Of a stretch of DNA of 64,000 nucleotides, positions 1-64,000 are shown in pieces. Source of the DNA: a virus. Taxonomy: Duplodnaviria; Caudoviricetes. Numbering within the stretch: position 1 is the first letter of the stretch; the number at the start of each line of letters is the position of its first letter. The stretch spans positions 189,297 to 253,296 of IMG/VR virus record IMGVR_UViG_3300021256_000002; one strand, 5' to 3'. The notes beneath the pieces are model-generated. The model was not told the origin of the DNA. It searched no databases and saw only the letters and a program-made list of their open reading frames with translations. Position numbers and translations under genes: made by a program.

Positions 1-1248
1 CTTAAACGTCGGGATATTGATGAAGTTGGATTAGTACATTTTATCGGTAACGTACCGTCAAGTACTTTAACGAATATTAGGCGAGTTGTTGAGTATGCTG
101 ACCGTCATTGGGACGAAGATCCGTTCGCCATCATGGAATGGATGAAATCAAACAAGATCCAAGATACTGAACATTCTAGTGGAAATAACAACCTGAACAA
201 GTTGCAATCAGTAAATGACGTTAAGCGTAGTTTGCGTGCTAATTGCGTTGATATAGCAACAATCGTGCACCAAGCGGCTAAGATTCAAGGTTATGAGCAT
301 ATAATAGCACATACTCAATATATCAAATCATCTGATTGGTTTGGACCAGGACATTTCTATTGTTGCTTTTCATCCAAGCAAGGTAAATGGCATATATTCC
401 ATTTTATCCCAGAAGATAAAAATGGTATTACAATCAATTACGATGAAAAGCATACCACCAAGCCTCATGATATGCAATACACAATCAATAGATATATTAA
501 GGAATGGTTAGACCCTCATTTTCATAGCATATATAGTGATAGAAAATCATCAACCGAAATAATTGATGATAATAAATTATTGTATTGGGATATGCTAGTA
601 AATAAGAAAGAACCTCAACTTGTGCTTGTACGCTCATTTCAATTTATTTCAGCAGTTGTTAAACTAAATGAAGTCTTGTCTAAATATGACTGGGCTCAAG
701 TTGTCAATGGTAAAAAATTACCAGACGGTAAATGGGACGAGAAGAATTATCGTACTCTAAACCCAAGGACATTCGAATTACTTCGTGCAGGGTGTTGCTG
801 GGATTATGTCCTTTATGAGCAAGAATGGTTCAAAAAGTATTTCCCATTCATAAAAACCCATTTGTATTATGCAGAGGGTGGTATTAATGGGCACGCCTAT
901 CAAACTCATACATGGATAAGTTTTGAAATTCCATACGATCCTTGCGTATATGTGTTCGAAGCATCCTTTAAAAAGCATACTGGAATACATAAGTTTACCA
1001 AGAATTCTGAATCTGGTTTTAGTGCTGTGAAAGACTCCGTCGTACATTGGTTTATGAACATATTCCCGAATCCCAATTATACTGGAGTTGTATATGAAGT
1101 AACTAAACCAGTTCGTAAAGACATGAATACTGAAGAGTTTATGGCTCATTGTATTCGGAATGGTAAGATTGTGTATAAGAAAGGTGATTACCTTGAAAAG
1201 TTTATTCAACCTTTCATAGATAACAATTATAAGTTTACAGAGTCTTGA
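1..1248 (+). CDS. 5'-truncated protein with two transglutaminase/papain-like Cys domains
   Basis: Frame is open from base 1 (LKRRDIDE...), so the gene starts before the window. Motifs RANCVDIA...GHFY and RAGCCWDY...THTW...YVFE resemble C-H-D/E triads. Confidence 0.55.
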   Translation, partial: LKRRDIDEVGLVHFIGNVPSSTLTNIRRVVEYADRHWDEDPFAIMEWMKSNKIQDTEHSSGNNNLNKLQSVNDVKRSLRANCVDIATIVHQAAKIQGYEHIIAHTQYIKSSDWFGPGHFYCCFSSKQGKWHIFHFIPEDKNGITINYDEKHTTKPHDMQYTINRYIKEWLDPHFHSIYSDRKSSTEIIDDNKLLYWDMLVNKKEPQLVLVRSFQFISAVVKLNEVLSKYDWAQVVNGKKLPDGKWDEKNYRTLNPRTFELLRAGCCWDYVLYEQEWFKKYFPFIKTHLYYAEGGINGHAYQTHTWISFEIPYDPCVYVFEASFKKHTGIHKFTKNSESGFSAVKDSVVHWFMNIFPNPNYTGVVYEVTKPVRKDMNTEEFMAHCIRNGKIVYKKGDYLEKFIQPFIDNNYKFTES

Positions 1249-1267
1249 TATTCTAAACTTCATTTCG

Positions 1268-1280
1268 AATATATATTATA
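1268..1280 (+). promoter_or_regulatory. Early-type promoter motif AATATATATTAT (first of about 17 copies)
   Basis: Copies or variants on + at ~3687, 10722, 12248, 18191, 31308, 49016, 61577. Copies on - at ~15310, 20680, 31235, 42210, 43010, 45640, 47292, 56945, 60700. All point into a downstream RBS/start. Resembles the TATATTA-type early promoters of phiKZ/AR9. Confidence 0.8.
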
Positions 1281-1336
1281 AGAAAGTGAATAACAAATGG
1301 TTATTCGTAATTTAATTCATTTAAGGAGGTATAAGC

Positions 1337-2554
1337 ATGGAATTGTTTGAAAAAGGAATTCCTAACAACCTCAGTCGCCAGTCACTGAAAAAGGCTGGTA
1401 AATCGAAAAAGAAAATCGAAAAGGTACTTGCTGCAAATTTGCCGATGCTGGTAGATTTCTACTTTGGCAAGTATCAGAAAGGAGATGTTCGTGCTAAGTA
1501 TGAAGGTACGATTCTCCAGTTGCTTGGTTCACACGATTACTTCGTTGAACCGTTAGCAAGGCTGGTTAAGAAACTGGCTAAGCATAAGGAACTCGATGAG
1601 CTCCCGGCTGGTTTGTCTACGGTTCTGATGGATAACTTGGATGCTGTGCGTTCAATGTATCAGAAACAGAAGGCTAAGCTTTGCAGTAACGATAAGGTGA
1701 AGATTGATGATGTTACGGCAGCACGTCTTGACACGATGACTCGCTTGAGCGAACGTCTGATTCAGGAAACGACTGAAATCTGTAAGGTTATCAATACCAA
1801 AATCGTGAAGAAACTTGTGAAGGAACTTGGTATCGAACGCAAATATGCTGAGGAATTGGCATGCTGCTATGTGCCGAGTGAATATCTCAATACCAAAAAC
1901 ATTCGTCGGTATGTATATCGGCTGAATCTTACTCTGTATTCCGTACAGGGCGTTGGTGTTGTGAATTCCGCATCGGATGATGCTGATAGCAAGTGGACTA
2001 ACACGATTGGGGCAAACCTGAGCGATCCTGAAACCATCAAGAAGATTTATGAAATCTTCTTCAAGGGGATTAACCGTAAGACGTTTATCTCTTTGCTGAT
2101 TGGTATCATGCTCGAACGCCGTGGCGGCAAGCTTGAACATTTCAAGGATCCGCAGCGTTGGCTTTACAATGACATCAGCACTCTTGTGTTGAATGTTCTT
2201 GAGGGCACTGACTTCATCAATATCGAAAAAGAGAAGTTGTCTAAGAAGAAGGCCAAGAAAGTTCTGCCTATTAACAAGAAGGAACTCAAAGCGTTCATGA
2301 AGATTTATTCCGATGAAAAGGCACGTGATGCTATGCGGAATAATGATTCTCCGCGTCGTGTATCCTTCACTTCGTTGAGTGAAGAAGACTATCCGAAGAT
2401 TCGGAAAGCATTCCGTTCATCCACGAAGGATTACTTCAACGACTTGTTTGATGATGCACCGCAGCAGAATCAGAACCACAACAGACCCAACAATCAGAAG
2501 GGTCAGAACAACAATAACCGACAGAACCAGAATAACAATCGTCGGGATAAGTAA
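1337..2554 (+). CDS. Hypothetical protein with N/Q-rich C-terminal tail
   Basis: 405-aa ORF, AAGGAGG RBS, early promoter upstream, terminator downstream. Confidence 0.85.
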   Translation: MELFEKGIPNNLSRQSLKKAGKSKKKIEKVLAANLPMLVDFYFGKYQKGDVRAKYEGTILQLLGSHDYFVEPLARLVKKLAKHKELDELPAGLSTVLMDNLDAVRSMYQKQKAKLCSNDKVKIDDVTAARLDTMTRLSERLIQETTEICKVINTKIVKKLVKELGIERKYAEELACCYVPSEYLNTKNIRRYVYRLNLTLYSVQGVGVVNSASDDADSKWTNTIGANLSDPETIKKIYEIFFKGINRKTFISLLIGIMLERRGGKLEHFKDPQRWLYNDISTLVLNVLEGTDFINIEKEKLSKKKAKKVLPINKKELKAFMKIYSDEKARDAMRNNDSPRRVSFTSLSEEDYPKIRKAFRSSTKDYFNDLFDDAPQQNQNHNRPNNQKGQNNNNRQNQNNNRRDK

Positions 2555-2574
2555 GTCATAAGAGTTGATATTGT

Positions 2575-2609
2575 GGGCCCAGTTGGAATTGATACTGGGT
2601 CCTTTTTTT
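2575..2609 (+). terminator. Intrinsic terminator
   Basis: GGGCCCAGT/ACTGGGTCC stem followed by T7. Confidence 0.75.
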
Positions 2610-2630
2610 ATTCAAAAGGAGTATCTAGTT

Positions 2631-3617
2631 ATGATTACAATATACAATGAAATACCAGGTCGTAAAAGTTGGTCTGTAGTTGAAACGTACAAGAATAAGT
2701 ACGTTATCAAGAATGAAACCAATGAAAACCTTAATATAGATATTAATACAGATGGAAAAAACAAGTATGCTCAGGATATTGGACAAGCGTTTGACAAATC
2801 TACTACAAAATCCAATGTAACCTGTCACTTTAGTTACGGTACTGAAATCGGATTTAGTGCTAAATCCGGTAATCCGTATATCAGCAAGATTAGCGATGAG
2901 CCGACAGAATATGAACGTAATATCGTATTCATTACGCTTTATCTGCTGAATGACTTGGTGAATATTGGTGTAAAGAATGCTACGGTATACGAGCATGATT
3001 ATGATAGCGAAAATCATATTCTTACTATGGTGCTTTCTGCTGATAGAAAAGACACGAGCGATTACAAGGATATGGCTTTTCTGTACATCATCACCTCTGA
3101 TGGTAAAGAGGGGTATGAACGGTTGGTGTATCGGGTGAATGGACGGGAAATCAATTTGACCGCTAGGAGTACGTATTCTTCAGAAGATAGAATCCCTCGT
3201 AATAGTCATGGTTTGCCGAGATTCAGCACTAAGAGCATGATTATCAAGGACGTCAATGGAATTCCTAAACTGGCATTTCCTGTGTTCCGTCCTCGTCGTC
3301 CGTCTACGAATGTTATCTGCTGCTCTCAGAAGAGCATTCAGAGCGCGATTGATATCTTGACTGAAAAGTACCGGTATGAACCAAATTCCAAACGATTGGT
3401 ACTTCATACTCCAGCAGATTCCAAGGAATTGAAAAAGAAAATTGATTTCTTGGTTAAATACGGTATCAAGTACATCACGTACTTCTTCCCGACTGTTGAC
3501 AAGAAAGAGGTTTTCTCACCTGAGTTCTTGAGCAAGATGTATACCAACTACCGTGGGTACTACTTCAACCATATTGCTATTATGGATGCTGAAGGTAAAA
3601 TCTACCACATTTGCTAA
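2631..3617 (+). CDS. Hypothetical protein
   Basis: Start moved to ATG 2631 behind AAAGGAG. The track start at 2565 runs through the terminator. Confidence 0.8.
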   Translation: MITIYNEIPGRKSWSVVETYKNKYVIKNETNENLNIDINTDGKNKYAQDIGQAFDKSTTKSNVTCHFSYGTEIGFSAKSGNPYISKISDEPTEYERNIVFITLYLLNDLVNIGVKNATVYEHDYDSENHILTMVLSADRKDTSDYKDMAFLYIITSDGKEGYERLVYRVNGREINLTARSTYSSEDRIPRNSHGLPRFSTKSMIIKDVNGIPKLAFPVFRPRRPSTNVICCSQKSIQSAIDILTEKYRYEPNSKRLVLHTPADSKELKKKIDFLVKYGIKYITYFFPTVDKKEVFSPEFLSKMYTNYRGYYFNHIAIMDAEGKIYHIC

Positions 3618-3636
3618 TCATAAAACTGAATAAATT

Positions 3637-3674
3637 TAATTCCCTAGAGGTTCCAAACCTCTAGGGAATTTTTT
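3637..3674 (+). terminator. Intrinsic terminator
   Basis: AATTCCCTAGAGGT/ACCTCTAGGGAATT stem plus T tract. Confidence 0.8.
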
Positions 3675-3743
3675 AAAGTAGATTATAAATACATATTATA
3701 TTCGTGACACAAATTTAATCTATAATTGAAAGGATGAAAGATA

Positions 3744-5126
3744 ATGACAGTTAGAGGAAAGATAATTGAAGCGTTAGAAAAACGTGCAAGAAGAGCTGCT
3801 ATATTCGAACAAGTTGGTGGATATAGTACGTCTTCTTTGCTACTTGATAGTTTATTGAAAAGTGATAAGAAAGGATTATTCAAGGTCGATAACACTTCTA
3901 TTTTCGGGTTTCCTTCTGGAAATCCGCTTATTGACGCCTTGAATGGATATTTGGTCTGTGTACCAAATAAAGACCATACAGATTTAGACCATACTTGGTA
4001 TAATAAAGGTATCATGGGTGGTCAGTTCATTATGGTAATTGGTAACTCTGGTGTAGGTAAATCTGCATTCTGTATTCAATGCGCTGCCAACATCGTAAAA
4101 GATTATGATGAAGGATTGGTTATTCATGCAGATGCAGAACATACTTCAAGTTATCCTCATATCATGAATCTCACTGGTTGGGGTCCTGATTTGATGGATA
4201 CGAAATATCGTCTGAATGAAATCAACTATATCGAGGACTTGCGCGCTGCGATTATTGATATTGCTCGTATCAAGGAAGAACATAAGAAAGAGTTGATTAT
4301 CCATACGGGTCGATATGATTCTTTCGGTAGAGAAATCAAAATTTATGTGCCGACGGTAATTATCGCAGATTCGTTACCTCAGTTCCAGACGAAAGAAATC
4401 CTTGATAAGGATGGTAATGTTCAGGCAGAACAGGAAGGTCAGACTTATGATATGCGCTTAGCTGCTGCTTATAGTAAGTTCTATAAAATCATGAGACCAA
4501 TTCTTCATGATAAGAATATCATTCTGTTTGTAACCAATCATATCAAGGAGAAACCTCAGATGGGCTTTACGAAGAAACAAGCCAAGATTCAAGGTCTATC
4601 CCCAGATGAAACTTTGCCGGGTGGTAGTGCACCGATTTATCTGTCTCAGTCTTTGATTAGATTGATTTATCGTGGTAAATGCATTACTGAAAAGCATGGT
4701 TTCAATGGTTATGTTACTGCCGTACAGACGCTCAAATCCAAAACAAATCGTTCTGATTTGACTGTTGAGTTGGTATTTGAACATGGTAAAGGATTCAACA
4801 CCCCATTATCTATGTTGAGATTTGCTGATAGTCTTGGTCTTGTTGGTGGTAGAAATCCGTACAGATATTTCACTGCTAATCCAGATAAGAAATTTAGTAC
4901 GAAGAATTTCTGTGATTCCATCGACAAGGACCCTGAGATATACCAAACTCTGCTGAAGATAACAGAACCTTATATCAACAACATTTGTGCATCGAACAAA
5001 GCTTTCAATCCGAACAAGGATATCTCAGCCGCACAGCTTGAAAGTGTTGTTGATAACTCGTTCCATATGTACAAAGACGTTAGCAAAGATACTTTAGCTG
5101 ACGCATTAGAGGGGATTGGAGCATGA
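3744..5126 (+). CDS. recA: RecA/UvsX-like recombinase
   Basis: Walker A GNSGVGKS, HADAEH, Walker B IIADS, VTNHI, PGGSA, KSKT. Confidence 0.9.
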   Translation: MTVRGKIIEALEKRARRAAIFEQVGGYSTSSLLLDSLLKSDKKGLFKVDNTSIFGFPSGNPLIDALNGYLVCVPNKDHTDLDHTWYNKGIMGGQFIMVIGNSGVGKSAFCIQCAANIVKDYDEGLVIHADAEHTSSYPHIMNLTGWGPDLMDTKYRLNEINYIEDLRAAIIDIARIKEEHKKELIIHTGRYDSFGREIKIYVPTVIIADSLPQFQTKEILDKDGNVQAEQEGQTYDMRLAAAYSKFYKIMRPILHDKNIILFVTNHIKEKPQMGFTKKQAKIQGLSPDETLPGGSAPIYLSQSLIRLIYRGKCITEKHGFNGYVTAVQTLKSKTNRSDLTVELVFEHGKGFNTPLSMLRFADSLGLVGGRNPYRYFTANPDKKFSTKNFCDSIDKDPEIYQTLLKITEPYINNICASNKAFNPNKDISAAQLESVVDNSFHMYKDVSKDTLADALEGIGA

Positions 5127-6889
5127 ATGGCTTACTAGAGAAGTATGATGGTCCTTTGTTATTAGGTGAAATAAACCCTAAGGACTGGGTTATGTGTAAC
5201 ACCATATATCAAAGGCCAACAAAAGAAACCAAATGGCATGATTATGCATATTTGGTATTGAAGAATGTAAAGACCGGGGAGAAGAAGTTGTTTACTGCAA
5301 TGGACCCGGAAATGCTCATATATGTAGTAAATGAAGATGAGCGGGACTACAATTACTGTCCCGCTTATAGACCATTGAAAGAGTGTACTCCAGTACGAGT
5401 TAAGTATAAAGCTGTACTGGATGCAATTGCTCAAGTTGGAGGAGAAAAGTGCAAACAATTCTTGACTTCCAACAGAAAAGCCGGTGCTAGAAATCTGTGT
5501 AAGGAGCTTTTTAAGTATCCTTATGTACTTGGAGCCGACTATGATTATACAGATTATCTTAGAATAGAATGGGCTTTGCATTATCATAACAACGATATCC
5601 ATGTTCACGTAGATAAGATGTTCATGGATATCGAGGTTGATGGTATTGATGTACCAGGGTTCCCAAAACCTGGTGAATGCCCAGTTAATGCAGTTTCATT
5701 AATAGATGAAGCTTCATCAACCGTATTCGTATTCTTACTGAGAAATGAAAAGAATCCTCAGATAGAAGAATTCGAACGGAATATGAATACGCATATTGCG
5801 GAATATCACGAAGCTTTTGATGAAAGTTATGGTGAGTTAGATTATAAAATAGCATTCTTCGATAAAGAGATAGATTTGATTGCAGCGGTATTTGAAGTAA
5901 TCAATACTCTCAAACGAGATATCTTAGGTATCTGGAATATGGGGTTCGATATTCCGTTCCTCATTGAGCGTATTCGAGTACTTGGGTACGACCCTGCAAG
6001 CATTATTTGTAGCCCAGATTTTGCTACAAAGATTCTCAATTATCGTAAAGATACAAAACAGCATGATTTCAAGAGAAAGAATGATGTATTCTTAGTAACT
6101 GCGTATACGGTATATATCGACCAGATGGGTACATATATCAAGATACGTAAACAATTCGCTGAGCAGAAGTCTTTGAAGTTGAATGCAATTGCTCAGAAAG
6201 AGTTGAAGGATACAAAACTTGATTATAGCGATGAAGCTAACATCAAGACTTTACCTTATGAGAATTTCCCGCTATTCGTAATGTATAATATTAAGGATAC
6301 TTTATTACAGCTTGGGATTGAAAGAAAGACCCATGATATGGATACGGTATTCTTAAATACCTTATCGAATGCGACTCCGTTTCATAAGATATTCAGTCAG
6401 ACTCAAGTACTGAAGAATCATGCATATATATCGTATTTTACTCAAGGTTATATCATTGGTAACAATCGTAATATCGATTATACCAAAGATAGATTTAATG
6501 ATGATGAAGAGGAAGCGGCGGTCAAGAAGAAGAAAGAGGTTGAGGGCGCACTTGTTGGTGACCCTGAACTCAATCTTCATGTCGGAATCGAAATGTATGG
6601 GATGAAATCAAAATACATCTTCCCATATGTAATCGACTTTGACTATAGCTCCCTTTACCCATCGATAATTATAGCGTTCAATATTGGTCGTGAAACGATG
6701 ATTGGCAAATTGGTTCTTGATGGATTTGCTCATCTGAATCCTGACCCAACTGATATTCTATATGACCAAGGACGTCATTTTATAGAAGCTTTATTATCCA
6801 AGGACTATTCGTATATAGGGAAGACGTATTTCAATCTTCCCGATATAGAAGAATGTGTAAAGGACTTGGATGAGATATATAAAATCTAG
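5123..6889 (+). CDS. Family B DNA polymerase, N-terminal subunit (3'-5' exonuclease plus motif A)
   Basis: ExoI DIEVD, ExoII WNMGFDIPF, ExoIII YNIKD, motif A DFDYSSLYPSII. Motifs B and C are absent. Confidence 0.92.
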   Translation: MNGLLEKYDGPLLLGEINPKDWVMCNTIYQRPTKETKWHDYAYLVLKNVKTGEKKLFTAMDPEMLIYVVNEDERDYNYCPAYRPLKECTPVRVKYKAVLDAIAQVGGEKCKQFLTSNRKAGARNLCKELFKYPYVLGADYDYTDYLRIEWALHYHNNDIHVHVDKMFMDIEVDGIDVPGFPKPGECPVNAVSLIDEASSTVFVFLLRNEKNPQIEEFERNMNTHIAEYHEAFDESYGELDYKIAFFDKEIDLIAAVFEVINTLKRDILGIWNMGFDIPFLIERIRVLGYDPASIICSPDFATKILNYRKDTKQHDFKRKNDVFLVTAYTVYIDQMGTYIKIRKQFAEQKSLKLNAIAQKELKDTKLDYSDEANIKTLPYENFPLFVMYNIKDTLLQLGIERKTHDMDTVFLNTLSNATPFHKIFSQTQVLKNHAYISYFTQGYIIGNNRNIDYTKDRFNDDEEEAAVKKKKEVEGALVGDPELNLHVGIEMYGMKSKYIFPYVIDFDYSSLYPSIIIAFNIGRETMIGKLVLDGFAHLNPDPTDILYDQGRHFIEALLSKDYSYIGKTYFNLPDIEECVKDLDEIYKI

Positions 6890-6901
6890 GAGGTATTTTT
6901 A

Positions 6902-7507
6902 ATGGAGACAGATATCAATCAGAACGAAGCACTACATAAGGAGATAATGAGTGAGCTTTATCAGCTTTATGTAGGAAAATTTCCTATTCAACAGGACATG
7001 TTCCACATCGGTGTTATTGGAAGCGGTAACGAATACATGTCTGGTAGATTGGCGCTTGCACTTAGTAAGTTTAAACGACTGAGTAAGGTTCATGCAAATG
7101 GTGCTGATATGCCACCAATAGTAATATATTCAGTGACCGAAAGTATTCGTAAGAGTTTGATGGATTTTGCTATTGAAGTCACCTATGCATTGGTTGAACT
7201 CGCAGACGAAGGTGGTGAGGCACCAAAGTTTGTTAAGAAGACATACGATGATCTTCATAAGCTTTATATCAAAAAGAATATGGATTATGGCGACAGCTTC
7301 CATTTAACTTTCCTTGAAGAAGGATTTGCCATGTCAAGGATTCGTCTTAATGATAAAGTTAGCAGGTTCAGTACTTTATCTAAGACCAAAGATCTTAAAG
7401 GTCAGGTATCAGATGAAAGTATTCAGGATACCTTGTTAGATGCGTTGAATTATTCTGTTATGAGTGTAATGGAGATAGACCGCGATGGCAAAAAAAGTGC
7501 AGAGTGA
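6902..7507 (+). CDS. DUF1599-type nucleotide-modification-associated domain protein
   Basis: C-terminal KKNMDYGDSF...RLNDKVSR...DESIQDTLLDALNYSVM. Confidence 0.75.
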   Translation: METDINQNEALHKEIMSELYQLYVGKFPIQQDMFHIGVIGSGNEYMSGRLALALSKFKRLSKVHANGADMPPIVIYSVTESIRKSLMDFAIEVTYALVELADEGGEAPKFVKKTYDDLHKLYIKKNMDYGDSFHLTFLEEGFAMSRIRLNDKVSRFSTLSKTKDLKGQVSDESIQDTLLDALNYSVMSVMEIDRDGKKSAE

Positions 7508-8159
7508 TTGGCTTGATAATTCCAAGCTGAGAAAACCTTTATATGAGTTTAATCAAGCAATCAAGCAAGTCTATACTGAGTATAGATTCCTTGACGACTT
7601 GGTGATTCCATTGTTTATGAATTCAATCAAGAATAAAACGCTCTTCAAAAAGAGCCTGTTTCATTGGCGCGGTAAGAAATGGGACTTCTTGAATAACTGT
7701 GCAGTTGACCCTGAAGGACTCAATAAAGCCCTCAAGAATAAGGGTTATGAGTATCGTGAAGATGGTACTGAAAAGTATCTCAAGAGCTTGAAAGATGGTG
7801 AAGAGTACTTCGTCAGCACAGAACTTAGCGAAAAACAGATTGAAGATTCTGGCTCGTACATTGGAATGACTGAACTTAGAAGAATCCGTGCAAATGAACC
7901 AATTGGAGGGTATGTTCTAAGTCCTGAAGACATTAAAGCTCTGCTGGAGTATCAATCTATTGAACGTGTAATTGCGAACGATGATGGTATCGACGTGAAG
8001 ATGATTATGCTAAAAGAAGTCTTCCCAATGATTAAGAAAGCTGATACTATCAATATTACGGTCTATAAGACTGAACTGGAAAATGTGTATGATATCGTAA
8101 TTGAATCAATTACAGAGAGTTGGTCGTTTGTATCGGCACATTCTATCGTGAATTACTAA
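7485..8159 (+). CDS. Hypothetical protein
   Basis: 224-aa ORF overlapping the previous gene; terminator hairpin at 8163-8194. Confidence 0.8.
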   Translation: MAKKVQSDWLDNSKLRKPLYEFNQAIKQVYTEYRFLDDLVIPLFMNSIKNKTLFKKSLFHWRGKKWDFLNNCAVDPEGLNKALKNKGYEYREDGTEKYLKSLKDGEEYFVSTELSEKQIEDSGSYIGMTELRRIRANEPIGGYVLSPEDIKALLEYQSIERVIANDDGIDVKMIMLKEVFPMIKKADTINITVYKTELENVYDIVIESITESWSFVSAHSIVNY

Positions 8160-8237
8160 GAGAAAAGGAATAGGCATAGCCTATTCCTTTTTTTGGTACT
8201 CGACAAATCTTCTAATATATAAGGGGGCGAACTAATA

Positions 8238-10679
8238 ATGGCTAAAAAGACGTCTTCACAAGATATTGTAGATGCTGTCACGACTAAAAAGAATATAAAT
8301 GATATAAAGAAGCAAAATGACGTCATTCAGAAGATGATAAATAACTTTAAGTCTATTCCTATCATCTCTTCTAAACGTAATGACGATAAGCTTGATACTC
8401 TTGCAAAAGAGTTGGATGATATCATCGATAAAGAAACTGGTAGGTACGTGAGCAAATCACAAGTAACGTCAGGAAAGGATTTGGCGTTATTTTTTAATTC
8501 GCTCATGACGAAAGCTATCAAAGGTGATAGTCCTACATCTAACTTCAATCCCAGTATGAATAAGCAGTCATTCACTGATTTGATGAATGACCAAACTGCT
8601 CAAGCTGCAATGGTTCTCAGCGAACGCTATAAGAATATCAATTCGATGTATGAAGATATTCGAATGGTAACTGAGCAGTTATCTGAATTGGCAACCGTTG
8701 TTGATACTATGCGAGATACGATAACGAATAACGATAATCTTGTATCCGACTTATCTCGTATTGTGTCTTATGGTGAAATCAATAGTGATGATACTAAATC
8801 TGCCAATGACCTTGATACGGTTTATGCTATGGAGAAAGCGACTGGTATCAAGAATCTTCTTAAGAAGCAAATCATTCCGAATACTCTTAAGTATGGTAAC
8901 TATTTCGTATATACTCAGCCGTATAAAGAAGTATTCGCCAAGTTTAAAGCTTATGAAGAAAAGTATAAGCATGATCCGTTTAGTATGAATGCTCGTTCAT
9001 CTTCAAAGATTACTCGTGTAGGTGAAAACTACACGCCTGTACAAGAAGATACTCAGGTATTGACTGAGTTCTATAACGAGTTTTCTAATAGTATCAATGA
9101 TACTTTCTTGAATGAAAGTGTTGATAATAAGTATAATGAAAAGAAGTTTGTTGATGACATGGAATCCTATTTTGAAGGTATTGACGTAATCAACGATGAT
9201 TCTATTCCTCTCATGGAAGATTCAGCCATCGCTGCATTAAGTAATGCTAAGGTTCGTGATTCTATTCTCAAAACTATCAATAACAAAAAGAAATCCAAGA
9301 CTTGGAATGTTATCAGTCATTCTCCTGGCACTTCCAAGAATGGCGCATTTCATGATGGTGTACTTGGTGTGCATGGTGATGGATTTGACTTTGATAAAAC
9401 TCAAGATAAGTATCTTGCTCAATTTGCAGATGTATCTGGTGTTTATATCAAGACATATGACCCTGGAAAGGTTATTCCTGTATACATGATGGATTATTGT
9501 ATTGGATACTACGTTCTGTATGAGTCTGCTCAGAAAATCAGTTCTCATGCAATGAACGCAATTCATACTTTATCCCGTACATCTGTTCTCTTCCAGAATG
9601 ATATGAAGAAGAACTTCGAAGAGAAGTTGATTGGTATTATTGCAGATAGAATCTGTAAGAGTATCGATAAAGACTTCTTAAAGCAGAATAGTCAGTTCAA
9701 AGAATTGATTGCGAATGCAATTTCGTATGATGATTTCTACAAGAAGTCATTCAAGGTTCAGTTCGTATCTTCTTCTTACATTACTCATTTCAAGATCAAT
9801 GAAGATCCTGATACTCATATGGGCACATCTGTACTGAAGAAATCTTTGTATTATGCGATGTTGTACTTGACTCTTCTGAATTTCAAAATCATCATGATTA
9901 CGACTCGTTCTATGGATACTCGAATGTTCCTTATTCACGTATCTGAAGAAGACCAAGATATATCTGGTCGTGTAAATAAGGTAATTGGGCAATTCAAACA
10001 GAATCAGATTTCATACAACGACTTTGGTTCTGTTCGTGGTATTCTGTCCAAGGTTGGTAAAGGTCATGATATTGGTATTCCGATGACTCCATCTGGTGAT
10101 AGGGCATTTGACGTTGAAGTAATGCAAGGTCAGCAGTATGATTTGGATACTCCATTGACCGATATGCTTCGTAAGGGAATGATTTCCAATACAGGCTGTC
10201 CTTCTGCAATGATGAGCGCGATGGATGAACTTGATTTCGCTCGTCAGTTACCGATGCTTCATGCAAATTACGTTGCTAGAATGATTGGTATACAGGAAGA
10301 AACTGAGCCAACTGTGACTGAGTTGTATCAAAAGCTGTTGTATTTTGGTGGATACGAAACTGACGATGATAAACTTGATTCTTTTGAATTCAAGTGGTCT
10401 CGTCCGAAGTCCATCAATATCACCAATACAACAGAAATGATAAGTAATGCTGATCAGATGGCTGAATTCATGATAAAGGTAATCGAGGGTGAAAACACTC
10501 AAAGTGATCCTCGTATCAAGGATAAGTACTTCAAATATATCATCACGAAGATGTTGTTACCTGGTGTATACGATTGGAGTCGTATGGAGCAGGATTTGAA
10601 GGAATTCAAGCTCGACCTTCGTGCCGATATGAAGGAAGAACAGGCTGCTCAAATCAAAGCACAAGCAGACCAGCAGTAA
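8238..10679 (+). CDS. Portal protein (T4 gp20-like fold, jumbo phage type)
   Basis: LKYGNYF; TRMFLIHV...DIGIPM...FDVEVMQGQ...NTGCPSAMM...DFARQL aligns by eye with the gp20 clip/stem region. Late-type motif (7-nt spacer variant) at 8202-8215. Confidence 0.75.
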   Translation: MAKKTSSQDIVDAVTTKKNINDIKKQNDVIQKMINNFKSIPIISSKRNDDKLDTLAKELDDIIDKETGRYVSKSQVTSGKDLALFFNSLMTKAIKGDSPTSNFNPSMNKQSFTDLMNDQTAQAAMVLSERYKNINSMYEDIRMVTEQLSELATVVDTMRDTITNNDNLVSDLSRIVSYGEINSDDTKSANDLDTVYAMEKATGIKNLLKKQIIPNTLKYGNYFVYTQPYKEVFAKFKAYEEKYKHDPFSMNARSSSKITRVGENYTPVQEDTQVLTEFYNEFSNSINDTFLNESVDNKYNEKKFVDDMESYFEGIDVINDDSIPLMEDSAIAALSNAKVRDSILKTINNKKKSKTWNVISHSPGTSKNGAFHDGVLGVHGDGFDFDKTQDKYLAQFADVSGVYIKTYDPGKVIPVYMMDYCIGYYVLYESAQKISSHAMNAIHTLSRTSVLFQNDMKKNFEEKLIGIIADRICKSIDKDFLKQNSQFKELIANAISYDDFYKKSFKVQFVSSSYITHFKINEDPDTHMGTSVLKKSLYYAMLYLTLLNFKIIMITTRSMDTRMFLIHVSEEDQDISGRVNKVIGQFKQNQISYNDFGSVRGILSKVGKGHDIGIPMTPSGDRAFDVEVMQGQQYDLDTPLTDMLRKGMISNTGCPSAMMSAMDELDFARQLPMLHANYVARMIGIQEETEPTVTELYQKLLYFGGYETDDDKLDSFEFKWSRPKSINITNTTEMISNADQMAEFMIKVIEGENTQSDPRIKDKYFKYIITKMLLPGVYDWSRMEQDLKEFKLDLRADMKEEQAAQIKAQADQQ

Positions 10680-10682
10680 ACG

Positions 10683-10715
10683 AATTGAAGAACCGTTTTT
10701 CGGTTCTTCAATTTT
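10683..10715 (+). terminator. Intrinsic terminator
   Basis: AATTGAAGAACCG/CGGTTCTTCAATT stem plus T tract. Confidence 0.8.
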
Positions 10716-10781
10716 AATTTCAAATATATAATATACATAGGATTAGATATCAAAACCATATAAAAAATAGGAGGAGATAAT

Positions 10782-11171
10782 ATGAAACAAATGGCAGGTA
10801 TCATAATCGAAGTTCCAGGTGATTTCAAAGATGTTAGGCTGGTATTATATAAAGATCCAGTCCTAGCTCAGCAGGACTTCACAAAGTATGGTGATAAGTA
10901 TGGGATAAGTGACATCACTCATACAATCGTTGTTCCTAATGAAGTTCTTCTTGGGTATTATCACTTTATTCATGAACCCATCAATGTTAGCGTTCCAGAT
11001 AATGTCACTACAAACGTGATGAAGCTGAACTCTAAAGCAGCAGTTGCATTGTATGATGCATCTCGGATAGCTAGAGATATTAAGGTATATTATAAGTTGG
11101 ATGCAAAATGGCTGAGCTCAGCTGGAACAACTGACTGGAAAGAGAATCCGATGGAAGAAGTTATTAAGTGA
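10782..11171 (+). CDS. Hypothetical protein
   Basis: AGGAGG RBS, early promoter. Confidence 0.8.
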   Translation: MKQMAGIIIEVPGDFKDVRLVLYKDPVLAQQDFTKYGDKYGISDITHTIVVPNEVLLGYYHFIHEPINVSVPDNVTTNVMKLNSKAAVALYDASRIARDIKVYYKLDAKWLSSAGTTDWKENPMEEVIK

Positions 11172-11189
11172 TTAAAGGAGAGGTGTAAA

Positions 11190-12116
11190 ATGAAAATCAA
11201 AAATATGGATATTAATATGGAAGTAGCCAACAAGTTTTTTGAAAACTTAAATAAGAAAGACACTATCAAATTCGTAACCCACCATGGTTTGTTCCATGCC
11301 GATGATGTTTGCTGCGCTGCGATGATCAGTAATTTATATCCCGATAAGAATATCGAAGTCATTCGCACTAGGGAGAATATCGAGGATTTCGATATTATGC
11401 TGGACGTCGGTCGGAGCGACGAGGTAACGGAAACCCAATTACGACTTGACCATCATCAAGACGAAGCTAAAGAAAATACTTATGACAACAAAGTCAGGGC
11501 TTGCGCCTTAGCTAAATTCGCTGAGGTATATTATGGTGATGACGCTCATATGCATCTTCTGAGAAAGAAGCTTCTTTATCCTGTATCAGCAAACGATAAT
11601 GGGCAGGAAATTGAAAATTTACACCCAAGCCCATTTGCTTGGGTGAAATATATGAACCCTAATGGGGTTATTTCTCAGAAGGTATCTGATGGGATGTTCT
11701 GTAAAGCGGTGGAAATCTCAAGAGTGATATTAAAAAAGATAGAAGATAATATCACTTTTACTCTTGAATCTAAACCCATTTGGGATAAAGGTGTTCTAAA
11801 CATGAGTATTGATGGTATTATCGTACTTGAACAGGGCATGCCTTGGATGGAATATCTCTTTGGTAGCGACGTTGAAGACGTTGCAAAATTTGTAATATTC
11901 CCGCATGCAACTCATGGTTGGGTATTGAGAACTATTCCGACCAAAGAAGGTGGGTATGTTGCAAAGTATCCTCTGCCGTACGGCTGGTGGGGTACTACTG
12001 CCCAAGACAACAAATTCGACGGGATGGAGTTCTGCCACAATACCGGATTCATGGCAGTATTCACTACCAAAGAACAAGCGATTGCCGCTGCTGAGTATGT
12101 AATATCTCAGCTCTAA
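11190..12116 (+). CDS. MYG1 (UPF0160) family metal-dependent exonuclease
   Basis: THHGLFHADD, LDVG, DHHQ, NDNG, PLPYGWWG, FCHNTGFMA. Confidence 0.9.
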   Translation: MKIKNMDINMEVANKFFENLNKKDTIKFVTHHGLFHADDVCCAAMISNLYPDKNIEVIRTRENIEDFDIMLDVGRSDEVTETQLRLDHHQDEAKENTYDNKVRACALAKFAEVYYGDDAHMHLLRKKLLYPVSANDNGQEIENLHPSPFAWVKYMNPNGVISQKVSDGMFCKAVEISRVILKKIEDNITFTLESKPIWDKGVLNMSIDGIIVLEQGMPWMEYLFGSDVEDVAKFVIFPHATHGWVLRTIPTKEGGYVAKYPLPYGWWGTTAQDNKFDGMEFCHNTGFMAVFTTKEQAIAAAEYVISQL

Positions 12117-12316
12117 TACGTACTTCGTGACAAAAGAAAGAAGCCAAGCAGCAGGCTTCTTTCTTTTAGATAGAATGATGATGGGATAAAGAATAGTATA
12201 ATGGGATTACTTACTTGTAGGTGAAAACCTAAATAAATGAAAATTTGAATATATATTATATACGTAGACGCAGAAGCAATTCAGCTTCCGTCAGCCATAG
12301 AAAGGAGAGATATACT

Positions 12317-12631
12317 ATGGCAAACGCAACTCTTGGTTACTCCCTACCGGGTAAAAATCCCGCGTACAAGCTGTTCAAGGTAAGCGGGTGGATGCTGGAA
12401 AAGCATGCGCTCGAGTATCTCATGAGCGCTCGGGTCGACTCTAGGCATATGTATTTCCTGCCAGTGTCAGAGACCAAAAATCTCCAGATACCGGCAACGC
12501 CAGTGTCTAAGGAAAAGCCCCTCGACAGCCTGATTCGCTGGGCATCAGGCAACGCGGTAATGTACCGCATCGTTGAGGTGCAACTCAAAGGCGACAACTA
12601 TACTACCGTGACAGTAGTATTCAGAGTGTAA
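12317..12631 (+). CDS. Early small hypothetical protein (monocistronic cassette)
   Basis: Start ATG 12317 behind GAAAGGAG; promoter at 12248; terminator at 12635-12673; GC-richer than flanks. Confidence 0.8.
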   Translation: MANATLGYSLPGKNPAYKLFKVSGWMLEKHALEYLMSARVDSRHMYFLPVSETKNLQIPATPVSKEKPLDSLIRWASGNAVMYRIVEVQLKGDNYTTVTVVFRV

Positions 12632-12735
12632 CCCAAAAAGAAAGCGGACTCTACATCCGCTTTCTTTTCTTTTCAAAACGCAAAGGAAATCCCCCATGGG
12701 ACGTAGTAAAACATCCCATGGGAATTGCTCTAAGG

Positions 12736-14829
12736 TCATTCAAGATTCATCAATTCTCGATGTGCATCATAGTGCCAGTCTTTAGTCTCATTCACTCGCG
12801 AATAAACTCCATTCTCATCCATAATCCAAGAGTTTGCGGTATCTTTCCATAATGCATCAAATATATCTTGAACCTTTGCTTGTGACGTAGCTGTTTCTAC
12901 TTTCACAAGTACCTCAATCCTTTTATAAAGGTTCCTGTCTAATAAATCAGAACTTCCAATCAGCACTGAACTTTGAACGTCGTCATCTGGGTCATCTGGT
13001 ATTAGATCAGTTATAATGATTCGAGAATGCTCTAGGAATTTTCCTACTATGGATTTGATTTTGATGTTTTCCCTACAGTGCACCATTGAACATATTCCTC
13101 TACAGATGAGCTGAACCTCAAACCTATTAGGATATGTATTAGCCAAATTATAAATCGCTTTAATCAGTTCAACGTTATTGAACGAATTAACTTTGATTTT
13201 CAATGTGGCTAAGTTTCCATCATTCGATGAGAGAAACTTCCCAATACGGTCTAGTTCATCCATCAAGCTGGGCAGCATGGTGGAAGGTGAATAACAGACC
13301 TTCGGCATTACCGAATTCCACTGGAATCCTGTAGCAAAGCTAAATACATTTATCAGAGATTCACATGTTTTAACGTCACTTGTGAAGTAACTGATATCAG
13401 TATAAATCTTTGCAGTCTTTTCATTATAGTTTCCAGTACCCACATGAGCATAGTTCTTCAACTTGTTCTTACCCTGTCGAGTAACTATACACACTTTGCA
13501 ATGAGTCTTGAAAGTTTCTAATGAATAACTTACATTACATCCAGCTTCCTTGAGCGTATTAATAAGTTTGATGTTTTGCTTTTCATCAAATCTTGCTAAT
13601 AACTCAAGCATTACATTGACGTGCTTACCATTTCTGGCGGCGTCACATAAAGCCTTTACAATTGGAGACTTTATGCTGCTGACTCTATAAAGAGTCTGCC
13701 TGATGCAGATTACCTTAGGATCTTTAGCAGCCTCTTTCAGAAAGTCTATGACTACATTGAAAGACTGATATGGATGATGAACTACTAAATCAGTATTATC
13801 ATCCAAATAATCCATAATGGAATCTTCATCAGCTAGTTCTATGATCGGCGAAGGAGAAAACTTATACGAATCTCCTTTGAACTTGGGTAATTCTTTCATC
13901 GTATACCCAATATCTACTAGCAACGAATCTGGATAGATGCAAAGATGCTCTTTCTGGACTTTCAAGAGTTTTCTCAAAGTAGTCATCATCTTGTTGGAAT
14001 ATTCCTGACCACCGAGAACTTTAGCACAGTCAATCCAGATAATACGATTATCTTCGCGATTAGTAATAATCTTATTGATTCTCGTAACCAATGAGACACT
14101 ACTATCACGGTCTAACGTCTCATTGCATTGCTTAATGACCTTAAACAGCACGCATCCCTCTACACTATACACGTCTTCAAAGACATGATCAAGATTAGAT
14201 ACAATCATCCTTTCGATAGGTACTTTTACAGTTCCATCCTGAAGTGTATTAACCTTGTATAGTCTATCAAGACTCTTAGGGATTTGAATAAAGCAATGCA
14301 ATTTCTTTTGTGAACTGTCTACCAATTTTACAAATAAATTCAGCTCGTCTGTCCTGAATTTTGGTATATCTTTGTTCGGTCCAACCATGACCGGACAGAT
14401 AGCTGATTTTACCTTAGAGAGAAATATACTCTCTGTTGATGGACCTTGATCACCATTCATGATGACATTGGTCTCACTCCCTAACAAGAGTTGGACCATT
14501 TCAGAAATACTGAACTTTTGAGCCATGATGACTTTTCTAACAAAACTAAGATATCTCTTAAGGTCTTTATTATCATCATCAGCATCATAAGCTTCAACGA
14601 TGTCAGAATATCTGACGGATATGAATTCATTTAGATTGCTTTCAGCAATTGCCAAAAAGTGAAACCGGGAAGGCGCCACACCTTCCCGCATCAATACCGT
14701 CCTGACCCTATCGTTAAAGCTCAACCAGGATAACTCTCTATCAATCAATGGTACACCAAACTTCTTGGTGTTGATGATAGTAGTTTTATCATCTGGTATA
14801 AGATAACCTTCTGATAGAGTAGCCGACAT
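12736..14829 (-). CDS. ppk1: Polyphosphate kinase 1
   Basis: RELSWLSFNDRV, HHPYQSF, QTLYRVS, ELLARFDE, KTHCK (phospho-His), GTGNYNEKTAKIYTD, KFLEHSR, GSSD..RNLYKRIEV. Confidence 0.95.
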   Translation of the reverse strand: MSATLSEGYLIPDDKTTIINTKKFGVPLIDRELSWLSFNDRVRTVLMREGVAPSRFHFLAIAESNLNEFISVRYSDIVEAYDADDDNKDLKRYLSFVRKVIMAQKFSISEMVQLLLGSETNVIMNGDQGPSTESIFLSKVKSAICPVMVGPNKDIPKFRTDELNLFVKLVDSSQKKLHCFIQIPKSLDRLYKVNTLQDGTVKVPIERMIVSNLDHVFEDVYSVEGCVLFKVIKQCNETLDRDSSVSLVTRINKIITNREDNRIIWIDCAKVLGGQEYSNKMMTTLRKLLKVQKEHLCIYPDSLLVDIGYTMKELPKFKGDSYKFSPSPIIELADEDSIMDYLDDNTDLVVHHPYQSFNVVIDFLKEAAKDPKVICIRQTLYRVSSIKSPIVKALCDAARNGKHVNVMLELLARFDEKQNIKLINTLKEAGCNVSYSLETFKTHCKVCIVTRQGKNKLKNYAHVGTGNYNEKTAKIYTDISYFTSDVKTCESLINVFSFATGFQWNSVMPKVCYSPSTMLPSLMDELDRIGKFLSSNDGNLATLKIKVNSFNNVELIKAIYNLANTYPNRFEVQLICRGICSMVHCRENIKIKSIVGKFLEHSRIIITDLIPDDPDDDVQSSVLIGSSDLLDRNLYKRIEVLVKVETATSQAKVQDIFDALWKDTANSWIMDENGVYSRVNETKDWHYDAHRELMNLE

Positions 14830-15213
14830 TTATTTCACCTCAATTTTAACTGAGCTATTACCATCCTTGGCGTCAGGCTTAGCTTCTTTCGGAGCTTTAA
14901 CCTTGCTCGGATTGATAATGAGCTTACTCATCAGAATCGCGACAGCATCAAGCTCAATGAACTTAAGCTTGCCGTCTTCGAAGTACTGCTGACTGGATTC
15001 AGTGCACTTCTTTGCCTTAACCTTAACAATCTGATCTTTGTGCTTCTTCAAGAAGCGTTTGATCTTCTTATCCGGAATATTGCCGTAGGTCGCCTCAGAA
15101 TACAAATCGTTGCAAGCAACCAAAGAGCGTTTCTTTCCTTTGATTACTCGACATATGCCGAGGCCTACCACGTCAAGCTCCACGATTTTGATCTTCTTCT
15201 TTTTCTTACCCAT
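14830..15213 (-). CDS. Lysine-rich hypothetical protein, co-transcribed with ppk1
   Basis: AAGGAGG RBS; stop codon abuts the ppk1 start. Confidence 0.8.
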   Translation of the reverse strand: MGKKKKKIKIVELDVVGLGICRVIKGKKRSLVACNDLYSEATYGNIPDKKIKRFLKKHKDQIVKVKAKKCTESSQQYFEDGKLKFIELDAVAILMSKLIINPSKVKAPKEAKPDAKDGNSSVKIEVK

Positions 15214-15353
15214 TTAAGATTCCTCCTTTAAATATTTTAGATAATGGGTTATTATCAAAGTCCAATCACTTATATTATTATAAGGATTTGACTTCAATAC
15301 GTGTATATAATATATAGCTGAATTTTTTATTAAAAAATTGAAATGACGTAGAG

Positions 15354-15860
15354 TTAGTCCTCTACGTCATCATCATCATTGTGTTTCTTACTAGGGTGTA
15401 TCCTGATAGATGGAATCAACGATGGATTCACATCTGTTGACCTCGGAGAATCATATTCATTCTTCTTTTCAGGCTTATCTATTTCAGTTTTATCCGGATT
15501 TGGTAATTTTGTTAGCAATCCATATAAACTTGTAAATTCGGAAATCAACTTCTTGATACCATCAATCGAACAAAGGTTTTTGAATATTTCAAATCCAAGC
15601 AAACCAAGAGTAAAACTTATAAACACCATAACTGCGTACGATTGTTCTTCTAGATACATTGAGCGTAGTGCTACTGATACTGTACTAGCAGATATCGTAC
15701 TTGATATAACTCGATGAGCTTGGAACATATATCCTCCAACACTGTTAGTATTGAAAATCTCTTTTAGGAGAGAACCGATAAATGTAAATATCAAATAACC
15801 AATAATCTCCATTACAAAGTAAAGATTTAATCCCGCATCCGTGAAGAGAGACGATGTCAT
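15354..15860 (-). CDS. Three-TM membrane protein, holin-like
   Basis: Three hydrophobic segments and a charged C-terminal tail; in a late-promoter operon. Confidence 0.5.
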   Translation of the reverse strand: MTSSLFTDAGLNLYFVMEIIGYLIFTFIGSLLKEIFNTNSVGGYMFQAHRVISSTISASTVSVALRSMYLEEQSYAVMVFISFTLGLLGFEIFKNLCSIDGIKKLISEFTSLYGLLTKLPNPDKTEIDKPEKKNEYDSPRSTDVNPSLIPSIRIHPSKKHNDDDDVED

Positions 15861-15888
15861 TTCGATTGGTCCCTCCTTTCCCTATTAT

Positions 15889-16902
15889 TTATACTTCAAT
15901 TTCTTCTTCGGGTAAAGTTCCTGTAGTATGAATCAAGAATACTAATATAAGAATGATATCAAGTAAAAGCATTGCTACAAAAGCAAACGTATAAAAGTGC
16001 TTGGTCTCATTAATTTGAGCTACCATGTCATTATACAGTTTCTCTTTTGCTTCAACCTGAGTTTCAAACGAATTCTTGATTATATCGTACACATTGAACC
16101 TCTGTACGACGATAATTTTATGAGTCATATTAACCAATCCATCTGAACCAATATCGGTATTACCAAACAAGTCACCGTTATCCGTGATGTATGCTGGGAC
16201 TAAGAAGGTATAATTCTTAAGTCCTTCAAGTCCTTCTCGATAGTATACCTCACGAACTTGGTCCATTGAAGGATACATGATAATCGTATGGTTTTCATAG
16301 GTTGGATAATTTGGCTCATAGAAAACTAGAGCATCTGGATTCTTTTTGAGTATTATAGCCTCTAGAGAATTGAAAGCCAGCGTAGGATTGAAATGAGTAT
16401 TTATCTCATCTTTGATTCCTCTCTGGACTTTATCAAATTTCTCTACATTCATATCAGCGATAATTCCGCTTTTATTCATAACGAAGATATCGTTGTTGTG
16501 GCTATGTATACCGAACAGATACTCACCTTCAATCGAGTTTAAAATGATTTTGATAAACTTTGGAGATGTGTAATTACCAGAATCAAATTCTTCCCTGAGT
16601 TCATTGATATCAGGGTATTCAAGATCAATAGCTCGTACAATATGATTTGATACATCTACAGCACTTGCACGCGCCGTTATGGTAGATATATTGATGATAT
16701 TTTCAACATCCTTCCAGCGATTAGCTTGGAAGGTTTCTGTTGCAGCTTTTAATCTATTATCAAGAGTATCATTCTGGTAATAATAAAGTGCATAATGGAA
16801 TATCGTTATCAGCAGAATCATACCCATTATAACCCACCATGTATTAGGAGACACATGACTCCTAAATATTGATTTAAGTTTCATATAGCTCAGCCCTTTC
16901 AA
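15889..16902 (-). CDS. Membrane protein with N- and C-terminal TM helices flanking a soluble domain
   Basis: WWVIMGMILLITIF and FYTFAFVAMLLLDIILILVFLI. CACA-N6-TAA at 16927-16915. Confidence 0.75.
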   Translation of the reverse strand: MKGLSYMKLKSIFRSHVSPNTWWVIMGMILLITIFHYALYYYQNDTLDNRLKAATETFQANRWKDVENIINISTITARASAVDVSNHIVRAIDLEYPDINELREEFDSGNYTSPKFIKIILNSIEGEYLFGIHSHNNDIFVMNKSGIIADMNVEKFDKVQRGIKDEINTHFNPTLAFNSLEAIILKKNPDALVFYEPNYPTYENHTIIMYPSMDQVREVYYREGLEGLKNYTFLVPAYITDNGDLFGNTDIGSDGLVNMTHKIIVVQRFNVYDIIKNSFETQVEAKEKLYNDMVAQINETKHFYTFAFVAMLLLDIILILVFLIHTTGTLPEEEIEV

Positions 16903-16969
16903 CTGCCTATTGTATTACTCTTTTGTGGATAGAAAGAAAGAAGGGAATACCCTTCTTTCTTTTATTTTC

Positions 16970-17458
16970 TCACAGTACCTCAGTAATCTGACCCCATACA
17001 GTCTGGAGATTCATAACCGGACGACGTTCAGATACAATGAAGTTGTTTATGATAATCATATTGTTATCAAGTCCAAGAGAATCGATGATTTCCTGAGCAT
17101 TCTTATCGGTAATCTTGAACCATAACTTGTTACGACGAAGCTGAGGACGTTCCATGGAAACCACGGCGTAGTCTGTATATAAACCTTTCAGTTCGTCAAA
17201 TACGCTCCATTCCTCCCAATAGCGACCATCGAAATCACCTGTTACATTGTTAGCCAAGCAAGCAATTATGATGACTTCACCCTCATCAGTCACGTATACA
17301 CATTTATCGTCGATATTGTACACTTTAGTCGGGTCGTATGCACAAGGAGCACCAGTCATAGAGCTTATTATTGCCGTACTGGCAATTTTATTGAAAGAGA
17401 AATATTTGCTTTTCTGCTCTTGATTTCTCATATCAACGAGTAACACTGCCTTATTCAT
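16970..17458 (-). CDS. Hypothetical late protein, probably structural
   Basis: AGGAGG RBS; internally repeated segments VVSMERP...LW and IVSERRP...VW. Confidence 0.7.
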   Translation of the reverse strand: MNKAVLLVDMRNQEQKSKYFSFNKIASTAIISSMTGAPCAYDPTKVYNIDDKCVYVTDEGEVIIIACLANNVTGDFDGRYWEEWSVFDELKGLYTDYAVVSMERPQLRRNKLWFKITDKNAQEIIDSLGLDNNMIIINNFIVSERRPVMNLQTVWGQITEVL

Positions 17459-17475
17459 TTTCGTATCCTCCTTTC

Positions 17476-18132
17476 TTAAATCAACCCAAGTAATACATCA
17501 TACAGAACGATTGCATGCTTCAACGGATCAAATTTACTATTCGTCTTAAACGTCAGAGTATTGATACGGAATACATAATCCGTACCATCACCAACCGTTA
17601 CAGCATCCATATCAATTTTGTATGCCTTAGTATTGATTTCATCAAGGTTACCTTCAATGAAGTAGTTCTTCGCAATGCCATTCTTGATGAGACTGAACTG
17701 GATATTCAGAATCAAATCTTCAGGGTTGAGAACGTGCATATCATCTCTAGAGAAGATATCAACATCCAACCCCAACCGGAATGCGATAGCAGGTTTGTTC
17801 CCGAGCTCAACCGGTACTTCGTTAGTCAGAAGATTGTCATCCCCAACAATACCGCTCTGTACATGATTATCGTTGATGAAAATCTTATATACCAAACCAA
17901 GGGTACAATCATCATAGCACCGCTGGCAGAAAGCTTTCAGGTGCTGTTTGCACCTAGCAACGTACTCAGCAGATACGATTTTATTATCCTGGGTATTGAT
18001 AAAGAAGATACCTACGTTTTTATCGGTCATGAGTTCTTCAGGCTGAGCGTAGCCTTTATTACCTATAGATAATGGTGAGATACCAATACCGTACAAGTTC
18101 TTATGTACGTTCATTTCACTCATCATTTTCAC
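17476..18132 (-). CDS. Hypothetical late protein, probably structural
   Basis: 218-aa ORF behind GACA-N6-TAA (18166-18154). Confidence 0.75.
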   Translation of the reverse strand: MKMMSEMNVHKNLYGIGISPLSIGNKGYAQPEELMTDKNVGIFFINTQDNKIVSAEYVARCKQHLKAFCQRCYDDCTLGLVYKIFINDNHVQSGIVGDDNLLTNEVPVELGNKPAIAFRLGLDVDIFSRDDMHVLNPEDLILNIQFSLIKNGIAKNYFIEGNLDEINTKAYKIDMDAVTVGDGTDYVFRINTLTFKTNSKFDPLKHAIVLYDVLLGLI

Positions 18133-18153
18133 CTTCCTTTAGTTTATTCAATA

Positions 18154-18166
18154 TTAGAGGTTTGTC
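18154..18166 (-). promoter_or_regulatory. Late-type promoter motif NACA-N6-TAA (representative copy)
   Basis: Copies on - at 16927, 18166, 26249, 35668, 48980, 61395, 61526; on + at 28187, 47339, 50006. Mostly upstream of virion-type genes. Resembles the AR9 late consensus AACA-N6-TA. Confidence 0.75.
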
Positions 18167-18245
18167 AAAACCTAGAAATCTAATAACTTGAATATATATT
18201 ATATTGGTAGTAAGCAGATTGTATATATAGAAAGGAAGTGTTATT

Positions 18246-18539
18246 ATGCTTACAATTCAAGTCCTAACCAACCGTGATTACTCCAAACGTGATCATATGT
18301 ACTTTGATGTGCAGATAGGGCACATCGAGTACTACGAACCGAGTGGGACATTTACCCTATATGGCAGGGATGCCGCAGGTCTCGACATCTTAGAGACATT
18401 CGATGTCCCGGCAATGTACGCTCCCACTGTACTTGATTCATTCCGCCGGGCCAGCGTTGAGGGTTGGTGTATTAAAGAGTTCAATGACGATGTCCTTGCG
18501 GAAGTCGTCAAAGATGGGATCGGAGCGTTCCCACTCTAA
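18246..18539 (+). CDS. Early small hypothetical protein (monocistronic cassette)
   Basis: Promoter at 18191, GAAAGGAAG RBS, GC-richer. Confidence 0.8.
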   Translation: MLTIQVLTNRDYSKRDHMYFDVQIGHIEYYEPSGTFTLYGRDAAGLDILETFDVPAMYAPTVLDSFRRASVEGWCIKEFNDDVLAEVVKDGIGAFPL

Positions 18540-18694
18540 ATCGCTCCATCCAAAAAAAAATCCAATAGAAAGGGGTTGATCCAAATGGGTGAAACTCAGA
18601 CTATTGGATGGTGCGAATAATAGCAAAATGTTTATGGGGCGGCTTGACGAATGGTCTTGTCGCCCCGTTTACTGCACCTTATTTATTTTTTCTT

Positions 18695-20662
18695 TTATAA
18701 GTTCAATACATTGCTCATACGAATAACGGTTGACTTTGTCTTCATTGGAACTCCTCCAAGACTAACTAATACAGGATTGAACTTAGCTATATTATCATGA
18801 GCTATCGAATCTGTATCTGCAAGTGTAGTTATCCAATCTGGCACTCTACCAATGTTCTGAGGAATACCAATAACAGCTAATCCATATCTAGAAATCAAAG
18901 GCTCTTTGTTATTGAATATCTTATCTATAATAGTATTATAGATTTTATCAGGAATCTTACCTTTGAATGTTTCTAAAGTCTTTAATTTCTCGGTCTTTAA
19001 CTTAACCAACAGAATTTTCTCTGGTAGCTGAATTTCCATATCAGGAACCAAGAGATTCCAAGCATTGACTGCTTTGATACCTTGCTCAGACCATGGGTCT
19101 TTATACGCACCCACATCCTTGACAGATTTGATTGGTAGATATTCAGTCTCACCATTCTCAACAGATTCGATGATTGTATTCTCAAACCATTTCAGTTTTC
19201 TCAATACAACAGCAAGATTGATTTGCTCTGCATTTACGATATCTTTATCAATCAATTCATCAAAGAATTCTTTTACCTTATCAGATGTTTCTGCCTTAGC
19301 AAAATCAAGTCCATGAACATCAATCTTTGGAGGATTGATTACCTTTCCTTCTTGCAATTTCATCTTGGTAATATAACGCTTCTTGGTATTCGTTGCAATA
19401 AACAACGGATAATAGAATTCATTCTTCAAATCCAGCCATTCATGATATTCATCTGGGATATTGCAATCACATGCCAATCTTTCGAGGAATACAACCGACC
19501 ATTGTTTCATGAGATACGATACAATATTCACCATGATATAGTCAAGTTCTTCCTCAGACTCAGCAGCAACTTTCTTCGCTACCAAATTATCAATGAACAT
19601 CTGAATTATCCCATAGATAGTCAAGATAGTCGAATCTGTATCCTGAGCTACAATAATTTTTCGTTTATCATACTTATCTCGTTCAATACGATTTCGTATC
19701 GTGTAGTTATGACAAACGAACTCTTCACAATATTCCCATAAGAGTTTCAAATCATCCTTTATTTCCTCAGGCGGTTTGTTCGGATCGATGAAACTCTTCG
19801 TCTTATTAATTAGCTTCTTAGCTAACTTATTCACAACTGGAATATACAGGAAGAATGCTAAGATGTTATTCTTAAAATACAGCTTATGAAGGTCAACATC
19901 TGAAAGATTACTCAGAATTCTCTTAATCATCTCATGGTTGACTTTATCTTCATACTTAAACGAATTGATTATCCAATTATAAGTTTCTTCATAGATATTA
20001 TCTATCTTAGGAAGTAACTTAAGATCTGGATAATCTGCTTCTTTGGTTACTCTGTATATAAACAACACGCATTCATCCATATCGTTGAATTTCGCATTAT
20101 TGCCGAATGCTTGTTCAAATGAAGTTTCTGCTGTACTAATCAACGCTTGACCAGTACCCGTTACAGACGCTCCAGTATATTTGTTATAGAATACCGAAGC
20201 CTTCATTAAGTTAACACCATAATATGAATTCATCAAAGCTTTTACGTTCGTTTGTCCTACGTTTCTCTGACGAGCTTCATATGAATCCTTACCCTTAGTC
20301 TTAACAAACTCGAGCATCTCTCCTTTAAGAACTTTTCTTTTCTTCTTAAGGTTAGATAGCATTTTTGCATCTGGATTATATACATCATGATGATTTGCAT
20401 ATAATACACCATGACCTGCCATAATAGGTTTTCTATCATGAATGTAATCCATAATGTTAGCCAATGAAGATTTAGCTTCTTGATTTCGATGATTGTTATG
20501 GACTACACATTTATGGTCTTTAAACGTTTCTTGGAATTTTTTATCCAAGTATTTTTCAATCTGTTTTGTTGTCAAATCTGGTCTAACTAATCTAAGTTTA
20601 CCAGTCATTTCTTCTTTCCACTTTTTCATAATTTGCGGTTCATTTTTTGGCATTTTCATCAA
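18695..20662 (-). CDS. Family B DNA polymerase, C-terminal subunit (motifs B and C, thumb)
   Basis: Motif B KALMNSYYG, VTGTGQ, motif C QDTDS, KKRY, HGLD. Confidence 0.92.
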   Translation of the reverse strand: MMKMPKNEPQIMKKWKEEMTGKLRLVRPDLTTKQIEKYLDKKFQETFKDHKCVVHNNHRNQEAKSSLANIMDYIHDRKPIMAGHGVLYANHHDVYNPDAKMLSNLKKKRKVLKGEMLEFVKTKGKDSYEARQRNVGQTNVKALMNSYYGVNLMKASVFYNKYTGASVTGTGQALISTAETSFEQAFGNNAKFNDMDECVLFIYRVTKEADYPDLKLLPKIDNIYEETYNWIINSFKYEDKVNHEMIKRILSNLSDVDLHKLYFKNNILAFFLYIPVVNKLAKKLINKTKSFIDPNKPPEEIKDDLKLLWEYCEEFVCHNYTIRNRIERDKYDKRKIIVAQDTDSTILTIYGIIQMFIDNLVAKKVAAESEEELDYIMVNIVSYLMKQWSVVFLERLACDCNIPDEYHEWLDLKNEFYYPLFIATNTKKRYITKMKLQEGKVINPPKIDVHGLDFAKAETSDKVKEFFDELIDKDIVNAEQINLAVVLRKLKWFENTIIESVENGETEYLPIKSVKDVGAYKDPWSEQGIKAVNAWNLLVPDMEIQLPEKILLVKLKTEKLKTLETFKGKIPDKIYNTIIDKIFNNKEPLISRYGLAVIGIPQNIGRVPDWITTLADTDSIAHDNIAKFNPVLVSLGGVPMKTKSTVIRMSNVLNL

Positions 20663-20752
20663 CTCCTTGTGTATATAATATCTATTTGAATGTGGTTTTG
20701 AAAATTTGAGAATATGGGTAAATATGAGAGAACGTGAGTTCTCTCATATAAT

Positions 20753-23700
20753 TTACGGATATACCGTATCGATATCATGATTATCGATTATTGCATCATC
20801 ACGAGCGCATTCAACGTCGTAGTGAATGCTAATCAATCTACCATCCTTACGTTCGACTTTCAACTGATCCCAATTGCTGTAATCTTCATACTCTGTATCG
20901 AGCATACTCAGATACATCTCATGAGCATCCACTCTACCGATGATTTCAATATCATCATCTTCAAGCACGAAGCATGGGATAGAGTTCTGCGCATAATCAA
21001 TTGAGATAGATTCGTCCGTCTGTTCAACAATCTCACCTGATGCATCCAAATCGGTTTCATCAGGTTCAACGTCTTCATCGCTGATAGCAAGACATACGTC
21101 AGAAGCATCAATCGAATGATATTCACCATCAATACGGATATCTTCAGGATGAATGCCTGGGTCTTCCATGGTAGCGTAATTCTTATCTACAAGTACCAAG
21201 TCAGTCATGACCATATCGTACTCTTCAGCAGGAATTACCAAAGCAATCTTGTCTTCAAGATGAGTTGGACCAGTACCATCATCAACCATGTCGATAGTAG
21301 TACCATCTTCGAACTCAACTACCATGTCAAGATCAAGCTGCCATGGATTATACTGGCTATTCTTACGCAACCATTCAAGTTCTTCAGGAGTGAGAATTTC
21401 TCTATCAACCCCATCAATATGATGGAAATCACCATCAGGAATGTACTTACGTTCTTCTTCAGAAGCGTCAATCTTATCCTGTGTAGGTTCAAGACCTGGA
21501 TCAGGAATAATATCGAATGCTTCATCAAATACAGGATTATATTTATCCACGTAATATGATTTTTCCTGATAGTCTTTTTCATCGACCTCAATTGATGGGT
21601 CGTATGGATACTGAAGACTATCATAGTCGTGTACCGGTTCAGGAGATACTTTACCTTCAATGGTCCAATCATGATTGAAGTAGAACATGCTTCTGATATT
21701 ACGCACGTACCGTACACGGTCATCAGCATTCAGAAGAGTACGTCCACCTTCAATATTGAAGATATGGGACCAACGACCATAATCGTATCTCTTATCACCA
21801 TTAATATATTTGAATACGAGGTAATTTCGAATCAAATCATACCAACTATCTACGATGTCATCAACATGCTTGAGACTTTCGCTAGTTTCAACTTTAGGAT
21901 AGTTGATATCAATCGCTTCACCAAGTGCACCAGTTTCAACGAGTTCATCCATGATGTACTTGGATTCTTCATCAAATTCAAACTTAACGTATTCATCAAT
22001 CTGATGGCATTTCTCATAGATTTCAACACAGTTGATTGTACCTAAGCGTTTAGCCGCTGTAATCACAAACGAATGTGGAGAAATCTGGTCGATATCGTAC
22101 TTAGTAAGACGATAACCATCAAGATATACGTCATGATATGCTAAACTGAAAGGTCTGGTTAAACGTCCACGTAAATCAACATATCCATTCGGATAAGTAT
22201 ATTCACGATGGAATACCAGTCTTTCATCATAACCTACATAGTTCACCATGAACTGCATTTCGTCGCGTGGACGCATCGGAATGTTGAACTTAGGAACATC
22301 TTGGAAGTTATGAACGTTATATACTCTATAGGAAATCTTCGGTATCAGTCGGCCATCCATATCATAGACACGGAGACGAAGACCAATATCAGGTTTCACA
22401 TGAAGAATACTCTTCTTCTCATTCAAGTTAATCAAACCTTCATATCCGTATTCCCAGTCAATACCAGATTCACGAGACTTGAATTTGATTACCTGATTAC
22501 GACATTTGAGCTGAATCTCTTTACCAATCATAGCAGGATTTACTGCCGTGATACGAAGAGTTTGCTCAGGTAAGAGATTGAATACCGAAATCAACGGATC
22601 AACTTTCACATCACCCAATTCATCGTCAACCACCGTAAGTTCAAAGTCAGGATTCTCGGAATTTCTATTCAGATAATTCCCATCAGAATCTACGAAGAAC
22701 AAAGAGTTCACGATAATCGGATGCTTAGTAAGCTTGCTTACCGGGATTTCAATAGCATCATTCGAAGTCAATGTAAACGTGTGATTGAACTTCACACCAT
22801 CAAAACGTTCAACCTCAATTACAGAATCAGGATTGATTTTAGATGTTGGGAAGTACACGTACTGATATCCATGATATATTGCCGTGTATGTTGGGATAGT
22901 AAACTTACCATCAATGAACCAGTTGAATGACTTTACATCACCCGAGATATCAGTATTCTTATACGAGAAAATATACTGAGGCTGATTGAAGTTTACAAAA
23001 CCATCGGATTCTGGTATCTCAGGAAGAGTACTCGTACGTACTTTCTTATTCAGATTTGAATATGAACTCATCCTATGATACCATCCAGGTAGGAATCCAT
23101 ACGTTCTACGTTGGTATTCTTCATAGAAAAGCATCCAGCGCTTCAGAATACTTTCAATCGTATTCATCTTGTACAGGAATCCATCCCAGAGATTATTGAA
23201 ATTAACATCCTTATACGGAGTTCCTTCGAACATGTCTTGGAAAGAATACTTCCAATCAATTGGTTTATACTCTCTAAGAATTTCAGGAACTCTTGCACCT
23301 TCCCTATAATACTCCAATTCGGTATTATCAAGGTCTGGTCCAGATGTAAAGGATGTATCTGCTAATTCGATAGAGGAATGAGTTATCTGATTTACCAGAT
23401 AAGTTTCATCCATCTCATTTACAAATACAACTGTCTTATTCAGTGAGATATCACTCTCACGATAATCGACATTTGTATCTGTAACCTCAACCGTATCAGT
23501 CTGAGTATCAATCAACTCATAATGACGGTTATTGATAGAATTCTGAAGTTCAGTTTCATAAATCGTATCAACATAGTCAGTCGGGTCAATACTCTCAGTC
23601 TCATACATACGTTTGAGATTGAAGAACCTCAAATACGGCTGAATTTCGTTATCGAAATAAATATGGTCGTTATGAGGTTTCATATCATAGAACGCAACCA

Positions 23701-24688
23701 TACGTAACGTATATCCTTTCGGATTGTTTACGTGGTAAATATTTGGATAGTACTCCTTTAACGAAACGGATAAGTCGTTAGGTACGTACATATCGAAATC
23801 TGCGCTCTTGACGAAAATAGCAATGTCGTCTTTAGGTAACGGCATTTTATCACTATTGAGCTCAAACCACTCTTGGGTTGGATCCAAATCAATCGTCTTG
23901 AATATCAAATCCATACCAATAATCATAATTGAATACTTCGTTACATCCGTCGGCGGTGCGTCAGGAAGCATAAAGTATTTATATTCTTCATTCCACGTGA
24001 TATACGGGATGAAGAAATGATGCTGGTTGGTTTTGTTTATCCAGAACCCAAAGTAGTTGTAACTTGCTTTGAGTTTAGACACTGCAGAAGAAGGGAATCT
24101 ATTAGAGTATAACATATTCCCAGAGAACTGCGATGCATCAAGTTCCACTGCAACCGTATTGATTGCATTAGGAAGAAGCAGGATACGAATATCTGTCACA
24201 ATCCCATCCAGTTTCACATTCGGATCGTCATCCAAATGAGCAAGACGATTGAGGTCTTTGTACCTGAACAGAATCTCGACATTATCAACAGAAACCTTCA
24301 CTCGATAATCGTTGTAAATCTTACCATCTACATATACGAGCAGAGAGTTTCTGAAGTATTTCATGTTTGCAGTCACTTGCTCTGAACTAAGATACTTATT
24401 ATAGATATCCGACCGGATGTACTTATCCTTAGTTCCTGCTGAGAACATTTGATAGTCCTTCAACGTAACAGGATAGCATCTTTCTTTCTTAGGATTCCAT
24501 GCGTTAATAAATTCCCATTTCAGAGGGTCAATAGTGAACCGAAACTCATGATAGTTAACCAAATCACGCTGGATATTGTAGTCGTAGGTAAATGCCCGGA
24601 TTTTCATATCCCGCATAAATTGGTCAAGCATTTTAGGGTTTAATGTACCATTTGAAATCGATTGGGTAATGATCTCTTTGGTAACCAT
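20753..24688 (-). CDS. Large putative virion structural protein
   Basis: 1311 aa, aromatic- and beta-rich with recurring xYxDG motifs, very acidic C-terminus; last gene of a late operon. Confidence 0.65.
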   Translation of the reverse strand: MVTKEIITQSISNGTLNPKMLDQFMRDMKIRAFTYDYNIQRDLVNYHEFRFTIDPLKWEFINAWNPKKERCYPVTLKDYQMFSAGTKDKYIRSDIYNKYLSSEQVTANMKYFRNSLLVYVDGKIYNDYRVKVSVDNVEILFRYKDLNRLAHLDDDPNVKLDGIVTDIRILLLPNAINTVAVELDASQFSGNMLYSNRFPSSAVSKLKASYNYFGFWINKTNQHHFFIPYITWNEEYKYFMLPDAPPTDVTKYSIMIIGMDLIFKTIDLDPTQEWFELNSDKMPLPKDDIAIFVKSADFDMYVPNDLSVSLKEYYPNIYHVNNPKGYTLRMVAFYDMKPHNDHIYFDNEIQPYLRFFNLKRMYETESIDPTDYVDTIYETELQNSINNRHYELIDTQTDTVEVTDTNVDYRESDISLNKTVVFVNEMDETYLVNQITHSSIELADTSFTSGPDLDNTELEYYREGARVPEILREYKPIDWKYSFQDMFEGTPYKDVNFNNLWDGFLYKMNTIESILKRWMLFYEEYQRRTYGFLPGWYHRMSSYSNLNKKVRTSTLPEIPESDGFVNFNQPQYIFSYKNTDISGDVKSFNWFIDGKFTIPTYTAIYHGYQYVYFPTSKINPDSVIEVERFDGVKFNHTFTLTSNDAIEIPVSKLTKHPIIVNSLFFVDSDGNYLNRNSENPDFELTVVDDELGDVKVDPLISVFNLLPEQTLRITAVNPAMIGKEIQLKCRNQVIKFKSRESGIDWEYGYEGLINLNEKKSILHVKPDIGLRLRVYDMDGRLIPKISYRVYNVHNFQDVPKFNIPMRPRDEMQFMVNYVGYDERLVFHREYTYPNGYVDLRGRLTRPFSLAYHDVYLDGYRLTKYDIDQISPHSFVITAAKRLGTINCVEIYEKCHQIDEYVKFEFDEESKYIMDELVETGALGEAIDINYPKVETSESLKHVDDIVDSWYDLIRNYLVFKYINGDKRYDYGRWSHIFNIEGGRTLLNADDRVRYVRNIRSMFYFNHDWTIEGKVSPEPVHDYDSLQYPYDPSIEVDEKDYQEKSYYVDKYNPVFDEAFDIIPDPGLEPTQDKIDASEEERKYIPDGDFHHIDGVDREILTPEELEWLRKNSQYNPWQLDLDMVVEFEDGTTIDMVDDGTGPTHLEDKIALVIPAEEYDMVMTDLVLVDKNYATMEDPGIHPEDIRIDGEYHSIDASDVCLAISDEDVEPDETDLDASGEIVEQTDESISIDYAQNSIPCFVLEDDDIEIIGRVDAHEMYLSMLDTEYEDYSNWDQLKVERKDGRLISIHYDVECARDDAIIDNHDIDTVYP

Positions 24689-24694
24689 TCAGTT

Positions 24695-25702
24695 TCACCT
24701 ACCTTTTGCTCTAAGGCATATCTGACCATACACATCCATACCTGTACGGGCAATAATGTCTTTGAACGCATATTGATTGTTCAAGAAAGCACCATTCACA
24801 GCGCTAAAAATATTGAAAATAAAATAGGACGGATGCTCCAATGCAAGAAGAGCAGCGTTGCCATACATTCCAATGAAATCTTTAAGATAATCACGGACTG
24901 TGATATCATGAAGTCCAGTGGAAATCAGCACTCCCATTGTAGAGAGACACTGAATGAATGTAGCGATATTGTCATACGGATTCTTGCTATCATTTTCTCT
25001 CTTTTCAGATACCCAATGAGCAAGGAATTCCTGATCAATACGCTGGAGAGTGATTCTCTCTACATTTTTACAGAGTTTAGCCGCGTAGTTATTCGTAACT
25101 TCAGTAGCTTTCAACCCAAGTAAGTTAAGCAAATAGAACTTAGCAGCAAGGTAAAGCACTTTCTCAAATGCTTTTTTATCAATATTCAGAGCGAGTTTTT
25201 TGTTCAACAGACGAGTGAACATATGAGCCCAAATACCTGCACTAGAACTCAAGACCTGACCCATTCTCAAGATAGAAGGGTCTTTCTGAAGTGCTCTAGC
25301 AACATATGCTGTTTCTAACAGCGTATAGAATTTCTGAGTATCGATATTGATTTTATCAATAGCCTTATCATGTGATACGTAGTTATCTACTATCGCAACA
25401 GCCTTGATATCATTACCAGCAGGTACAAGAATGAACGGGAAAGTGTTCGGAATCTTGTATTCTGCGGTAATCCCTTTAGGGAAGCATCTAGCTTCAACAA
25501 TACCTTTCTCAAAAGCCTCCAATACATTCGTTTTAAGAACGCCTTTATAGAAGCTCGTGATGGTATTGATTTGCGTTGTAACATCTTCAGTTTTCAACAC
25601 TACACCTTTTGTAAGGAGTGTATGAATATTTTTATCCAGAACTTCATTCTTGTTTATCTGGCTATACAAATAAGTCGATCTTACAGATTTCAGACCATCC
25701 AC
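24695..25702 (-). CDS. Hypothetical late protein
   Basis: 335-aa ORF, GTG start behind GAGGTG. Confidence 0.8.
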   Translation of the reverse strand: MDGLKSVRSTYLYSQINKNEVLDKNIHTLLTKGVVLKTEDVTTQINTITSFYKGVLKTNVLEAFEKGIVEARCFPKGITAEYKIPNTFPFILVPAGNDIKAVAIVDNYVSHDKAIDKINIDTQKFYTLLETAYVARALQKDPSILRMGQVLSSSAGIWAHMFTRLLNKKLALNIDKKAFEKVLYLAAKFYLLNLLGLKATEVTNNYAAKLCKNVERITLQRIDQEFLAHWVSEKRENDSKNPYDNIATFIQCLSTMGVLISTGLHDITVRDYLKDFIGMYGNAALLALEHPSYFIFNIFSAVNGAFLNNQYAFKDIIARTGMDVYGQICLRAKGR

Positions 25703-25717
25703 GAAATGTCACCTCAC

Positions 25718-26209
25718 TTAAACAGCATTAACCCAGCGAATTCCTTCAGCAATGTAATCTGCATCAGGATTGAACACGCAAGCTTCGTAACGCTTAGATA
25801 TGGTTGTACCATCAATCTTCGTAATGGACATAATCACTACGTTAGGCTCTGTAGATACGTTTTCATCTGGGTTAGGGATAAACGTTTTTGAAATATCTTT
25901 GATACTAGGAGTCTTAAATTTAACGTCGGTCCAATGTTCATACTTGTACGGTCTGAGAGCGAATTCAACGACAATCAATTCCACTTTAGGTGGACGAATT
26001 CGTGACGCTTCAACGATAGTATGCTCAGTAATAACGTTGTTAAATGCGTTAATATCACCAAACGCTCGATATGAGAAATTGTTTGACTGAATATCCTGAT
26101 GATGATAGAAAAAATCATTCAGAGCTTCAGCTTCTTTCTCAGTGAATTTGATTCCATACTCAACAAACTGCTGAGTTGCATCATATTTGGCATCTTTCGT
26201 TTCTTTCAT
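25718..26209 (-). CDS. Hypothetical late protein
   Basis: AAGGAG RBS; GACA-N6-TAA at 26249-26237. Confidence 0.8.
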   Translation of the reverse strand: MKETKDAKYDATQQFVEYGIKFTEKEAEALNDFFYHHQDIQSNNFSYRAFGDINAFNNVITEHTIVEASRIRPPKVELIVVEFALRPYKYEHWTDVKFKTPSIKDISKTFIPNPDENVSTEPNVVIMSITKIDGTTISKRYEACVFNPDADYIAEGIRWVNAV

Positions 26210-26293
26210 AATTAGACACTCCTTAACCTAAATACATTACTATTCTGTCAAAAGGAACGTATCTTGGTAGAACTAACCAAGATACGTCTCTAC

Positions 26294-26719
26294 TTACAAA
26301 CCAGCTTCAGCTGCCCATCCACTCAATGCTCTAAACTCTTCATCGGTCATTACTTCTTTTTCATCTTCATTAAGTTCAACCTTGAAGATGATTACCCCAC
26401 GAGCAGTTCTTATATAGAGAAGATTACCCATTGTAGGATCAACCATAAATCCAAAAAGAGGGAATTCTGCTTCTCTATTCAGCATAACAACTTCTTTTCG
26501 AATTTCTTTTGGTTCAACTGAGCAGATGATATCCTTAATCACTTTGGTTTCAGGCAAGCAGTGCTTACCATTCGTAGCCAGCATGAATACAGGGTCTGAC
26601 ATTTTACCGTTTTTATACTTGAAGCGCATTGTGGTCTTCACACCATATACGTCCTTCGGATCGTATTTAGCAATACCTTCGATTGCTGTAAAAAGAGCTT
26701 TCATTTTCTTTCTTTTCAT
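26294..26719 (-). CDS. Hypothetical protein
   Basis: ATG 26719 behind AAAGGAG. Confidence 0.75.
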   Translation of the reverse strand: MKRKKMKALFTAIEGIAKYDPKDVYGVKTTMRFKYKNGKMSDPVFMLATNGKHCLPETKVIKDIICSVEPKEIRKEVVMLNREAEFPLFGFMVDPTMGNLLYIRTARGVIIFKVELNEDEKEVMTDEEFRALSGWAAEAGL

Positions 26720-26724
26720 AGAAA

Positions 26725-26805
26725 TCAATCTCCTTTTATGATAGTTCTAAGTATGCAATAAGAGAATAAAACATACGCAATACCAAATACAATTTTCATC
26801 ATCAC
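26725..26805 (-). CDS. 26-aa single-TM peptide (MMMKIVFGIAYVLFSYCILRTIIKGD), not in the ORF track
   Basis: GAAGGTG RBS; fills the gap between co-oriented genes; hydrophobic core. Confidence 0.5.
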   Translation of the reverse strand: MMMKIVFGIAYVLFSYCILRTIIKGD

Positions 26806-26818
26806 TTTAACATCACCT

Positions 26819-28147
26819 TCATGTGTCTGGATTGAGTTTCTTTTCGTAGCTATTCTCGAGGTCGTTGATACGATTAATTAGAGTCATGATGTAAAGATTG
26901 TTAACGTATATAATGATTCTATACGTTGAGTTATACTCTTTATTATAGATATTAATCTTCTGGTTATCAAGGTCTATTTCATAGTCGTATTTCTGATCTT
27001 TAGCGAATTTGCTTCCTTTAAGAATACCCTTCAATAAGGTACTGTTTTTCATGATATAGAAATTGAAAAGCATTGCATTTGATATCCCATGTTTCTTATG
27101 ATAATCCAGAATATCCTTAAGAGCGGAGTCTTTAAAGATACCAGATATATCAAGTACATCAGGTTTATCCTTAGGAATATCTTTACTCAGCATAAAGATA
27201 TTGGAATAGAAGAGAATGTATCCATCATGGTCAGTTTCTCTAAATATCTGCTGAGGGGTATAGAACGGGATTATCTTTGTTGCTTGGTTAGTATCCATCA
27301 GAAGAGCAGTATTTGCTTTCTGGACAACATCATCTCGCTCAGTTGTAAGAGCGTACATACCCATGGTATTAAATTCACTTGTCATAATGAAGTTAATAAC
27401 TGCTCTATCATATACATCACCATGCTTATTAGGATCATCTCTACTATAATTGGTAAAGATGTATTCCATGGCAATCGGATTGTATATAAAGAATTCTTCT
27501 TTCTGACTAGCATTCTTTTCTTTGAATGTGAAGAGTCGGTTTGAATTTGACGTAAGATAATTCAAGAACTTACGTACCAAACCAGTATCTGGGTCACGAA
27601 TAGGCATACCAGATATTTCAGAAATTGCATTGATGAAAGCCATTGGTACAAGGCATTCTGTTGCAGTATGCTTCTTGTATATCTGATTTTCATTATGTAA
27701 GTTGAGAAGTTTGTTGTAGAGATTAGCCTGTTGATATTCCGTCTCTACGATAATCGAACAGGTCAATTCAACACGAATACGGTTCATGAGATACGAGAGA
27801 GTTACGTCATTCACGTTATCCCGAAATATCTTATGAAACCATCCACCAGTTCGTTCATAATTATATCCTTCAATGTTTCGAGTAAGTCTACTCATTGACA
27901 TGAAGATATCGTTATCACCCATAATCACTCGAGGTTTTACAACCAGTATAGGTTTATTCTTATGAATGAATTTATCAGATTGACGATTCTCTTCAATCAT
28001 GAATTCTCTATACGGCATCTTACTTGTGATATGGATATGCTTAAAAAAATTATCAGGGAACATTCCTTTGAGATATTCAATCATTATAAAGGTAACATTT
28101 CCTGTAGTATGAGCAATTGATGCGTTAGCCATCGCTGTATTAGGCAT
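26819..28147 (-). CDS. Hypothetical protein, possibly structural
   Basis: 442-aa ORF with AGGTAGGTG RBS. Confidence 0.8.
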   Translation of the reverse strand: MPNTAMANASIAHTTGNVTFIMIEYLKGMFPDNFFKHIHITSKMPYREFMIEENRQSDKFIHKNKPILVVKPRVIMGDNDIFMSMSRLTRNIEGYNYERTGGWFHKIFRDNVNDVTLSYLMNRIRVELTCSIIVETEYQQANLYNKLLNLHNENQIYKKHTATECLVPMAFINAISEISGMPIRDPDTGLVRKFLNYLTSNSNRLFTFKEKNASQKEEFFIYNPIAMEYIFTNYSRDDPNKHGDVYDRAVINFIMTSEFNTMGMYALTTERDDVVQKANTALLMDTNQATKIIPFYTPQQIFRETDHDGYILFYSNIFMLSKDIPKDKPDVLDISGIFKDSALKDILDYHKKHGISNAMLFNFYIMKNSTLLKGILKGSKFAKDQKYDYEIDLDNQKINIYNKEYNSTYRIIIYVNNLYIMTLINRINDLENSYEKKLNPDT

Positions 28148-28197
28148 TATTATTCACCTACCTTTATTCTTCTGTATTACGAATAAAACATTAATGT

Positions 28198-28425
28198 AAT
28201 GGGATATTTCGATTTGGTTCCATTGGCGTTCAAAGTATACCTCCTTTTCAATATAGGGGGCGAAGTGGTGGAATTGCTTAACCGTTTCTAATCGGGGCGT
28301 CTTTCTTTCTACTGGTTGGATGATTTGCTCAGACCAGACAGTTTGTTAGGCTTTGTCAGTATTATAGCCCCCATTTATGTATACTATTTGCGATTTGCTT
28401 GGAACCAATTTCCATATCCTATTCA
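28198..28425 (+). ncRNA. Candidate ~225-nt rod-shaped ncRNA
   Basis: AACA-N6-TAA at 28187-28199. Nested end-to-end helices GGATAT/ATATCC, TTGGTTCCA/TGGAACCAA, AGTATAC/GTATACT, GGGGGC/GCCCCC. G-U pairs favour the + strand. Confidence 0.6.
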
Positions 28426-28500
28426 TGACTATTTCTCTTTCTAAATATAATACACAAAAGAAAGCTAGAGCGATTGTGCTCTAGCTTTCTATCCAACTTT

Positions 28501-30925
28501 TTAGATAGTGCAGAAATTGTACAGGCTAATTGTTTCGTCTTTGATGAAACCGAAATCTGAATTAATTAAACCATTATTATGGTCAATCATAAAGCCTGTT
28601 CTTGGGAAGAAGACTTCCTTAAATGCACGTTTAAACTCAGTTGTAATTTCCTTGGTGATATTCAAAGTATCTCCATCAACAGTATCTTCACATAGAGTCG
28701 TTACTTCTATGCAGTTCTCTTATGAACTTCTCCATGTCACCATGGAAGTTGAGACTATATCTTTCTTCCTATATAGGAAGTACCCCATTTCGATTTAAGG
28801 GATTCTCACCCACTCACTTGAGCCCTACTCCTGTAGCCGATTCTAACGGCACCATTTGGATAGTCGTTGAACGTTCCTATTTTCATAAGCTTCGCTGCTG
28901 ATTGTCTCATTTGAGAGTTTCCAGCAATTAAAGGTTTGGTGAATCATAGATTACTCTATGAAACGACCTAATTTAAGTCAGCATTCAGAGATTGTAAACA
29001 CTGAATAGGTAAACTACAACTAAGGTCAGAATAATCATCCTTAACTGAGGCCACGTTCATAGCTAAATATGACCCCATATTGATTGTTGGATTCCGATTG
29101 AGTAAAATCGACGAGTCGAGTTTTTCATGCGTAAGGATATACTGCATGATGCTATATACCTTAGTATCAAATTCTCGATACGCATAATACCATCTCTCAT
29201 ATGCTTGTGAGTATGAATAACCTTCTAATTTAACCAGAAGGTTAACGATATCAGGCTTCCACAACTCACAGAACGCTACATCCTTTATATTCACATAGAT
29301 TCGTTACTTCTATGCCGTTCTCTTATGAACTGCTACATGTCTCCATGTAGAGTAGACTATATCACCAACTCATATAGAGTTGCTCTCTATTTCGAGTTCA
29401 CTTGAACCCTACTCCCATAAAGGGATAGTCGTTGAACATTCCTCCGTAGAGGCTTCGCTGCTGATTGTCTCATATGAGAGTTCCCAGCAATTAAGAGAGT
29501 TTTACATATTATATCACTATAATACGCCGCTAATAACTAACGGTAAGCGTACTTCATATGAACGCAATGACGCATCCGGTACAATAACGCATCTAGCTGC
29601 ATTGTTAATACGACCACCTAAAATCGATCTCCTTATACCTTACATTCACATAGAGTCGTTACTTCTATGCAGTTCTCTTATGAACTTCTGCATGTCATCA
29701 TGCAGAGTAGACTATATCTTCATCCTATTCGATATGAATAGGAGGCTGCTGTTTCGATTTAAGGGGTTTTCACCCGCTCACTTGAGCCCTACTCCTGTTG
29801 ACGAATTTCACGTCCTAAGGGATAGTCGTTGAACGTTCTCTCTTACGAGAGCTTCGCTGCTGATTGTCTCGTTTTGTGATAGCTTGTATCCACGAGATTT
29901 CCCAGCAATTAAGCAACTTTTCCTATACAATTACTCGTATAGGGACCTATAAAGTTAAGCCCTTCGTTTTCATGAATAGACGTAAATACAGAATCGAATA
30001 CCTGGTTAAGATTATTCTGTGCTCTAAAGAGCGTATTGTTAAGTTTTGCAATATTACTGGTTTTGATTTCATGCTCATCATTGATACGACAAACGTTACC
30101 ATATAAGGCGTTGTAACATCTATCTACTTTTCTATATGAGAATTTCTCATTAGAGAAGAATACTTCACGTAATACTGCGGAATAAACCGGAATTTTAGTT
30201 ACGAAGATTTTATTCTTATTCTCCATGATGAGGTCATATTGTGCCTTGCGGTTTTTCTTCTTCCGGTAGAAGAAATCCATAATCTCATCAAATCTTTCGT
30301 GGAATTCTATCATACCAATTCCGGCGAAAGGATTCTTGTTAAGGTCTACATCAGTCGTTCCTCCATAGAAACCATCAAGTTTCATATCTTTATCAAATCC
30401 AATGATTTGAGACAGAATAGAGGTTTTATTTGCTTTACCAAAGAACACATCAAGTTCTTTATAGAGTAATGGTTGAATGATAGAGAATCTTGCATCGTTA
30501 ATCACTATATAAGCAAAGAGCTTGAGGTTCACATCTACGAACTCAACCTTTGTCCCGCAATCAGGGCATCTACGACCTTTGAAAATCTTACCAATCATCT
30601 TACCACAATCGCATGAATATCTGTCGGCGAATGCGTTATCATCGAGCCAATCGGTGCCAAACAACGGAGAATGGATACCATACATTTCTTTAGTTCCTTT
30701 AGCCGATGGTTCAGAACTCTTATCGTTCTTAGGATTCTTCTTAAACGGTTTTGCTCTTACGATGAAACCGAATTTACGTTTCATATCGTTCTCAAAGTCA
30801 GCTTCCCAATCACGAATAACTGGCATAGGACCAATCGTCTCTGCATTGTACAGCTCAGGAACCAATTGCTGTGCAAGTTCGAGTTCTTTCGGCGTTAAGT
30901 TATAATCGATACCTATATTCTTCAC
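28501..30925 (-). CDS. rpoC: Multisubunit RNA polymerase beta-prime N-terminal subunit, four exons (30925-29958, 29637-29540, 29281-28976, 28679-28501; 516 aa spliced)
   Basis: Zn finger CDCG...CPDC. Splicing restores EGLIRRSILGGRINNAARCVIVP, RLPYVAF, NRNPTI and the catalytic NADFDGD. Frame is preserved at all three junctions. Confidence 0.93.
28680..28975 (-). mobile_element. Group I intron 3 of the beta-prime gene (296 nt, no ORF), inside the NADFDGD codons
   Basis: Exon ends GAC-T, intron ends in G, next exon starts TT-GAT-GGA-GAT. Core AATTGCTGGAAAC, AATCAGCAG, TTCAACGACTA, GATATAGTCT. Confidence 0.93.
29282..29539 (-). mobile_element. Group I intron 2 of the beta-prime gene (258 nt, no ORF)
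   Basis: Exon ends CCG-T (pairs with IGS GCGG), terminal G, restores TAT (Tyr); same core motifs. Confidence 0.92.
29638..29957 (-). mobile_element. Group I intron 1 of the beta-prime gene (320 nt, no ORF)
   Basis: Exon ends GGG-CT (IGS GGTCCCT); P10 CTTTATA pairs with the 3' exon TATAAGG; terminal G; same core. Confidence 0.92.
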
Positions 30926-30944
30926 GTTGATATACCTTCCTTTC

Positions 30945-31208
30945 TTATCTGCTAATCAGACTCATGATATACCTCGCATAATTCTCTGGAGTATGTTCAT
31001 CTGATGAGTCAAGATAGCTAAGATCATCTGGACAAACCGTGTCCGAGTATGAAATTGTAATTTTGCTTTCATCTCCTTTCTTAATGCTAAAAACCCGATA
31101 CAATTGTAATGCGCCGGGTTCACCATCTTCCACACAAGCTTTAAATTCAGGGTATGATTTATTAATCACATTAGCTGTCTTGTGTAAGAAGTCTACTAAA
31201 CTTAACAT
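30945..31208 (-). CDS. Hypothetical protein upstream of the beta-prime gene
   Basis: GAGGTG RBS, early promoter at ~31235. Confidence 0.75.
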   Translation of the reverse strand: MLSLVDFLHKTANVINKSYPEFKACVEDGEPGALQLYRVFSIKKGDESKITISYSDTVCPDDLSYLDSSDEHTPENYARYIMSLISR

Positions 31209-31358
31209 TTTTACTTCACCTCGGATTAATAATATATAATTGAATTGTAGGTTAAAAAATTGGGATTCATTGAACTATTCAGGAAATCCAAAACTCTAAA
31301 ATCTCAAATATATATTATATAGGTAGCCGAATAAGAAATACGCATATCTTGAAAGGAT

Positions 31359-31811
31359 GTGATTATTATGCGTATTAACGACATCGACAAACTGCCGAGC
31401 AATCCCAAAGGGGTTGCTATGTTTCTAGCCCTTTACGGGGGCGAAGAGATTACCATTCAGGTTCGTGAGAACCTGATGGTTCTTATCCCGGTGGATGATG
31501 ACCACTGGGATGTCGAGTTCAACGGTGAGTACTTAGGTACACAGGCCGTTGAGCAAGTCGCAAGTGGTATCTGCCAGTTCAAGCGGCAAGTCACCGCCGC
31601 AAACCGGTATCGGGCTTTCCAGCACGCTACCGCACAGCCAACCTGGCAACAGTCGGCTCCGCCACAAGGTGGTTATCCTCGTCTACCGCTCCAGCCGCAG
31701 AGTGGATATTCTCTGCCCCGCCGCACCACCACACCGGAACCTGATATCATTGATATTGGGTCCAGGTTGATTGGGTCGGTCTTCGGCGGCATCCGTCGCG
31801 GATTGTACTGA
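31359..31811 (+). CDS. Early hypothetical protein with P/Q-rich tail (monocistronic cassette)
   Basis: Promoter at 31308; likely start ATG 31368 behind GAAAGGATG; GC-rich; terminator at ~31815-31870. Confidence 0.8.
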   Translation: MIIMRINDIDKLPSNPKGVAMFLALYGGEEITIQVRENLMVLIPVDDDHWDVEFNGEYLGTQAVEQVASGICQFKRQVTAANRYRAFQHATAQPTWQQSAPPQGGYPRLPLQPQSGYSLPRRTTTPEPDIIDIGSRLIGSVFGGIRRGLY

Positions 31812-31925
31812 TTAGAGGAAGGAAGTTGGAGGGCACGGCCGATTCTCCAACTTCTTTCTTTTCTTCTTTTTGTATGAATCATCACAATTTTATAATGATT
31901 AATCGAAAATAAGGGGTGTAAAACT

Positions 31926-32951
31926 ATGTTCCATAATACAACTAAAATTTGGGAAGGTATTAAGAATGTTAAAATTCTTACTATCAATGATTTAGACCAT
32001 CAAGTAGCTCTGGCGTATGCATGTCAAGGGATACGTGAAATAGATAGCGACATTACTATCGAAATCATTGATTGCACATGCAAAGCGGTAGTCCCTCCCA
32101 TAGTAGAAAACCCTGTTGATGATACAATGATTTTATTTTTAGGATACGTTCCTAACATGATGTATTTACACAACGTGATTTGTATGGTAAAGGATTACCA
32201 TGTGATATATATCGATAATGATATAATCCGTTTACAGAATCTTCGTAATCTGGAATGTGCTAAGAATATCAACGGGTTGATTATTCCTAACTTCAGTATA
32301 GGTGTATTGACGTATATGTACTTCAAATACAATATGAGATACGCTACATATGAATGGTCAACTCAAGTATTCTGTAAGGCGTACAATTATCCGTTGGAAT
32401 TAACCAACCCTGTTGAAGCTGCAAAAGTTTTGAATTTGGTAGATAGACCGGTTACAGACATTTCGATGTATACGTTATATCCAAAGGAACTGAAGTTTGC
32501 TGAATTCCGTAGATGTTGTGTATATCAAAATATCCTTGATTCCAATTTGGAAGATTTGAATGATCCTGGTATAATCAGTACTCTTAATGATTATATTGAT
32601 GCAGAGACTCTTGATACAGCAGCTGAATCTACTGATGTAGCGAACAAGCGTATCATGAATAACGCATATAAAGGTGTTCTTCGTAAATGTGAACATCTGA
32701 AAGTAATTGCTATCAATACACCAGAAGGAACTGGAATGACTTTCATAAACGGTAAAGTATGGGATAAATTCCATCTTGGTATATCATTCCACTTTGACGG
32801 CAATATGTGGTACAAAGTATGGAGACTGGGTCTTGAACCTGAAAAGAAAATCAACTGCGCAAAGATTGCTGAATCTTATGGTGGTCATGGCAGAGAATCT
32901 TATGGCGAATTCAGAACATCCGGTCAATTAGAAGTTTTAGCGATTAACTGA
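31926..32951 (+). CDS. Degenerate DHH/DHHA1-like phosphoesterase
   Basis: NDLD near the N-terminus, YIDND where IDHH is expected, C-terminal IAESYGGHG. Confidence 0.55.
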   Translation: MFHNTTKIWEGIKNVKILTINDLDHQVALAYACQGIREIDSDITIEIIDCTCKAVVPPIVENPVDDTMILFLGYVPNMMYLHNVICMVKDYHVIYIDNDIIRLQNLRNLECAKNINGLIIPNFSIGVLTYMYFKYNMRYATYEWSTQVFCKAYNYPLELTNPVEAAKVLNLVDRPVTDISMYTLYPKELKFAEFRRCCVYQNILDSNLEDLNDPGIISTLNDYIDAETLDTAAESTDVANKRIMNNAYKGVLRKCEHLKVIAINTPEGTGMTFINGKVWDKFHLGISFHFDGNMWYKVWRLGLEPEKKINCAKIAESYGGHGRESYGEFRTSGQLEVLAIN

Positions 32952-32955
32952 CTAG

Positions 32956-32991
32956 AATCCCACATGAGGAATTACCTCATGTGGGATTTTT
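32956..32991. terminator. Terminator between convergent genes
   Basis: AATCCCACATGAGG/CCTCATGTGGGATT stem. Confidence 0.8.
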
Positions 32992-32994
32992 ATG

Positions 32995-33351
32995 TTAACG
33001 CTTAGCTATAACGATAGTCACCGTATTACCATCTGTTTTGGTAATTTCAGCTGAATATTCATCATGATTCCAAGCACAACTTGATTGACACTTCAAAAGA
33101 TGAATCAAGTCATCACCAAATTCAACATTCGTAGTCAGGATGAAAGAAAGAGTATCACTCAAAAGACACTCAACATCATCTATTTTTTTGATGATTTCAT
33201 CAGCCGCTATGATATTATAGGCATAAGCGAATTTCAAATAATGATTTGTTATCAAGTCTTCGAAATACGCAAGATCATTCAGATGCTTATCAAGAGTTTT
33301 GTTGAAGACTTGGATTCGATTTTTTTCCATACCAATCATCCTCGTGTCCAA
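32995..33351 (-). CDS. Hypothetical protein
   Basis: 118-aa ORF in operon orientation. Confidence 0.7.
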   Translation of the reverse strand: MDTRMIGMEKNRIQVFNKTLDKHLNDLAYFEDLITNHYLKFAYAYNIIAADEIIKKIDDVECLLSDTLSFILTTNVEFGDDLIHLLKCQSSCAWNHDEYSAEITKTDGNTVTIVIAKR

Positions 33352-33354
33352 CGT

Positions 33355-33620
33355 CTACCTTTTACTTATTCGATTTCTAATCTCGTTCATTTCACGTTCA
33401 CGAGCTTCTTTCTCTCTCAAACGTTTTTCTTCTTCAGCTTCTTTGAGTTTTCGTTGTATACGAATATCTCTCCGTTGAATTAGTTCTTTGAGACTCATTG
33501 ATTCAAGTACATGAATATCACCAAGTTCACCTTTGAACATTTCAGCGGTTTCATCAATCAGCTGCCAATAACGAGTTATTCGATCGTTGTCTGAGTTCGG
33601 CGTTGGACTCGCTGAAAAAG
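33355..33620 (-). CDS. Small ORF probably reached by -1 frameshift from the upstream gene (chaperone extension)
   Basis: Frame is open back to CTTTTTC (33620-33614); no RBS before ATG 33540; reads YWQLIDETAEMFKGELGDIHVLESMSLKEL. Confidence 0.55.
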
Positions 33621-35144
33621 CAATCTATCCAGATTCATGCTGTATGCACCATGGTGATGTCCGCAATTCGTACATACAACGTCATCAAGACCGTAAGTAA
33701 CTGTATACGGACGGAGCATACGAGTAATCATAGTTTCGATGGTTGCCAGCTGTTCATCATTGAAAGTCTTCATGAATTCAACAATGTCTTCCAGAGTGTC
33801 GATTTCATCATACTCGAGATCATCGAAGTTATCTACCTCATCCAGATTTACCGGAACCAGAATACGACGAATGTTATGAGCAAATACAACCATACGAGTA
33901 TCAGCACCGTTTATCATTTCCGGAGTGATACGCGGCAGGATGTTTTCAACCTGCTCCTTGACACTCGGCACATAGATATCTACAAGGATTGCACTGATAT
34001 CATCCGTACGGAAACGTACCAACGAAGAAACAACAGAGTTGTCAATCATGTACTTGTAGTTATCTTCCTTGCTGTGATACATACTGCGTTCGAACAAGTC
34101 GTTCATTACCGCAACACGTTCAGGCGGAACATCGGTTGTACGAAGAAGAGCCCGATTGTTGTACTTGACCGTAAAGTCTTTCTGACAGTTCGGACGAGTA
34201 CATGTAAAAGTTACGCTATCTTCTTCAGGATAAGAGTTACACAGAATCGTGTAGATAAAGTTATTGTAATCGGCATATGCCGTATGAGAAATGAAATCAT
34301 CAAACGTCTTGAAATCACCTACAGAGCAATCAGTCAGTTTGCTGTAAATCAAAGACCATTTCTCAAGCAGACTAGCCGTGCTTTCATTCTGCGTCGGGCG
34401 CTGAATGAGCTGAAGAGATTCAGAAGACGACACATTCATCATCTTACCAGTATACAGTGAAGCCAATGCCATCACCGGTGCATAAGAACGGTTATAAGAC
34501 CGCTTGGTGTACGTCGTCTTTTTAGTTTTATCATCCTTCTTACGGATTTTTACCGTATGAAGTTTCTTGTCTTCCACCTCAACGAGATGGATTTTCTTAG
34601 CCGCGTCGATACGTTTCTGCTCTTCTTCAGTGAAGTTCATCTGGCCCATACCGACCTTATCAATCAGAATGGTTACTTCATTTGCAAGGTCAGCGTTACG
34701 AGCTTCCTTCACTTCATCACTAGCATCTTCGCTATCAACTTCCTCAGGTTTCAAACCTTTTTCCTTAGCATATTTGATGCGGGCTTCTTCCATATTTTTC
34801 AAAATATGGGCAGGAAGCGGAAGAGTCTGACCATTACCAACATCCAAGAAGCGACGCTGTGCTTCGGGCAGATTCTCACGTGCAGCCTGAATCATTTCAT
34901 CCATTTCACGGAGTTCATCTTTAACCGCATTCATCGTACCATTGGTCATACCAGGTGCAATAGCACGATTAGGGTCGTTATTCGGAGTCGGTTTTTCAAC
35001 AACCACTCCTTTTCCAGTATACTCCTTATGAGGTTCTTCCGACTTACTCGGAACTACTTCAGCTTCGATGAAATCATCATCGTCGCCGAGAGTCGGCTCA
35101 GTAATGGGAGTAGCCTGATTTTTAAGTTTAGTTAAATCTTCCAT
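33576..35144 (-). CDS. Baseplate hub/tail assembly chaperone-like protein (T4 gp26-like C-terminal half)
   Basis: CTRPNC and CTNCGH Zn-binding pairs; adjacent to a gp25-like gene in a late operon. Confidence 0.6.
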   Translation of the reverse strand: MEDLTKLKNQATPITEPTLGDDDDFIEAEVVPSKSEEPHKEYTGKGVVVEKPTPNNDPNRAIAPGMTNGTMNAVKDELREMDEMIQAARENLPEAQRRFLDVGNGQTLPLPAHILKNMEEARIKYAKEKGLKPEEVDSEDASDEVKEARNADLANEVTILIDKVGMGQMNFTEEEQKRIDAAKKIHLVEVEDKKLHTVKIRKKDDKTKKTTYTKRSYNRSYAPVMALASLYTGKMMNVSSSESLQLIQRPTQNESTASLLEKWSLIYSKLTDCSVGDFKTFDDFISHTAYADYNNFIYTILCNSYPEEDSVTFTCTRPNCQKDFTVKYNNRALLRTTDVPPERVAVMNDLFERSMYHSKEDNYKYMIDNSVVSSLVRFRTDDISAILVDIYVPSVKEQVENILPRITPEMINGADTRMVVFAHNIRRILVPVNLDEVDNFDDLEYDEIDTLEDIVEFMKTFNDEQLATIETMITRMLRPYTVTYGLDDVVCTNCGHHHGAYSMNLDRLLFQRVQRRTQTTIE

Positions 35145-35171
35145 AAGATAAGTCTTCCTTTCGTCTTAAAA

Positions 35172-35636
35172 TTATTGACCGCCATGAATTAATGCAGGTC
35201 TTGTTACAGATATATTGGAAGATACCAAAGACTTATTTACTTGGGCGTATGCATGGTCTATCTCTCTAACAATATCTGAGAGGCAAACGATGTCAATATA
35301 AAGTACCCACATTCCACCATAATTAAGAGTGGAGATCTTGATATCCTCAATAGCTAATTGTGGTATGTATCGTTGATGTTGATCACGAATAATTTCTTTA
35401 AGTTCACCACCAGCTAACATATCAAGGTCATTGAACCTGTAACTATCAATAGATATTCCCATATCAGGGTCACTAGGAAAAGTCCCTTTTCTCATTAGCA
35501 TAAGTCGTTTACTCAAATTACCGTATGCTTCAGCATCATACAATACTTTCTGTTGTCTAAAATCGTTTAATTCAAAACTCAGTTCACCAATGAGGTGTTC
35601 TGATTCTGCAGGGATAATCCTTCCTTGCCTAAACAT
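35172..35636 (-). CDS. Baseplate wedge gp25-like protein
   Basis: LMRKGTFPSDPDMGISI...RYIP; start ATG 35636 behind GAGGTGG; TACA-N6-TAA at 35668-35656. Confidence 0.7.
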   Translation of the reverse strand: MFRQGRIIPAESEHLIGELSFELNDFRQQKVLYDAEAYGNLSKRLMLMRKGTFPSDPDMGISIDSYRFNDLDMLAGGELKEIIRDQHQRYIPQLAIEDIKISTLNYGGMWVLYIDIVCLSDIVREIDHAYAQVNKSLVSSNISVTRPALIHGGQ

Positions 35637-35751
35637 GATTAACCACCTCAATTCATTACTGAAATGTAACAAAAAGAAAAACATAATACTTTCTTATAAT
35701 AAAAGAAAACCCTAACGGAACTACATAAATTCCGTTAGGGTTTTTAACCTT

Positions 35752-38700
35752 TTAAATCATGATATCCGATTCGTCAACAATCTTTTCGATGTGTAAACAA
35801 CCATCATGATAGTTGTTCTTCATCTTGAAAGAACATGCGTCTTTCATCAATTGATACTTCGCATCGTAGTAATTAATGGCATCTTTGCCACCAATCCATA
35901 TCACCAACGTACCTTCCTTTTCCGCTTCATTACAGAGTTCCTCCGCAATAGTATATTCTCTATTCTGAGGTTCTGGTGTACTATCAAAGTACAATCCATC
36001 TGTCTTAGCGAATGGGACGACTGCGCCCGAGAGGCCTGGCGAGGATGATGAATACGTATTAATATCCAGATTGCCAATAAACGATGGATGAACACCACGT
36101 CATTATCTTCATATAGGGTCGTTAATCCTATACCGTTCTCTTATGAACTGCTGCATGTCACCATGCAGATGAGACTATATCTTCATCCTTGATAATTATC
36201 AAGGAGCCTCCTGTTTCGATTTAAGGGGTTCTCACCCACTCACTTGAGCCCTACTCCTATTGACGAGTTTCACGTCCAAGGGATAGTCGTTGAACTTTTA
36301 ATTCATAATAATCCGCGCTTTTTTAAACTCTTTTTTCTTAAATAGACCAAGCTTCGCCATTGTTGTGATGTGAAATTTGGTATATCTATAAGTTTACGGA
36401 TTTTCTTAGTTTTTAATCCTTTTAAAATTAATGCGTCGACTTGCTCATGGTATTTGGTATAATCTGGTCTAGAATAAACGTTTGGAAACTCGATATCTTT
36501 AGTAAATTCTTTCCAAATATGTTTATTTTTTATATCTGATAATTCAGATGATGATAAGTTAGTCTTTTTGGTAATTTTAGAATAAGGTTCATTCTTAAGA
36601 AGCATTTTAATTGCTTTTTTGACCTGTTTTTCGGTATGAGTTGTTGCATGATGTGATATACCATGTGGTAGATTAATCAAATTGTTACGATAAGCTCGTT
36701 GAACGTTAGTTTGATTACTTACCCATTCTAAATTAGATGGTACATTATTAGATTTATTCCCATCGATATGATCTACTTGTGGTAAATTATCAGGGTTAGG
36801 AACAAATGCATCAGCTACCAGCCTATGAACTTTTTTCTTTTTACCTCTAAGACTTGCGTTAAGATATAACTCTCTAGGCTCTCCTGACTTAGGAAGCCTG
36901 CCGGTTTTCTGTAACTTTAATTTTTTACCAGTTATACGATTAATAACTTCACCTCTACTAGAAACAGAGTACATGTCATCAATCGCTTTCCAAATTTCAA
37001 TAGTTTCCATATATTTCCTTTCTAGGATTATTATGAATTATTTAGCTGCTGATTGTCTCATATGAGAGTTCCCAGCAATTAAAGAGGGTACAATATATGA
37101 TTACTCATATACGGACCAGTTATGTTTAGCCGTATATTGACATTGTGACTCGATTTACTTCCGATCGAATTCGGCAAGGATCTTCGTATAAGTTCGTTAA
37201 GCTTATACCGTTCTCTTATGAACTGCTCTATATCACTATAGAAGTTGAGACTATATCTTTCTTCCCATAGGGAAGTTACCCATTTCGATTTAAGGGATTC
37301 TCACCCACCACTTGGCCCTACTCCTGTAGCAGACTTTCACTGCGTCAATTGGATAGTCGTTGAACGTTCTCTCATATGAGAGCTTCGCTGCTGATTGTCT
37401 CTTTCGAGAGGTTCCAGCAATTAAGGTATTGACGAATATAGGATTACTCCTATAATCAGGCCCTGACAACCTTTAATGGTATACTTTAATGCGCTAAATG
37501 TATCAAGATCATTTACTAAGTCATCGAATCTCATGAGCTGACTGTTCTGCATAGCCTGTATTACGAGGTTTCCAGAGAAGCTGAATATATTCGTTATGAC
37601 TTGATCAATATCAACTTTATTACCAAATGTAAGAATTCGATTTCATTATCTTCATATAAGTTCGTTAGGCTTATACCGTTCTCTTATGAACTGCTATATA
37701 TTGCTATATAGATGAGACTATATCATCATCTCAGAGAGATGGTTTCTATTTTGAACCACTTGGTCCTATTAGTCGTTGAACGTTCCTCCGTAGAGGCTTC
37801 GCTGCTGATTGTCCCAGAGGGAGTTCCCAGCAATTAAGAAACTTTGCTAATACCATCGCTGATATTAGGCGCAAAAATCTACGCTTTCACCGATTCTCAT
37901 TGATAATAAAGATGCGATACATTCGCCCAAACGTAATCGTTTAGTTGACAAATCGAGGTTATTCTTCTGACGTAATTCAGGGAAATTCTGTACCATCCAG
38001 CGGACTATACTGTAGATGGATATCTTATTTACCTGATTGATTTTAAGAACATCCTTTGACGTCAGGTCCAAAAGACGTTCAAAGAAACGCATGGTACTCT
38101 TACCAGAGTCCATCATCTTATCTGTATTCTTAGTATACAAACTACCGAGCTGTCCTAGCCAGTAGTCCTTGGTTACAATGTCTTCAATATGGGTCTTTGG
38201 AGCAAAGCATTCTCCCAACATTCCAACCATCGCTTTGATATAATCAAAGTTATCGAAGAAATGCTTATTGACTACCAATACAACATGCTTATTTGCATTG
38301 AAGTAGTAGTAATCTTTATCTGGTTCATCGGGTAAATCTTCATTAGCAATAACGGAGATTATCCTATCTACCATATAATAGGTAAGAGTCTTTGCAAAAC
38401 CCATCTTACAGAAGTAGAACAGCAGTACAGAGATGCTTCTACGGAATACCTTCATATAGAATACATTGAAGGTATATTCTTTCTCAGAGAATATCTCTTT
38501 GATAGTAGCCTTTCTATAATTTACCGGGATTGGCTGTAACGATTTGAATACCAAACCATCTTTCACTACATAAGTAGATGAATCAACCAACTGGTAGATT
38601 AAGAAGTATCTTTTACCCTTGAGGAAATAATAATTATTCTTATCTCTCTTAGGTAACAAGATAGACCGCTTTACATAACGTACAGCTCCATTTACTTCTA

Positions 38701-38995
38701 CTCGGAAGCGCATTGTAAGTTCAAAGACACGATTGTCTTTGATGAAATGATACTTTTTCTTAGCATCCTTCTTTTTACGTTTCTTCCTTGAAGTGATATA
38801 CTTATAATAGTCAATCTTAGACTCATCATACTCAATGGTATAATCATCAAGTAATTTGACAAATCCAGTAGACTCCAAGTTACGGAACACGTTGAGGACG
38901 TATTCAACAAGCTCCTTGTCGTAAGTACGATCAATGAGCTCATTGTTCAAATTAGCCTCGTAAGGATTACCAAGGTCTTTGATCATATCGATCAT
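35752..38995 (-). CDS. rpoB: Multisubunit RNA polymerase beta N-terminal subunit, four exons (38995-37881, 37643-37469, 37174-37128, 36100-35752; 561 aa spliced)
   Basis: YFLKGKRYFLIYQL, LSTKRLRLGE. Splicing restores ESVNRIL...KYTIKGPNSIG...IRLRGVHPSFIGNLDINTYSSSSPGLSG, matching bacterial beta GPGG...RDVHPTHYG. Frame preserved. Confidence 0.92.
36101..37127 (-). mobile_element. Group I intron C of the beta gene (1027 nt) carrying an HNH homing endonuclease
   Basis: Exon ends CGG-CT (IGS GGTCCGTATA), terminal G. The ORF sits between AATCAGCAGC and GTTCAACGACTA (P6 region). Confidence 0.93.
36303..37010 (-). CDS. Intron-encoded NUMOD4/HNH homing endonuclease
   Basis: EIWKAI..YSVSSRG, VHRLVADAF, VDHIDGNKSNN..NLEW; own AGAAAGGA RBS; AT-richer. 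Confidence 0.93.
   Translation of the reverse strand: METIEIWKAIDDMYSVSSRGEVINRITGKKLKLQKTGRLPKSGEPRELYLNASLRGKKKKVHRLVADAFVPNPDNLPQVDHIDGNKSNNVPSNLEWVSNQTNVQRAYRNNLINLPHGISHHATTHTEKQVKKAIKMLLKNEPYSKITKKTNLSSSELSDIKNKHIWKEFTKDIEFPNVYSRPDYTKYHEQVDALILKGLKTKKIRKLIDIPNFTSQQWRSLVYLRKKSLKKRGLL
37175..37468 (-). mobile_element. Group I intron B of the beta gene (294 nt, no ORF)
   Basis: Exon ends AAA-GGT (IGS GCCT), terminal G, next exon starts CCG-AAT; conserved core. Confidence 0.92.
37644..37880 (-). mobile_element. Group I intron A of the beta gene (237 nt, minimal, no ORF)
   Basis: Exon ends AGC-GT (IGS GCGC); P10 GATTT/AAATC; terminal G; conserved core. Confidence 0.92.
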
Positions 38996-39001
38996 AAAGT
39001 A

Positions 39002-39316
39002 TCATCCTTTCTTCTTTTGCGATATACTAACTGTTAATACTAGATCATCTGTAGGTTCACCTTCTAACGCAAAACGACTGTAAACCATCGTTGTAGATAA
39101 CCCATTGGCTAGTACTTTAAGTGCTTTGCTTCGGGTGTGCTTGCTGAGATACATTAATGAGTATAAGAATACTCCGATATCAGCTCTAGCGATAGTTTGT
39201 AACTTTTCAGGGTCGTCTGCATTGTCGTGAATATCTGTAAGCATCTTATGGAGTCTCAATGGACTCGGATTACAAGGCTCACCCATAATACGACCAATTA
39301 TATCAGTCATCATCAA
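39002..39316 (-). CDS. Hypothetical protein
   Basis: AAGGGGG RBS; directly upstream of the beta gene. Confidence 0.7.
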   Translation of the reverse strand: MMMTDIIGRIMGEPCNPSPLRLHKMLTDIHDNADDPEKLQTIARADIGVFLYSLMYLSKHTRSKALKVLANGLSTTMVYSRFALEGEPTDDLVLTVSISQKKKG

Positions 39317-39418
39317 AAAATTTTCCCCCTTACATGGTTTCCAAGCAATATAAAGAGGTGAGCGTAATGCTCACCTCAATTATTACTGCGCAGCACCTAT
39401 TTCTGCGTTAAGGCGGCA

Positions 39419-40105
39419 TTATTCGTCTTCGTTTTCGGTTACATCATCATCTTTGATGTTTACCTTGAAGGTTTCACCGCATTCGATATGCGGAAGAATC
39501 TTACCTTCATACTCAGACGTGCTGAAGATGTGGTACGTATCGAGATGAATCACGGAATCATGATTTTCACCAAGTACACGTGCCAGTTCATCGAAGAACT
39601 CCACGACAATCGTGAAGACAACTTCCGGGATAACTACATCCGTATTATACGGAGCCGGAATGAGAGCCTGATGAACTTCTTCACAAATCTTAATCAAGAT
39701 TTCTTTACAATCGTCCGGATATTCTTCCGGAGTAAAGTTGACCTCTTCCTTATTCTTAATCGGGAACGGGGTCAGGTCATCTTCGGAATAACCATTCTCG
39801 AAGATGCGAAGGAAGCGAGGACCAACCTTGATATCCGGTACAATGTTGCCGCCCTTTTCACCTTTGGAGTCAGGACGATTCACGACACTGTAAATCAGAT
39901 GATCCTTTACATTGATAACTTCACTCGGATGATTCCCGAGATATTCAGAGAGCTTGTTCAGGAACATGATCGTCGTCGTATACGAAAACGTATCCTCAAC
40001 GAACGTGAGGTGATTTCTCTCACTCAGACGCTTACGCACGTTCTTACAAATTGCCTCCAAACTCTTTTCACTTGCTTTCGGGAATGCCAATCCAATGTTT
40101 GCCAT
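39419..40105 (-). CDS. Acidic protein with two tandem HU/IHF-like repeats
   Basis: Internal duplication: ICKNVRKRL...IVPDIKVGPRF and ICEEVHQAL...ILPHIECGETFKVNIK, reminiscent of the HU VPxFKxGKxLK C-terminus. Confidence 0.5.
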   Translation of the reverse strand: MANIGLAFPKASEKSLEAICKNVRKRLSERNHLTFVEDTFSYTTTIMFLNKLSEYLGNHPSEVINVKDHLIYSVVNRPDSKGEKGGNIVPDIKVGPRFLRIFENGYSEDDLTPFPIKNKEEVNFTPEEYPDDCKEILIKICEEVHQALIPAPYNTDVVIPEVVFTIVVEFFDELARVLGENHDSVIHLDTYHIFSTSEYEGKILPHIECGETFKVNIKDDDVTENEDE

Positions 40106-40157
40106 AATTAAATTCCTTCTTTCTTGTAATTATAATTTTGACGTACTTACTTGTACA

Positions 40158-42161
40158 TCAACTTTTGAAATTAAATCTTTCAAAAGCTTCTGTTAGAGAT
40201 ATTACAGGAATCCCTAATTCCTTAGCCTTCTTTATCTTACTAGAAGACTGCTCTGGATTGAGTGCTATAACCAATCCAGTTTTCTTTGATACATGGTCAT
40301 CTACTGCGATTCCCCCCTTCAATAAATGTGCCTCGAAGTCTGGGTTTCTAAAGCCAGTGAAAACAGCTCTTATCTCAGCCGTCTTATTCTTAACTATTTT
40401 CACATGATCTACCAAATATCTGAGTAGGTCAATATTCTCACTGACACCCTGAACGAACTTCTCGGCAGTAGCTACACCAAGACCTTTTATCTGATGTAAC
40501 TTGGATATAATATATGGTTGAAATTCGTTTTGAATAATTGAGTCTAGAGGAATTTGGTCAATTATCAATTGAGCCTTCTTCGTCTTTATCCCAGTTATTC
40601 CGACACTACCAAGAATCTGAGCTTCTGTAGCTTTTAGATTATTCATAGCATCTGCTATTTGTTTAGCACTCGTTCCACCATATCCATCAAGCTCTGCAAT
40701 CTTCAACACGTTCCATTTCAAAGCGAAGAGGTCTTCAATCTTTGTAACGATACCATGATGAAAGAGGTCTTCTATTGTAGTTGGACCTATCCCTTTGATT
40801 TTCATAACCTCTATGAAGTTATAAATCTTACCCATCTGACGGCTTGGACAATCTTTGTTTTCACAGAATGGCTGATTATCAAAGTTCAGCATCTCTCCAC
40901 AATACGGACAGAGCATAATTGGTTTGATTGGTTCCTTTCCAGATTTATTCTGCTCACAATACTCATCTTTACCAATACGAGGTACGGTATTCAAAGTTAC
41001 CATACAAGTATCCCCTACAGCAAAGTTGAATATTTTCATTCTATCATACGAACCCAAAGACGCTTTCTGGATTATTCGTCCATCAATCTTTATCGGTTCA
41101 AATCTGGCTGTATATGAAACCTTACCCATCAGACCAATATCCTGTATTATCTCAATTATCTTGCTATAATACGGTTTAGGTCTAAACTTAAGAGCAGTTT
41201 CGAAGTTATTTGTATTTCTACCATAATTTCTTCCTAATCCATCAATAAGTTCTCTATCCATCCAGCGGACAACTATACCATCACATGGTAGAAAATACTT
41301 ATCGATATCCTTCTTGGTAGATTCTATTATATGAGTTAAATCCTTAGTAAAGTCAGTATCTACCACAAGAGTCTTTACAGGACCATATTTCTTATCCATT
41401 ATCGGATAAAGTTTACCTTCACACTCAATCATTAGTGGTGCTAAGGTAAGATACTTCTCCATATTCTCAGTATACACATCAGAACTCATCAGAGAAATCG
41501 CTGCTGCTCTTGGGTCAGCCAATTCTCCATTGAAGAACTTCTTGTTATACTTCTCGAAATCAGAGAATCCTACTACGGTTTCTACCTTCAATCCAACTTT
41601 CTTACCATTGAATTCTTCAGGTATTACACCAAGTATCTGAATCCCTTTAAATAGATTAGTTTTATCTACTCCAAGGTCACTATCAGCATACCCACGAGTA
41701 ACTGCTTTAGTCACTCTGCGTTCTTCATCCAAACTCAATACCAATGAAGCTCCATCTATCTTGCGATAGAAACCAAGAGTACCACAACCATCTTTCGGCA
41801 TCGTTTTACGTATCCAATCTTCAAGAGTGTCATACTCTTTTATCTGATTAGGATCATTACGCTTTTCCTCATTGGTTGTATAATGAACCTTCGTAATAGT
41901 TCCTTTGAGCTCAGGATAATCATGCTCAACACGAGTATTCCTGTCGTCTTCACCAGATATCATATCACCAGTCAAATTGGTATATATCGAATGAATCTGG
42001 TCATATTCATCATCAGTCAATCCAGTAGGAGTTCCTACTCGATATTTTTCATCACATGATAGAAGAACCTGATGAAGTTCTTCTAACTCTTTATCTGACG
42101 GAGCATAGTTACCTTTAGCAAATGCCTTAGTTACATCTGCATATACTTTATAAACATCCAT
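40158..42161 (-). CDS. ligA: NAD-dependent DNA ligase
   Basis: TDDEYD, KIDG adenylation motif, VTRG, DGIVV, CPYC...CENKDC Zn finger, HhH repeats, C-terminal BRCT (VFTG...SSSKIKKAKELGIP). Confidence 0.95.
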   Translation of the reverse strand: MDVYKVYADVTKAFAKGNYAPSDKELEELHQVLLSCDEKYRVGTPTGLTDDEYDQIHSIYTNLTGDMISGEDDRNTRVEHDYPELKGTITKVHYTTNEEKRNDPNQIKEYDTLEDWIRKTMPKDGCGTLGFYRKIDGASLVLSLDEERRVTKAVTRGYADSDLGVDKTNLFKGIQILGVIPEEFNGKKVGLKVETVVGFSDFEKYNKKFFNGELADPRAAAISLMSSDVYTENMEKYLTLAPLMIECEGKLYPIMDKKYGPVKTLVVDTDFTKDLTHIIESTKKDIDKYFLPCDGIVVRWMDRELIDGLGRNYGRNTNNFETALKFRPKPYYSKIIEIIQDIGLMGKVSYTARFEPIKIDGRIIQKASLGSYDRMKIFNFAVGDTCMVTLNTVPRIGKDEYCEQNKSGKEPIKPIMLCPYCGEMLNFDNQPFCENKDCPSRQMGKIYNFIEVMKIKGIGPTTIEDLFHHGIVTKIEDLFALKWNVLKIAELDGYGGTSAKQIADAMNNLKATEAQILGSVGITGIKTKKAQLIIDQIPLDSIIQNEFQPYIISKLHQIKGLGVATAEKFVQGVSENIDLLRYLVDHVKIVKNKTAEIRAVFTGFRNPDFEAHLLKGGIAVDDHVSKKTGLVIALNPEQSSSKIKKAKELGIPVISLTEAFERFNFKS

Positions 42162-42333
42162 ATTATCGTCTCCTTTCTTAATAATACTTCGTCTTCACAT
42201 TGTAATAATATATATTTAAAAGAAAAGATAAGAAATTAATAAAAGAATCAGAGCCTGTGGGGGTGGCTCTGATTCATCGTTATCACAAAATCGCGCTCGA
42301 CGAAATACGCGATCTCATGTAATAACCAACTAA

Positions 42334-42852
42334 TTAGTAGGATGGTTGCTGGAGACTCAGCTTCAGCTTAGCAGAGAGTTTTTCCATGAATGCGGATTCT
42401 CTCTGCTCTTTCGGCTGAGTTTCCTCGTCCTTATACAACGCGTTGAGAATCTCTTTTGGAGATTTCCCAGCGAGCTCCATCGAAGTGATGAGCGAGAGTC
42501 TGTCGGTTGCATCCTGATGAAGAACTTTAGCTTCAATTGTTTTGGTGAAGCGTTCTTTGTCCTCTTTCTTTGCAACGGACATCTCCTTGACCATCTCCTC
42601 GATGTCCGAGGTATCCAATCCAAGTTTGCTCGCATACCGCTTTGCAAGGTCAATCGTTTTCTGATCTTCCTCACTCAGCTTCGGCTGCTCGGGCTCTTGC
42701 TTGGGTTCCTGCGGTTGCTGCTCCTGTTCCGGAGCTGGAGCTGGATCACCACTAGACTGGGAAGCGAGTAAAGCTTGTAATCTTGCAGTCAGCTTTTCGT
42801 TTTCCTCCTTAAGTCTAGTAATCTCGTTGTACATGTCATTTTTCTTTCCCAT
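42334..42852 (-). CDS. Coiled-coil hypothetical protein with P/E/Q linker
   Basis: AGGAGG RBS; early promoter at ~43010; terminator at 42242-42275. Confidence 0.8.
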   Translation of the reverse strand: MGKKNDMYNEITRLKEENEKLTARLQALLASQSSGDPAPAPEQEQQPQEPKQEPEQPKLSEEDQKTIDLAKRYASKLGLDTSDIEEMVKEMSVAKKEDKERFTKTIEAKVLHQDATDRLSLITSMELAGKSPKEILNALYKDEETQPKEQRESAFMEKLSAKLKLSLQQPSY

Positions 42853-42998
42853 AGTAATTCCTCCTATTTTTTACATGGTTTTATTTGCGATTCACGATGC
42901 ATCAGATTACTTAATTCACCCCACTTAGCAGGCTTTGATTTGCGCCCCTTTTGTATTACATAGGTTAGCTTAAGCCACATCATAATGCATTATGACAC

Positions 42999-43232
42999 CT
43001 ATATATTATATATTTGAAAATTAAGTTGAAATATTGCCCAATCCATTTGAGCCGCTAATTTCTTGTATGGGAACCACCCTCGCTCTTTATTTGTGATTTT
43101 ATATTTCAGTATTTCCCATACTAATGAGTTTACGTTATATTCAATAGGGAAGCCTACCCTTGGATGGTAGATTGCTTTGGTAACATTATTATATTCATCA
43201 AGTTCAAAACTGTATCTAAACTTCGGTCTCAT
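42999..43232 (-). CDS. Hypothetical protein
   Basis: AGAAGGT RBS, 77 aa. Confidence 0.6.
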   Translation of the reverse strand: MRPKFRYSFELDEYNNVTKAIYHPRVGFPIEYNVNSLVWEILKYKITNKERGWFPYKKLAAQMDWAIFQLNFQIYNI

Positions 43233-43300
43233 CGTGTTACCTTCTTTTGGATAATAGATAAGGTAGTAGAATAACTCTACTACCTTAAATATACCGTTTT

Positions 43301-45592
43301 TTAGTCAAAATCGTTTTCTACATCAAGAACAGTTTTACCTGCCATGCGATACTTGACTTTACGTTTGAATTTCTGATATTTCTCTTCAAGTTGTTCAGGA
43401 GTAAATTTCTTAGCATTCACTCGCTGATTGAAGTTCATTCTCAAAGTATGTTCGATGATGATTTCTCTCATCTTGGTCTTAGTGACCAAATAAGTCTGTC
43501 CTTTCCAATTATAGTAATTTGTAGTACCAGTATCCACCCACAGACGTTCACCATCAAACGGGAACTTGATTTCAAGACCCAAAGACTTCAGCTCAGCATT
43601 GAGAATCTCAACATTACGGTTGAGGAATTTTCTTTTGACCTTGAACTTCTTCTTTGTTAGTGGATTGGTTACGTACAACTTACCAGTTTCACGTCTAGCC
43701 ATTGGAGAATTGCGATAGAACAGATGTTGCTTGGCAAGAATGAACTGATGTACACCTATACCAAGATTATTGTTCTCATCACGTCCAATTGCGATTGGTG
43801 TATTGGAATGCAGAATCTCATTCGTTTTGACCTTATTGGACTTTTCAGGCACACCTTTCTGAGATAAGAAACCAGTTGAGCGTGCAGAGAAGTTCTTTTC
43901 AGAAGTTTGTTTCAACTTCAGCATATACTTCTCACCAACAATCAATTTGTTCATGATTGGGATAGTTCTACCCCATTTATCTACGTATACCTGTTCACGT
44001 TCAATATTGAACTCTTTACGAATCCTTTCAATCTTCTCAATTGCAGGCATATCATCCCACATTGGAGGATAGTTGACAAAGATTCCATAGTCGTAAATAT
44101 TCTGCCAGAACTTATCCTGTTGCTTCTTGGTCTTAAGTTTAGCATATCCTTTACGAACTTTATCCGCCTCACCGTACTCATTGAAGTATTTGAGATACTT
44201 CATGAGGTAATCGAATCTTTCTTTGTTGGTCTTCATGTCATGCTCAAGGCGATAAGCAATAACATTAGACGAGTGATTGATACTCATTTCAATCCACTGG
44301 AACGGATTCAATCTGTTAGGGCAACTTAATGGATTTACGATAACATCAAGCGGTCTACGTTCACCATTAGGAAGAATGATGTACGGCATCTTTTCATCAT
44401 CTACCATTTTAGATACAACGCCTTTATCACCATATCTACCAGTTATCTTTGACCCGATATTGACAGGAATATCACGAACCAACTTGATATCAATCATGAA
44501 GTTCGAGTATTCACTATCATTATTTCTCCATACATAATCCGGATCAAGAATATGACGAAGACGTGCTGTCATATAACCAATATCATCAGAATACTTAGAA
44601 CCACTTGATACAATCTTTTCACAGATTTCCAAACATTCATTCTGATATCTCAATTGGTTTCTGAGATAATACAGCACTTGCTGGTTGTATACGGTATCAG
44701 GGATTTCTTCAATCTGTTTATTAGAATAGATATCAATATCCACCACGATACCACCAGTCGATAAGAATGGTTTATCACTCAACGGCTGAAGCTTCATCAT
44801 ATTAGATTTCTTCATATCGTAGAGTATCTGGTCGTTAATGATACGACGCTTTGCGGCAACGATACGATTTTTTATCGGTTCACCAATATCAGGGAAGCTT
44901 TTATAGATTTCAGAATCTCCATATAAATTAAGGAGGAAATCGTTGTCATTTACACCAAAGAATACAGAATCGTTTTTGATAGAAACCATATCCTTGGCAA
45001 ATCCTTTACGAACAAAGTAGGCATCTTCGATATTGAATGGATGAAGCATTACACCTACAAGAGCGTTCTTACCAAATCTGTAGTTGTTATCCTTATCAAA
45101 GGAAGTTGATTTGTACAGAACTTCACCTTTCTCAATCCAATCTCCTTTATTGAGAGAATTGAAGTGCTCATTGTTATAAAGGAATCCATAATTTTCAGTG
45201 AGTTCTTCGCTAATGCGTTTAACTCTCACATCATAAAAATCTTTCTCTTTGTTATAGAGAAAGAGAGCAAAAATGTGTCCCGGATAATCTTCGAACTTTT
45301 CAACTCGTTCGATTACTTCATAATCATCATCTGATCTAACAATAGCAGACGATTTCCTTCCGAAGGTATTCTCATAACCTCCGAATACTCTTGGAAATTC
45401 CGGGTTGATAAGAGTATTGAATTGCTTCATGTGATTAACGTACATCGTTAATCGGGTTGCTGACGTATACTGCGGGAATGACAGTAAAGTTGAACCAAGG
45501 AAGTCAATTTTATGATCGTACTCCTTGTTCTTTTCTTCCAGCAGACTATCAAGACCTAACGTGTCTTGGTTCTTATAGTTCGCCAATGTCAT
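43301..45592 (-). CDS. rpoB: Multisubunit RNA polymerase beta C-terminal subunit (no introns)
   Basis: RLTMYVNHMKQ, GKNALV, FNIEDA, GSKITGRYGDKGVV, DVIVNPLSCPNRLN, YMLKLKQ...SARSTG. Confidence 0.93.
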   Translation of the reverse strand: MTLANYKNQDTLGLDSLLEEKNKEYDHKIDFLGSTLLSFPQYTSATRLTMYVNHMKQFNTLINPEFPRVFGGYENTFGRKSSAIVRSDDDYEVIERVEKFEDYPGHIFALFLYNKEKDFYDVRVKRISEELTENYGFLYNNEHFNSLNKGDWIEKGEVLYKSTSFDKDNNYRFGKNALVGVMLHPFNIEDAYFVRKGFAKDMVSIKNDSVFFGVNDNDFLLNLYGDSEIYKSFPDIGEPIKNRIVAAKRRIINDQILYDMKKSNMMKLQPLSDKPFLSTGGIVVDIDIYSNKQIEEIPDTVYNQQVLYYLRNQLRYQNECLEICEKIVSSGSKYSDDIGYMTARLRHILDPDYVWRNNDSEYSNFMIDIKLVRDIPVNIGSKITGRYGDKGVVSKMVDDEKMPYIILPNGERRPLDVIVNPLSCPNRLNPFQWIEMSINHSSNVIAYRLEHDMKTNKERFDYLMKYLKYFNEYGEADKVRKGYAKLKTKKQQDKFWQNIYDYGIFVNYPPMWDDMPAIEKIERIRKEFNIEREQVYVDKWGRTIPIMNKLIVGEKYMLKLKQTSEKNFSARSTGFLSQKGVPEKSNKVKTNEILHSNTPIAIGRDENNNLGIGVHQFILAKQHLFYRNSPMARRETGKLYVTNPLTKKKFKVKRKFLNRNVEILNAELKSLGLEIKFPFDGERLWVDTGTTNYYNWKGQTYLVTKTKMREIIIEHTLRMNFNQRVNAKKFTPEQLEEKYQKFKRKVKYRMAGKTVLDVENDFD

Positions 45593-45694
45593 CCTTCCTT
45601 TCTAAATAGAAATAGTTTTGTGTTACACCAACATATAATATGTAGTTGAAATCTCGATTAAAAAATAGAGAGTATTACAAGCGACTAAAAGGAG

Positions 45695-46723
45695 GTGCCG
45701 GTGATGTATATCGACGTCGGAGGGCTAGCGAATCAAGAGCCCGAGAACGAATTTGAAGCAATGAAACGTGAAATAAGCGAGTTATCAAATTTACATGGAA
45801 ATTATGACGATGAAGATGATCCGGATACTGAACTATTTAAGAACGGTAAGAAAAAGAAGAAAAAGAAACATAAAAAAGGGCGGTTTGTCGACGACCGTAT
45901 CGATATGTTGCTCGGTGACGAAGATCTTGATAATGATGACGATATCCTACTGGGTGACGATATCATATCGAAGAAAAAACCTAAAAAAGGAAAAGTAGAT
46001 ATCTTTGATATCAAAGCTGCAAAGAAGAAGCGTAAGAAGAATATTGAAGCAAAGTTTGCTCCTCAACTTACGTTACTTCGTAAGCTTCTCAAAGATGCTG
46101 AGATGACAACTGCCGATGCTAACGAGATATTCCAAAAGATGAAAGCTAGTAGTCGGTACGTTGGAAAGAATCTCGTTGATTTACTTTCTGCTATCAACTC
46201 ATCGAATAGTACTAGAGCTAGTATTATTCGAGACATTTCTAACATCAATAAAACTATCATCGATCTTCAGCTCAAAGAAAGTAAGGGCAAGAAAGATGAT
46301 GATGGTAAAGATAAGAACATGGAAGAGTTCGGTGCAGATTTCTTCTCCAGAATGTTTGGTGGAGGAAATAAGAAAAGCCTCAAAGAACAGGCTAGAGACT
46401 ATTACAATGCTCAAGATTATGATGACGACTACGATTACGAAGCGGAAGATAGTTATATATCTGAAAGATTGTCTAATGAAAGTGGTCGTAGCGCAGATGG
46501 AGATGCTTATATCAAATATGAACATCTTCAGCCTCAGGATTGTATTTTATACCATAGCGATGGTAGTTGGGAAACCGCTGCTATTGACAAAACTGGTGCT
46601 CTTATGGATGATGATTATCCTGTTATACCAAAAGAAAATCTTGGTGAAGTACGATTCAATTTAGAGGACCATAAAGCAACTGATGTATCTGGAAGAATAT
46701 TCAAGATAATCGAAGTTGATTAA
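45695..46723 (+). CDS. Highly charged hypothetical protein
   Basis: 342 aa; AAGGAGG RBS suggests a start at 45701/45704; alternating poly-K and acidic blocks. Confidence 0.8.
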   Translation: MPVMYIDVGGLANQEPENEFEAMKREISELSNLHGNYDDEDDPDTELFKNGKKKKKKKHKKGRFVDDRIDMLLGDEDLDNDDDILLGDDIISKKKPKKGKVDIFDIKAAKKKRKKNIEAKFAPQLTLLRKLLKDAEMTTADANEIFQKMKASSRYVGKNLVDLLSAINSSNSTRASIIRDISNINKTIIDLQLKESKGKKDDDGKDKNMEEFGADFFSRMFGGGNKKSLKEQARDYYNAQDYDDDYDYEAEDSYISERLSNESGRSADGDAYIKYEHLQPQDCILYHSDGSWETAAIDKTGALMDDDYPVIPKENLGEVRFNLEDHKATDVSGRIFKIIEVD

Positions 46724-46778
46724 AACAAAAGAAAGCAGGTTGGATGTAGAGTCCACCTGCTTTTTTCTTGTTTGGAGT

Positions 46779-47186
46779 TTACTCCCACGGGAAGCGGCTA
46801 GAGAAGCTGCTGCGTTTTACCGCAACTTCTTCTCTGATTTGATACTCGCGCTCTGCAGAGCGCGCGTCTCTACGCTCTTCTTCAGCGTAGTGGCGTGCTC
46901 TACGGAGTTCGTTGAACAACACACGATAACGTGCACTGTCGCTCGAGGTTGCGCGGGGGTCGCGGAGCCACTGCTCCAACGAGCGGCATTCACGTTCGAG
47001 CCGCTCGACTTCGCTCAACCAGTAATTGCACCGGCGAGCGTGCAGTTCATACTTATCGTATGACTGCTGGGCGCGGTCTGCCGCCCATTGGTAATCATCC
47101 TCAGCTTGTTGGCGACGAGATTCCTTAATGGAATCCGTAACATCATCCAGAACGCCGAGTAACCAGTTACCAAGGATCGTTGCCAT
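46779..47186 (-). CDS. Early R/E-rich helical hypothetical protein (monocistronic cassette)
   Basis: AGGAGG RBS, promoter at ~47292, terminator at 46728-46769, GC-rich. Confidence 0.8.
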   Translation of the reverse strand: MATILGNWLLGVLDDVTDSIKESRRQQAEDDYQWAADRAQQSYDKYELHARRCNYWLSEVERLERECRSLEQWLRDPRATSSDSARYRVLFNELRRARHYAEEERRDARSAEREYQIREEVAVKRSSFSSRFPWE

Positions 47187-47349
47187 GATAAATTCCTCCT
47201 AAGAATTATCATCTCCCGTACGCATTGGGAGGAATCCTAAAAGCTATCTTAGCGAATGAAGTTGGATTCGACTCTTCATCTACCAATATAATATATATTT
47301 GAGGTAATCAACTTTTAGGTATTATATTCTAAGCCATAAACATAATAGT

Positions 47350-47455
47350 AATGCGAATTTCTTTTTTTGCCATATATCATATACACTGGCTCTCTGCACG
47401 ACGCGGATTGCTAAGAAGGTATACAACCTGGAGGGGTTGTATACCTTCTATTTTG
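47350..47455 (+). ncRNA. Candidate ~105-nt late sRNA
   Basis: AAACATAATAGTAA promoter (47338-47351), no credible sense ORF, 3' hairpin GAAGGTATACAACC/GGTTGTATACCTTC followed by TATTTT. Confidence 0.5.
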
Positions 47456-47770
47456 TCAGCCACGTACAATAGTAACAACTTGTGGTGCTTTGTTAGCAAA
47501 TTCTTCTAAACCGATTATCATTGTACGAAGTAATGTCTCGGTTTGAAGATCTGGAATGGATTTAAGCTTTACGTGAAATTTACCTTCATCTATATCGCAT
47601 TCCACATTATGATGCAAATAGTCTCTAAGACCATACATTGTTGTTTGGGCTAATGTAGATATACCGGCACAGACGATGTCATATCCTTTTGGAGCTACAT
47701 TACTATGCCCGTCGATATCATACCCAACAACCTGACCTTTGATGTTTTCTTTGATTCTTACAACAATCAT
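47456..47770 (-). CDS. prp: Prp ribosomal-processing cysteine protease (DUF464)
   Basis: IDGHS...GYDIVCAGISTL with catalytic His and Cys; TMIIGLEE..P; 104 aa. Confidence 0.92.
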   Translation of the reverse strand: MIVVRIKENIKGQVVGYDIDGHSNVAPKGYDIVCAGISTLAQTTMYGLRDYLHHNVECDIDEGKFHVKLKSIPDLQTETLLRTMIIGLEEFANKAPQVVTIVRG

Positions 47771-47788
47771 CGTTTAATCACCTTTTCT

Positions 47789-48952
47789 TCATTCTCTAGT
47801 ACGCTGAATTGTTATAACGAAGAATGTAAATATTGCTTTACGGAAGAATCCTACCGTACCAACTGCATTATGCTTCTTATAATCAGCGGAATATTTATCA
47901 ATCCATTTGTCTAGGATATCTTTGATTTTTATGATGTTGGGGTCTTGGGTATTAGCCCTTTTATAGACACCCATGCAGAATACAAAGAATTCACTACCAT
48001 GAAGATTCTCTTTACTATTATTAGCATCGAAGAGGAATAGATATAAGATAGCGCTTATCAAATCATGCATATCAGTACGAGTTGCTCTATCTTTGCAAAT
48101 AGCATCAATACAATTCCTGAGAGCATTTACGCTTACATCATTTCCTTTTGCTGCAACTCTTACCAAAGTACTATTAGGACCTTGAGTACTCATCTTCATT
48201 ACTACAGCATCAGCAGTTCGAGTAATCAAATAGCTATTACTATCCGCAGTAGAGAAGTTTTCTTCATCCTCATTATCAGTCTCAAAGTTCAAATAGTTCT
48301 TCAGTTCATGTTGTTTCATGAATTCCTTAGTGAAATTTTTCATGAAGCCATTCAATCTGGTTTTGATAGAAAGAATGTAATCTACAATATCTTTATCATT
48401 ACCTCGAATGATTTGTTTAGCATAATGCTCATCTGAACGTACAGATGTTTCAACGATTGCCTGTAAGAGATTACCAGTTTGCTTGAGTTTGAACTTCTCA
48501 CTCATCTGATTGATTGTATACGCAACAATCTGCTCATTTGGTTCGTATTTGAAATACTTTCGATGAATAGAAGAATACATACTCAAAGCAATATATAATA
48601 CAGCTGAATTCTTATACTTCGTATTCTTATTGATAGCAAAGAATCGAATAATTAAAGCCATGATGATATTAAAAGAATTACCAGCGTTGGTATTCTCTTT
48701 AATCGAAGGAGATTTCTTAACAATCGTGTCAATTTGCTCAGGGGTCAATCCAATAAGATTGAATACCTTATTACGGTCACCATCGGTAAATATCAATCGT
48801 TTGGTTGGACCAATTGTACTGAGTCTGTCAATATTTTTATCAACGTAAGCACTTACAATTTCATTGAACTTATCCTGATTTCGTTTATTTGATAAAACAG
48901 ATTTTACCTTAGGATATAAGGCATCTATAACTAAAGTTGTCATAAATTTCAC
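47789..48952 (-). CDS. Hypothetical late protein
   Basis: 387-aa ORF behind GACA-N6-TAA (48980-48968). Confidence 0.8.
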   Translation of the reverse strand: MKFMTTLVIDALYPKVKSVLSNKRNQDKFNEIVSAYVDKNIDRLSTIGPTKRLIFTDGDRNKVFNLIGLTPEQIDTIVKKSPSIKENTNAGNSFNIIMALIIRFFAINKNTKYKNSAVLYIALSMYSSIHRKYFKYEPNEQIVAYTINQMSEKFKLKQTGNLLQAIVETSVRSDEHYAKQIIRGNDKDIVDYILSIKTRLNGFMKNFTKEFMKQHELKNYLNFETDNEDEENFSTADSNSYLITRTADAVVMKMSTQGPNSTLVRVAAKGNDVSVNALRNCIDAICKDRATRTDMHDLISAILYLFLFDANNSKENLHGSEFFVFCMGVYKRANTQDPNIIKIKDILDKWIDKYSADYKKHNAVGTVGFFRKAIFTFFVITIQRTRE

Positions 48953-49062
48953 CTACTTATCATATCATTAAAGTTCTGTCGGATTATAGTAAATTCCTAG
49001 AAATACCTATATATAAATATATATTATATTGGTAGATACATCGAACGAAAGGAGGTGTTAAT

Positions 49063-49509
49063 ATGTTCGTTCGCTGGATCGGTGCTTTCAGAAAGCACGA
49101 AGGTGGGGTTCTCGATTCTATCTCCTATGAGATGGGACGAGAAGACCCCGCTGCGTGTGAGCGTATCACACGTAACAGCAAGACCGAAGTTTTCGCGCGT
49201 GTTGGTCTTGCTGTGAAACCCGACCACGTGTACCGCAATTTCCAGAGTGATGTCTGGAGTGTGTATACGGAGGACGGCCAGCTGAAGAGGACTCGTAATG
49301 AGTCTACTTCACGATGGAAAGAATCCTGGTGTAAACCAGGAGGCTTCGATGCTATCGTAATATCAGCTGGTTGGTGGACGCTACGCAAACATGTCCGTGA
49401 GGACATCAAGCTGGCATCTGCTGAATTCGGTCTTCGTATCCTGCAACTTAAGAAGGATAAGGTGCAGGATATTACGTCTTTCGCTCACTGTGCCGAAGCA
49501 ACGCAGTGA
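49063..49509 (+). CDS. Early hypothetical protein
   Basis: Promoter at 49016, AAAGGAGG RBS, GC-richer. Confidence 0.8.
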   Translation: MFVRWIGAFRKHEGGVLDSISYEMGREDPAACERITRNSKTEVFARVGLAVKPDHVYRNFQSDVWSVYTEDGQLKRTRNESTSRWKESWCKPGGFDAIVISAGWWTLRKHVREDIKLASAEFGLRILQLKKDKVQDITSFAHCAEATQ

Positions 49510-49950
49510 GCAATCCTTCAATACCACATAAGGAGGTGGTTAAATTGCTTCACGTATCCTTCCGCCCCAGTCCTCAGGGGTGCTATGTTAGCTACGTTGT
49601 TAGCTAATGTAGTGTGGGTTTTGGGCAAACCGCTGAAAACAGGCACCCAGGCCAACGTTGCCGAAGTAGTCCACTGGAACTATCAGTTAGTCGCGATAGT
49701 TCTGCAGTGGTGACGCGAGAAGGAGAGGAGAGTAGGTTCCACTCTGAACGGTCCGTGTCCATGCCTTGTAACGATACGAAGAATCGCATGGGACGTCTTC
49801 ACTGGAGGCGGCGACACCAGTGCGGGGAGTCAATTTGTCGTAAGACTTCCGAGGAGCAGGCGCTCTAAGTGAAATCCCCGAGCGGGAGCCAAGGTTGACG
49901 ACCTTGATGGGGAGAGTAATAAACTTTATTGAAGAAAGGGTGTGATTCCA
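49510..49950 (+). ncRNA. Candidate large structured ncRNA (~440 nt)
   Basis: About ten GC-rich helices, several with G-U pairs, 5'/3' closing pairings, terminator at 49963-49993. Confidence 0.6.
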
Positions 49951-50045
49951 ATGAACTAAGTTGAAGAAAGAGCGTTGCTCTTTCTTTTCTTTTATCAGCC
50001 CATCGGACAGCACTTTAAAGATTAATAAGAAAGCGAGGGTTACAA

Positions 50046-51356
50046 ATGGGCGTTTTTAAAACTTCTAATTTTGTACCGTTAAGTAATGCTGCTATGGAAA
50101 GCATTGATATGGGGATGCTTGATCTTGGTGATCATGGATTTGGTCTTGCTGAAGCGATGATTCCAGTACAAGAAGGATACGTTGGTAAAACCAAGAATAT
50201 TGCAAAGATTGAGCACCTCTTCGGTGTTATGCAGCAGAAATATCCTACTCGTGATATCTTTGAGCGGTCTCGTAAAGACCTCGAAGATTGTCCTGAGAAA
50301 AGAGAAATTGAAAGCCTTATCTGTAAAGAATTTGGCTTTCGTTCAGCTTGTTTGGGAGTAAGTGTAATCAAGATGGTAAACGGCATAACAGTGCCTCGGT
50401 CTGTTCTGATTCGTGATGCTACGACTGGTATGCCTAGAGGACTTACTCTCCATGGTGAGAAATGGTATGATAGTGCACATCAGTATGATTTCTTCTGCTT
50501 GATGTTCACTGAAAACTTCCAGAAACTTACTCCAGGTGAATTGACTGCGTTACTGCTCCATGAAATTGGTCATTGCTTCGATATCACTACAATGACGTTC
50601 ATTGCAGACGTATTCAACTGGTTGTGCTGTGTTGCTACTGGTCCTATCAGTATATTCACTAATTACTTCAGAACTAATATTGCGAAGTATTTGTACAAAT
50701 TCGTTGATTTGTTAGAGAATATCACACCGGTTTCTATTCTGGTAAATGCTGGTCTGACTGTAAATGACTTACTGGTCATGATTGCTGGTCCATACGGTTC
50801 TATTAGCTATATGGGTAGAATGCTAGTTGGTGGATTGATTAACCTTATTACTGAACCTGGAACTACGGTAATGAAAGCTCTGTCTGGTATCGGTAAAGAA
50901 AAGTTTGCTGATTCATTTGCCACAGCATATGGTTATGGTCCTGAACTTATTTCCTTGATGGATAAGCTGGATACGTATTACATTACGACAAACAAAACCA
51001 TTATCGCTGATACGTGGACTTGGGCTGGTTCAATTGCTCCAACCATCATGAATTTGCTCATGAGCACCCATCCGGAGGCTCAGACTCGTGCTCGCATGGC
51101 GTTGGATGATTTACGGAAACTCAGCGAGAATCCGAATCTTCCGAAGCATATTCGTGCATCGGTTAAGAAAGATTACGAGAATGCAAAAGAAGCATATGCG
51201 TTATTCCTTCAGGTTGAACCTGATACAAGAGATGCAATCGCTCTTCGTTTCTCCCGTAATCTTAAAGAGAATATTCTTAGTGGTAAGATGGACTTAAGAA
51301 CTTATTTCTACACTACCAGTGCAATACAGGATGGTATTCGTTCTGCTTATAGATAA
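50046..51356 (+). CDS. Zincin-like (HExxH) metalloprotease, probable virion protein
   Basis: ALLLHEIGH, EKFADSFA, THP; GACA-N6-TAA at 50006-50018. Confidence 0.8.
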   Translation: MGVFKTSNFVPLSNAAMESIDMGMLDLGDHGFGLAEAMIPVQEGYVGKTKNIAKIEHLFGVMQQKYPTRDIFERSRKDLEDCPEKREIESLICKEFGFRSACLGVSVIKMVNGITVPRSVLIRDATTGMPRGLTLHGEKWYDSAHQYDFFCLMFTENFQKLTPGELTALLLHEIGHCFDITTMTFIADVFNWLCCVATGPISIFTNYFRTNIAKYLYKFVDLLENITPVSILVNAGLTVNDLLVMIAGPYGSISYMGRMLVGGLINLITEPGTTVMKALSGIGKEKFADSFATAYGYGPELISLMDKLDTYYITTNKTIIADTWTWAGSIAPTIMNLLMSTHPEAQTRARMALDDLRKLSENPNLPKHIRASVKKDYENAKEAYALFLQVEPDTRDAIALRFSRNLKENILSGKMDLRTYFYTTSAIQDGIRSAYR

Positions 51357-51368
51357 GGAGGTATTCCA

Positions 51369-52385
51369 ATGGGTGAGCCTCTAATCAAGATTGGTGATAT
51401 CGTACCAAGCTTAGGTCCAGTTCAATTACCATTAGATGGATTCTATAATGACCATCAGCATGTATTCGTTACATCTCCATATATAAAAGAAAGAATGGCT
51501 ATGATTAACCTCAAAGACGCTGCTATTGCGACTGCTGTATATGGTAAAGATGCATACGATTATATTAGTAAAGGATTCAAAGGGATGATTGACCATAATA
51601 GCGATCCTGAATCGTTCAATGTATTACCACAATCATCATTACCTGCTGCGTTTGGGTTTATACGTAAGCTCATTCGTATTGGTGGTATATACACATTCAC
51701 GATGAATACGTTGAATTATCTATGGTCCTATCATTTCTTTGGTGTACAGGCACAACCATTCAAAGGATTCACTTGTTATATCAACAAGAACCTTGACAGT
51801 AATGAAGGCTCTCAAATGCATTACGCGTTGAGTCCAGTTGAGTTTCTTTTGTATGGTATGAAAGTGAATTCAATCTGTGAAGGAGAAGTTACCGAAGTTG
51901 TAACTGGTGTGACTGACCAAATCAGAAATAAGCCTAGAATTGAATTGACTGGTGGATGGAAAGTTGATGAACACCTTGGAAATCTCATTAGAATTCGAAA
52001 AGGATTCGTAGAGATTACTTATGGTGGATTGATGAAAGATTCTATCCGAGTAAAGCCTGGTGATACAGTCCAAAAAGGTCAAAATATCGCTAGAGTTGGA
52101 TGTAGTGCATGGTCTCCAATACCATTCTTATATTTGCAGTTTGGATTAAAAGGAGCACGTTTACCAATTGCTGGTAATATCGCACCTGCATTCTCTCATC
52201 AAGTAATCGAATGGGATAGTCATCTTCAGTGTAGGTTATTCAAATCTCCTGCACTTGACCATATGACAGACCATAACGATATATGGCGAAATGTAGACCC
52301 GACGAAAATAAAATATGAGCATTCACGTGGTAGGCTGTTTGATGCTACATTATGCAAAACTTACCGCTCGATGATACGAGGGTAA
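51369..52385 (+). CDS. M23 peptidase-fold protein with degenerate active site
   Basis: GNLIRI...TYGGL....VKPGDTVQKGQNIARVGCSAWSPIPFLYLQF. His is absent from both the YAHL and HxH motifs. Confidence 0.7.
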   Translation: MGEPLIKIGDIVPSLGPVQLPLDGFYNDHQHVFVTSPYIKERMAMINLKDAAIATAVYGKDAYDYISKGFKGMIDHNSDPESFNVLPQSSLPAAFGFIRKLIRIGGIYTFTMNTLNYLWSYHFFGVQAQPFKGFTCYINKNLDSNEGSQMHYALSPVEFLLYGMKVNSICEGEVTEVVTGVTDQIRNKPRIELTGGWKVDEHLGNLIRIRKGFVEITYGGLMKDSIRVKPGDTVQKGQNIARVGCSAWSPIPFLYLQFGLKGARLPIAGNIAPAFSHQVIEWDSHLQCRLFKSPALDHMTDHNDIWRNVDPTKIKYEHSRGRLFDATLCKTYRSMIRG

Positions 52386-52470
52386 AAAATTAAAGAGAAT
52401 GTGACTTGGTGCAATAGTCACATTCTCTTTTATAAACGGTCCTAAATATTTGTGAGATAATTTTTATTTT

Positions 52471-53037
52471 TTAATTATGTTTTGCTGGTAAAGATACTTG
52501 AATACGCAATTCAGCCGGAAATGTAATAAGCTTGGCATGATATCCAGCATCTTCCAATTCCCGTATCAGCCAGTCAAAATCATGCTTAACCTCATCGACA
52601 TTGACGGAGCTATTGATATATCGCAGATAACTAACATTGAGTGTTGACAGTAAAATCTTGCTGATATCTAACACATGATAATTTTCTGAGGGTTTATCCG
52701 GCTCATCAGCTATTATTTTATCCGCGTTAGATATCAAATCATCATTTACCCTTTTAATAATATCATCACGATGGTGCCTAATATTATTAAGTATTACCTG
52801 AGTAAACTCAGGCATTACATCGATACACTTATATTCATCAGGGTTTAATATTAATCTGATGTAATCCTTTGAATCCGGAATGGCATCGTATTTAAGCCCA
52901 AGATCTTTTGCTGCATCAGAAAAGCACTCCTCAACTACAATATAGTCTTCAATAAGCGGGGACATACGAGTGATATGCCGTTTCAGTTCACTCGTACGAG
53001 CTTCAAGAATTAACTTTTTTACACCAATAATCTTCAT
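52471..53037 (-). CDS. Hypothetical protein (paralog 1)
   Basis: Clear similarity to the adjacent gene. Confidence 0.8.
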   Translation of the reverse strand: MKIIGVKKLILEARTSELKRHITRMSPLIEDYIVVEECFSDAAKDLGLKYDAIPDSKDYIRLILNPDEYKCIDVMPEFTQVILNNIRHHRDDIIKRVNDDLISNADKIIADEPDKPSENYHVLDISKILLSTLNVSYLRYINSSVNVDEVKHDFDWLIRELEDAGYHAKLITFPAELRIQVSLPAKHN

Positions 53038-53038
53038 T

Positions 53039-53596
53039 TTAGCTCTCCTTTATAGATACTTGAATTTTTACTTCACGTGGAGACGTAAAGAATCTTGCGC
53101 GGTATCCAGCTTGTTTAAGTTCGCGTATCAGCCACTCAAAATCCGATTTGACTTTATCGATGTCTTTATCGCTCGAAAACCACGCTGTATATGCATACGG
53201 CATAACGATAGTCAAAATATGACCAAGATCTATCATGCGATGTTTTGTTGTCAGTTTATCATCATCATTTGGTAAAATATCACCTGCATGCATTTTCAAG
53301 TCTTGGTTAACGTATTCAACAATCTTTTCGCGGAGCTCTTTAACCTTACATATGATATCATACGCCTCGATTGGCTTGTTAATCGATTTGTACTCTTTAG
53401 GATCGAGTATAATCCTAATCAGAGCTGGTGAGTCAGGACTATTATCATATTTAAATCCAAGGCTCGATACTGCAGGTATAAAGCATGTGCCTATATCCAA
53501 GTAGTTTCCAATAAGTGGGCTGTTATCCTCAATATAGTTTTTCAATTCCATCTTAAGGCCTTCCGTCTTAAGATTATTAACACTGATAATACCCAT
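53039..53596 (-). CDS. Hypothetical protein (paralog 2)
   Basis: Shares SPLI..Y, LG.KYD..PDS, IR.IL.P.EYK.I and DF.WLIREL..AGY with paralog 1. Confidence 0.8.
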   Translation of the reverse strand: MGIISVNNLKTEGLKMELKNYIEDNSPLIGNYLDIGTCFIPAVSSLGFKYDNSPDSPALIRIILDPKEYKSINKPIEAYDIICKVKELREKIVEYVNQDLKMHAGDILPNDDDKLTTKHRMIDLGHILTIVMPYAYTAWFSSDKDIDKVKSDFEWLIRELKQAGYRARFFTSPREVKIQVSIKES

Positions 53597-53607
53597 ATGT
53601 TTCCCCC

Positions 53608-54018
53608 TTAATTAATTCTATTATAATTAACATTACCCTGGTTTGGAACACGATACTCCAGCGGGTACAGATATAGAGTAAGATTTCCTAACTTAGGAAT
53701 GTACTCATATTCCATACCAATATTTTCAAGATTGTATAATTTAACTAAATTACACAGATTAACTTCGTTAGTACTTATTGCAGTTAGTTTAATTTTTAAG
53801 CATGATGTATTATGAACAACGACTGTCGACGATTCGACATTCGGAATACCCATATCATCTTTTTCTAGCAAGAAATTATCAACGATGTCTTTGATAACAG
53901 TGGCGGTGTCCGTTACATTATTAGCAGTACGTTGAATTCGCTGTTCAAGAGCCTTCTTTAACGGAGAACTGTTTACTGTTTGCGGAAAACCATCTACAGT
54001 GCATTTAATTGGATCCAT
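53608..54018 (-). CDS. Hypothetical protein
   Basis: AGGAGG RBS, 136 aa. Confidence 0.75.
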   Translation of the reverse strand: MDPIKCTVDGFPQTVNSSPLKKALEQRIQRTANNVTDTATVIKDIVDNFLLEKDDMGIPNVESSTVVVHNTSCLKIKLTAISTNEVNLCNLVKLYNLENIGMEYEYIPKLGNLTLYLYPLEYRVPNQGNVNYNRIN

Positions 54019-54030
54019 AATATATACCTC

Positions 54031-56649
54031 CTACCGTTGAAATATTATTGTAGCATTCTTAGGTATCAGATGCTTATATTCAGAATCAGTTACAATGAAG
54101 TTAACTGGATACTCATTGAACATCGTGCTCTGAGTAATCAAGAATGCTTGCTCACACTTAAGTGTATCACGAAGTATACCTTCAATAGACGAGAAGAATC
54201 TTTCCTTGTTGATTTGGTGCATAGGACCATCAACTTCGTCTAATAGAGGAATATTATACTTCGTCATGAATTGTGATAATATAGCAAACGAAATTGCTAA
54301 CTTAGCCACGGAAGCTTCAGCCTGAGAAGTATCTCGAATATCTTTTACCGTAAATCCTTTGGTATAATACGGGATGTTGAATACTCCTTCTTTGATATCA
54401 AATTTCTTGATTCTGAAGTCTCCTTGATATATGTTCTTGATGATTTCATTTGCTATTGTGCATAAAGCTCTGCAATAAAGTTTGATATGTATAAGCGGAA
54501 TACCATCAGATAGAGAAGTTGCATCACGTAAATCCGTGATGTAATCATACTTTTCTTGAATCTGCAAGATATCTTCTTCCAGCTCTTTAAAGAGTTTGAT
54601 TTTCATCTTATCTTCTTCTATCATCTTTTCAGTATCTTCAATCTTATACGTCAATTCAGAAATACGACTATCATACCCGGCTTTCACTTTGAGATACGAA
54701 TCACGTAATTCTATTTGAGATTCAAGTCTAGCAAGCTCATTCTTTCGTACAGATATATCATTATTGATTCTCTGCCTATCGAGATTATACTTGACTGAAT
54801 TGGTATACTCATTCATCTGGTCACGAGTGAGGTTTATCTGTTTGGTTATATCGGATAACTGCTCACGTACACTAGATACTTCTTTTCTTTTCGCTGCACG
54901 TTTAGCTTCAATCTCTTGAAGAAGTTCTTCAACTTCTTCTTTAGTACTCCCACCAGACTTACTCAATTGAATCTCTAACTCAGTAGCCATCTTTTCACGA
55001 GTATCCTTATTCTTCTGATACTCTTCATACGCTTCAATATGACTTAGAATAGATTGTATTTTATCTCTATCAACTATCATATTCTTATCCATATAAAGAA
55101 TCGCATTAAGAATAGTATTTACCGATACGGTATATTCTGTGATATCAGAATCTCTCATAGAAAGTACCTTTGTGATTGAATAGAAGCTCTGAGCTATTTC
55201 CGAAGCATCTTCACATTTTTCAATCTCACTATCAATACCTTCAAGAGTTTCTTTATCCTTCTTATTAGCCGTACCAGCTTGATAGAACGGACATACCTTC
55301 GATTCAGTACAACCTGATGGAACGAAAAATACCATTGTTTTCTTTGGTAATTTCAAAGATTTCAATCTCTTTTGAGTATGAAGTTCTACCAAACGATTCT
55401 TTAGATATTCATCTAACTCTGCGATGTTATTTTGATACTCCACCATGAGTTGTAAGAAGTATCTACGTCCAGCCGAAGTCAAATTCATGATATTATCATA
55501 ATGGAAGTATATCATATTGATTTTATCAACATCCGACTTCAGTTCGTCTCGAGTCATTGTAGGATTATCCTTATACATCTCTTCGTAGTCATCAATAGCC
55601 TTTTCAAGCTTATTTATGAGCTCATTAGTTGACTCTAGATATATCGCATCGAGAGCATCACTAGATGTACTACGAAGTTTATCAATATCCTTATCATACG
55701 AATCAGCTTCGCTTAATAACCTACTATAGCTTTCCATCATTTGGATTTTCATATCTTCCAATATTTCTATCTTATGATTGAAAAGCTCAAGTACATCTAA
55801 CCCAGTCTTGATAAAAACTGTTTTTGGTTGTTTCAAAGAATCACGTTGATTACGAAGCTCATCTATCTCATCATTCAAGATATTAACTTTCTTATCAACT
55901 TCTTCTAACTCCTCCACATTCACTTTACCTTTATACGTGTAGAAGTTAGCTATTTCAGATTCTTTCTCTTTCTTCAGTTTCTCTAAAGAATTCAACCTGT
56001 TGCTCAGTACATTTTCAGCTACAAGTATATCTGAAATACCGAGTCTATCTTTCTTCTCAATTGTATTCTTGAGAAGTGCATTTAACGCAGATGACCTTGA
56101 CCTGAATAACTTATTAGCACTCAAATACTTATCAACCGCAGTTAAGAGTTTACCCATAAAGGTAAATCTCTCAGATGAAGTTAACTCAACAAAGTTCTTA
56201 ACATTACCACCAAGACGAATCAACTTCAAGAAATTGATATCTATATCCATTTCTCTTTGGACGATATCAAGGAAACTTTTTACTGTTCCAGGTTTATTCA
56301 GTTCTTCTCCATCTTTACGGAAATATGAACGAATTTGCCTAGAATTATTTTCGCCTTGCCATTTATAGAAATGCTCAATTTCATAGATATGCTTCTTGGT
56401 AGAGAAAATGGCAAACTTTCTACCATCTTTACCAGGGATGATTAAGTCTTGATCGTCTCTTGCTTCCAAATGACCTAGGGTAGCAAACGGATGAAGATTG
56501 GACAGAAGTCCAGTCTTCCCCGTTCCATTATTCCCAATGATTAAGTTGATTCCATTCGGAGCGTTACGAAAGTCAAGTTCTATCTCACTTAAATTCATCC
56601 CAGCTCTTAATAGAGCAAAGTTTTCTAGCTTGATATACTCAAGTTTCAT
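54031..56649 (-). CDS. sbcC: SbcC/Rad50-like SMC ATPase
   Basis: Walker A GNNGTGKT, long coiled coils, central C..CPF hook, signature TSQAE, Walker B LLDEVD. Confidence 0.9.
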   Translation of the reverse strand: MKLEYIKLENFALLRAGMNLSEIELDFRNAPNGINLIIGNNGTGKTGLLSNLHPFATLGHLEARDDQDLIIPGKDGRKFAIFSTKKHIYEIEHFYKWQGENNSRQIRSYFRKDGEELNKPGTVKSFLDIVQREMDIDINFLKLIRLGGNVKNFVELTSSERFTFMGKLLTAVDKYLSANKLFRSRSSALNALLKNTIEKKDRLGISDILVAENVLSNRLNSLEKLKKEKESEIANFYTYKGKVNVEELEEVDKKVNILNDEIDELRNQRDSLKQPKTVFIKTGLDVLELFNHKIEILEDMKIQMMESYSRLLSEADSYDKDIDKLRSTSSDALDAIYLESTNELINKLEKAIDDYEEMYKDNPTMTRDELKSDVDKINMIYFHYDNIMNLTSAGRRYFLQLMVEYQNNIAELDEYLKNRLVELHTQKRLKSLKLPKKTMVFFVPSGCTESKVCPFYQAGTANKKDKETLEGIDSEIEKCEDASEIAQSFYSITKVLSMRDSDITEYTVSVNTILNAILYMDKNMIVDRDKIQSILSHIEAYEEYQKNKDTREKMATELEIQLSKSGGSTKEEVEELLQEIEAKRAAKRKEVSSVREQLSDITKQINLTRDQMNEYTNSVKYNLDRQRINNDISVRKNELARLESQIELRDSYLKVKAGYDSRISELTYKIEDTEKMIEEDKMKIKLFKELEEDILQIQEKYDYITDLRDATSLSDGIPLIHIKLYCRALCTIANEIIKNIYQGDFRIKKFDIKEGVFNIPYYTKGFTVKDIRDTSQAEASVAKLAISFAILSQFMTKYNIPLLDEVDGPMHQINKERFFSSIEGILRDTLKCEQAFLITQSTMFNEYPVNFIVTDSEYKHLIPKNATIIFQR

Positions 56650-56654
56650 TTAAA

Positions 56655-56915
56655 TCAATCCTTTATGAAATAATTTAAAATATACTTAGCACAAAGTACC
56701 ATGGTTGTAGTAACTAGCACACAATGTAGCGTGAAGAATTTGTGTTCTTCATAAAACGTATCTGCCGCATACAAAGCAATCGCAATTGGCGCTACTACAT
56801 ATATTAATGTTTTGGCCAGCATATATAAACATACTACAGACATTGAGATTAGTACACCTACGACGGTGATGAATCCACGTAAAAATGGATTATTTAACAA
56901 CTGAGATTTTTTCAT
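56655..56915 (-). CDS. Small multi-TM membrane protein
   Basis: Start ATG 56915 behind AGAAAGGAG, downstream of the early promoter at ~56945. Confidence 0.7.
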   Translation of the reverse strand: MKKSQLLNNPFLRGFITVVGVLISMSVVCLYMLAKTLIYVVAPIAIALYAADTFYEEHKFFTLHCVLVTTTMVLCAKYILNYFIKD

Positions 56916-56997
56916 TCTTTCATCTCCTTTCTCAAATGTATAATATATATTTAAAAGTTTAAAAGAAAAATCCAGACTCCGAAGAGTCTGGATTGTT

Positions 56998-57177
56998 TTA
57001 CATTTTCTTTGTAGCTGTTTTGTCCATTTCGGTAAGCACATACTCGGCCATTTGCTTAAGTAGATTATTTGCAGATACTCCATTAGCCTCAGCTACTTTA
57101 TTTAATTTATCGAGTAAGCTCTTTGGAAATCTGAAAGTTTTTGTAATCGTAGGCTCTTCTTTTTTTACCGTAAACAT
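56998..57177 (-). CDS. 59-aa ribbon-helix-helix (Arc/CopG-like) DNA-binding protein, not in the ORF track
   Basis: MFTVKKEEPTITKTFRFPKSLLDKLNKVAEANGVSANNLLKQMAEYVL...; AGGGG RBS right after the helicase stop. Confidence 0.8.
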   Translation of the reverse strand: MFTVKKEEPTITKTFRFPKSLLDKLNKVAEANGVSANNLLKQMAEYVLTEMDKTATKKM

Positions 57178-57190
57178 ACTTTAATCCCCT

Positions 57191-58672
57191 TTATAATTTG
57201 ATGATGTTAATGGACTTGAATAGTGTTTGGTATAGCTTCATTCGTTGATGGTACTGAGAACGTATATTCTCAAATCCAATGTTTACCAACTCAATATACC
57301 ATGATTCGGTATCTTCAGTCCATTTTCTAAGTCTCCCTGATGATTGGTCCCCTAATCCGTCAAATCGAAATGCTTCTGTATTAATAACCGCACGTAGCCC
57401 TGGCAAATTTACCCCAACGCCAAGGGACTTGATTATTGATACGATAATATCACATTCCTTTTTAACTCGTTCCTTCTCATCTTTAGATATGGATGAGTTG
57501 AACACACCAATTTTCTTATCTGGATACACCTCCTTTAACCAATCTGCTATTATATCACAAGATGATATCTTAGCGCATAAAATCAATGTACGAAATTCAT
57601 TCTTTACAGCGAACTTGTACACAACGTCGTTCAATATCTCAAAGAACATACCGTCTGCATTCACAAGATAATCTGCATATTTCTTTACATCGAACATTCC
57701 TCTACGCTTACACATCATCTTTTCACCAATTGATGGATGAGAATTGTATTCGATTGCAATCATTCGAATATGTTTCTTACCAACATTCTTTCCCAACTTT
57801 ACTGGGTCGAACTTTGGTACTGAGTAGAAACATCTCTGGAATACTTTATTCTCCTCTTCATCTGAGCGTTTCATTGTCGCTGTGAGATATATGTTTTTGA
57901 ATATATTGGTGTGTGTATCGAGTAATATGATATTATGGAACATCATATTCGTTTCATCAATTACCTTCAACCCAACACGTAATTTCAAGAACAAATCCGT
58001 CACAACTTCCCAAGTCATTTCTTCATATCGTTTGACGAACGAATTGATTGACTGATGAAGCGCAATGAACACGTAATACTTATCTGGGTCAATCTTTCCA
58101 TCCATGATTTTCACCATGGCATCTGCATCAAGAACAAGTATTCGTTTCTCATCAATATCAGTGTATTTAGTCAATTCAGTTATCCAGCTTAACGCAAGTT
58201 CTTTCGTATGTACAATGATAGCAGTCTTACATTTGTAATATGCCATCATTACGATAGAAGCGAATGTCTTACCTTGACCGGTCTGTGCATTACAACACAG
58301 CATCGAATGATTTTTGTTATCAGCATATTCTTCTTCTCCAAGAAGAAACCGAATCATCATTCGTTGAATATCATCTTTTGGTTCACCAAAAGACCTTATT
58401 GGAATATTATCAAACGGGTCATGGTCGGTATCAAATATAACCTTTTCCATAAGGTACTTCTCTACCGTCCAATAACTTACACCAGCGGGAAATCTTAGTA
58501 TACGATTCTTATCATCGTATACAAATCCTACCGGTTCATAATAACCTGCACCACTGAACCCTCCACGTTTACGATACATTACCCATTTAGATAGATAACG
58601 TTCAAATTTCATATTAGATCCAATGATGTAATCTTTAACTTCATAATGAGTTCTATACCGTATAACTTGCAT
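57191..58672 (-). CDS. Superfamily 2 helicase (UvsW-like)
   Basis: QTGQGKT, VIDET, LTAT, GVGVNLPGL, QSSGRLR. Confidence 0.88.
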   Translation of the reverse strand: MQVIRYRTHYEVKDYIIGSNMKFERYLSKWVMYRKRGGFSGAGYYEPVGFVYDDKNRILRFPAGVSYWTVEKYLMEKVIFDTDHDPFDNIPIRSFGEPKDDIQRMMIRFLLGEEEYADNKNHSMLCCNAQTGQGKTFASIVMMAYYKCKTAIIVHTKELALSWITELTKYTDIDEKRILVLDADAMVKIMDGKIDPDKYYVFIALHQSINSFVKRYEEMTWEVVTDLFLKLRVGLKVIDETNMMFHNIILLDTHTNIFKNIYLTATMKRSDEEENKVFQRCFYSVPKFDPVKLGKNVGKKHIRMIAIEYNSHPSIGEKMMCKRRGMFDVKKYADYLVNADGMFFEILNDVVYKFAVKNEFRTLILCAKISSCDIIADWLKEVYPDKKIGVFNSSISKDEKERVKKECDIIVSIIKSLGVGVNLPGLRAVINTEAFRFDGLGDQSSGRLRKWTEDTESWYIELVNIGFENIRSQYHQRMKLYQTLFKSINIIKL

Positions 58673-58748
58673 GAGCTTAGTAGCCTCCTTAATAAAGTAA
58701 AGTAGCCTAATGAAAGGCTACTTTACCTACATTATGTTTTAATTGAAG

Positions 58749-59201
58749 TTATTCGTTTATATCATTAAGAGTTTTTGAGATTCTAGTGATAGATTCAACC
58801 GTGCCAATTTTAGCAATCGTGTTGTATCTAACTATAGATCCGTCAGGAAGTACATACGTATAGTACACCATCGCACCATGACGCCATTTAGCAGCTAACT
58901 TACCTTCAGTAACCTTAGCTGAATCGAAATCACTTCCTACGGAAATACCGTTGACTGTACTACCAAATCCTTTGAAGTCAACCTGGAGAATTTTGTTGGA
59001 GTTTGAAGGTTTACGCACATATATCATGTGCGATAATTGGATTACCGTGCAATAGCCGTCATCAACAACGCTAATGCTATTAAGACGAATATCTCCTAAC
59101 TGCATATCAACGTCTACATTGTAAGGTGCTACAGTAGCGGAGCATACAAGGGATCCCATTAACAGTAAAGCCGCTGAAATTCCAGCAATCTTCTTCTTCA
59201 T
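58749..59201 (-). CDS. Exported protein with signal peptide
   Basis: MKKKIAGISAALLLMGSLVCSA; TVNGISVGS motif. Confidence 0.75.
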   Translation of the reverse strand: MKKKIAGISAALLLMGSLVCSATVAPYNVDVDMQLGDIRLNSISVVDDGYCTVIQLSHMIYVRKPSNSNKILQVDFKGFGSTVNGISVGSDFDSAKVTEGKLAAKWRHGAMVYYTYVLPDGSIVRYNTIAKIGTVESITRISKTLNDINE

Positions 59202-59252
59202 CTCAATTCATTCCTTTTCTCTAAATAGAATTAAAAACTTGTAAGTGTAATT

Positions 59253-59984
59253 TTACACTAATTTCTGAGTGATGACTTCTTCTTCACCATCACCATTGAT
59301 AAAACGGACGTTGATATCAACATCAAGGTCAAGTACTTCAGCCCATTTCTGGAAGTACTTTGTTGACATCGGACCGTCTTTCTTTGATAAAGCATACCTC
59401 ATATTCGAGATATCGTAATCGTTCTTAAATTTACCACGATACTGTCGAAGTGAAATCTTCTTACGCAAGATTACCTCCTTGACGATTCTTTTAAAGATAT
59501 CATCATTCTCTTTAATCTTAGGAGAGTATAAATCTTCTTCCTTTTCTACTTCAACAGGAATCATCGCTTTGAACTTAGAACGGTCATTTACATCATACAT
59601 CAACGCTGCTGGACTGAAATGATTTACTCTATCAGCAGCAAAGGTAAACTTATCTTCATCAGAAGTTGGATCTACCCAGATATATTCAGGGTCGCCTTTT
59701 TTCTTAGAGTCTTTATTGATATAGACTCTACCCGGAAGTAAACTTACTTCCGGTTTCAATTTACCAGCACAAATGTACACATAGTCCCCATGGAAATATG
59801 CGTAATTCTTCTTGATTTTGTGTTCGGCTGGATCGAGAACTTCATACACTTCATCATCAACTTCGATGAAGTGTCTAACCTCCATCACCTTTAGCGGCTT
59901 TCCCTCCTGGGTGAGCAAGCTCTTTTCGTCTGAGCTTTTCTTTGAGTTTTTTTGCTTGACTTTCGTCAATTTTTCTTCTGGCAT
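59253..59984 (-). CDS. Hypothetical protein, possible C-terminal HTH
   Basis: ISNMRYAL...MSTKYFQKWAEVLD; AGAGAGG RBS inside the upstream gene. Confidence 0.7.
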   Translation of the reverse strand: MPEEKLTKVKQKNSKKSSDEKSLLTQEGKPLKVMEVRHFIEVDDEVYEVLDPAEHKIKKNYAYFHGDYVYICAGKLKPEVSLLPGRVYINKDSKKKGDPEYIWVDPTSDEDKFTFAADRVNHFSPAALMYDVNDRSKFKAMIPVEVEKEEDLYSPKIKENDDIFKRIVKEVILRKKISLRQYRGKFKNDYDISNMRYALSKKDGPMSTKYFQKWAEVLDLDVDINVRFINGDGEEEVITQKLV

Positions 59985-60648
59985 CGGTGTCTGCCTCTCT
60001 TTCTGAAATCTGGTTTTCTAACTGATATGGAGCGATTGCTTGTGGTTCATTGGCGTTAGTTGTAAACCCTTCATCAAGCCCCATTAAATAAGCGGTGTTA
60101 AACATCGCTTGGCTTAACGACCATAAATCTAGGTCGTTTAAGAAGTTGCGAAGCGCAACAAATTCGGATAATGTTAACTCAACATGGTTAATAGTACCAG
60201 TAAGTTCAATCATTATCCCTGGATAAGATGTGGTTTCTTCATGAATAACTGTTGGGTGAATCCCAACTGTCATTTCATTGATTCTTTCATATACAGACCA
60301 TTTACTCCTCCCTTCATCATCTAAGTCTCTGGTTACAATCAATCCTAGTTCATCGTCTTCTGTGAACATTTCTTTGGTAGCTATATTTTTCATCATTCTG
60401 TCGAGTGATGCAACCATCTGTATTTTACCCATATAGCTCAAATTGATATGTCGTTTTACGACTACATTCTCGAGATATGGAAAATCTATTCTTACGAACG
60501 GTATAAAGTTTAAGTATACGGATTGAGATCGTTCTTCTACGTATTCTTTTGAAGATACAACATTACGATCTGGTGGGAAAAACACTACCATACTTATGCC
60601 GAGTTTATTGATGTTCAATAATTTTCTAGAAAGGATATTAGTTCTCAC
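59875..60648 (-). CDS. Hypothetical protein
   Basis: 257 aa; early promoter at ~60700; overlaps the next gene by 110 nt. Confidence 0.75.
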   Translation of the reverse strand: MRTNILSRKLLNINKLGISMVVFFPPDRNVVSSKEYVEERSQSVYLNFIPFVRIDFPYLENVVVKRHINLSYMGKIQMVASLDRMMKNIATKEMFTEDDELGLIVTRDLDDEGRSKWSVYERINEMTVGIHPTVIHEETTSYPGIMIELTGTINHVELTLSEFVALRNFLNDLDLWSLSQAMFNTAYLMGLDEGFTTNANEPQAIAPYQLENQISEREADTDARRKIDESQAKKLKEKLRRKELAHPGGKAAKGDGG

Positions 60649-60775
60649 CGTCCTAGCACAACCTTTCTTAATTATATTTTAATTGTAACCATGCATATAA
60701 TATATAAATGAAATTAAAGTTGAAGTATTGAGATAGGGTATTTTATCCCTATCTCAATACAATATCAAGGCCGTA

Positions 60776-61354
60776 TTACCACTTGAACTGTTTCTGCGTC
60801 GGAACCATCGTCCGTTTCGGGTTGAAGAACTTCTTACCCTGGTTAACAGCACGCTGTGCAACCTGAGACGACGGTCTACCTTTACCAACAACAGTGTCAG
60901 GATATGCCTTAGGAATCTTCTTAACGCCATTGGTAGCCCAATTGCGAATCTGCTGGTTGGCCAGCGTGGTAGCTTTAGAGCCATAAATCTTATCCAGGTC
61001 GGATTCGAGTTCGCGCTCCATTTTCCAAACGGTCAACAGCTTCTTGTACTTCGCATTGTTGCTCTTACGAGCCAAGTTCAACACGTTTGCTTTGCGCAGA
61101 TGTTTCAGACGAGACTTGCGGTCAAGGCGCACGATGGAAGTTTCCATTGCCATACCCATGAGTTCAGAGATGTTATCCATCTCATCATAAGATTCAGCAA
61201 TATCGCAAATTTCATCCTGCGATGCAATATCCATCAAATACGCGTTAGCGCATATGCTTTCTTCAGCCGCTTCAATCAGCCCTTCTGCAGGATCTGCACC
61301 GATAGACATACCATCGGATTCGGCTAACGGATCCAGATCTTCAAAATCTATCAT
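60776..61354 (-). CDS. Late protein with acidic N-half and basic C-half, probable head protein
   Basis: GACA-N6-TAA at 61395-61383; A-x-E sites (AEES, AMET) resemble prohead-protease cleavage sites. Confidence 0.65.
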   Translation of the reverse strand: MIDFEDLDPLAESDGMSIGADPAEGLIEAAEESICANAYLMDIASQDEICDIAESYDEMDNISELMGMAMETSIVRLDRKSRLKHLRKANVLNLARKSNNAKYKKLLTVWKMERELESDLDKIYGSKATTLANQQIRNWATNGVKKIPKAYPDTVVGKGRPSSQVAQRAVNQGKKFFNPKRTMVPTQKQFKW

Positions 61355-61419
61355 TTACAGTCATTCCTTTCTATGTTGGATTTTAAATAGATGTCTTAAA
61401 TCCTAGATAAATAATCATT

Positions 61420-61515
61420 TAAAACCACGGTTGACCTAGAGGCCCATCCACGGTAGCCTCTAGGTCTATCTATTCTATAGGAGGAAAATTAATGAAGAAA
61501 TTCTCAACAGCCTTT
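61420..61515 (-). ncRNA. Candidate ~95-nt late sRNA with anti-SD/anti-AUG segment
   Basis: AAACATAATAGTAA (61527-61514) identical to the 47338 copy. Transcript contains UUUCUUCAUUAAUUUUCCUCCU followed by an 11-bp hairpin (61433-61466). Confidence 0.5.
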
Positions 61516-61612
61516 ACTATTATGTTTGCTTCTTACGGATAATAGAAAAATCTCTATATTTCAAAAAAGATTTTAACCATATATTATAGTTACGTAAAGG
61601 AGGAAAAAAATA

Positions 61613-62290
61613 ATGAAAGAATTCGTACACGTTGGGTACACTGATGAAGATGGAAACGAAATACCTAGCGTAACTCAATTGATTGGATTAATAGGAAGTG
61701 ATGCTCTTACTAAATGGGCTAATTCATTAGGCTTAAGAAGAATCAAATTAGACGATTATTTAGATGAAGTATCAACTGCTGGTTCACTTACTCATGAACG
61801 GATTGAGAAATTTCTCAAGGGTGAATCGGTATATGAAGAAAATGAGTATTACGGCAAGAATGTTGAAGAAATTGCCGAGAAAGCTTTCTCACATTTCAGA
61901 GAGTGGGAAAAAGCTGCTCAGGTCAAACCAATATGGATTGAAAAGAGATTATCCAACAATCGTTATGGTGGAACGATTGACTTGCTGGCAGAAATTCGTC
62001 AAGGACCAATTATCCTTATCGACTTCAAGACAAGCAAACATCCAAAGCCAAGTCATTTAATGCAATTAGCTGGATATCTCAACCTTATCAAAGAAGTTGA
62101 ACCTGAGAAATTCAAGAAGATTGATTTTGCACAAATCGTTGCTCTTGGTGGGTTACGAGTACATACATTCACACGTCCAATTGATGAGATGGAAATCTAC
62201 ATGGATGCGTTTGAGAAAATCTACATGATGTACAAGGCATATCAATCTTGTATAGAAAAAGACAAATGGAAGGACCTTAGCTGGAAATGA
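61613..62290 (+). CDS. PD-(D/E)XK exonuclease (lambda-exo/Cas4-like fold, no Fe-S cysteines)
   Basis: IPSVT, GSLTHERIE, YGGTIDL, IDFKTS, QLAGY. Confidence 0.85.
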   Translation: MKEFVHVGYTDEDGNEIPSVTQLIGLIGSDALTKWANSLGLRRIKLDDYLDEVSTAGSLTHERIEKFLKGESVYEENEYYGKNVEEIAEKAFSHFREWEKAAQVKPIWIEKRLSNNRYGGTIDLLAEIRQGPIILIDFKTSKHPKPSHLMQLAGYLNLIKEVEPEKFKKIDFAQIVALGGLRVHTFTRPIDEMEIYMDAFEKIYMMYKAYQSCIEKDKWKDLSWK

Positions 62291-63441
62291 TTAAGAATAA
62301 ACTATTTGTCACTGCTTTTATTGCAGATATCCATTTTGGTGCGATGAAAGCTGATGACTTATATGCACAATTGAAAACGTATTTCCTAGACCAACTCAAG
62401 AAGTATCCAATTGATTTAGTTGTATTTGGTGGAGATACATTTCATAACGTAATCACCATGAATTATAGCACGTCACATATCGTACTGATGTTCATGGAGA
62501 ACGTTATTGAGATATGTAAGGAATGTGGAATACCACATATCCGAATGATTCAGGGAACTGTATCACATGATAACAATCAACTTCATAACTTCCATATATA
62601 CGAAGGAAGAGACGATATTGATTTCAAAATAATCATGAATGTGATAGATGAGGAATTCCCTGAAGGTATCAAAGTACTCTATATACCAGAAGAATATATG
62701 AAGAATCCTGAGGTATATTATGAAGATTACTTTGATAACCATAAGAAGTATTATGACCTCATATTTGGTCATGGAATGGTTGAAGAAGTATCTTTCGTTG
62801 CAAAAGACCAAGATAGTGAAAACACCATGAGTGGTGCACCAATCTTCAATACAAAGAAACTTCTGAGTATATGCAAAGGGCCAGTCTTGTTTGGTCATAT
62901 TCATATAGGGACAGAAGTCCGTAAGCATTTGTACTATCCAGGTAGTTTCAGCCGATGGAAGTTTGGTGAAGATGGAAGAAAAGGTTGGATTCTCAATGTA
63001 TACAACGTGGAAGATTCTACGTATGCTAATAAGTATATAGAGAATAAAGCTGCTCCCGTATATACCACAGTCAAAGTTGAATTAAACGACGAATTATCCA
63101 AGAATCCTGAAAAGATAATGGATTTTATTAAGGATATCCATGCAGATAAGATAATGATAAAATTATCTGTAGTGAATCAAGATAGTTCGTATGCAATTCA
63201 ATATCTCATCAGCAAGTTCAAGAATTCTGACATGGTAAAACTCAATATATCAAATACATCTGATGATTCAGCGGATGTTGAAGAGCAAGAATTCCTAGAT
63301 GAACTTGAGGAAGAGTACAAATTTATTCTAGATGAAAATCTTACGTTATCTCAGAAACTTCAAAAAGCAGTTCAGTTGAAGAAAGGTCGAATCATTCCTA
63401 TCACTTTCATAGATGAGGAACTTGATAAGAAACATACGTAG
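62287..63441 (+). CDS. sbcD: SbcD/Mre11-like metallophosphoesterase nuclease
   Basis: ADIHFG, GGD, GTVSHD, FGHG, FGHIH, YPGSF. Confidence 0.9.
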   Translation: MIKNKLFVTAFIADIHFGAMKADDLYAQLKTYFLDQLKKYPIDLVVFGGDTFHNVITMNYSTSHIVLMFMENVIEICKECGIPHIRMIQGTVSHDNNQLHNFHIYEGRDDIDFKIIMNVIDEEFPEGIKVLYIPEEYMKNPEVYYEDYFDNHKKYYDLIFGHGMVEEVSFVAKDQDSENTMSGAPIFNTKKLLSICKGPVLFGHIHIGTEVRKHLYYPGSFSRWKFGEDGRKGWILNVYNVEDSTYANKYIENKAAPVYTTVKVELNDELSKNPEKIMDFIKDIHADKIMIKLSVVNQDSSYAIQYLISKFKNSDMVKLNISNTSDDSADVEEQEFLDELEEEYKFILDENLTLSQKLQKAVQLKKGRIIPITFIDEELDKKHT

Positions 63442-63534
63442 TTTTTATGTAGAAATAATTATGAAAAATAGACATCACATCTGAGTAATGAGAGTTTATC
63501 TCATTACTCAGATTTTATTATGGGGTGAACTAAA

Positions 63535-64000
63535 TTGGACACAACGAAACTTAAGGATAAGAAGAAACAGAATAACATATATACACCAAGAAAGTTAAAT
63601 TTTAAATATGATAAAGATATACTCGAGATGTTCATTGGGTATGTCTTCTCTAATGATAGCTCAATTACGAAGCTATCATTAAATAACCTTCATAAGTTAA
63701 TTACAATAACCAATACTAGAACATTTGAGTTAGATTCTCAGCTCTATACGAGATTTAATCTAATTAAAATGGCTCTAGAAGGTAAGTTATTTGAAGGTAT
63801 TGAAAGAACTGAGATTCTCAAGGAATATTGTCGTCAGTTAAATGACCCTGAGTGTGACGAAGTTATTAAGAATATAGATAGCTATACGAAGTTATCTAAG
63901 AAAGAGATAAAGTATTTGACAGAAGGCATAGCGGATAGACTTAGATTCGCTTGTATTATATATTATAAAGATATCATCTTGGATTATTTCATGAGAATAG
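63535..64000 (+). CDS. 3'-truncated gene, possibly the N-terminus of a replicative helicase
   Basis: TTG start behind GGGGTG; open to the window end (MDTTKLKDKKKQNNIYTPRKLNFKYD...). No diagnostic motif within the window; function is a guess from context. Confidence 0.55.
   Translation, partial: MDTTKLKDKKKQNNIYTPRKLNFKYDKDILEMFIGYVFSNDSSITKLSLNNLHKLITITNTRTFELDSQLYTRFNLIKMALEGKLFEGIERTEILKEYCRQLNDPECDEVIKNIDSYTKLSKKEIKYLTEGIADRLRFACIIYYKDIILDYFMRI

Follow-up and report, generated by a model that had tools for sequence, protein, structure and literature searches.

A predicted late non-coding RNA gene with an exposed anti-Shine-Dalgarno bulge beside the RNA polymerase beta-prime gene of an AR9-type jumbo phage

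Genomic setting of the element

The window analysed here, a stretch of 64,000 nucleotides, spans bases 189297-253296 of a virus record that is 253,296 bp long and carries direct terminal repeats. The source is an uncultured AR9/PhiKZ-type jumbo (giant) phage from the ruminant gut, and a protein encoded near the region under study matches the PhiKZ vertex protein family. The element (28187-28425) lies within a 353-nt gap of a block of minus-strand genes. Following the minus strand, one meets the last exon of the beta-prime gene, a hairpin (28490-28459), a 35-nt spacer, the element, and then the ribosome-binding site (RBS) and the ATG (28147) of a gene for a protein of 442 aa. The minus-strand gene just upstream is a match to the non-virion RNA polymerase (nvRNAP) of AR9, beta-prime subunit (PDB 7S00 chain d, E 7e-9; phrog_2987), in agreement with an earlier note on this DNA, which had placed a beta-prime gene next to the candidate RNA. 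This gene is split by three Rfam-grade group I introns, and five to six group I introns in all lie beside the region. The genes and introns around the element are:

26819-28147, minus strand: late gene of 442 aa, function not assigned (phrog_21946)
28501-28665, minus strand: nvRNAP beta-prime gene (phrog_2987, PDB 7S00_d), split by introns; 3' end of its last exon, which ends at 28501
28730-28984, 29333-29549 and 29688-29967: group I introns splitting the beta-prime gene (Rfam gathering-threshold scan)

Relatives of the locus were drawn through the flanking gene, which gave 19 IMG/VR and 79 metagenome loci. A search of these with blastn and nhmmer returned a single homologue of the element itself, L021, a 2.1-kb JGI contig with 99% protein identity.

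A predicted late promoter facing the surrounding genes

The late promoters of AR9 follow the consensus AACA-(6N)-TA/G, the last base of which is the transcription start site (PMC5312081). The element opens with a site, AACA-ttaatg-TA at 28187-28198, that fits this consensus exactly and points along the plus strand, against the minus-strand genes. Its neighbour on the opposite strand is the promoter of the 442-aa gene, so that two promoter-type sites have to be considered:

28187-28199, plus strand: late-promoter motif AACA-ttaatG-TAA (AACAttaatGTAA), predicted start A28198
28164-28176, minus strand: the 442-aa gene's own late promoter, TACA-gaagaa-TAA, start about 28165, directly upstream of the RBS GGTAGGTGA

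Counts across this genome mark the motif as a signal. Within genes, the frequency of NACA-Nk-TAA at k=6 is 6-10 times lower than over the range k=3-10, and this is seen for all four first bases (for AACA, 5 coding occurrences at spacing 6 versus about 33 at other spacings; for TACA, 4 versus about 41), whereas in intergenic DNA it is enriched at k=6. Since NACA-N6-TAA is depleted within genes and enriched between them, we take it to be a real signal here, and judging by this distribution it is selected against wherever a promoter would do harm. Genes that lack the early motif carry [G/C]ACA-N6-TAA 13-46 nt before the start codon, with 33 sense cases against 8 antisense ones, and the other spacings of [G/C]ACA-Nk-TAA before genes stay at the background level. 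The AACA-N5-GTAA sub-class has 21 sites in the genome, all but two of them intergenic (19/21); seven precede a gene start by 27-62 nt, and about ten are not followed by any gene.

The first base of the motif counts against the element, which has an A where the gene promoters of this phage favour G, and a position weight matrix trained on G/C-first gene promoters gives its site a value of 5.2, with 193 genome positions scoring as well. Early promoters carry the core TATATTAT, which is common to AR9 (PMC5312081); it is present at 87 sites, most of them before genes, and no early promoter was found at the element on either strand. Overall, the plus-strand late promoter that the earlier note proposed, facing the minus-strand genes, is supported by the match to the AR9 consensus and by the behaviour of the motif across the genome, and the predicted late promoter, of nvRNAP type, is credible.

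The neighbouring promoter and the terminator

The promoter of the 442-aa gene lies 29 nt before its ATG, back-to-back with the plus-strand promoter of the element. A sense NACA-N6-TA[AG] is found at most 70 nt from the start in 37 of 53 related lineages, versus 0-5 lineages at other spacings. The 442-aa gene is thus served by a conserved late promoter of its own; the element is therefore no leader of it, and a role as the 5' UTR of this gene was discarded. On the far side, the element is separated from the beta-prime gene by two further features:

28424-28458, plus strand: variable U-rich spacer from the rod to the terminator, overlapping the variable stretch 28423-28449 of the comparison with L021
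28459-28490, both strands: hairpin of 13 bp, on the minus strand a strong terminator for the beta-prime gene, on the plus strand a possible weaker one

The terminator scan calls this hairpin on the minus strand only. On the plus strand the core stem is followed by UUUCUAUCC and a clean U run begins 8 nt later, which makes for a poor U tract. The hairpin is kept in L021 with one change in the loop. Transcription from A28198 would pass through the variable spacer and most likely end at this bidirectional hairpin, giving about 295 nt, and the candidate RNA is likely to measure about 230-300 bases by prediction. Its 3' end would then be complementary, base for base, to the beta-prime mRNA's 3' hairpin.

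Predicted fold of the transcript

Minimum free energy (MFE) and pair-probability calculations on the plus strand give a long rod that closes on itself, with these parts:

28198-28423, plus strand: rod-shaped RNA body, 226 nt
28198-28207/28414-28423, plus strand: closing helix, 10 bp, mean pair probability 0.94-0.97
28214-22/28400-08, plus strand: helix of 9 bp, pair probability 0.96
28234-40/28379-85, plus strand: helix of 7 bp, pair probability 0.96
28256-61/28367-72, plus strand: helix GGGGGC/GCCCCC, pair probability 1.00
28262-28366, plus strand: branched apical domain, a three-way branch of 28276-82/28345-51 around hairpins 28283-99 and 28311-42

The earlier note had described four nested helices forming a rod with a branched tip. 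All four are included in the plus-strand MFE structure (-68.8 kcal/mol), with mean pair probabilities of 0.94-1.00, and a three-way branch is predicted at the apex; the basal helix, put there at 28202-07/28414-19, is present and extends further, over 28198-28207/28414-28423. Apart from the large bulge discussed below, the loops of the predicted rod are small (2x3 and 2x5).

The fold is biased to the plus strand, with -68.8 kcal/mol versus -50.1 kcal/mol on the minus strand, a gap of about 19 kcal/mol, and the same bias is seen in the G-U pairs, 10 on the plus strand versus 2 on the minus strand. Against dinucleotide shuffles, the z-score is -3.45 on the plus strand, with none of 200 shuffles reaching the MFE, versus -1.93 on the minus strand. 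Random 239-nt windows from the same genome (n=90) have a mean z of -1.74, and two arbitrary coding windows gave -2.16 and -3.61 in the same folding test. Because 16% of the random windows reach -3.45, values near -3.5 are ordinary for this genome and are no evidence of a structured RNA, and the z-score was dropped as an argument.

The pairing between the two arms was also compared with the rest of the genome. At fixed geometry, the arm-arm duplex of -42.4 kcal/mol stands against a genome mean of -16.7, and 4 of 20246 windows equal it. This test collapses on a 4-nt register shift and was replaced by a seeded, register-free scan of 1,499 8-mer inverted pairs, 100-300 nt apart, in the 253-kb genome, in which the locus ranks about tenth in arm pairing. 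The window itself holds 249 inverted 9-mer pairs at most 300 nt apart. The outcome on whether the fold is more than chance is mixed, and what remains specific to the locus is the strand bias together with two coincidences of boundary: the predicted +1 (A28198) is the first base of the closing helix, and identity to L021 stops at the last base of that helix.

These results bear on an alternative in which there is no discrete RNA, the element being an inverted repeat that acts at the DNA level or is a relic (a decayed mobile element, an intron or gene remnant, or a protein-binding palindrome), and the promoter-like site being silent or fortuitous. The ordinary z-score, the roughly nine other loci with equal or better arm pairing, the abundance of inverted 9-mers, the orphan distribution without further homologues and the position beside five to six mobile group I introns are all in line with it. 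We nevertheless consider it unlikely, given that the strong avoidance of NACA-N6-TAA within genes implies that such sites are active where present, that the element is single copy in the genome, that its flanks show no target-site duplication or matching terminal repeats, that 28187-28425 contains no group I intron signal (Rfam RF00028, Intron_gpI) at E<=10, and that the G-U pairs are biased to one strand.

The exposed anti-Shine-Dalgarno bulge

The one large loop within the rod, and a minus-strand reading of the same bases, are defined as follows:

28241-28250, plus strand: one-sided 10-nt bulge (10 versus 0 nt), CUCCUUUUCA, unpaired probability 0.96-1.0
28177-28247, minus strand: Shine-Dalgarno (SD) sequence AAAGGAGGT at 28247-28239, TTG at 28233-28231 and 18-codon ORF ending at 28177 (rival reading)

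The bulge is unpaired for every transcript length and 3' end tried, so the exposed anti-SD loop described in the earlier note is indeed single-stranded in the prediction, as the seed of a trans-acting anti-SD small RNA should be. The 9-mer ACCUCCUUU (28239-28247), which overlaps it, is identical to the conserved 3' tail of bacterial 16S rRNA, and the commonest RBS word of this phage is AAAGGAG. Among 269 start regions, the best predicted target is that of an early gene at genome position 74298, with -20.2 kcal/mol (mean -10.2, sd 3.2), a value that does not stand out from generic SD complementarity. The start region of this gene (genome 74298-74735, outside the window), AUAUUGAAAGGAGGUAU, pairs with the bulge and its flanks through 17 pairs with one bulged U. 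A search of the phage genome for trans targets found no exact complement beyond 12-13 nt elsewhere.

Two properties of the bulge count against a non-coding RNA. CU-richness is the default for a strand antisense to purine-rich spacers, and the 'anti-SD' bases are equally a perfect SD on the gene-sense strand. This second property is the basis of another alternative, in which the minus strand is functional: AAAGGAGGT would be the RBS of an 18-codon TTG mini-ORF (28233-28177), expressed by read-through of the terminator, and its product would be a small protein or a leader peptide preceding the 442-aa gene. We rate this as quite improbable. While the SD is perfect and stands 6 nt from the TTG, about three quarters of the genome's AAGGAGGT sites stand at actual or likely gene starts, and two related loci (L081 and L023) also have a sense-strand SD and short ORF in the same spacer, tblastn shows the peptides from the window, L023 and L081 to be unrelated, the minus-strand fold is weak, a strong terminator lies upstream, and no minus-strand early or late promoter was found between the terminator and the element. 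A minus-strand GACA-N5-TAA inside the element was also considered as a promoter and rejected, the N5 spacing being at background level in this genome.

Coming back to the plus-strand RNA, the rod would keep the bulge single-stranded as a copy of the 16S rRNA anti-SD tail. Late in infection it may pair with the RBSs of selected mRNAs and block their translation, an action that we regard as possible though doubtful, and which is compatible with the exposed bulge rather than specifically called for by it. The same holds for the RBS-binding scaffold that the earlier note had offered as its alternative to a decoy.

Homologues and positional conservation

The comparison between the window and L021 shows 0 differences in 28125-28422 and 17 substitutions or indel positions in 28423-28449. 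The flanking genes differ from those of L021 by 2.3-5%, unevenly, with only 3 differences in 27825-28422 versus 14 in the 238 nt before. On these sequences, a recent recombination tract could explain the identity of the rod as well as selection does. The sole homologue is identical over the rod and so offers no covariation among the helices. Searches beyond L021 were negative. Blastn of phage records with the element gave no match, IMG/VR contained no further homologue by sequence or structure, and the loop pattern, a 31-mer and a 22-mer had no match in prokaryote genomes. A helix-pair pattern scan returned 24 hits, about the number estimated by chance, and a covariance model of the rod (R1) gave no hit in these 24 loci, in 77 related loci or in the rest of the genome.

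The position of the antisense promoter is more widely conserved. NACA-N5-GTAAT is found in antisense orientation 40-50 nt from the gene start in the window and in three other lineages (the L002 group, L025 and L081), as compared with 0-1 lineages at other spacings. The homologues of the 442-aa protein in these three are 47-50% identical, and their antisense sites lie 47-50 nt from the start of the gene. From the predicted start, each shows a hairpin at the 5' end, then unpaired bases rich in C and U (UCUUCUCUU; CUCUCC..CUUCUUCUU; UUUUUCUCCUU), and finally a terminator hairpin followed by a U tail, which is the usual build of a small regulatory RNA. The predicted transcripts measure 75-110 nt, and none has sequence in common with the rod of the window; besides the promoter, the sole feature common to all four lineages is the antisense overlap with the beta-prime 3' hairpin. 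The whole block is absent from L024 and the content is different in L023, which makes the spacer an indel hot spot. To judge from these loci, the position of the promoter is kept while the predicted RNA body turns over quickly. In L023, a 59% relative, an RBS and a hydrophobic ORF of 27 codons occupy the spacer (positions 100-300, plus strand), with a terminator behind them.

This pattern is what would be expected if the plus strand is transcribed and the sequence of the RNA body is irrelevant, what is kept being a divergent late promoter and a short transcript into the beta-prime terminator. Such a transcript would act in cis, either as antisense to the beta-prime 3' hairpin, in a feedback on polymerase synthesis, or through divergent transcription itself, and the rod would be a lineage-specific insertion or accident. 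The promoter keeps its place in four lineages while the stretches that it would transcribe, of 75 to 295 nt, are unrelated in sequence, every version would end at the bidirectional terminator of the upstream gene, and the spacer gains and loses its content, as L024 and L023 illustrate. In addition, AR9 has seven late promoters that drive antisense transcription (PMC5312081). Set against this are the invariance of the rod relative to L021 next to a highly variable spacer, the bias of the G-U pairs to the plus strand, and a closing helix that begins exactly at +1. We see this explanation as a real contender, even if on balance a doubtful one.

Comparison with 6S RNA and other known systems

The earlier note had called the element 6S-like, and this is the part of it that does not stand. 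6S RNA (Rfam RF00013 and relatives) is a rod about 200 nt long, double-stranded over most of its length and closed by pairing of its 5' and 3' ends, and in this the candidate resembles it. However, 6S RNA is defined by a large two-sided central bubble between the closing stem and the terminal stem-loop, whereas the candidate has a one-sided 10-nt bulge and a branched tip, and a cmscan of 27900-28900 on both strands at E<=10 found no 6S-type Rfam family. The Rfam scans, at the gathering threshold over the whole window and at E<=10 over 27900-28900, returned only the neighbouring group I introns and weak matches caused by the terminator, with nothing but group I introns passing the gathering threshold. 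Identity with 6S RNA was rejected on both of the points that could be tested, the model match and the two-sided bubble.

A decoy of the 6S kind would imitate an open promoter and so capture the RNA polymerase of the phage or the host. For this the 226-nt rod has roughly the right size, and it adjoins the beta-prime gene; moreover, the AR9-type nvRNAP is reported to read a single-stranded uracil-bearing motif on the template strand, which makes an RNA mimic conceivable. Yet the RNA contains no single-stranded UUA-N6-UGU, the image of the promoter template strand, and its sole TTA-N5-TGTC has the wrong spacing and is mostly paired. Together with the missing model match and bubble and the branched tip, this makes a decoy of this kind very improbable indeed.

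A fold-back of the 5' and 3' ends is also known from hok, a type I toxin mRNA, and it suggests another reading of the plus-strand transcript:

28199-28291, plus strand: possible leaderless 30-codon ORF (rival reading)

As in hok, a remote 3' segment base-pairs with the 5' end, where a small hydrophobic ORF is located. The transcript would be a leaderless mRNA for a 30-aa, partly hydrophobic peptide, whose AUG, at +2 of the predicted transcript, is covered by the closing helix and hidden in the manner of type I toxins. The peptide has a hydrophobic core, LVPLAFKVYLLFNIGG, and the L002 group has a 24-codon leaderless ORF in the same place. The other lineages do not follow: in L025 the ATG is followed at once by TGA, L081 has no ATG, and tblastn of the related loci and the rest of the genome detected no similar peptide. 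At window position 47350, a comparable GTAATG opens a frame that runs through a terminator, and the ATG is therefore more likely to belong to the promoter context than to be a start codon. The candidate also differs from hok in having no identifiable antitoxin RNA or processing signal, and its peptide is only weakly hydrophobic. A leaderless toxin-type mRNA is, in our view, highly unlikely.

In Firmicutes, RsaE/RoxS and the hairpins of RNAIII present an exposed pyrimidine-rich loop that pairs with the SD and blocks translation. These are host RNAs of 90-500 nt, with UCCC/CCCC in hairpin loops, and they are conserved with covariation. The candidate shares with them a helix-flanked single-stranded C/U stretch complementary to GGAGG-type RBSs and, by prediction, an end in a possible terminator hairpin, but it is phage-encoded, is not conserved, has no target that was singled out in the phage genome and displays a single CUCCUUUU bulge in a 226-nt rod.

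The closest relation is with the late antisense and non-coding transcripts of AR9, which were mapped experimentally, are driven by AACA-(6N)-TA/G promoters and mostly overlap coding genes (Lavysh et al. 2017, PMC5312081). The candidate has the same promoter consensus and the same kind of polymerase, belongs to the late class and runs against the flanking genes. It differs in being predicted only, in lying wholly within a spacer, in forming a long rod and in sharing no sequence with AR9. We classify it as an orphan addition to the late antisense and non-coding transcripts of AR9-type phages.

Proposed role of the candidate RNA

We read the stretch, tentatively and at somewhat less than an even chance, as a lineage-specific gene on the plus strand for a predicted late non-coding RNA whose sequence matters. 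The fold and the promoter are real features of the sequence, and from them we infer transcription, the 3' end and any target. The late non-virion RNA polymerase would start at A28198 from the AR9-type AACA-N5-GTAA site, and the transcript would fold at once into the 226-nt rod, with its first and last bases (28198 and 28423) paired. The RNA may possibly act through its anti-SD bulge or as an antisense to the 3' end of the beta-prime mRNA; in the second case its own 3' end would pair with the fully complementary 3' hairpin of that mRNA, a possible cis role that we rank equal to the anti-SD action.

A wider proposal is that AR9-like jumbo phages use the AACA-N5-GTAA sub-class for a set of non-coding RNAs, two of which would be long rods in this genome, and that the present one mimics the 16S rRNA tail to titrate or mask SD sequences, as a late switch of translation encoded next to the polymerase gene. 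As a whole, this is a speculative extension that we think has little chance of being right in full.

Jumbo phages with their own multisubunit RNA polymerases have been studied mainly for their proteins, and, to our knowledge, there is little work on RNAs made by the non-virion polymerase beyond the mapped AR9 antisense transcripts. If the RNA is real, the late polymerase would also make dedicated regulatory RNAs, and an RNA that displays the anti-SD of the ribosome would offer the phage a simple way to reprogramme translation. Independently of the RNA, the analysis indicates that the late-promoter motif of an uncultured phage can be derived from its genome through spacing-specific avoidance in genes, an approach that here exposes about ten orphan late promoters.

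Similar loci in the genome

The orphan AACA-N5-GTAA sites are typically followed by 70-450 nt of non-coding sequence, with a terminator at most sites. In five cases (window position 47350 and genome positions 124728, 179364, 181020 and 74115) the promoter is followed by 70-105 nt and a terminator. This repeated lay-out supports the idea of a class of late non-coding transcripts, as a prediction from the genome.

The site within the window (47338-47457, plus strand) has an orphan late promoter, AACAtaataGTAATG, with its start at 47350 in a block of minus-strand genes; after about 100 nt there is a perfect 15-bp hairpin (47414-47449) with a U tail, in the same lay-out as the element. The sites outside the window, at genome positions 74115 (plus strand), 124728 (plus strand), 179364 (minus strand) and 181020 (plus strand), have terminator-like hairpins and are candidate late small RNAs or attenuators. 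A further locus outside the window, genome 70655-71160 (L125:256-760), begins with a second orphan AACAttataGTAA site, behind which the sequence is predicted to form a rod of about 380 nt (-141.9 kcal/mol, z -5.68), for which no Rfam match was found. Among the long-range inverted repeats of the genome this rod is the strongest, and the divergent spacer that holds it is AT-rich and 662 nt long.

Finally, an early-promoter module, CCTAAAAGT..TATATTATATTGGTAGATGAAG, is repeated at window positions 18195 (plus strand), 31311 (plus strand), 47295 (minus strand) and 49020 (plus strand), and at five more places in the genome. The transcribed sequence after this promoter is conserved, and the module may mark a repeated small gene or RNA.

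What the first reader, a model, noticed from the sequence alone, without database searches (positions are those of the whole stretch)
28187..61527. Candidate system: late non-coding RNAs antisense to translation-initiation regions
Seen: the three AACA-type late promoters (28187 +, 47339 +, 61526 -) do not lead to a protein gene, whereas the GACA/TACA/CACA copies do. Two are identical over 14 nt (AAACATAATAGTAA) and both transcripts carry GAAUUUCUU near the 5' end. Each RNA has a pyrimidine-rich segment complementary to an SD and/or AUG region, plus a strong helix. Inferred: a phage-encoded family of trans-acting antisense RNAs that silence early or host mRNAs late in infection. I do not recall this being described for jumbo phages, but could not search.
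Basis: partly seen in the sequence, partly recalled or inferred. Interest (0 to 1): 0.8.

Follow-up and report, generated by a model that had tools for sequence, protein, structure and literature searches.

The report
Orphan late-promoter small RNA units
An uncultured giant phage from ruminant guts carries about ten short gene-less units, each a late-type promoter followed by a terminator, that probably make small non-coding RNAs late in infection; two of the three studied keep an exposed anti-ribosome-binding-site box, but no RNA and no target has been shown.

Summary
The window is the last 64 kb of a 253-kb AR9-like jumbo phage assembled from a ruminant gut metagenome.

ACA-N6-TAA is a genuine promoter motif:
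- It is enriched about 3-fold between genes.
- It is depleted 4- to 5-fold inside genes on both strands, at this spacing only.

Thirteen intergenic copies head no protein gene. Ten of these are AACA-type, against 6 of 48 gene-proximal copies (p = 2e-5).

At all three reported sites, relatives at 73-91% neighbour-protein identity keep AACA and TAA (0 of 49 core changes) while the spacer drifts (20 of 42). The terminator hairpins at sites 2 and 3 are kept through compensatory changes. The opposite-strand 14-18-codon ORFs are not conserved.

A CCUCC box survives at sites 1 and 3 while its flanks diverge. Site 2 has no conserved box.

The units share only the promoter, so they are a class and not a homologous family. 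Complementarity to phage start regions does not exceed controls, and no transcript data cover the units.

Verdict: these are probably real late non-coding RNA units. The trans-acting anti-start-region mechanism is plausible for two of the three but unproven. Late antisense and non-coding RNAs are already reported for AR9, phiR1-37 and phiKZ. Other notes of this scan flagged site 1 and related cassettes in the same genome.

The parts
28187..28199 (+). Site 1 late-type promoter AACATTAATGTAA. The predicted start is A at 28198, by analogy with AR9.
   Evidence: Relatives L022 (AACAATCTGATAA) and L039 (AACAATTGGGTAA) keep AACA, TAA and the following TGGGAT while the spacer changes.
28198..28489 (+). 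Site 1 predicted RNA of about 230-290 nt. It has a rod-like fold whose 5' end pairs with about 28405-28425. Its end is uncertain: a weak hairpin with a U-run lies at 28283-28299, and a hairpin at 28460-28489 has its good U-tract on the minus strand.
   Evidence: Fold of -89.7 kcal/mol, z = -4.9, against -74.6 for the opposite strand. The L022 counterpart folds the same way with different sequence, z = -5.3. Terminator scan.
28236..28254 (+). Site 1 conserved box UAUACCUCCUUUUCAAUAU (CCUCC at 28240-28244), largely unpaired in the predicted fold.
   Evidence: Kept as UAUACCUCCUUUUCAUAUA in L022 while the flanks diverge.
28177..28233 (-). Opposite-strand 18-codon ORF (TTG start, SD AAGGAGG). Judged not to be a conserved protein.
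   Evidence: In L022 and L039 the conserved bases TCCCATTA are read in another frame, and L022 has ATG-TGA at the SD-proximal start.
47339..47351 (+). Site 2 late-type promoter AACATAATAGTAA. The predicted start is at 47350.
   Evidence: L038 has AACAATATGATAA and L036 has AACATAGTAGTAA at the same place.
47350..47457 (+). Site 2 predicted RNA of about 105 nt. It has a single-stranded A/U-rich 5' part, a second hairpin at about 47387-47413, a 16-bp terminator at 47414-47449, and the tail AUUUUGUC.
   Evidence: Fold of -40.1 kcal/mol, z = -6.2. Terminator scan on the plus strand only. In L038 the terminator arms differ at at least 7 positions, all compensated, and the loop UGGAG and the tail are kept.
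47329..47373 (-). Opposite-strand 14-codon ORF with no SD. Judged not coding.
   Evidence: A 1-nt insertion in the A-run in strain L006 shifts the frame. The L038 version gives an unrelated 26-codon ORF after MA(K/N)K.
47281..47322 (-). Early-type promoter (upstream element plus TATATATTAT at 47297-47288) of gene 46779-47186. It sits back to back with the site 2 promoter.
   Evidence: Genome-wide list of about 55 TATATATTAT(A) boxes. It matches the AR9 early consensus in PMC5312081.
61514..61526 (-). Site 3 late-type promoter AACATAATAGTAA. The predicted start is at 61515.
   Evidence: Relatives carry AACATATATGTAA (L018), AACATGTATGTAA (L019), AACATAATAGTAA (L020) and AACATATAAGTAA (L016).
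61418..61515 (-). Site 3 predicted RNA of about 85-98 nt. It has a variable body, the box UUCCUCCUA (CCUCC at 61484-61480), a hairpin at 61466-61433, and the tail AACCGUGGUUUUAAA.
   Evidence: The box is kept in 5 of 5 relatives, 10-14 nt before a hairpin whose sequence differs in each with compensated pairs. L018 and L019 have two U-G pairs that only the top strand can form; their fold energies are -50.0 versus -34.3 and -45.3 versus -30.0 kcal/mol for top versus bottom strand.
61492..61542 (+). Opposite-strand 16-codon ORF (SD GGAGGA). Judged not to be a conserved protein.
   Evidence: In relatives the same SD is followed by a 4-codon ORF (L020), by 40- and 42-codon ORFs in different frames (L018, L019), or by no start codon (L016).
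61383..61395 (-). GACATCTATTTAA, the late promoter proper of gene 60776-61354, downstream of the site 3 unit.
   Evidence: A metatranscriptome contig covers 60926-61370 and stops about 14 nt short of the predicted start at 61384. This is a weak hint only.
12133..12219 (-). It consists of TACAAGTAAGTAA, a 45-nt G-less C/U-rich body with two UCCC motifs, and a hairpin with U-runs on both strands.

Best explanation
The three sites are self-contained late transcription units of an AR9-like jumbo phage. Each has a short promoter of the type read by the phage's non-virion RNA polymerase (AACA-N6-TAA). Each has a non-coding body of roughly 100 nt (site 2), 90 nt (site 3) or 230-290 nt (site 1). Sites 2 and 3 end at an intrinsic-terminator hairpin.

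They belong to a genome-wide set of about ten such gene-less units, and almost all of these use the AACA variant with an A/T-only spacer. The products are small non-coding RNAs made late in infection.

Inferred, not shown:
- The RNAs of sites 1 and 3 use a conserved, unpaired CCUCC-containing box to pair with Shine-Dalgarno regions of the GGAGG type. Such regions are commoner at early than at late first cistrons. Pairing would lower their translation, in the manner of C-rich-box sRNAs of Firmicutes.
- The site 2 RNA has no such box. It more likely acts in cis on read-through of the convergent late operon, or it has another role.
For: Shown by sequence:
1. ACA-N6-TAA sits 15-45 nt before SD and ATG at 48 genes. 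It is enriched between genes and purged inside them on both strands, at spacing 6 only. An intergenic copy is therefore unlikely to be idle.
2. AACA is tied to gene-less sites, p = 1.8e-5.
3. In relatives of all three sites the seven core bases never change (0 of 49) while the spacer changes in 20 of 42 positions, p = 8e-9.
4. The terminator hairpins of sites 2 and 3 are kept by compensatory changes. Their U-rich tails, and two U-G pairs, fit the top strand only.
5. The boxes UUCCUCCUA (site 3, 5 of 5 sequences) and UAUACCUCCUUUUCA (site 1, window and L022) persist while the flanks diverge beyond alignment.
6. The site 1 RNA, and its L022 counterpart, fold into a rod that starts at the predicted first base. 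The arm sequences differ between the two.
7. The top strand folds as well as or better than the bottom strand in every unit.
8. GGAGG occurs in 23 of 44 early and 13 of 59 late first-cistron start regions, p = 0.002.

From the literature: the AR9 late consensus is AACA-N6-TA/G, with the last base as the start. Seven AR9 late promoters drive antisense RNAs (PMC5312081).
Against: - No transcript has been observed. The promoter class is called 'late' and its start point is assigned only by analogy with AR9.
- Exact complementarity of the RNAs to the rest of the genome (13-15 nt at most) is no better than that of reversed controls (12-15 nt).
- Duplex energies with early and late start regions do not differ significantly.
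- The CCUCC boxes are equally an SD on the opposite strand, usually followed by a start codon. The strand under selection is therefore not proven.
- Site 2 has no conserved box.
- Site 1 has no clean terminator on its own strand.
- More distant relatives (55-60% neighbour-protein identity) lack the units at sites 1 and 3. No relative that distant was recovered for site 2.
- There is no Rfam match.
Confidence: 0.5

Rival explanations
1. The promoters fire, but the RNAs have no function of their own. In this view the units are promoter-terminator pairs that act locally. They would work as insulators or by transcriptional interference or cis-antisense pairing with read-through from neighbouring operons. 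Alternatively they are leftovers of mobile promoter and terminator cassettes.
For: - Sites 2 and 3 sit back to back with early promoters.
- The site 2 unit converges on the late Prp operon, which has no U-tract terminator of its own on its strand.
- The bodies of the RNAs evolve very fast.
- There are no trans targets above chance.
Against: The CCUCC boxes at sites 1 and 3, and the long-range helix of site 1, are conserved within otherwise diverged bodies. A pure insulator or interference role does not require this.
Confidence: 0.25
2. The real products are the opposite-strand micro-ORFs (18, 14 and 16 codons) or their translation. The AACA motif would then be a by-product of their shared C-terminal T-[IL]-M-F codons.
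For: - Sites 1 and 3 have strong SDs at ideal spacing: AAGGAGG, 6 nt, TTG; and GGAGGA, 6 nt, ATG.
- An SD plus a start codon is retained in 4 of 5 site 3 sequences and in the window and L022 at site 1.
- The three peptides end in [IF]T[LI]MF.
Against: - The peptides are not conserved. Relatives give a 4-codon ORF, ORFs of about 40 codons in different frames, or no start codon at all.
- At site 1 the conserved bases are read in different frames.
- A 1-nt indel occurs in a close strain at site 2, which also has no SD.
- TIMF does not survive where the spacer changes, although AACA and TAA do.
- No promoter is seen for that strand at site 3.
- The hairpin tails and U-G pairs fit the other strand.
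Confidence: 0.1
3. The motifs are not active promoters at these places. They would be chance or structural A/T-rich sequences, and nothing is transcribed from them.
For: - The motif has only seven fixed bases.
- No RNA contig covers the units in the one metatranscriptome available. That library is not suited to small RNAs.
Against: - The motif is purged elsewhere in the genome.
- The core is invariant and the spacer free in eight relatives across the three sites.
- A hairpin follows on the same strand in each relative of sites 2 and 3.
Confidence: 0.08

Closest known systems
Late-promoter-driven antisense transcripts of Bacillus phage AR9 (Lavysh et al. 2017, PMC5312081)
   Same: The promoter grammar is the same (AACA-N6-TA/G, read by the non-virion multisubunit RNA polymerase). 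The early promoter type is also the same (ATATATTAT-N6-G). In AR9, seven late promoters drive antisense RNAs that appear mostly late.
   Different: The AR9 RNAs were reported as antisense to annotated genes. They were not described as terminator-bounded intergenic units with a conserved box. In this phage most protein-gene late promoters are GACA, and AACA marks the gene-less units. Nothing here has been measured.
ncRNAs of Yersinia jumbo phage phiR1-37 (PMC4848604), and ncRNA candidates of phiKZ and PAK_P3 (PMC10914365, PMC4933390)
   Same: These are small non-coding or antisense RNAs of large lytic phages. Several are antisense to gene 5' ends, some are abundant late, and their function is unknown.
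   Different: Those RNAs were found by RNA-seq. Many are UTR-derived or processed and lack a promoter of their own. The units here are predicted from promoter, terminator and conservation only.
C-rich-box sRNAs of Firmicutes such as RsaE/RoxS and the UCCC-motif Rsa RNAs of Staphylococcus aureus (from general knowledge, not tested here)
   Same: They have their own promoter, a short body, an unpaired C/U-rich box close to an intrinsic terminator, and a proposed pairing with G-rich Shine-Dalgarno sequences.
   Different: There is no sequence or Rfam relationship. The box here is CCUCC, the exact anti-SD core, so it would not be selective for particular mRNAs. No target has been identified.
Phage antisense RNAs that block a ribosome-binding site, such as P22 sar and P1/P7 c4 (from general knowledge)
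   Same: These are phage-encoded small RNAs that pair with a start region to stop translation.
   Different: They have one defined cis- or near-cis target in an immunity circuit of temperate phages. The units here have no defined target, and the phage is a lytic-type jumbo phage.

Membership tests
AR9-type non-virion RNA polymerase late promoter | AACA, six free bases, then T and a purine start (AACA-N6-TA/G) | tested here: met
   All three sites match. The consensus is taken from PMC5312081.
AR9-type non-virion RNA polymerase late promoter | The motif sits at a fixed short distance upstream of many phage genes and is over-represented there | tested here: met
   48 intergenic copies lie within 75 nt of an SD-led ORF. 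There are 57 intergenic copies at spacing 6, against 13-26 at other spacings.
AR9-type non-virion RNA polymerase late promoter | The phage encodes split multisubunit RNA polymerases | tested here: met
   The protein of 43301-45592 matches RNA_pol_Rpb2_6 with E = 1e-21. DNA matches fall on genes annotated as jumbo-phage RNA polymerase beta and beta'. Group I introns interrupt these genes.
AR9-type non-virion RNA polymerase late promoter | Mapped transcription start at the last base of the motif, with late timing | not testable with these tools
   Only assembled contigs of one metatranscriptome were available. One contig ends 14 nt short of the predicted start of the GACA promoter at 61395.
Base-pairing small regulatory RNA | Own promoter and own terminator enclosing a non-coding body | tested here: met
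   Met for sites 2 and 3. The terminator of site 1 is unclear. No conserved ORF lies on either strand.
Base-pairing small regulatory RNA | A conserved, unpaired seed region | tested here: inconclusive
   Present and conserved at sites 1 and 3. Absent at site 2, where CUCC is paired in L038. The strand under selection is not proven.
Base-pairing small regulatory RNA | Target complementarity beyond chance | tested here: not met
   The longest exact matches are 13-15 nt, against 12-15 nt for reversed controls. The early-versus-late duplex energy difference gives p = 0.10 and 0.075. Host targets cannot be tested because the host is unknown.
Base-pairing small regulatory RNA | The RNA is detected in cells | not testable with these tools
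   No suitable small-RNA data exist. One search gives no cover of the units, which is no evidence either way.
   The only shared element is GAAUUUCUU in two of the three. It is at chance level and absent from relatives. The folds differ.
Type I toxin-antitoxin pair (small toxic peptide with an antisense RNA) | A conserved small hydrophobic peptide long enough to span a membrane, opposite the RNA | tested here: not met
   The ORFs have 14-18 codons and are not conserved in sequence, frame or existence.
Any described RNA family (Rfam 15) | A covariance-model match | tested here: not met
   The window gives only group I introns at gathering score. Permissive scans of site 1 and of five other unit regions give nothing credible.

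The most novel reading that the evidence does not exclude
The phage makes, from its strongest late-promoter variant, small RNAs that display the anti-Shine-Dalgarno core CCUCC in the open. These act as general decoys for canonical GGAGG start regions. Late in infection they would damp translation of early phage and host mRNAs, while late mRNAs, which mostly carry interrupted SDs (GGAAG, GGATG, GGTG), escape. This would be an RNA-based early-to-late translational switch in a jumbo phage.
Probability: 0.15. Interest if true: 0.8.

Novelty: new member of a known kind. Interest (0 to 1): 0.5.

Why it matters
Jumbo phages with their own RNA polymerases are known to make late antisense and non-coding RNAs, but none of these RNAs has a known function.

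This genome offers a clean, sequence-defined set. A promoter variant (AACA with an A/T spacer) marks gene-less units. Their promoters, terminators and, in two cases, an anti-SD box are held by selection while everything else drifts. That gives concrete, testable candidates for RNA-level control of the early-to-late switch.

It also gives a simple rule for finding such units in other AR9-like genomes: a late-promoter motif that is purged everywhere except where it is used. If the anti-SD reading is wrong, the units still map where late antisense transcription is built into the genome.

Tried and rejected
- RNA evidence. The only RNA run that held part of the region (X20, bovine gut metatranscriptome, assembled contigs) has no contig on any unit. 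It does cover neighbouring genes at low depth. Such libraries miss small RNAs, so this is no evidence either way.
- Relatives in IMG/VR. These gave only a 25%-identity relative.
- The metagenome scan. It returned only short contigs that did not reach the sites.
- A scan of IMG/VR for the 14-mer AAACATAATAGTAA. It returned over 100 unrelated single hits, as expected for an A/T-rich 14-mer.
- The pattern AACAWWAWWGTAA. It occurs once in the distant 247-kb relative G001. The record behind L014 was not searchable.
- MAFFT and RNAalifold alignments of site 1 with L022, and of the site 3 tails. These misaligned the boxes. Covariation was therefore read by hand from per-sequence folds.
- Leaderless ORFs. 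AUG at +2 of the site 1 and site 2 RNAs opens frames of 30 and 56 codons. They are not conserved: L022 reads the conserved box in another frame, and site 3 and the other units lack them.
- The lead that the site 3 RNA matches 15 nt of the start region of the gene at genome 180975 (-), and that the site 1 box matches the start region of the gene at genome 74298 (+) with one bulge. Both are within the range of the controls.
- Type I toxin-antitoxin and riboswitch readings. No conserved peptide and no Rfam match were found.

Full report
**What the window is.** The window is the last 64 kb of a single 253,296-bp contig. The first 127 bases of the contig recur at its end, which indicates a circular assembly. 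Near-identical DNA is held by sheep, bovine and other gut metagenomes.

The genome is an AR9/PBS1-like jumbo phage:
- Short DNA matches fall on jumbo-phage RNA polymerase beta and beta' genes.
- The protein of 43301-45592 matches RNA polymerase domain Rpb2_6.
- Five group I introns interrupt minus-strand genes.
- About 55 copies of an extended TATATATTAT(A) box stand in front of genes. This box matches the AR9 early consensus AAATATATATTAT-N6-G (PMC5312081).

**The promoter motif is real.** The AR9 late consensus is AACA-N6-TA/G, with the last base as the start. In this genome, NACA-N6-TAA occurs 81 times, 57 of them between genes, typically 15-45 nt before an SD and start codon. The first base is G in about half of the copies.

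Other spacings serve as the control:
- ACA-N6-TAA has 57 intergenic copies, against 13-26 at spacings 2-11.
- Inside genes it has only 14 sense and 10 antisense copies, against about 40-75.

The motif is therefore used where it stands between genes and removed elsewhere. A retained intergenic copy is unlikely to be idle.

**The observation.** Sites 2 and 3 share AAACATAATAGTAA, and a third 13-nt copy lies at genome 179375 (-).

With an objective rule (no SD-led ORF of 25 codons or more within 75 nt), 13 intergenic copies are gene-less and 10 of them are AACA. Of the 48 gene-proximal copies, 6 are AACA (p = 1.8e-5). The gene-less copies also have A/T-only spacers before GTAA. Six AACA copies head genes, and a TACA copy at 12219 (-) in the window is also gene-less.

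Three further AACAAAAAAGTAA copies are the A-runs of opposite-strand terminators in a repeated cassette.

GAAUUUCUU is present in both RNAs. However, it is at chance level and absent from relatives.

**Anatomy.**
- Site 2: promoter at 47339, a body of about 64 nt, a second hairpin, then a 16-bp hairpin at 47414-47449 with the tail AUUUUGUC. This is a terminator on the plus strand only. The unit lies between the stop of the late Prp-peptidase gene, which converges on it, and an early promoter that points the other way.
- Site 3: promoter at 61526 (-), a 49-nt body ending in UUUUCCUCCUAUAG, a hairpin at 61466-61433, and a U-rich tail. Then, 40 nt on, comes the GACA promoter of the structural gene 60776-61354.
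- Site 1: promoter at 28187. The RNA folds into a rod that starts at its first base, with the CCUCC stretch largely unpaired (-89.7 kcal/mol, z = -4.9). It has no clean terminator on its own strand.

**Relatives.** Neighbouring proteins led to contigs at graded distance.

| Site | Window | Relatives |
|---|---|---|
| 1 | AACATTAATGTAA | AACAATCTGATAA (L022), AACAATTGGGTAA (L039) |
| 2 | AACATAATAGTAA | AACATAGTAGTAA (L036), AACAATATGATAA (L038) |
| 3 | AACATAATAGTAA | AACATATATGTAA (L018), AACATGTATGTAA (L019), AACATAATAGTAA (L020), AACATATAAGTAA (L016) |

The motif sequences are read. The seven core bases never change (0 of 49). The spacer changes in 20 of 42 positions (p = 8e-9).

The site 2 hairpin in L038 differs at seven or more stem positions, all compensated. 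Its loop and tail are kept.

The site 3 hairpin has a different sequence in each lineage, with five to six compensated pairs between lineages. In L018 and L019, two U-G pairs can form only in the top strand. Their fold energies are -50.0 versus -34.3 and -45.3 versus -30.0 kcal/mol for top versus bottom strand.

The bodies diverge beyond alignment, yet two boxes persist:
- UUCCUCCUA stays 10-14 nt before the hairpin in all five site 3 sequences.
- UAUACCUCCUUUUCA stays at site 1 in the window and L022.

The L022 RNA also folds as a rod from its 5' end, using different arm sequences. More distant relatives (55-60% identity) lack the units.

**The opposite-strand micro-ORFs.** Sites 1 and 3 have excellent SDs, but the peptides are not conserved.
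- At site 3, the same SD is followed by 16, 4, 42 or 40 codons in different frames, or by no start codon at all.
- At site 1, the conserved bases are read in different frames.
- At site 2, there is no SD, and one close strain carries a 1-nt insertion in the ORF.

The shared T-I/L-M-F ending follows from the promoter motif on the other strand. It disappears where the spacer changes.

**Function.** The step from 'unit' to 'trans-acting antisense RNA against start regions' is inference.

In its favour:
- The conserved CCUCC boxes are exposed in predicted folds.
- GGAGG is commoner in early (23 of 44) than in late (13 of 59) first-cistron start regions (p = 0.002).

Against it:
- The RNAs of sites 1 and 3 bind start regions better than shuffles, as any CCUCC-bearing sequence would. 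The early-late difference is not significant, and the other units do not differ from shuffles.
- The longest exact complementarity anywhere in the genome is 13-15 nt, which equals the reversed controls.
- Site 2 has no conserved box.

No Rfam family matches, and no transcript data cover the units.

**Comparison with what is known.** AR9 has late promoters that drive antisense RNAs (PMC5312081). phiR1-37 has ten ncRNAs, several opposite gene 5' ends (PMC4848604). phiKZ and PAK_P3 have ncRNA candidates (PMC10914365). The kind is therefore known, but no function has been assigned to any of these RNAs. What is new here is a promoter variant that marks gene-less units, together with a conserved anti-SD box in two of them.

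**Verdict.**
- The units are probably real late non-coding RNA genes (about 0.5-0.6).
- The anti-SD mechanism is a fair hypothesis for two of the three (about 0.3 given that the units are real).
- 'One family' is not supported.

Noticed in passing
window 28730-29967 (-) and 37226-37890 (-): Five group I introns (Rfam RF00028, 73-100 bits) interrupt minus-strand genes. The first three lie in an RNA polymerase subunit gene next to site 1.
   Followed up: no
whole genome (G000): ACA-N6-TAA is depleted 4- to 5-fold inside genes on both the sense and the antisense strand, at spacing 6 only. Spurious late promoters appear to be selected against genome-wide.
   Followed up: yes
window 12133-12219 (-): Another gene-less unit. 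It consists of TACAAGTAAGTAA, a 45-nt body without a single G and with two UCCC motifs, then a hairpin with U-runs on both strands. It sits back to back with the early promoter at 12250 (+).
   Followed up: partly
window 47190-47322 (-); genome 16441 (-), 101256 (-), 110273 (+): An early promoter followed by the same leader of about 100 nt (attggtagatgaag...cttcattcgctaagatagctt) recurs before unrelated early genes. The same leader appears in relative L022.
   Followed up: no
genome 134738 (-), 183187 (-), 183493 (-) (outside the window): Three copies of AACAAAAAAGTAA are followed directly by the same UUCG-loop hairpin. On the other strand this is a classical terminator, so a late promoter motif may be embedded in a terminator's A-run.
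   Followed up: partly
genome 74104 (+), 124717 (+), 179375 (-), 181009 (+), perhaps 70644 (+): Further AACA-WWAWW-GTAA units with bodies of 40-105 nt and strong terminators. The 181009 unit is antisense to a 31-codon ORF that has its own early promoter and SD.
   Followed up: partly
L016:4714-4800 (-): In a relative at 83% neighbour-protein identity, a tRNA-Tyr(GTA) gene and its terminator sit between the site 3 unit and the late gene. Other relatives carry about 300 nt of unrelated sequence there, so this is a variable spot.
   Followed up: partly
genome 1-127 and 253170-253296 (window 63874-64000): The first 127 bases of the contig are repeated exactly at its end. This indicates an assembly overlap and a circular or terminally redundant genome of 253,169 bp.
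   Followed up: yes
window 63476-63520 (+): CACATCTGAGTAA forms part of the stem of a hairpin (ATCTGAGTAATGAGA / TCTCATTACTCAGAT) that is followed by a U-run, just before the gene at 63535. A promoter-like motif lies inside a terminator-like hairpin.
   Followed up: no
whole genome: First cistrons behind early promoters have canonical GGAGG SDs about twice as often as those behind late promoters. The late ones often carry GGAAG, GGATG or GGTG.
   Followed up: partly

Follow-up and report, generated by a model that had tools for sequence, protein, structure and literature searches.

Group I introns with conflicting core and 3' domain histories in the RNA polymerase genes of an uncultured gut jumbo phage

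The 253 kb genome of an uncultured gut jumbo phage contains eight group I introns in four genes, and these are mosaics, with core and 3' domain histories that are incongruent in tree tests and in a PHI-type test. Six of them lie in the window (the 64-kb stretch of DNA analysed here), all on the minus strand and in two RNA polymerase (RNAP) genes, beta-prime (introns 1–3) and beta (introns A–C); of the two outside the window (X1 and X2), one interrupts another RNAP beta gene and the other a kinase-like gene. We consider it probable that a paralogous intron family has been reshuffled by ectopic recombination, occasionally between neighbours, and that the form of the 3' tail in intron C reflects coincidence or older history. 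The original prediction of mosaic introns thus holds, and its extension, that the 3' domains have been made uniform gene by gene, is weakly supported.

Intron identity, boundaries and turnover

The beta-prime N-terminal gene belongs to a non-virion RNAP and is a homologue of AR9 gp270 (tblastn matches are to phiR1-37 g274 and AR9 gp270; PF00623 is present in intron-free homologues). From its predicted start codon, exon 1 (29958–30925) is followed by intron 1 (29638–29957; 320 nt, after GGCT, with large P5 and P7.1/7.2), exon 2 (29540–29637; 98 nt), intron 2 (29282–29539; 258 nt, after CCGT, with reduced P7.1/7.2), exon 3 (28976–29281), intron 3 (28680–28975; 296 nt, interrupting the NADFDGD motif) and exon 4, which includes the stop codon (28501–28679). 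The beta N-terminal gene is a homologue of AR9 gp105 (33.5% identity, E 4e-41, tblastn) and comprises exon 1 (37881–38995), intron A (37644–37880; 237 nt, the most reduced, after GCGT), exon 2 (37469–37643), intron B (37175–37468; 294 nt), a 47-nt micro-exon 3 separating introns B and C (37128–37174, placed by frame continuity), intron C (36101–37127; 1027 nt, after CGGCT, with an ORF inserted in P6) and exon 4 with the stop codon (35752–36100); beta exons 2 and 4 are supported by the spliced frame together with an intron-free relative.

All six window elements are group I introns, having a core match, a P1 U.G pair and a terminal G with the frame restored. Five exceed the Rfam RF00028 gathering cut-off, with 100.5, 91.3 and 84.8 bits for introns 1, 2 and 3, and 94 and 72.9 bits for introns A and B, while the match of intron C is in two pieces around the ORF (43.5 bits for the 3' part and 20.4 bits for the 5' part). 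By inspection, each of the eight introns in the genome is preceded by a U able to pair with the G of a complementary guide of 4–5 nt. Boundaries were set by the P1 U.G pair, the terminal G and frame continuity, and the outermost of these, 28680 and 37880, are the limits given in the original prediction. Each intron ends in G and its precise removal restores the frame, leaving both spliced frames open, and all six junctions agree with intron-free relatives, either as homologues or as DNA: the intron 1 junction (ENEG/LIRR) is uninterrupted in the 85% relative L033, that of intron 2 in L035 and that of intron A in L076; the stretch TIKG-PNSIG..NIRL-RGVHPSF around beta exon 3 is unbroken in L076, and a contig from sheep-gut DNA (run X4; identity of 96% over the stretch) lacks intron 3 exactly, so that NADFDGD is read through.

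The introns appear to be of IA type and of the AR9/PBS1 and Twort-like kind, as judged from a P7.1/P7.2 extension and a P9-P9.1-P9.2 tail; the extension, visible in the general Rfam alignment, lies between P7 and P3' and is smaller in introns 2 and A, and blastn matches of the introns fall on those of Twort-like phages. Metatranscriptome contigs over introns 1, 3 and B leave the neighbouring exons uncovered and end 1–3 nt from the predicted 3' splice sites (that over intron 1 spans only 29637–29951), a weak hint that the introns may self-splice. The ORF of intron C (36303–37010, minus strand; 235 aa) encodes a putative HNH homing endonuclease (Pfam HNH_3, 8.5e-12; NUMOD4, 0.0022, below the curated cut-off).

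Intron gain and loss is evidently very fast in these essential phage RNAP genes, judging by the relatives: a strain with 96–98% identity is without intron 3, introns 1, A, B and C are missing from a relative with 79–85% identity, and no intron is present in one complete relative of about 50% identity. Intron A has a same-site counterpart in L042 with 0.90 identity in P9.

Histories of the core and of the 3' domain

Short core sequences had been proposed to pair introns across the two genes, and each of these occurs exactly twice in the window, at the expected introns. In the core tree, introns 3 and B group with X1 and X2 as a four-member subfamily (support 97) and intron 2 with intron A (96), leaving together introns 1 and C, whose cores are sisters; in the 3' domain tree, introns A and B are joined (92) and intron C groups with them (98). 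Intron B thus combines a core of the intron 3/X1/X2 subfamily with a 3' domain like that of intron A. The trees are not congruent, and each data set rejects the other's tree, the core data strongly (AU, p<1e-10) and the 3' domain data at p of about 1e-4 (KH and SH). The core pairs and groups have no supporting sites in the tail, and vice versa; the tail is short, with 11 informative sites, many of which are paired. Compatible sites are also spatially clustered (PHI-type test, p=2e-4), and this signal of recombination stays significant when the 3' strands of helices are removed and paired columns are thus collapsed (p=0.002–0.004). When all 28 pairs are corrected for, no single conversion tract remains significant (lowest nominal p, about 0.005).

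The least secure of the core pairings is that of introns 2 and A, which is favored by 95% identity in P6, by the location of both introns after CGT and by the core tree, but their identity in P7.x-P8 is only 0.55. The pairing rests mainly on P6, and the same P6 module is found in introns of a 56% relative; some of the features common to introns 2 and A could be parallel. We note that their P7.1/7.2 deletions have different limits, and that P6 in these introns is a stable tetraloop hairpin.

Related cores occupy different genes, and the guide sequence of each fits its own exon, as originally proposed. Introns 1 and C both follow GGCT and have identical guide sequences; three of the eight introns follow GGCT, and intron C and the kinase-gene intron have a 7-nt target in common. 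This sharing of targets is circumstantial as a sign of reverse splicing, which may have contributed to intron spread.

We infer recombination as the cause of the conflicting histories, along with its direction and mechanism. All of the introns would form one paralogous family inserted at different sites in four genes, with guides that pair with their own 5' exons. The copies would recombine, by ectopic gene conversion or template switching, because identical core stretches of 10–15 nt (in P3, P4'/P5', P7, P7' and P9.1) are common to all of them, so that each intron would be pieced together from modules whose nearest relatives differ. One such exchangeable module would be the P9-P9.2 tail.

The two tail forms and their distribution

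The hairpin at P9.2 occurs in two forms. The default form, closed by a C-G pair, is present in intron 3 (28691–28712), in the same sequence in intron 1 (29649–29670) and as a one-base variant in intron 2 (29294–29315); the second form, closed by a U-A pair, is found in introns A (37655–37678), B (37187–37210) and C (36112–36135), all on the minus strand. The hairpin strings predicted for the two genes occur exactly three times each in the window, at the introns named. Compensatory change in 13 of 18 pairs indicates that the tail helices are real RNA structure.

In the window this hairpin sorts by gene, and the second form is indeed confined to the three beta introns in this genome; its counterpart is not a mark of beta-prime, and is in five of the eight introns. 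One of the extra introns carries the exact 'beta-prime' string (genome position 26919) and the other departs from it by one base, so that the default form is genome-wide and there is not a single site exclusive to the three beta-prime introns. Both forms are old, and both are also present in many IMG/VR phages as well as in Bacillus phage AR9.

The explanation originally offered, that introns spread between genes and that repeated local gene conversion then unified the 3' domains of each gene, is one that we consider possible but unlikely. Same-gene tails in this genome are more similar than other pairs (0.93 versus 0.81, p=0.012), an effect seen in no other segment, and of about 130 tails compared, those of introns A and B are each other's closest, which makes local exchange between these adjacent introns plausible. 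Near-identical tails on different cores are found in four separate adjacent pairs, here and in three other phages (L038, L044 and L087); all three beta introns sampled in L042 have the U-A closing pair; and in a single contig of the 96–98%-identical strain, with unknown letters at the joint, beta exon 4 is apparently joined to an intron-B-like tail. Against a gene-wide effect, the tail of intron 2 differs from those of introns 1 and 3 more than does that of the distant kinase-gene intron, and, with outside sequences included, the 3' domain of intron C has closer relatives in intron 1 and in an AR9 intron than in A or B. The same-gene effect is absent in AR9 (p=0.50), in which one four-intron gene has two tails of each form and the forms in a five-intron gene alternate, with a third form last; it is also absent when six genomes are pooled (p=0.38), with a weak effect of adjacency (p=0.065). 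The five beta-prime introns in L040 have five different tails, and the closest relative sampled for both genes (79–85% aa) has the default form in beta and beta-prime alike. Given one second-form copy per core family, complete sorting into one gene would arise by chance with a probability of 1/16 to 1/8. Homogenisation within genes is therefore reduced to a probable swap of tails between A and B.

We therefore return to ectopic recombination among paralogues, for which the second form in intron C would most simply be coincidence or older history rather than gene-wide homogenisation. The same-gene excess in this genome, nominal as its p value is, must be absorbed by the coincidence part of that reading.

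It is very improbable that the hairpin form is selected in each gene by exon context or a gene-specific factor, with the sorting convergent and independent of recombination. The two forms differ by compensatory pairs, which places the helix under selection, but close relatives carry the other form in the same genes, one contig of the 96–98%-identical strain has a beta-gene intron with an intron-1-like tail, the two forms are mixed within AR9 genes, and no complementarity to exons was seen.

Unlikely, too, is that the introns were acquired separately, or as whole multi-intron alleles, from a phage pool by homing and co-conversion at co-infection, with the mosaics and the beta-specific tail form built elsewhere; a beta allele, for example, may derive from a lineage dominated by the second form. 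Intron DNA is 72–78% identical to introns of AR9 and of Staphylococcus and Enterococcus phages, versus only 27–34% identity of the host proteins, and the P9.1 motif is found in more than 100 IMG/VR contigs. Intron presence varies among strains, HNH ORFs are present, and the U-A closing pair common to the L042 beta introns fits such a source. Tails from outside are nearly as close as those within the genome (L141 to intron B, and L158 to introns 1 and 3), with 1–2 mismatches in the P9.2 hairpin, so that the mosaic may in part predate the entry of the introns into this genome. Nevertheless, in most segments an in-genome paralogue is closer than the same-site introns of more distant relatives (51–66% aa), and thus the introns are not each closest, over their full length, to same-site introns of distant phages. 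Intron 2 is 0.78–0.90 identical to its same-site orthologue in L033 in P1-P2 and P7.x-P8; the nearest relatives of its P9 are copies within the genome. Of the eight introns, six are without an endonuclease, and the two HNH ORFs, in intron C and the kinase-gene intron, are only 28% identical to each other versus 70–90% for the ribozyme cores within the genome.

A more far-reaching proposal, which we regard as doubtful, is that neighbouring group I introns in phages swap their P9-P9.2 tails by a directed process that recurs. Such exchange could start from intron-encoded HNH nickases that cut intron-exon junctions, with repair from the adjacent paralogous intron. If so, the four independent adjacent pairs would be its footprints, and multi-intron phage genes would be natural arenas for the shuffling of ribozyme domains.

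Comparison with known systems

Laboratory work with T4 has established that conserved core elements can serve as sites of recombination between group I introns, and to our knowledge functional products of this kind are seldom reported from nature. In this genome, AR9 and several uncultured relatives there are 8–16 paralogous ribozymes per genome with visibly reassorted modules, and such reassortment under the constraint of continued splicing amounts to a natural experiment in ribozyme modularity. Related cores behind matching exon ends of 4–7 nt bear on the routes by which introns come to occupy new sites. The greater surprise would have been gene-by-gene homogenisation, which does not hold up well.

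The closest parallel is with Bacillus phage AR9/PBS1 (Takahashivirus), in which split multisubunit RNAP genes are likewise hosts, with several introns per gene. About 16 introns in AR9 share the architecture described here, including the P9-P9.1-P9.2 tail, both hairpin forms and some HNH ORFs; the two tail forms are scattered within its genes, unlike here, and identical 64-nt tails occur in introns of different genes. The systems differ also in that the host proteins are distant, AR9 gp105 is intron-free, and the one intron in AR9 gp270 differs in type and lies at another site.

Landthaler and Shub reportedly described, in 1999, a single gene of Staphylococcus phage Twort, orf142, that contains three similar introns. 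As in orf142, several closely related introns, here apparently of IA type, are found in one gene with short exons between them, and spread within the genome is likely, but this family occupies four genes and the histories of its segments conflict. Recombination between the T4 td, nrdB and sunY introns is said to have been reported by Hall, Liu and Shub in 1989 and by Bryk and Belfort in 1990. Homologous recombination at short conserved core elements yielding chimeric ribozymes is the mechanism that we propose here as well; the T4 events were selected in the laboratory and deleted the DNA between the introns, whereas here the patches are natural, involve no deletion and lie in functional genes.

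In rDNA, the presence of related group I introns at different sites is regarded as circumstantial evidence for reverse splicing, a pathway without direct experimental support according to a review (PMC3984707). The phage introns resemble these in that related copies occupy different sites, with 5' exon ends having guide pairing of 4–7 nt in common, but their targets are protein-coding phage genes. Finally, the intron C ORF, with HNH_3 and NUMOD4 in the peripheral loop P6, is similar to endonucleases of the I-HmuI/I-BasI type, and is a putative member of that class; such an ORF is present here in only two of the eight introns.

Introns, junctions and host genes

The window is part of an IMG/VR phage genome of 253,296 bp with terminal repeats, whose DNA is present in sheep, bovine and other gut metagenome runs, and DNA-level matches to known phages are confined to the introns. 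Six group I introns are identified by Rfam on the minus strand of the window, three (1, 2 and 3) in the RNA polymerase (RNAP) beta-prime N-terminal gene and three (A, B and C) in the beta N-terminal gene. Exact limits were set by the P1 U.G pair, the terminal G and continuity of the reading frame, and the outer limits of these boundaries coincide with those of the original prediction. All six splice junctions are borne out by intron-free sequences: site 1 is uninterrupted in a relative with 85% amino acid identity (L033), site 2 in another relative (L035), and sites A, B and C in a 79% relative (L076); at site 3, a sheep-gut DNA contig that is 96% identical over the stretch lacks exactly the intron and reads through the catalytic NADFDGD motif, the changes at the codons of the junction being synonymous.

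Individual exon pieces had no RNAP match in Pfam, and gene identity was assigned by tblastn and the intron-free homologues. AR9 gp105 shares 33.5% identity with the N-terminal part of beta, and AR9 gp270 and phiR1-37 g274 share 27–30% with that of beta-prime; both genes are distant homologues of the non-virion RNAP subunits of AR9/PBS1 and phiR1-37. Single-protein scans of IMG/VR found no relatives of either RNAP gene; alignment-based scans recovered them, and the retrieved loci were then scanned for introns. One complete relative with both RNAP genes (approximately 50% identity) is devoid of introns throughout its genome, and another, intron-rich, is too distant for use. Exact-pattern scans using the micro-exon or the beginning of beta exon 4 found no close strains. 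Between the two RNAP genes (window 31926-32951, plus strand, and 33576-35165, minus strand) are several ORFs of considerable size that show no intron signal, including one of 341 aa on the opposite strand.

The P6 of intron C holds an HNH_3/NUMOD4 ORF, and this intron is separated from intron B by a micro-exon of 47 nt (window 37128-37174, minus strand), which can be included correctly only if two neighbouring ribozymes both fold and the exon is not skipped. Introns 1, B and 3 are covered in metatranscriptome contigs (window 29637-29951, 37178-37428 and 28683-28840, respectively; sequencing runs X19 and X20) and their neighbouring exons are not; the contigs end 1–3 nt short of the predicted 3′ splice sites, which is a weak hint of stable excised intron RNA. 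RNA contigs reach few exon bins, and spliced junctions are neither shown nor excluded by them.

The whole genome contains eight introns rather than six, the other two lying outside the window. Intron X1 (genome 37593..37895, plus strand, its 5′ splice site placed tentatively by P1 pairing and the reading frame; L006) interrupts a second RNAP beta-like gene in a region matching the conserved RALMG..QRQ motif. Intron X2 (genome 26908..27929, minus strand; L008, L009) has its own HNH ORF and splits a protein-kinase-like gene right after DYG, the equivalent of DFG.

Core and tail phylogenies

The window introns had been proposed to be mosaics whose cores pair across the two genes. Every sequence string quoted in that proposal was located exactly where it had been placed, and intron alignment with per-segment identities reproduces all three cross-gene pairings. 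Introns 1 and C, both of which follow GGCT and have the same guide sequence, are 92% identical in P7.1/7.2 and 72% in P8, and introns 3 and B are 86% identical in P8 and 82% in P7.x. The pairing of introns 2 and A, both reduced, is thin: they are 95% identical in P6, a 56% relative has introns with this P6 module too, and the nearest sequences to intron A in P7.x-P8 and P9 are introns of other phages. An identity of P5 between introns 2 and C was considered as in-genome homogenization and dropped, as the same P5 form occurs in the 56% relative.

Phylogenetic comparison of the core (P3 to P7′) places X1 and X2 in a subfamily with introns 3 and B (97% bootstrap) and joins introns 2 and A (96), the remaining 1 and C falling together. 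The tail, comprising P9-P9.1-P9.2, conflicts with this, grouping A with B (92) and both with C (98). The tail topology is rejected by the core data (AU, p<1e-10) and the core topology by the tail data (KH/SH, p=1e-4), and compatible sites are clustered along the alignment (PHI-type permutation test, p=2e-4); because paired columns are not independent, the PHI-type test was repeated without the 3′ strand of each helix, giving p=0.002–0.004. The mosaic interpretation is supported by both the conflict and the clustering. No GENECONV-type conversion tract is significant after correction, the best nominal p being approximately 0.005 (B/A and 1/3). Intron-to-intron joints in metagenome contigs were not taken as recombinants, since they derive from assembly graphs and from introns of other phages.

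RNAalifold analysis of 26 tails from several phages yields three hairpins (P9, P9.1 and P9.2) with compensatory changes in 13 of the 18 pairs, and the tail is a genuine ribozyme structure. Two compensatory pairs separate the forms of the P9.2 hairpin, closing C-G in the default form versus U-A in the second, and inner A-U versus G-C.

Tail hairpins within and between genes

The tail hairpin sorts by gene in the window, three and three, as had been noted. The beta-prime half of this sorting is the default form of the genome, because the same hairpin is carried by X2, in which the string is exact, and by X1, in which it is one base off (the P9.1 of X1 differs, though its hairpin is of the default form); none of the aligned sites sets the three beta-prime introns apart from all others. 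If every one of the three core families received a single second-form copy, the chance that all fall in one gene would be 1/16 to 1/8.

The further proposal, that tails have been homogenized within genes, has weak support in this genome, in which tail identity is 0.93 for same-gene pairs versus 0.81 (permutation p=0.012; no same-gene excess is seen in other intron segments) and one A/B event is probable, and several comparisons speak against it as a general rule. Bacillus phage AR9 has approximately 16 introns of the same architecture with both hairpin forms: a four-intron gene has two of each, the forms alternate in a five-intron gene, the last intron of which has a third form, and there is no same-gene tail effect (p=0.50). 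Even introns of separate AR9 genes, at distances of tens of kb, have identical 64-nt P9-P9.2 tails (introns 95395/151159 and 96064/118423; L013, L014). In one AR9 gene a P6 hairpin is common to three consecutive introns, with a same-gene P6 excess (p=0.011). Five beta-prime introns of a relative (L040) have five different tails, and in L076 and L033, two loci of the same samples that probably belong to one phage (79–85% amino acid identity), the two beta introns and the one in beta-prime have the default form. A 96–98%-identical strain seems to have an additional intron in beta exon 4, with a tail like that of intron 1 (single contig), and among approximately 130 tails, 88 of them from IMG/VR, those nearest to intron C belong to intron 1 and to an AR9 intron rather than to A or B. 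Pooled over six genomes, a same-gene tail effect is absent (p=0.38), and adjacency adds 0.05 to tail identity (p=0.065). Two relatives (L042, L043) suggested that the beta gene and the second form go together across the clade, which L076, L044 and the strain contig contradict. We regard within-gene homogenization of tails as only weakly supported, and at best partial, with one probable A/B event plus coincidence.

Introns A and B, 175 nt apart, have mutually nearest tails in the whole set. As far as the outer P9 pairs, intron B resembles its core sister, intron 3; from the inner pairs of P9 to the end of P9.2 it resembles intron A. Near-identical tails on clearly different cores are also found in adjacent introns of three other phages (introns 1 and 2 of L038, introns 1 and 2 of L044, which have an identical and unusual P9.1, and a pair in L087), the similarity beginning at or just past the conserved P7′ element. 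Judging from the A/B pair and these like pairs, local tail exchange between neighbouring introns seems to happen, sporadically. All copies contain identical stretches of 10–15 nt in P3, P4′/P5′, P7, P7′ and P9.1; paralogous introns probably exchange segments by ectopic gene conversion or double template switching, and proximity would favour such exchange.

Spread, turnover and comparison with other phage introns

In most segments it is the in-genome paralogues that are closer than same-site introns of more distant relatives (51–66% amino acid identity). In P1-P2 and P7.x-P8, intron 2 still matches the orthologue that occupies its site in the 85% relative. These comparisons support spread within the genome or its lineage. 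Part of the mosaic may alternatively have been assembled outside this genome, as phages differ far less in their intron DNA than in the host genes, outside tails approach to 1–2 mismatches in the P9.2 hairpin, and turnover of intron occupancy is fast. As to how spread within the genome or lineage reached new sites, GGCT ends three of the eight insertion sites, and a 7-nt target (ACGGCTA, interrupted before its last base) is common to X2 and intron C, though the X2 core is of another subfamily; these shared sequences would fit reverse splicing directed by the guide sequence, a route for which direct evidence is still lacking according to a review (PMC3984707). The HNH ORFs of intron C and X2 are only 28% identical, and the ribozymes therefore did not travel with one endonuclease.

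In the sheep-gut strain (sequencing run X4), which has 96–98% identity to the window, intron 3 is precisely absent (window 28671-28975) and the apparent extra beta exon 4 intron lies near the SSSPGL/SG boundary (window ~36024); these differences are strain-level intron gain and loss. Relatives (L041, L076, L042, L044, L033, L035, L038 and L040) have beta introns after KISIYS, LVIQA and DDLV and between SSS and P, and beta-prime introns after NRNP and NRNPTIDF, and none of these sites is occupied in the window; at least five introns interrupt the beta-prime gene of one relative. The 15-nt P9.1 motif of the window introns is present in more than 100 IMG/VR viral contigs of very different sizes among the matches listed (L079-L158); in nearly all of these a P9.2 hairpin comes after it, its loop of UA(A/G)CGA type and its tail GAA, and the bases that flank the motif co-vary (A before with U after, C with G). 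The motif and hairpin are the signature of a large subfamily that is apparently undescribed.

The introns themselves belong to a known phage family of group I introns and are ordinary members of it. In T4, different phage introns reportedly recombine at conserved core elements, as Hall et al. in 1989 and Bryk and Belfort in 1990 are said to have found, and the mosaics in this genome probably represent a new, well-resolved example of natural inter-intron recombination.

Follow-up and report, generated by a model that had tools for sequence, protein, structure and literature searches.

Several conserved large RNAs are encoded fused to a protein gene, including the omega-RNA of TnpB/IscB and the RNAs of ToxIN, retrons and OLE, and these usually form ribonucleoproteins (RNPs) with that protein. 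The phage locus described here is a module of this already known kind, in which a large structured RNA is attached to a protein gene. Like the TnpB/IscB omega-RNA (HEARO), which is bound by its protein, the RNA is structured, contiguous with the protein gene and part of a shared transcript; unlike that system, the module displays no nuclease or transposon features, no Rfam HEARO match and no sign of guiding, and its protein, of 145 aa, is predicted to adopt the ADP-ribosyltransferase (ART) fold. ToxIN, TenpIN and AvcID likewise combine a small protein gene and an adjacent non-coding RNA in one transcription unit, and their RNA and protein are thought or known to form an RNP. However, their RNAs lie upstream and are mostly short tandem repeats, and their proteins are endoribonucleases or deaminases, whereas here one long unique RNA lies downstream of a gene for an ART-like protein. 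ROOL, GOLLD, OLE and raiA resemble the RNA in being several hundred nucleotides long, with many covarying helices and conserved unpaired blocks, in occurring in phages of Firmicutes-type hosts and in having a function that cannot be deduced from sequence. In contrast to these, the RNA here is without a match to their Rfam models, is fused 3′ of one protein gene and carries ribosome-binding sites and mini-ORFs at both ends. ROOL and GOLLD are not known to have a dedicated protein; large structured RNAs backed by solid covariation are seldom found, and most of the known ones lack an assigned function. The RNA reported here comes with a built-in lead, as it is always encoded behind a small enzyme of predicted ART fold.

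In conflicts between phages and their hosts, enzymes of the ART class have recently been found to modify RNA, DNA and ribosomal proteins. T4 ModB, CmdT, RhsP2, Tpt1/KptA and DarT have in common with the protein studied here the ART fold (in our case predicted) and the context of phages or conflict systems. The protein nevertheless differs from them in its lack of detectable sequence similarity and in its length of ~145 aa, which makes it much smaller than most, and none of them is encoded with a dedicated large RNA. Its closest structure is CteC, the ubiquitin mono-ART of Chromobacterium, with which it shares 10% identity; CteC has 276 aa and extra elements, and its substrate is ubiquitin, which bacteria lack to our knowledge. 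ARTs acting on ribosomal proteins, mRNA or structured RNA have precedent (PMC10468400, PMC11618068, PMC12340436).

The 64,000-nt stretch of DNA analysed (the window) comprises bases 189297-253296 of a 253,296-bp record, with direct terminal repeats, of a jumbo phage from the ruminant gut, and close copies of the stretch are present in sheep and cattle gut metagenomes. Elsewhere, the window holds five group I introns (Rfam scan) and a Prp protease gene. A promoter-like motif, an ORF, an RNA and a terminator make up the locus, a phage module of two parts in one transcription unit, which lies between genes for a phrog_2921 protein and an M48-like peptidase. Its parts are as follows:

49010..49038, plus strand: promoter-like motif (AATATATATTATATTGGTAG core) preceding the module, a putative promoter
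49063..49509, plus strand: gene for a 148-aa protein of predicted ADP-ribosyltransferase fold (AlphaFold2 model, fold match and conserved residues), pI 9.05, from a family without annotation
49510..49995, plus strand: the entire non-coding structured RNA, starting directly behind the stop codon and reaching to the terminator T-run, shared by 12 distinct sequences; 5′ end provisional
49530..49607, plus strand: 5′ Shine-Dalgarno (SD) sequence AAGGAGGTGG (49530-39), TTG start (49545) and short ORF; the block is near-invariant
49935..49959, plus strand: 3′ SD-like site and mini-ORF ATG AAC TAA (49951-59)
49963..49995, plus strand: intrinsic terminator, 11-bp stem (49963-73/49977-87) and T-run, read from the sequence

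An earlier note on this DNA had singled out a GC-rich tract of ~440 nt. The enrichment is real (GC 0.51 for 49510-49960 vs 0.379 for the whole 253-kb genome), but it reaches further, as the ORF at 49063-49509 also has a GC of 0.51 and the island thus spans ~900 bp. In most of the phages compared, the GC content of gene and RNA lies 8-13 points above that of the flanks. The AATATATATTATATTGGTAG-core motif occurs at 12 sites in the 253-kb genome (with up to six mismatches), each time before a small GC-rich gene; hence, GC richness is a trait of that gene class here and is by itself no sign of RNA structure.

We found 36 close homologs of the 148-aa protein in metagenomes, and these form two clades: clade W (L018-L021), with proteins 95-96% identical to that of the window, and clade O (L009-L017, L148-L155), with proteins 52-64% identical to it. 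Every contig of sufficient length displays a ~145-aa gene followed by 510-580 nt without a called gene and then by a terminator. The RNA itself follows this gene in both clades, in 12 or more distinct phage sequences from metagenomes, with nhmmer E-values of 1e-77 to 1e-160 within clade O. Positions 49510-49995 are thus a real, conserved, non-coding and highly structured RNA of ~480 nt, featuring about ten helices, an H-type pseudoknot and a conserved single-stranded core. The suggestion of the earlier note that this is a new large RNA is borne out by its many compensatory pairs and covarying pseudoknot, together with the lack of a match to any known RNA family. The ribozyme that the note named as an alternative draws no support from the analysis. 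Over 48900-50100, there is no match at gathering score to the families of Rfam 15, which include ROOL, GOLLD, OLE, HEARO, raiA, RNase P, 6S and group I/II introns, and even at E<=10 with lax filters only chance-level matches of at most 24 bits to unrelated families appear. ARAGORN detects no tRNA or tmRNA gene in the same interval, and in Rfam and the literature we found no family or paper that describes this RNA, nor one on an ART gene accompanied by a large RNA of its own. What we present is accordingly a new structured RNA family fused, within one transcription unit, to a new gene family of predicted ART fold. The fold energy of the single sequence is modestly better than that of shuffles (z -2.58), and the case for the RNA therefore rests on the comparative evidence and not on energy.

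Single sequences contain stop-free stretches of 84-108 codons, and SD-led short ORFs lie at both ends, features that could be taken for a decayed or unusual coding sequence, be it a pseudogene, a frameshifted gene or several small proteins. We give almost no credence to this reading, which is already contradicted by the comparison of relatives: none of the stop-free frames is open across them, 1- and 2-nt indels between near-identical strains fall inside these frames and would break them, substitutions in stems come as compensating pairs, and the ORFs are without a Pfam or PHROG match. The pattern named in the earlier note as speaking against an RNA, a reading frame conserved in place of base pairs, is therefore the opposite of what is seen. 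Some partial resemblances to other RNAs were also considered and set aside. A likeness to RNase P (GAGG...UCC/ACAGAAC) is confined to one clade and lacks an Rfam match, that to the sarcin-ricin loop amounts to GAGAGG alone, a 6S-like RNA is at odds with a shape that is not rod-like, and a frameshift signal with a pseudoknot lying ~285 nt beyond the stop codon.

The gene-free stretch can be aligned across both clades and displays invariant blocks (AAGGnnGTGrTTrAATTG, GGGnAAAC, CACCCAGnCCAA, GAGAGG, GAACGG, GTAACGA and GGGACG), between which lie segments that differ in sequence but form hairpins at matching places. Because the helices are too diverged, RNAalifold was unusable on a plain two-clade MAFFT alignment, and we instead relied on folding each clade separately and on model-based alignment. 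When restricted to clade O, RNAalifold yields 115 predicted pairs, of which 15 are changed on both sides. The elements of the RNA, in the coordinates of the window, are:

49565..49580, plus strand: hairpin P1, CCCC/GGGG, with CUCCUG/CAGGAG in clade O (position common to both clades, stem sequence different)
49582..49613, plus strand: hairpin P2, 13 bp, a longer branched hairpin in clade O
49614..49746, plus strand: domain 2, multi-helix core (model R1, A8 covariation and a strain variant)
49746..49865, plus strand: domain 3, with GAACGG, Pa and its inner hairpin, the pseudoknot, Pc and Pd (model R2 and A10 covariation)
49794..49822, plus strand: H-type pseudoknot, stems S1 (49794-98/49806-10) and S2 (49800-05/49817-22)
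49876..49912, plus strand: 3′ three-way element of clade W, CCCC/GGGG closing a 2-bp tetraloop hairpin and CAAGG/CCUUG

Two covariance models, R1 and R2, were built from clade O only and then served to locate and align the clade W sequences. R1 (133 positions) matches 49614-49746 of the window over its full length (E 0.018 in 107 kb, 8e-5 locally), and R2 (115 positions) matches the directly adjoining 49746-49865 (E 0.0011). In the resulting alignments, which cover ~12 distinct RNA sequences from the two clades and whose figures lean slightly towards structure, as both are fitted to the model structure and the clade W sequence L018 is misaligned in A10, 94.3% of cells pair in A8 (R1, 12 sequences), with 11 of 34 pairs changed on both sides, and 97.9% in A10 (R2), with 12 of 20 such pairs. 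None of 500 shuffles was as good in either case, and both alignments surpassed all their slid controls, which reached 31-50% pairing for A8. Domain 2 holds the invariant single-stranded GGGnAAAC, CACCCAGnCCAA and GAGAGG, as well as a two-tier hairpin (49671-84/49695-710), and the helices of domain 3 include Pa (49758-64/49786-92), Pc (49825-31/49844-50) and Pd (49854-57/49862-65). The pseudoknot was recovered by a direct search independent of the models in all 12 sequences, with all stems complementary. Its two crossing helices show compensatory change, with four variants of S1 (CGCAG/CTGCG, CGTAG/CTACG, GCGAG/CTCGC and CGTCT/AGGCG) and three of S2 (GGAGA/TCTCC, GGTGG/CCACC and CACTGG/CCAGTG), and S2 (5′ arm) directly adjoins S1 (3′ arm), with zero spacer. 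The 3′ third of the RNA differs between the clades, being a three-way element in clade W and a long irregular hairpin in clade O. Most of the helices that the earlier note had read off the single sequence recur in this structure with support from covariation or natural variants, namely 49582-94/49601-13, CCACTG+GAACTATC/GATAGTTC+CAGTGG, GTCCATGC/GCATGGGAC, CACTGG/CCAGTG, GGGAGTC/GACTTCC, GAGC/GCTC, CAAGGT/ACCTTG and CCCC/GGGG.

Judging from its fold and residue pattern, the 148-aa protein looks like an ART-fold protein. Its AlphaFold2 model, with a 137-sequence alignment as input, has a pLDDT of 91.9 and, in Foldseek and VIA comparisons, is assigned to the ART fold, whose hallmark is a split beta-sheet NAD-binding core. 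The best match is the mono-ART CteC (PDB 8ux2; Foldseek prob 0.99, VIA Z 8.9 with 129 aligned residues at rmsd 3.0), which has a wide lead over all others. Next come the tRNA 2′-phosphotransferase Tpt1 (Z 4.7) and DarT (Z 3.4-4.4), and further matches behind CteC are a Salmonella NAD-binding effector (7dn9), Scabin and TreX, all with ART folds; a tRNA-splicing endonuclease and Hjc match partially (Z 2.9-4.4 over ~70 residues). The residues conserved in the family are R4, W5, E23, E33, G48, D63, S66, L74 and E87, to which smaller alignments add R78. Three of these, R4, S66 and E87, hardly vary, with 90-100% conservation among 137 sequences, and map to strand positions 2-6, 66-68 and 87-90 of the model, where the R-S-E triad of ARTs would be expected; this triad is predicted from strand position rather than from residue-level superposition. 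An exhaustive HMMER search recovered 165 cluster representatives of the family (43 at E<=1e-10), nearly all of 130-160 aa, and the family is basic, with a mean pI of 9.8 compared to 9.05 for the window protein. The 165 clusters (at 50% identity) are all metagenomic and none is annotated, which makes the protein family worth recording on its own. No match to the 148-aa protein or 42 relatives was found in Pfam or PHROG, no ART was retrieved by sequence and profile searches of the PDB with the family, and no annotation emerged from a BFVD fold search, an ESM-Atlas feature search or the cluster names. A tblastn search with three family proteins against 50,697 GenBank phages gave no match either. 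The family appears to be a minimal ART lineage that had not been recognised before.

The gene and the RNA stay adjacent over 52-96% protein identity even though the flanking genes differ by clade (those in clade O encode an amidase, a 241-aa protein on the opposite strand and PhoH), and in L150/L151 the whole gene-plus-RNA unit occurs twice in tandem. The partnership with the 148-aa protein that the earlier note had entertained would be in keeping with this strict synteny in both clades despite different flanks and with the duplication as a unit. Taking these together with the basic protein and the analogy with other gene-fused RNAs, we infer, as the leading reading and at about even chances, that the RNA is a dedicated partner of the enzyme in an RNP of some kind, a reading that includes an antidote mode. 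The likelihoods that we attach to this and the other readings overlap and are not meant to sum to one. Against a partnership speak the very short gaps behind the gene in some distant family members (14 and 102 nt), the failure of the RNA model to recognise the long downstream regions of others such as L156 and L022, and the fact that CteC, the best fold match, modifies a protein and not a nucleic acid.

The same synteny bears on whether the RNA could instead be an independent trans-acting molecule that rides on the transcript with no tie to the enzyme, as a decoy or sponge for ribosomes or a host factor or as a self-assembling RNA like ROOL or GOLLD. Its very strong SD sites at both ends would suit such a role, and large phage RNAs such as ROOL and GOLLD are not known to have a dedicated protein. 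Yet every copy found adjoins this gene family, in two clades and in differing contexts, and no free-standing copy turned up in shallow searches of IMG/VR, GenBank phages and a genome scan, so that we regard an independent RNA as quite unlikely. In these searches, BLASTN of the locus against 50,697 GenBank phages gave no match, and IMG/VR scans with the protein, a close alignment, P0200 and the RNA motif gave nothing or chance matches only. An IMG/VR scan with P0210 recovered four distant protein loci, none with a long RNA gap, and a degenerate RNA-motif scan of genome contigs produced at least 120 chance matches, none of which was confirmed by nhmmer among those listed.

One specific form that the partnership might take is a type III-like toxin-antitoxin system, in which the RNA is an antidote that holds a toxic enzyme inactive until it decays or is displaced. 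Toxins of the ART class occur widely in toxin-antitoxin and defence systems (DarT, CmdT; PMC11618068, PMC11825919), and pairs of a protein and an RNA antitoxin are known (ToxIN, AvcID; PMC8860590, PMC10511110). The module, for its part, is compact, stands out in base composition and has in one phage been duplicated as a whole. Against this, the tandem direct repeats upstream of the toxin gene that mark type III antitoxins are missing, with TRF finding no tandem-repeat array in an RNA that moreover lies downstream of the gene. These are also virulent-looking large phages with no evident need to spare the host, and family members without the RNA exist; we therefore hold the antidote to be rather unlikely.

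At either end of the RNA, a strong SD stands at a suitable distance from a start codon, and the two ribosome-binding sites with mini-ORFs reported by the earlier note are indeed present (AAGGAGGTGG with its 20-codon ORF and ATG AAC TAA). The 5′ block is nearly invariant among the aligned sequences, with few single-base departures. Its ORF has 20 codons in clade W, ending at 49607 in the window, and in clade O it consists of TTG, two sense codons and a stop, with codons 2-3 varying and the stop in frame in eight distinct sequences. The 3′ mini-ORF consists of ATG, zero to two sense codons and a stop; in both clades, as well as in the distant L022 (ATG TAG), its stop is 2-10 nt away from the terminator stem that follows. 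An exception is L017, in which the 3′ ORF continues through the terminator. In clade W, codon 2 of the mini-ORF varies (AAC/CAC/TAC) and the ATG and TAA are kept. The terminator is found at the matching place in all relatives with differing stem sequences, and we infer from the known ribosome footprint that a ribosome at the stop of the 3′ mini-ORF would cover its 5′ arm.

Such an arrangement could also serve the enzyme's mRNA alone, as a cis-acting 3′ UTR that blocks exonucleases, sets half-life or couples termination or read-through to translation. Gene and RNA are co-linear in every case, a terminator closes the RNA, the mini-ORF stop keeps its place just before the terminator stem, and the RNA is absent in some family members, as might be expected of an optional regulatory add-on. 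However, ~480 nt with ten helices, a covarying pseudoknot and invariant single-stranded blocks go far beyond what mRNA protection needs, for which a terminator hairpin alone suffices, and the next gene in clade O is on the opposite strand, so that read-through control would have no obvious target there. We consider a purely cis-acting role unlikely, though by no means negligible.

Returning to the RNA as a partner of the enzyme, we propose that it would form the 3′ portion of the mRNA that encodes the enzyme and would fold independently, and that the basic enzyme would bind it while being synthesized to form an RNP. The two ribosome-binding sites could load 30S subunits, and this might protect the RNA from 5′ exonuclease in the manner of the SD-type 5′ mRNA stabilisers of Firmicutes, such as the cryIIIA STAB-SD, ermC and the polypurine stabiliser of phage SP82. 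These resemble the RNA here in having a strong SD-like element near the 5′ end, which is provisional here, and in not requiring a real protein; the RNA differs in its second SD site at the 3′ end, which the stabiliser model leaves unexplained. Loading of 30S subunits could additionally place the bound enzyme beside the translation machinery, a target of phage ARTs such as T4 ModB. In its furthest form, the proposal would be a new RNP class in which a minimal phage ART and a ~480-nt RNA docking on ribosomes via the SD sites and mini-ORFs aim or gate ADP-ribosylation of the host translation machinery, a prospect that we rate as a long shot.

The conserved pair in uncultured phages suggests an unrecognised enzyme-plus-RNA module. 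If the two parts cooperate, the enzyme would be the first of the ARTs to have an RNA subunit, regulator or substrate of its own. RNA-aimed ADP-ribosylation, if true, would amount to an RNA-directed enzyme that modifies protein or RNA, for which no precedent is known, and we see a modest chance that it constitutes a category of its own. As both parts are short, direct expression and testing are feasible.

The RNA is established for the subfamily comprising clades W and O, and other subfamilies may carry a diverged RNA, a different one or none. Behind the gene in distant family members, the gap is 14 and 102 nt in some and 230-710 nt in others, and its near-absence in the former indicates that the enzyme can work without such an RNA. 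The 709-nt gap of L156 (42% identity) opens with AGAAAGGAGGTG, an ATG and a 20-codon ORF and ends in a terminator. The downstream regions of such distant homologs (e.g., L156, L022) were not recognised by model R1 with filters off; their fold energies compared with shuffles give z -3.7 for L156 and z -2.5 for L022.

Natural variants in contigs from other ruminant samples allowed tests of the structure within a clade. In P2, 49609 G>A turns a U-G pair into U-A. One strain keeps three pairs of the two-tier hairpin through double changes (49674 C>T with 49707 G>A, 49680 C>T with 49699 G>A and 49683 T>G with 49696 A>T). Another keeps a pair of hairpin Pa (49763 G>A with 49787 C>T) and also displays a tetraloop swap, GGGA>UUCG, at 49884-87 and a 49879 C>T change that leaves a wobble pair. 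The outer closure proposed by the earlier note, CTTCAATA (49516-23) with TATTGAAG (49927-34), fails the same kind of comparison: in 96%-identical relatives the 3′ arm changes at 49924, 49925 and 49929 and the 5′ arm does not compensate, and clade O has no counterpart. Two further local pairings from that reading, GGTTTTGGG/CCCAGGCC and AGAGT/ACTCT, have a rival in the long-range closing of domain 2 by GGGU (49616-19)/ACUC (49741-44) and GGG (49623-25)/UCC (49738-40). The long-range closure is weakly favoured, since the only informative change, in L150a, is a G to A opposite U. A GCG/CGC helix outside Pa was rejected, as it conflicts with the better-supported stem S1 of the pseudoknot. The strain indels, of 1-3 nt, are confined to loops, linkers or spacers outside the model: the loop at 49638 loses 3 nt and becomes a GAAA tetraloop, the linker at 49703 has a 2-nt deletion, and single-base indels lie at 49529 and 49974.

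The promoter-like motif that precedes the module of the 148-aa ADP-ribosyltransferase-fold gene and its structured RNA is followed elsewhere in the same genome by two families of conserved leaders of ~70-90 nt, which lie ahead of small GC-rich genes. Family A, with four copies in the genome, has the consensus GATGAAGA..GAATCCA.CTTCATTCGC..GGATTCCTCCC..GGGAG, and family B is present in two copies. Both families resemble either 5' leaders with a folded structure or small RNAs.

Conserved leaders behind the promoter-like motif
window 47200-47304, minus strand, family A
genome position 110266, plus strand, family A
genome position 101264, minus strand, family A
genome position 16449, minus strand, family A
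genome position 144244, plus strand, family B
genome position 16033, minus strand, family B

One family A copy, with its promoter-like motif, drives a minus-strand ORF of 135 aa (window 46779-47186), for which the only Pfam matches are weak coiled-coil ones. This ORF is contained in a second GC-rich island (window 46750-47190; GC up to 0.585) and shares its promoter class with the module of the 148-aa gene; accordingly, GC richness is a mark of this gene class and not of RNA structure.

The entire gene and RNA module occurs twice in tandem in two metagenomic contigs, L150 (976-2858) and L151, in the order 147-aa gene with RNA, then 148-aa gene with RNA, the copies having diverged from each other in protein and RNA alike. 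The gene for a more distant family member (42% identity), on contig L156, has gene-free stretches of ~700 nt on both sides.

Gene-free stretches flanking the distant family gene
L156:2296-3000
L156:3424-4132

The downstream stretch begins with a perfect 12-nt Shine-Dalgarno sequence, an ATG and an ORF of 20 codons, and folds with a z-score of -3.7. On the 187-kb contig L158, the gene for a member of 34% identity is followed by ~1.6 kb (L158:3424-5027) with called ORFs of 53-62 aa only, possibly a further non-coding RNA.

Within the 3' mini-ORF (ATG AAC TAA), the first base of the lone sense codon (window 49954) is A, C or T by strain, while the flanking ATG and TAA are constant across strains. 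The gene 3' of the module terminator (window 50046-51356) encodes a 436-aa protein with a below-threshold match to Peptidase_M48 and a match to phrog_2767. The window also contains two clusters of group I introns, five introns in all, which score 72.9-100.5 bits and so reach the gathering score of Rfam.

Group I intron clusters (Rfam)
window 28730-29967, minus strand
window 37226-37890, minus strand
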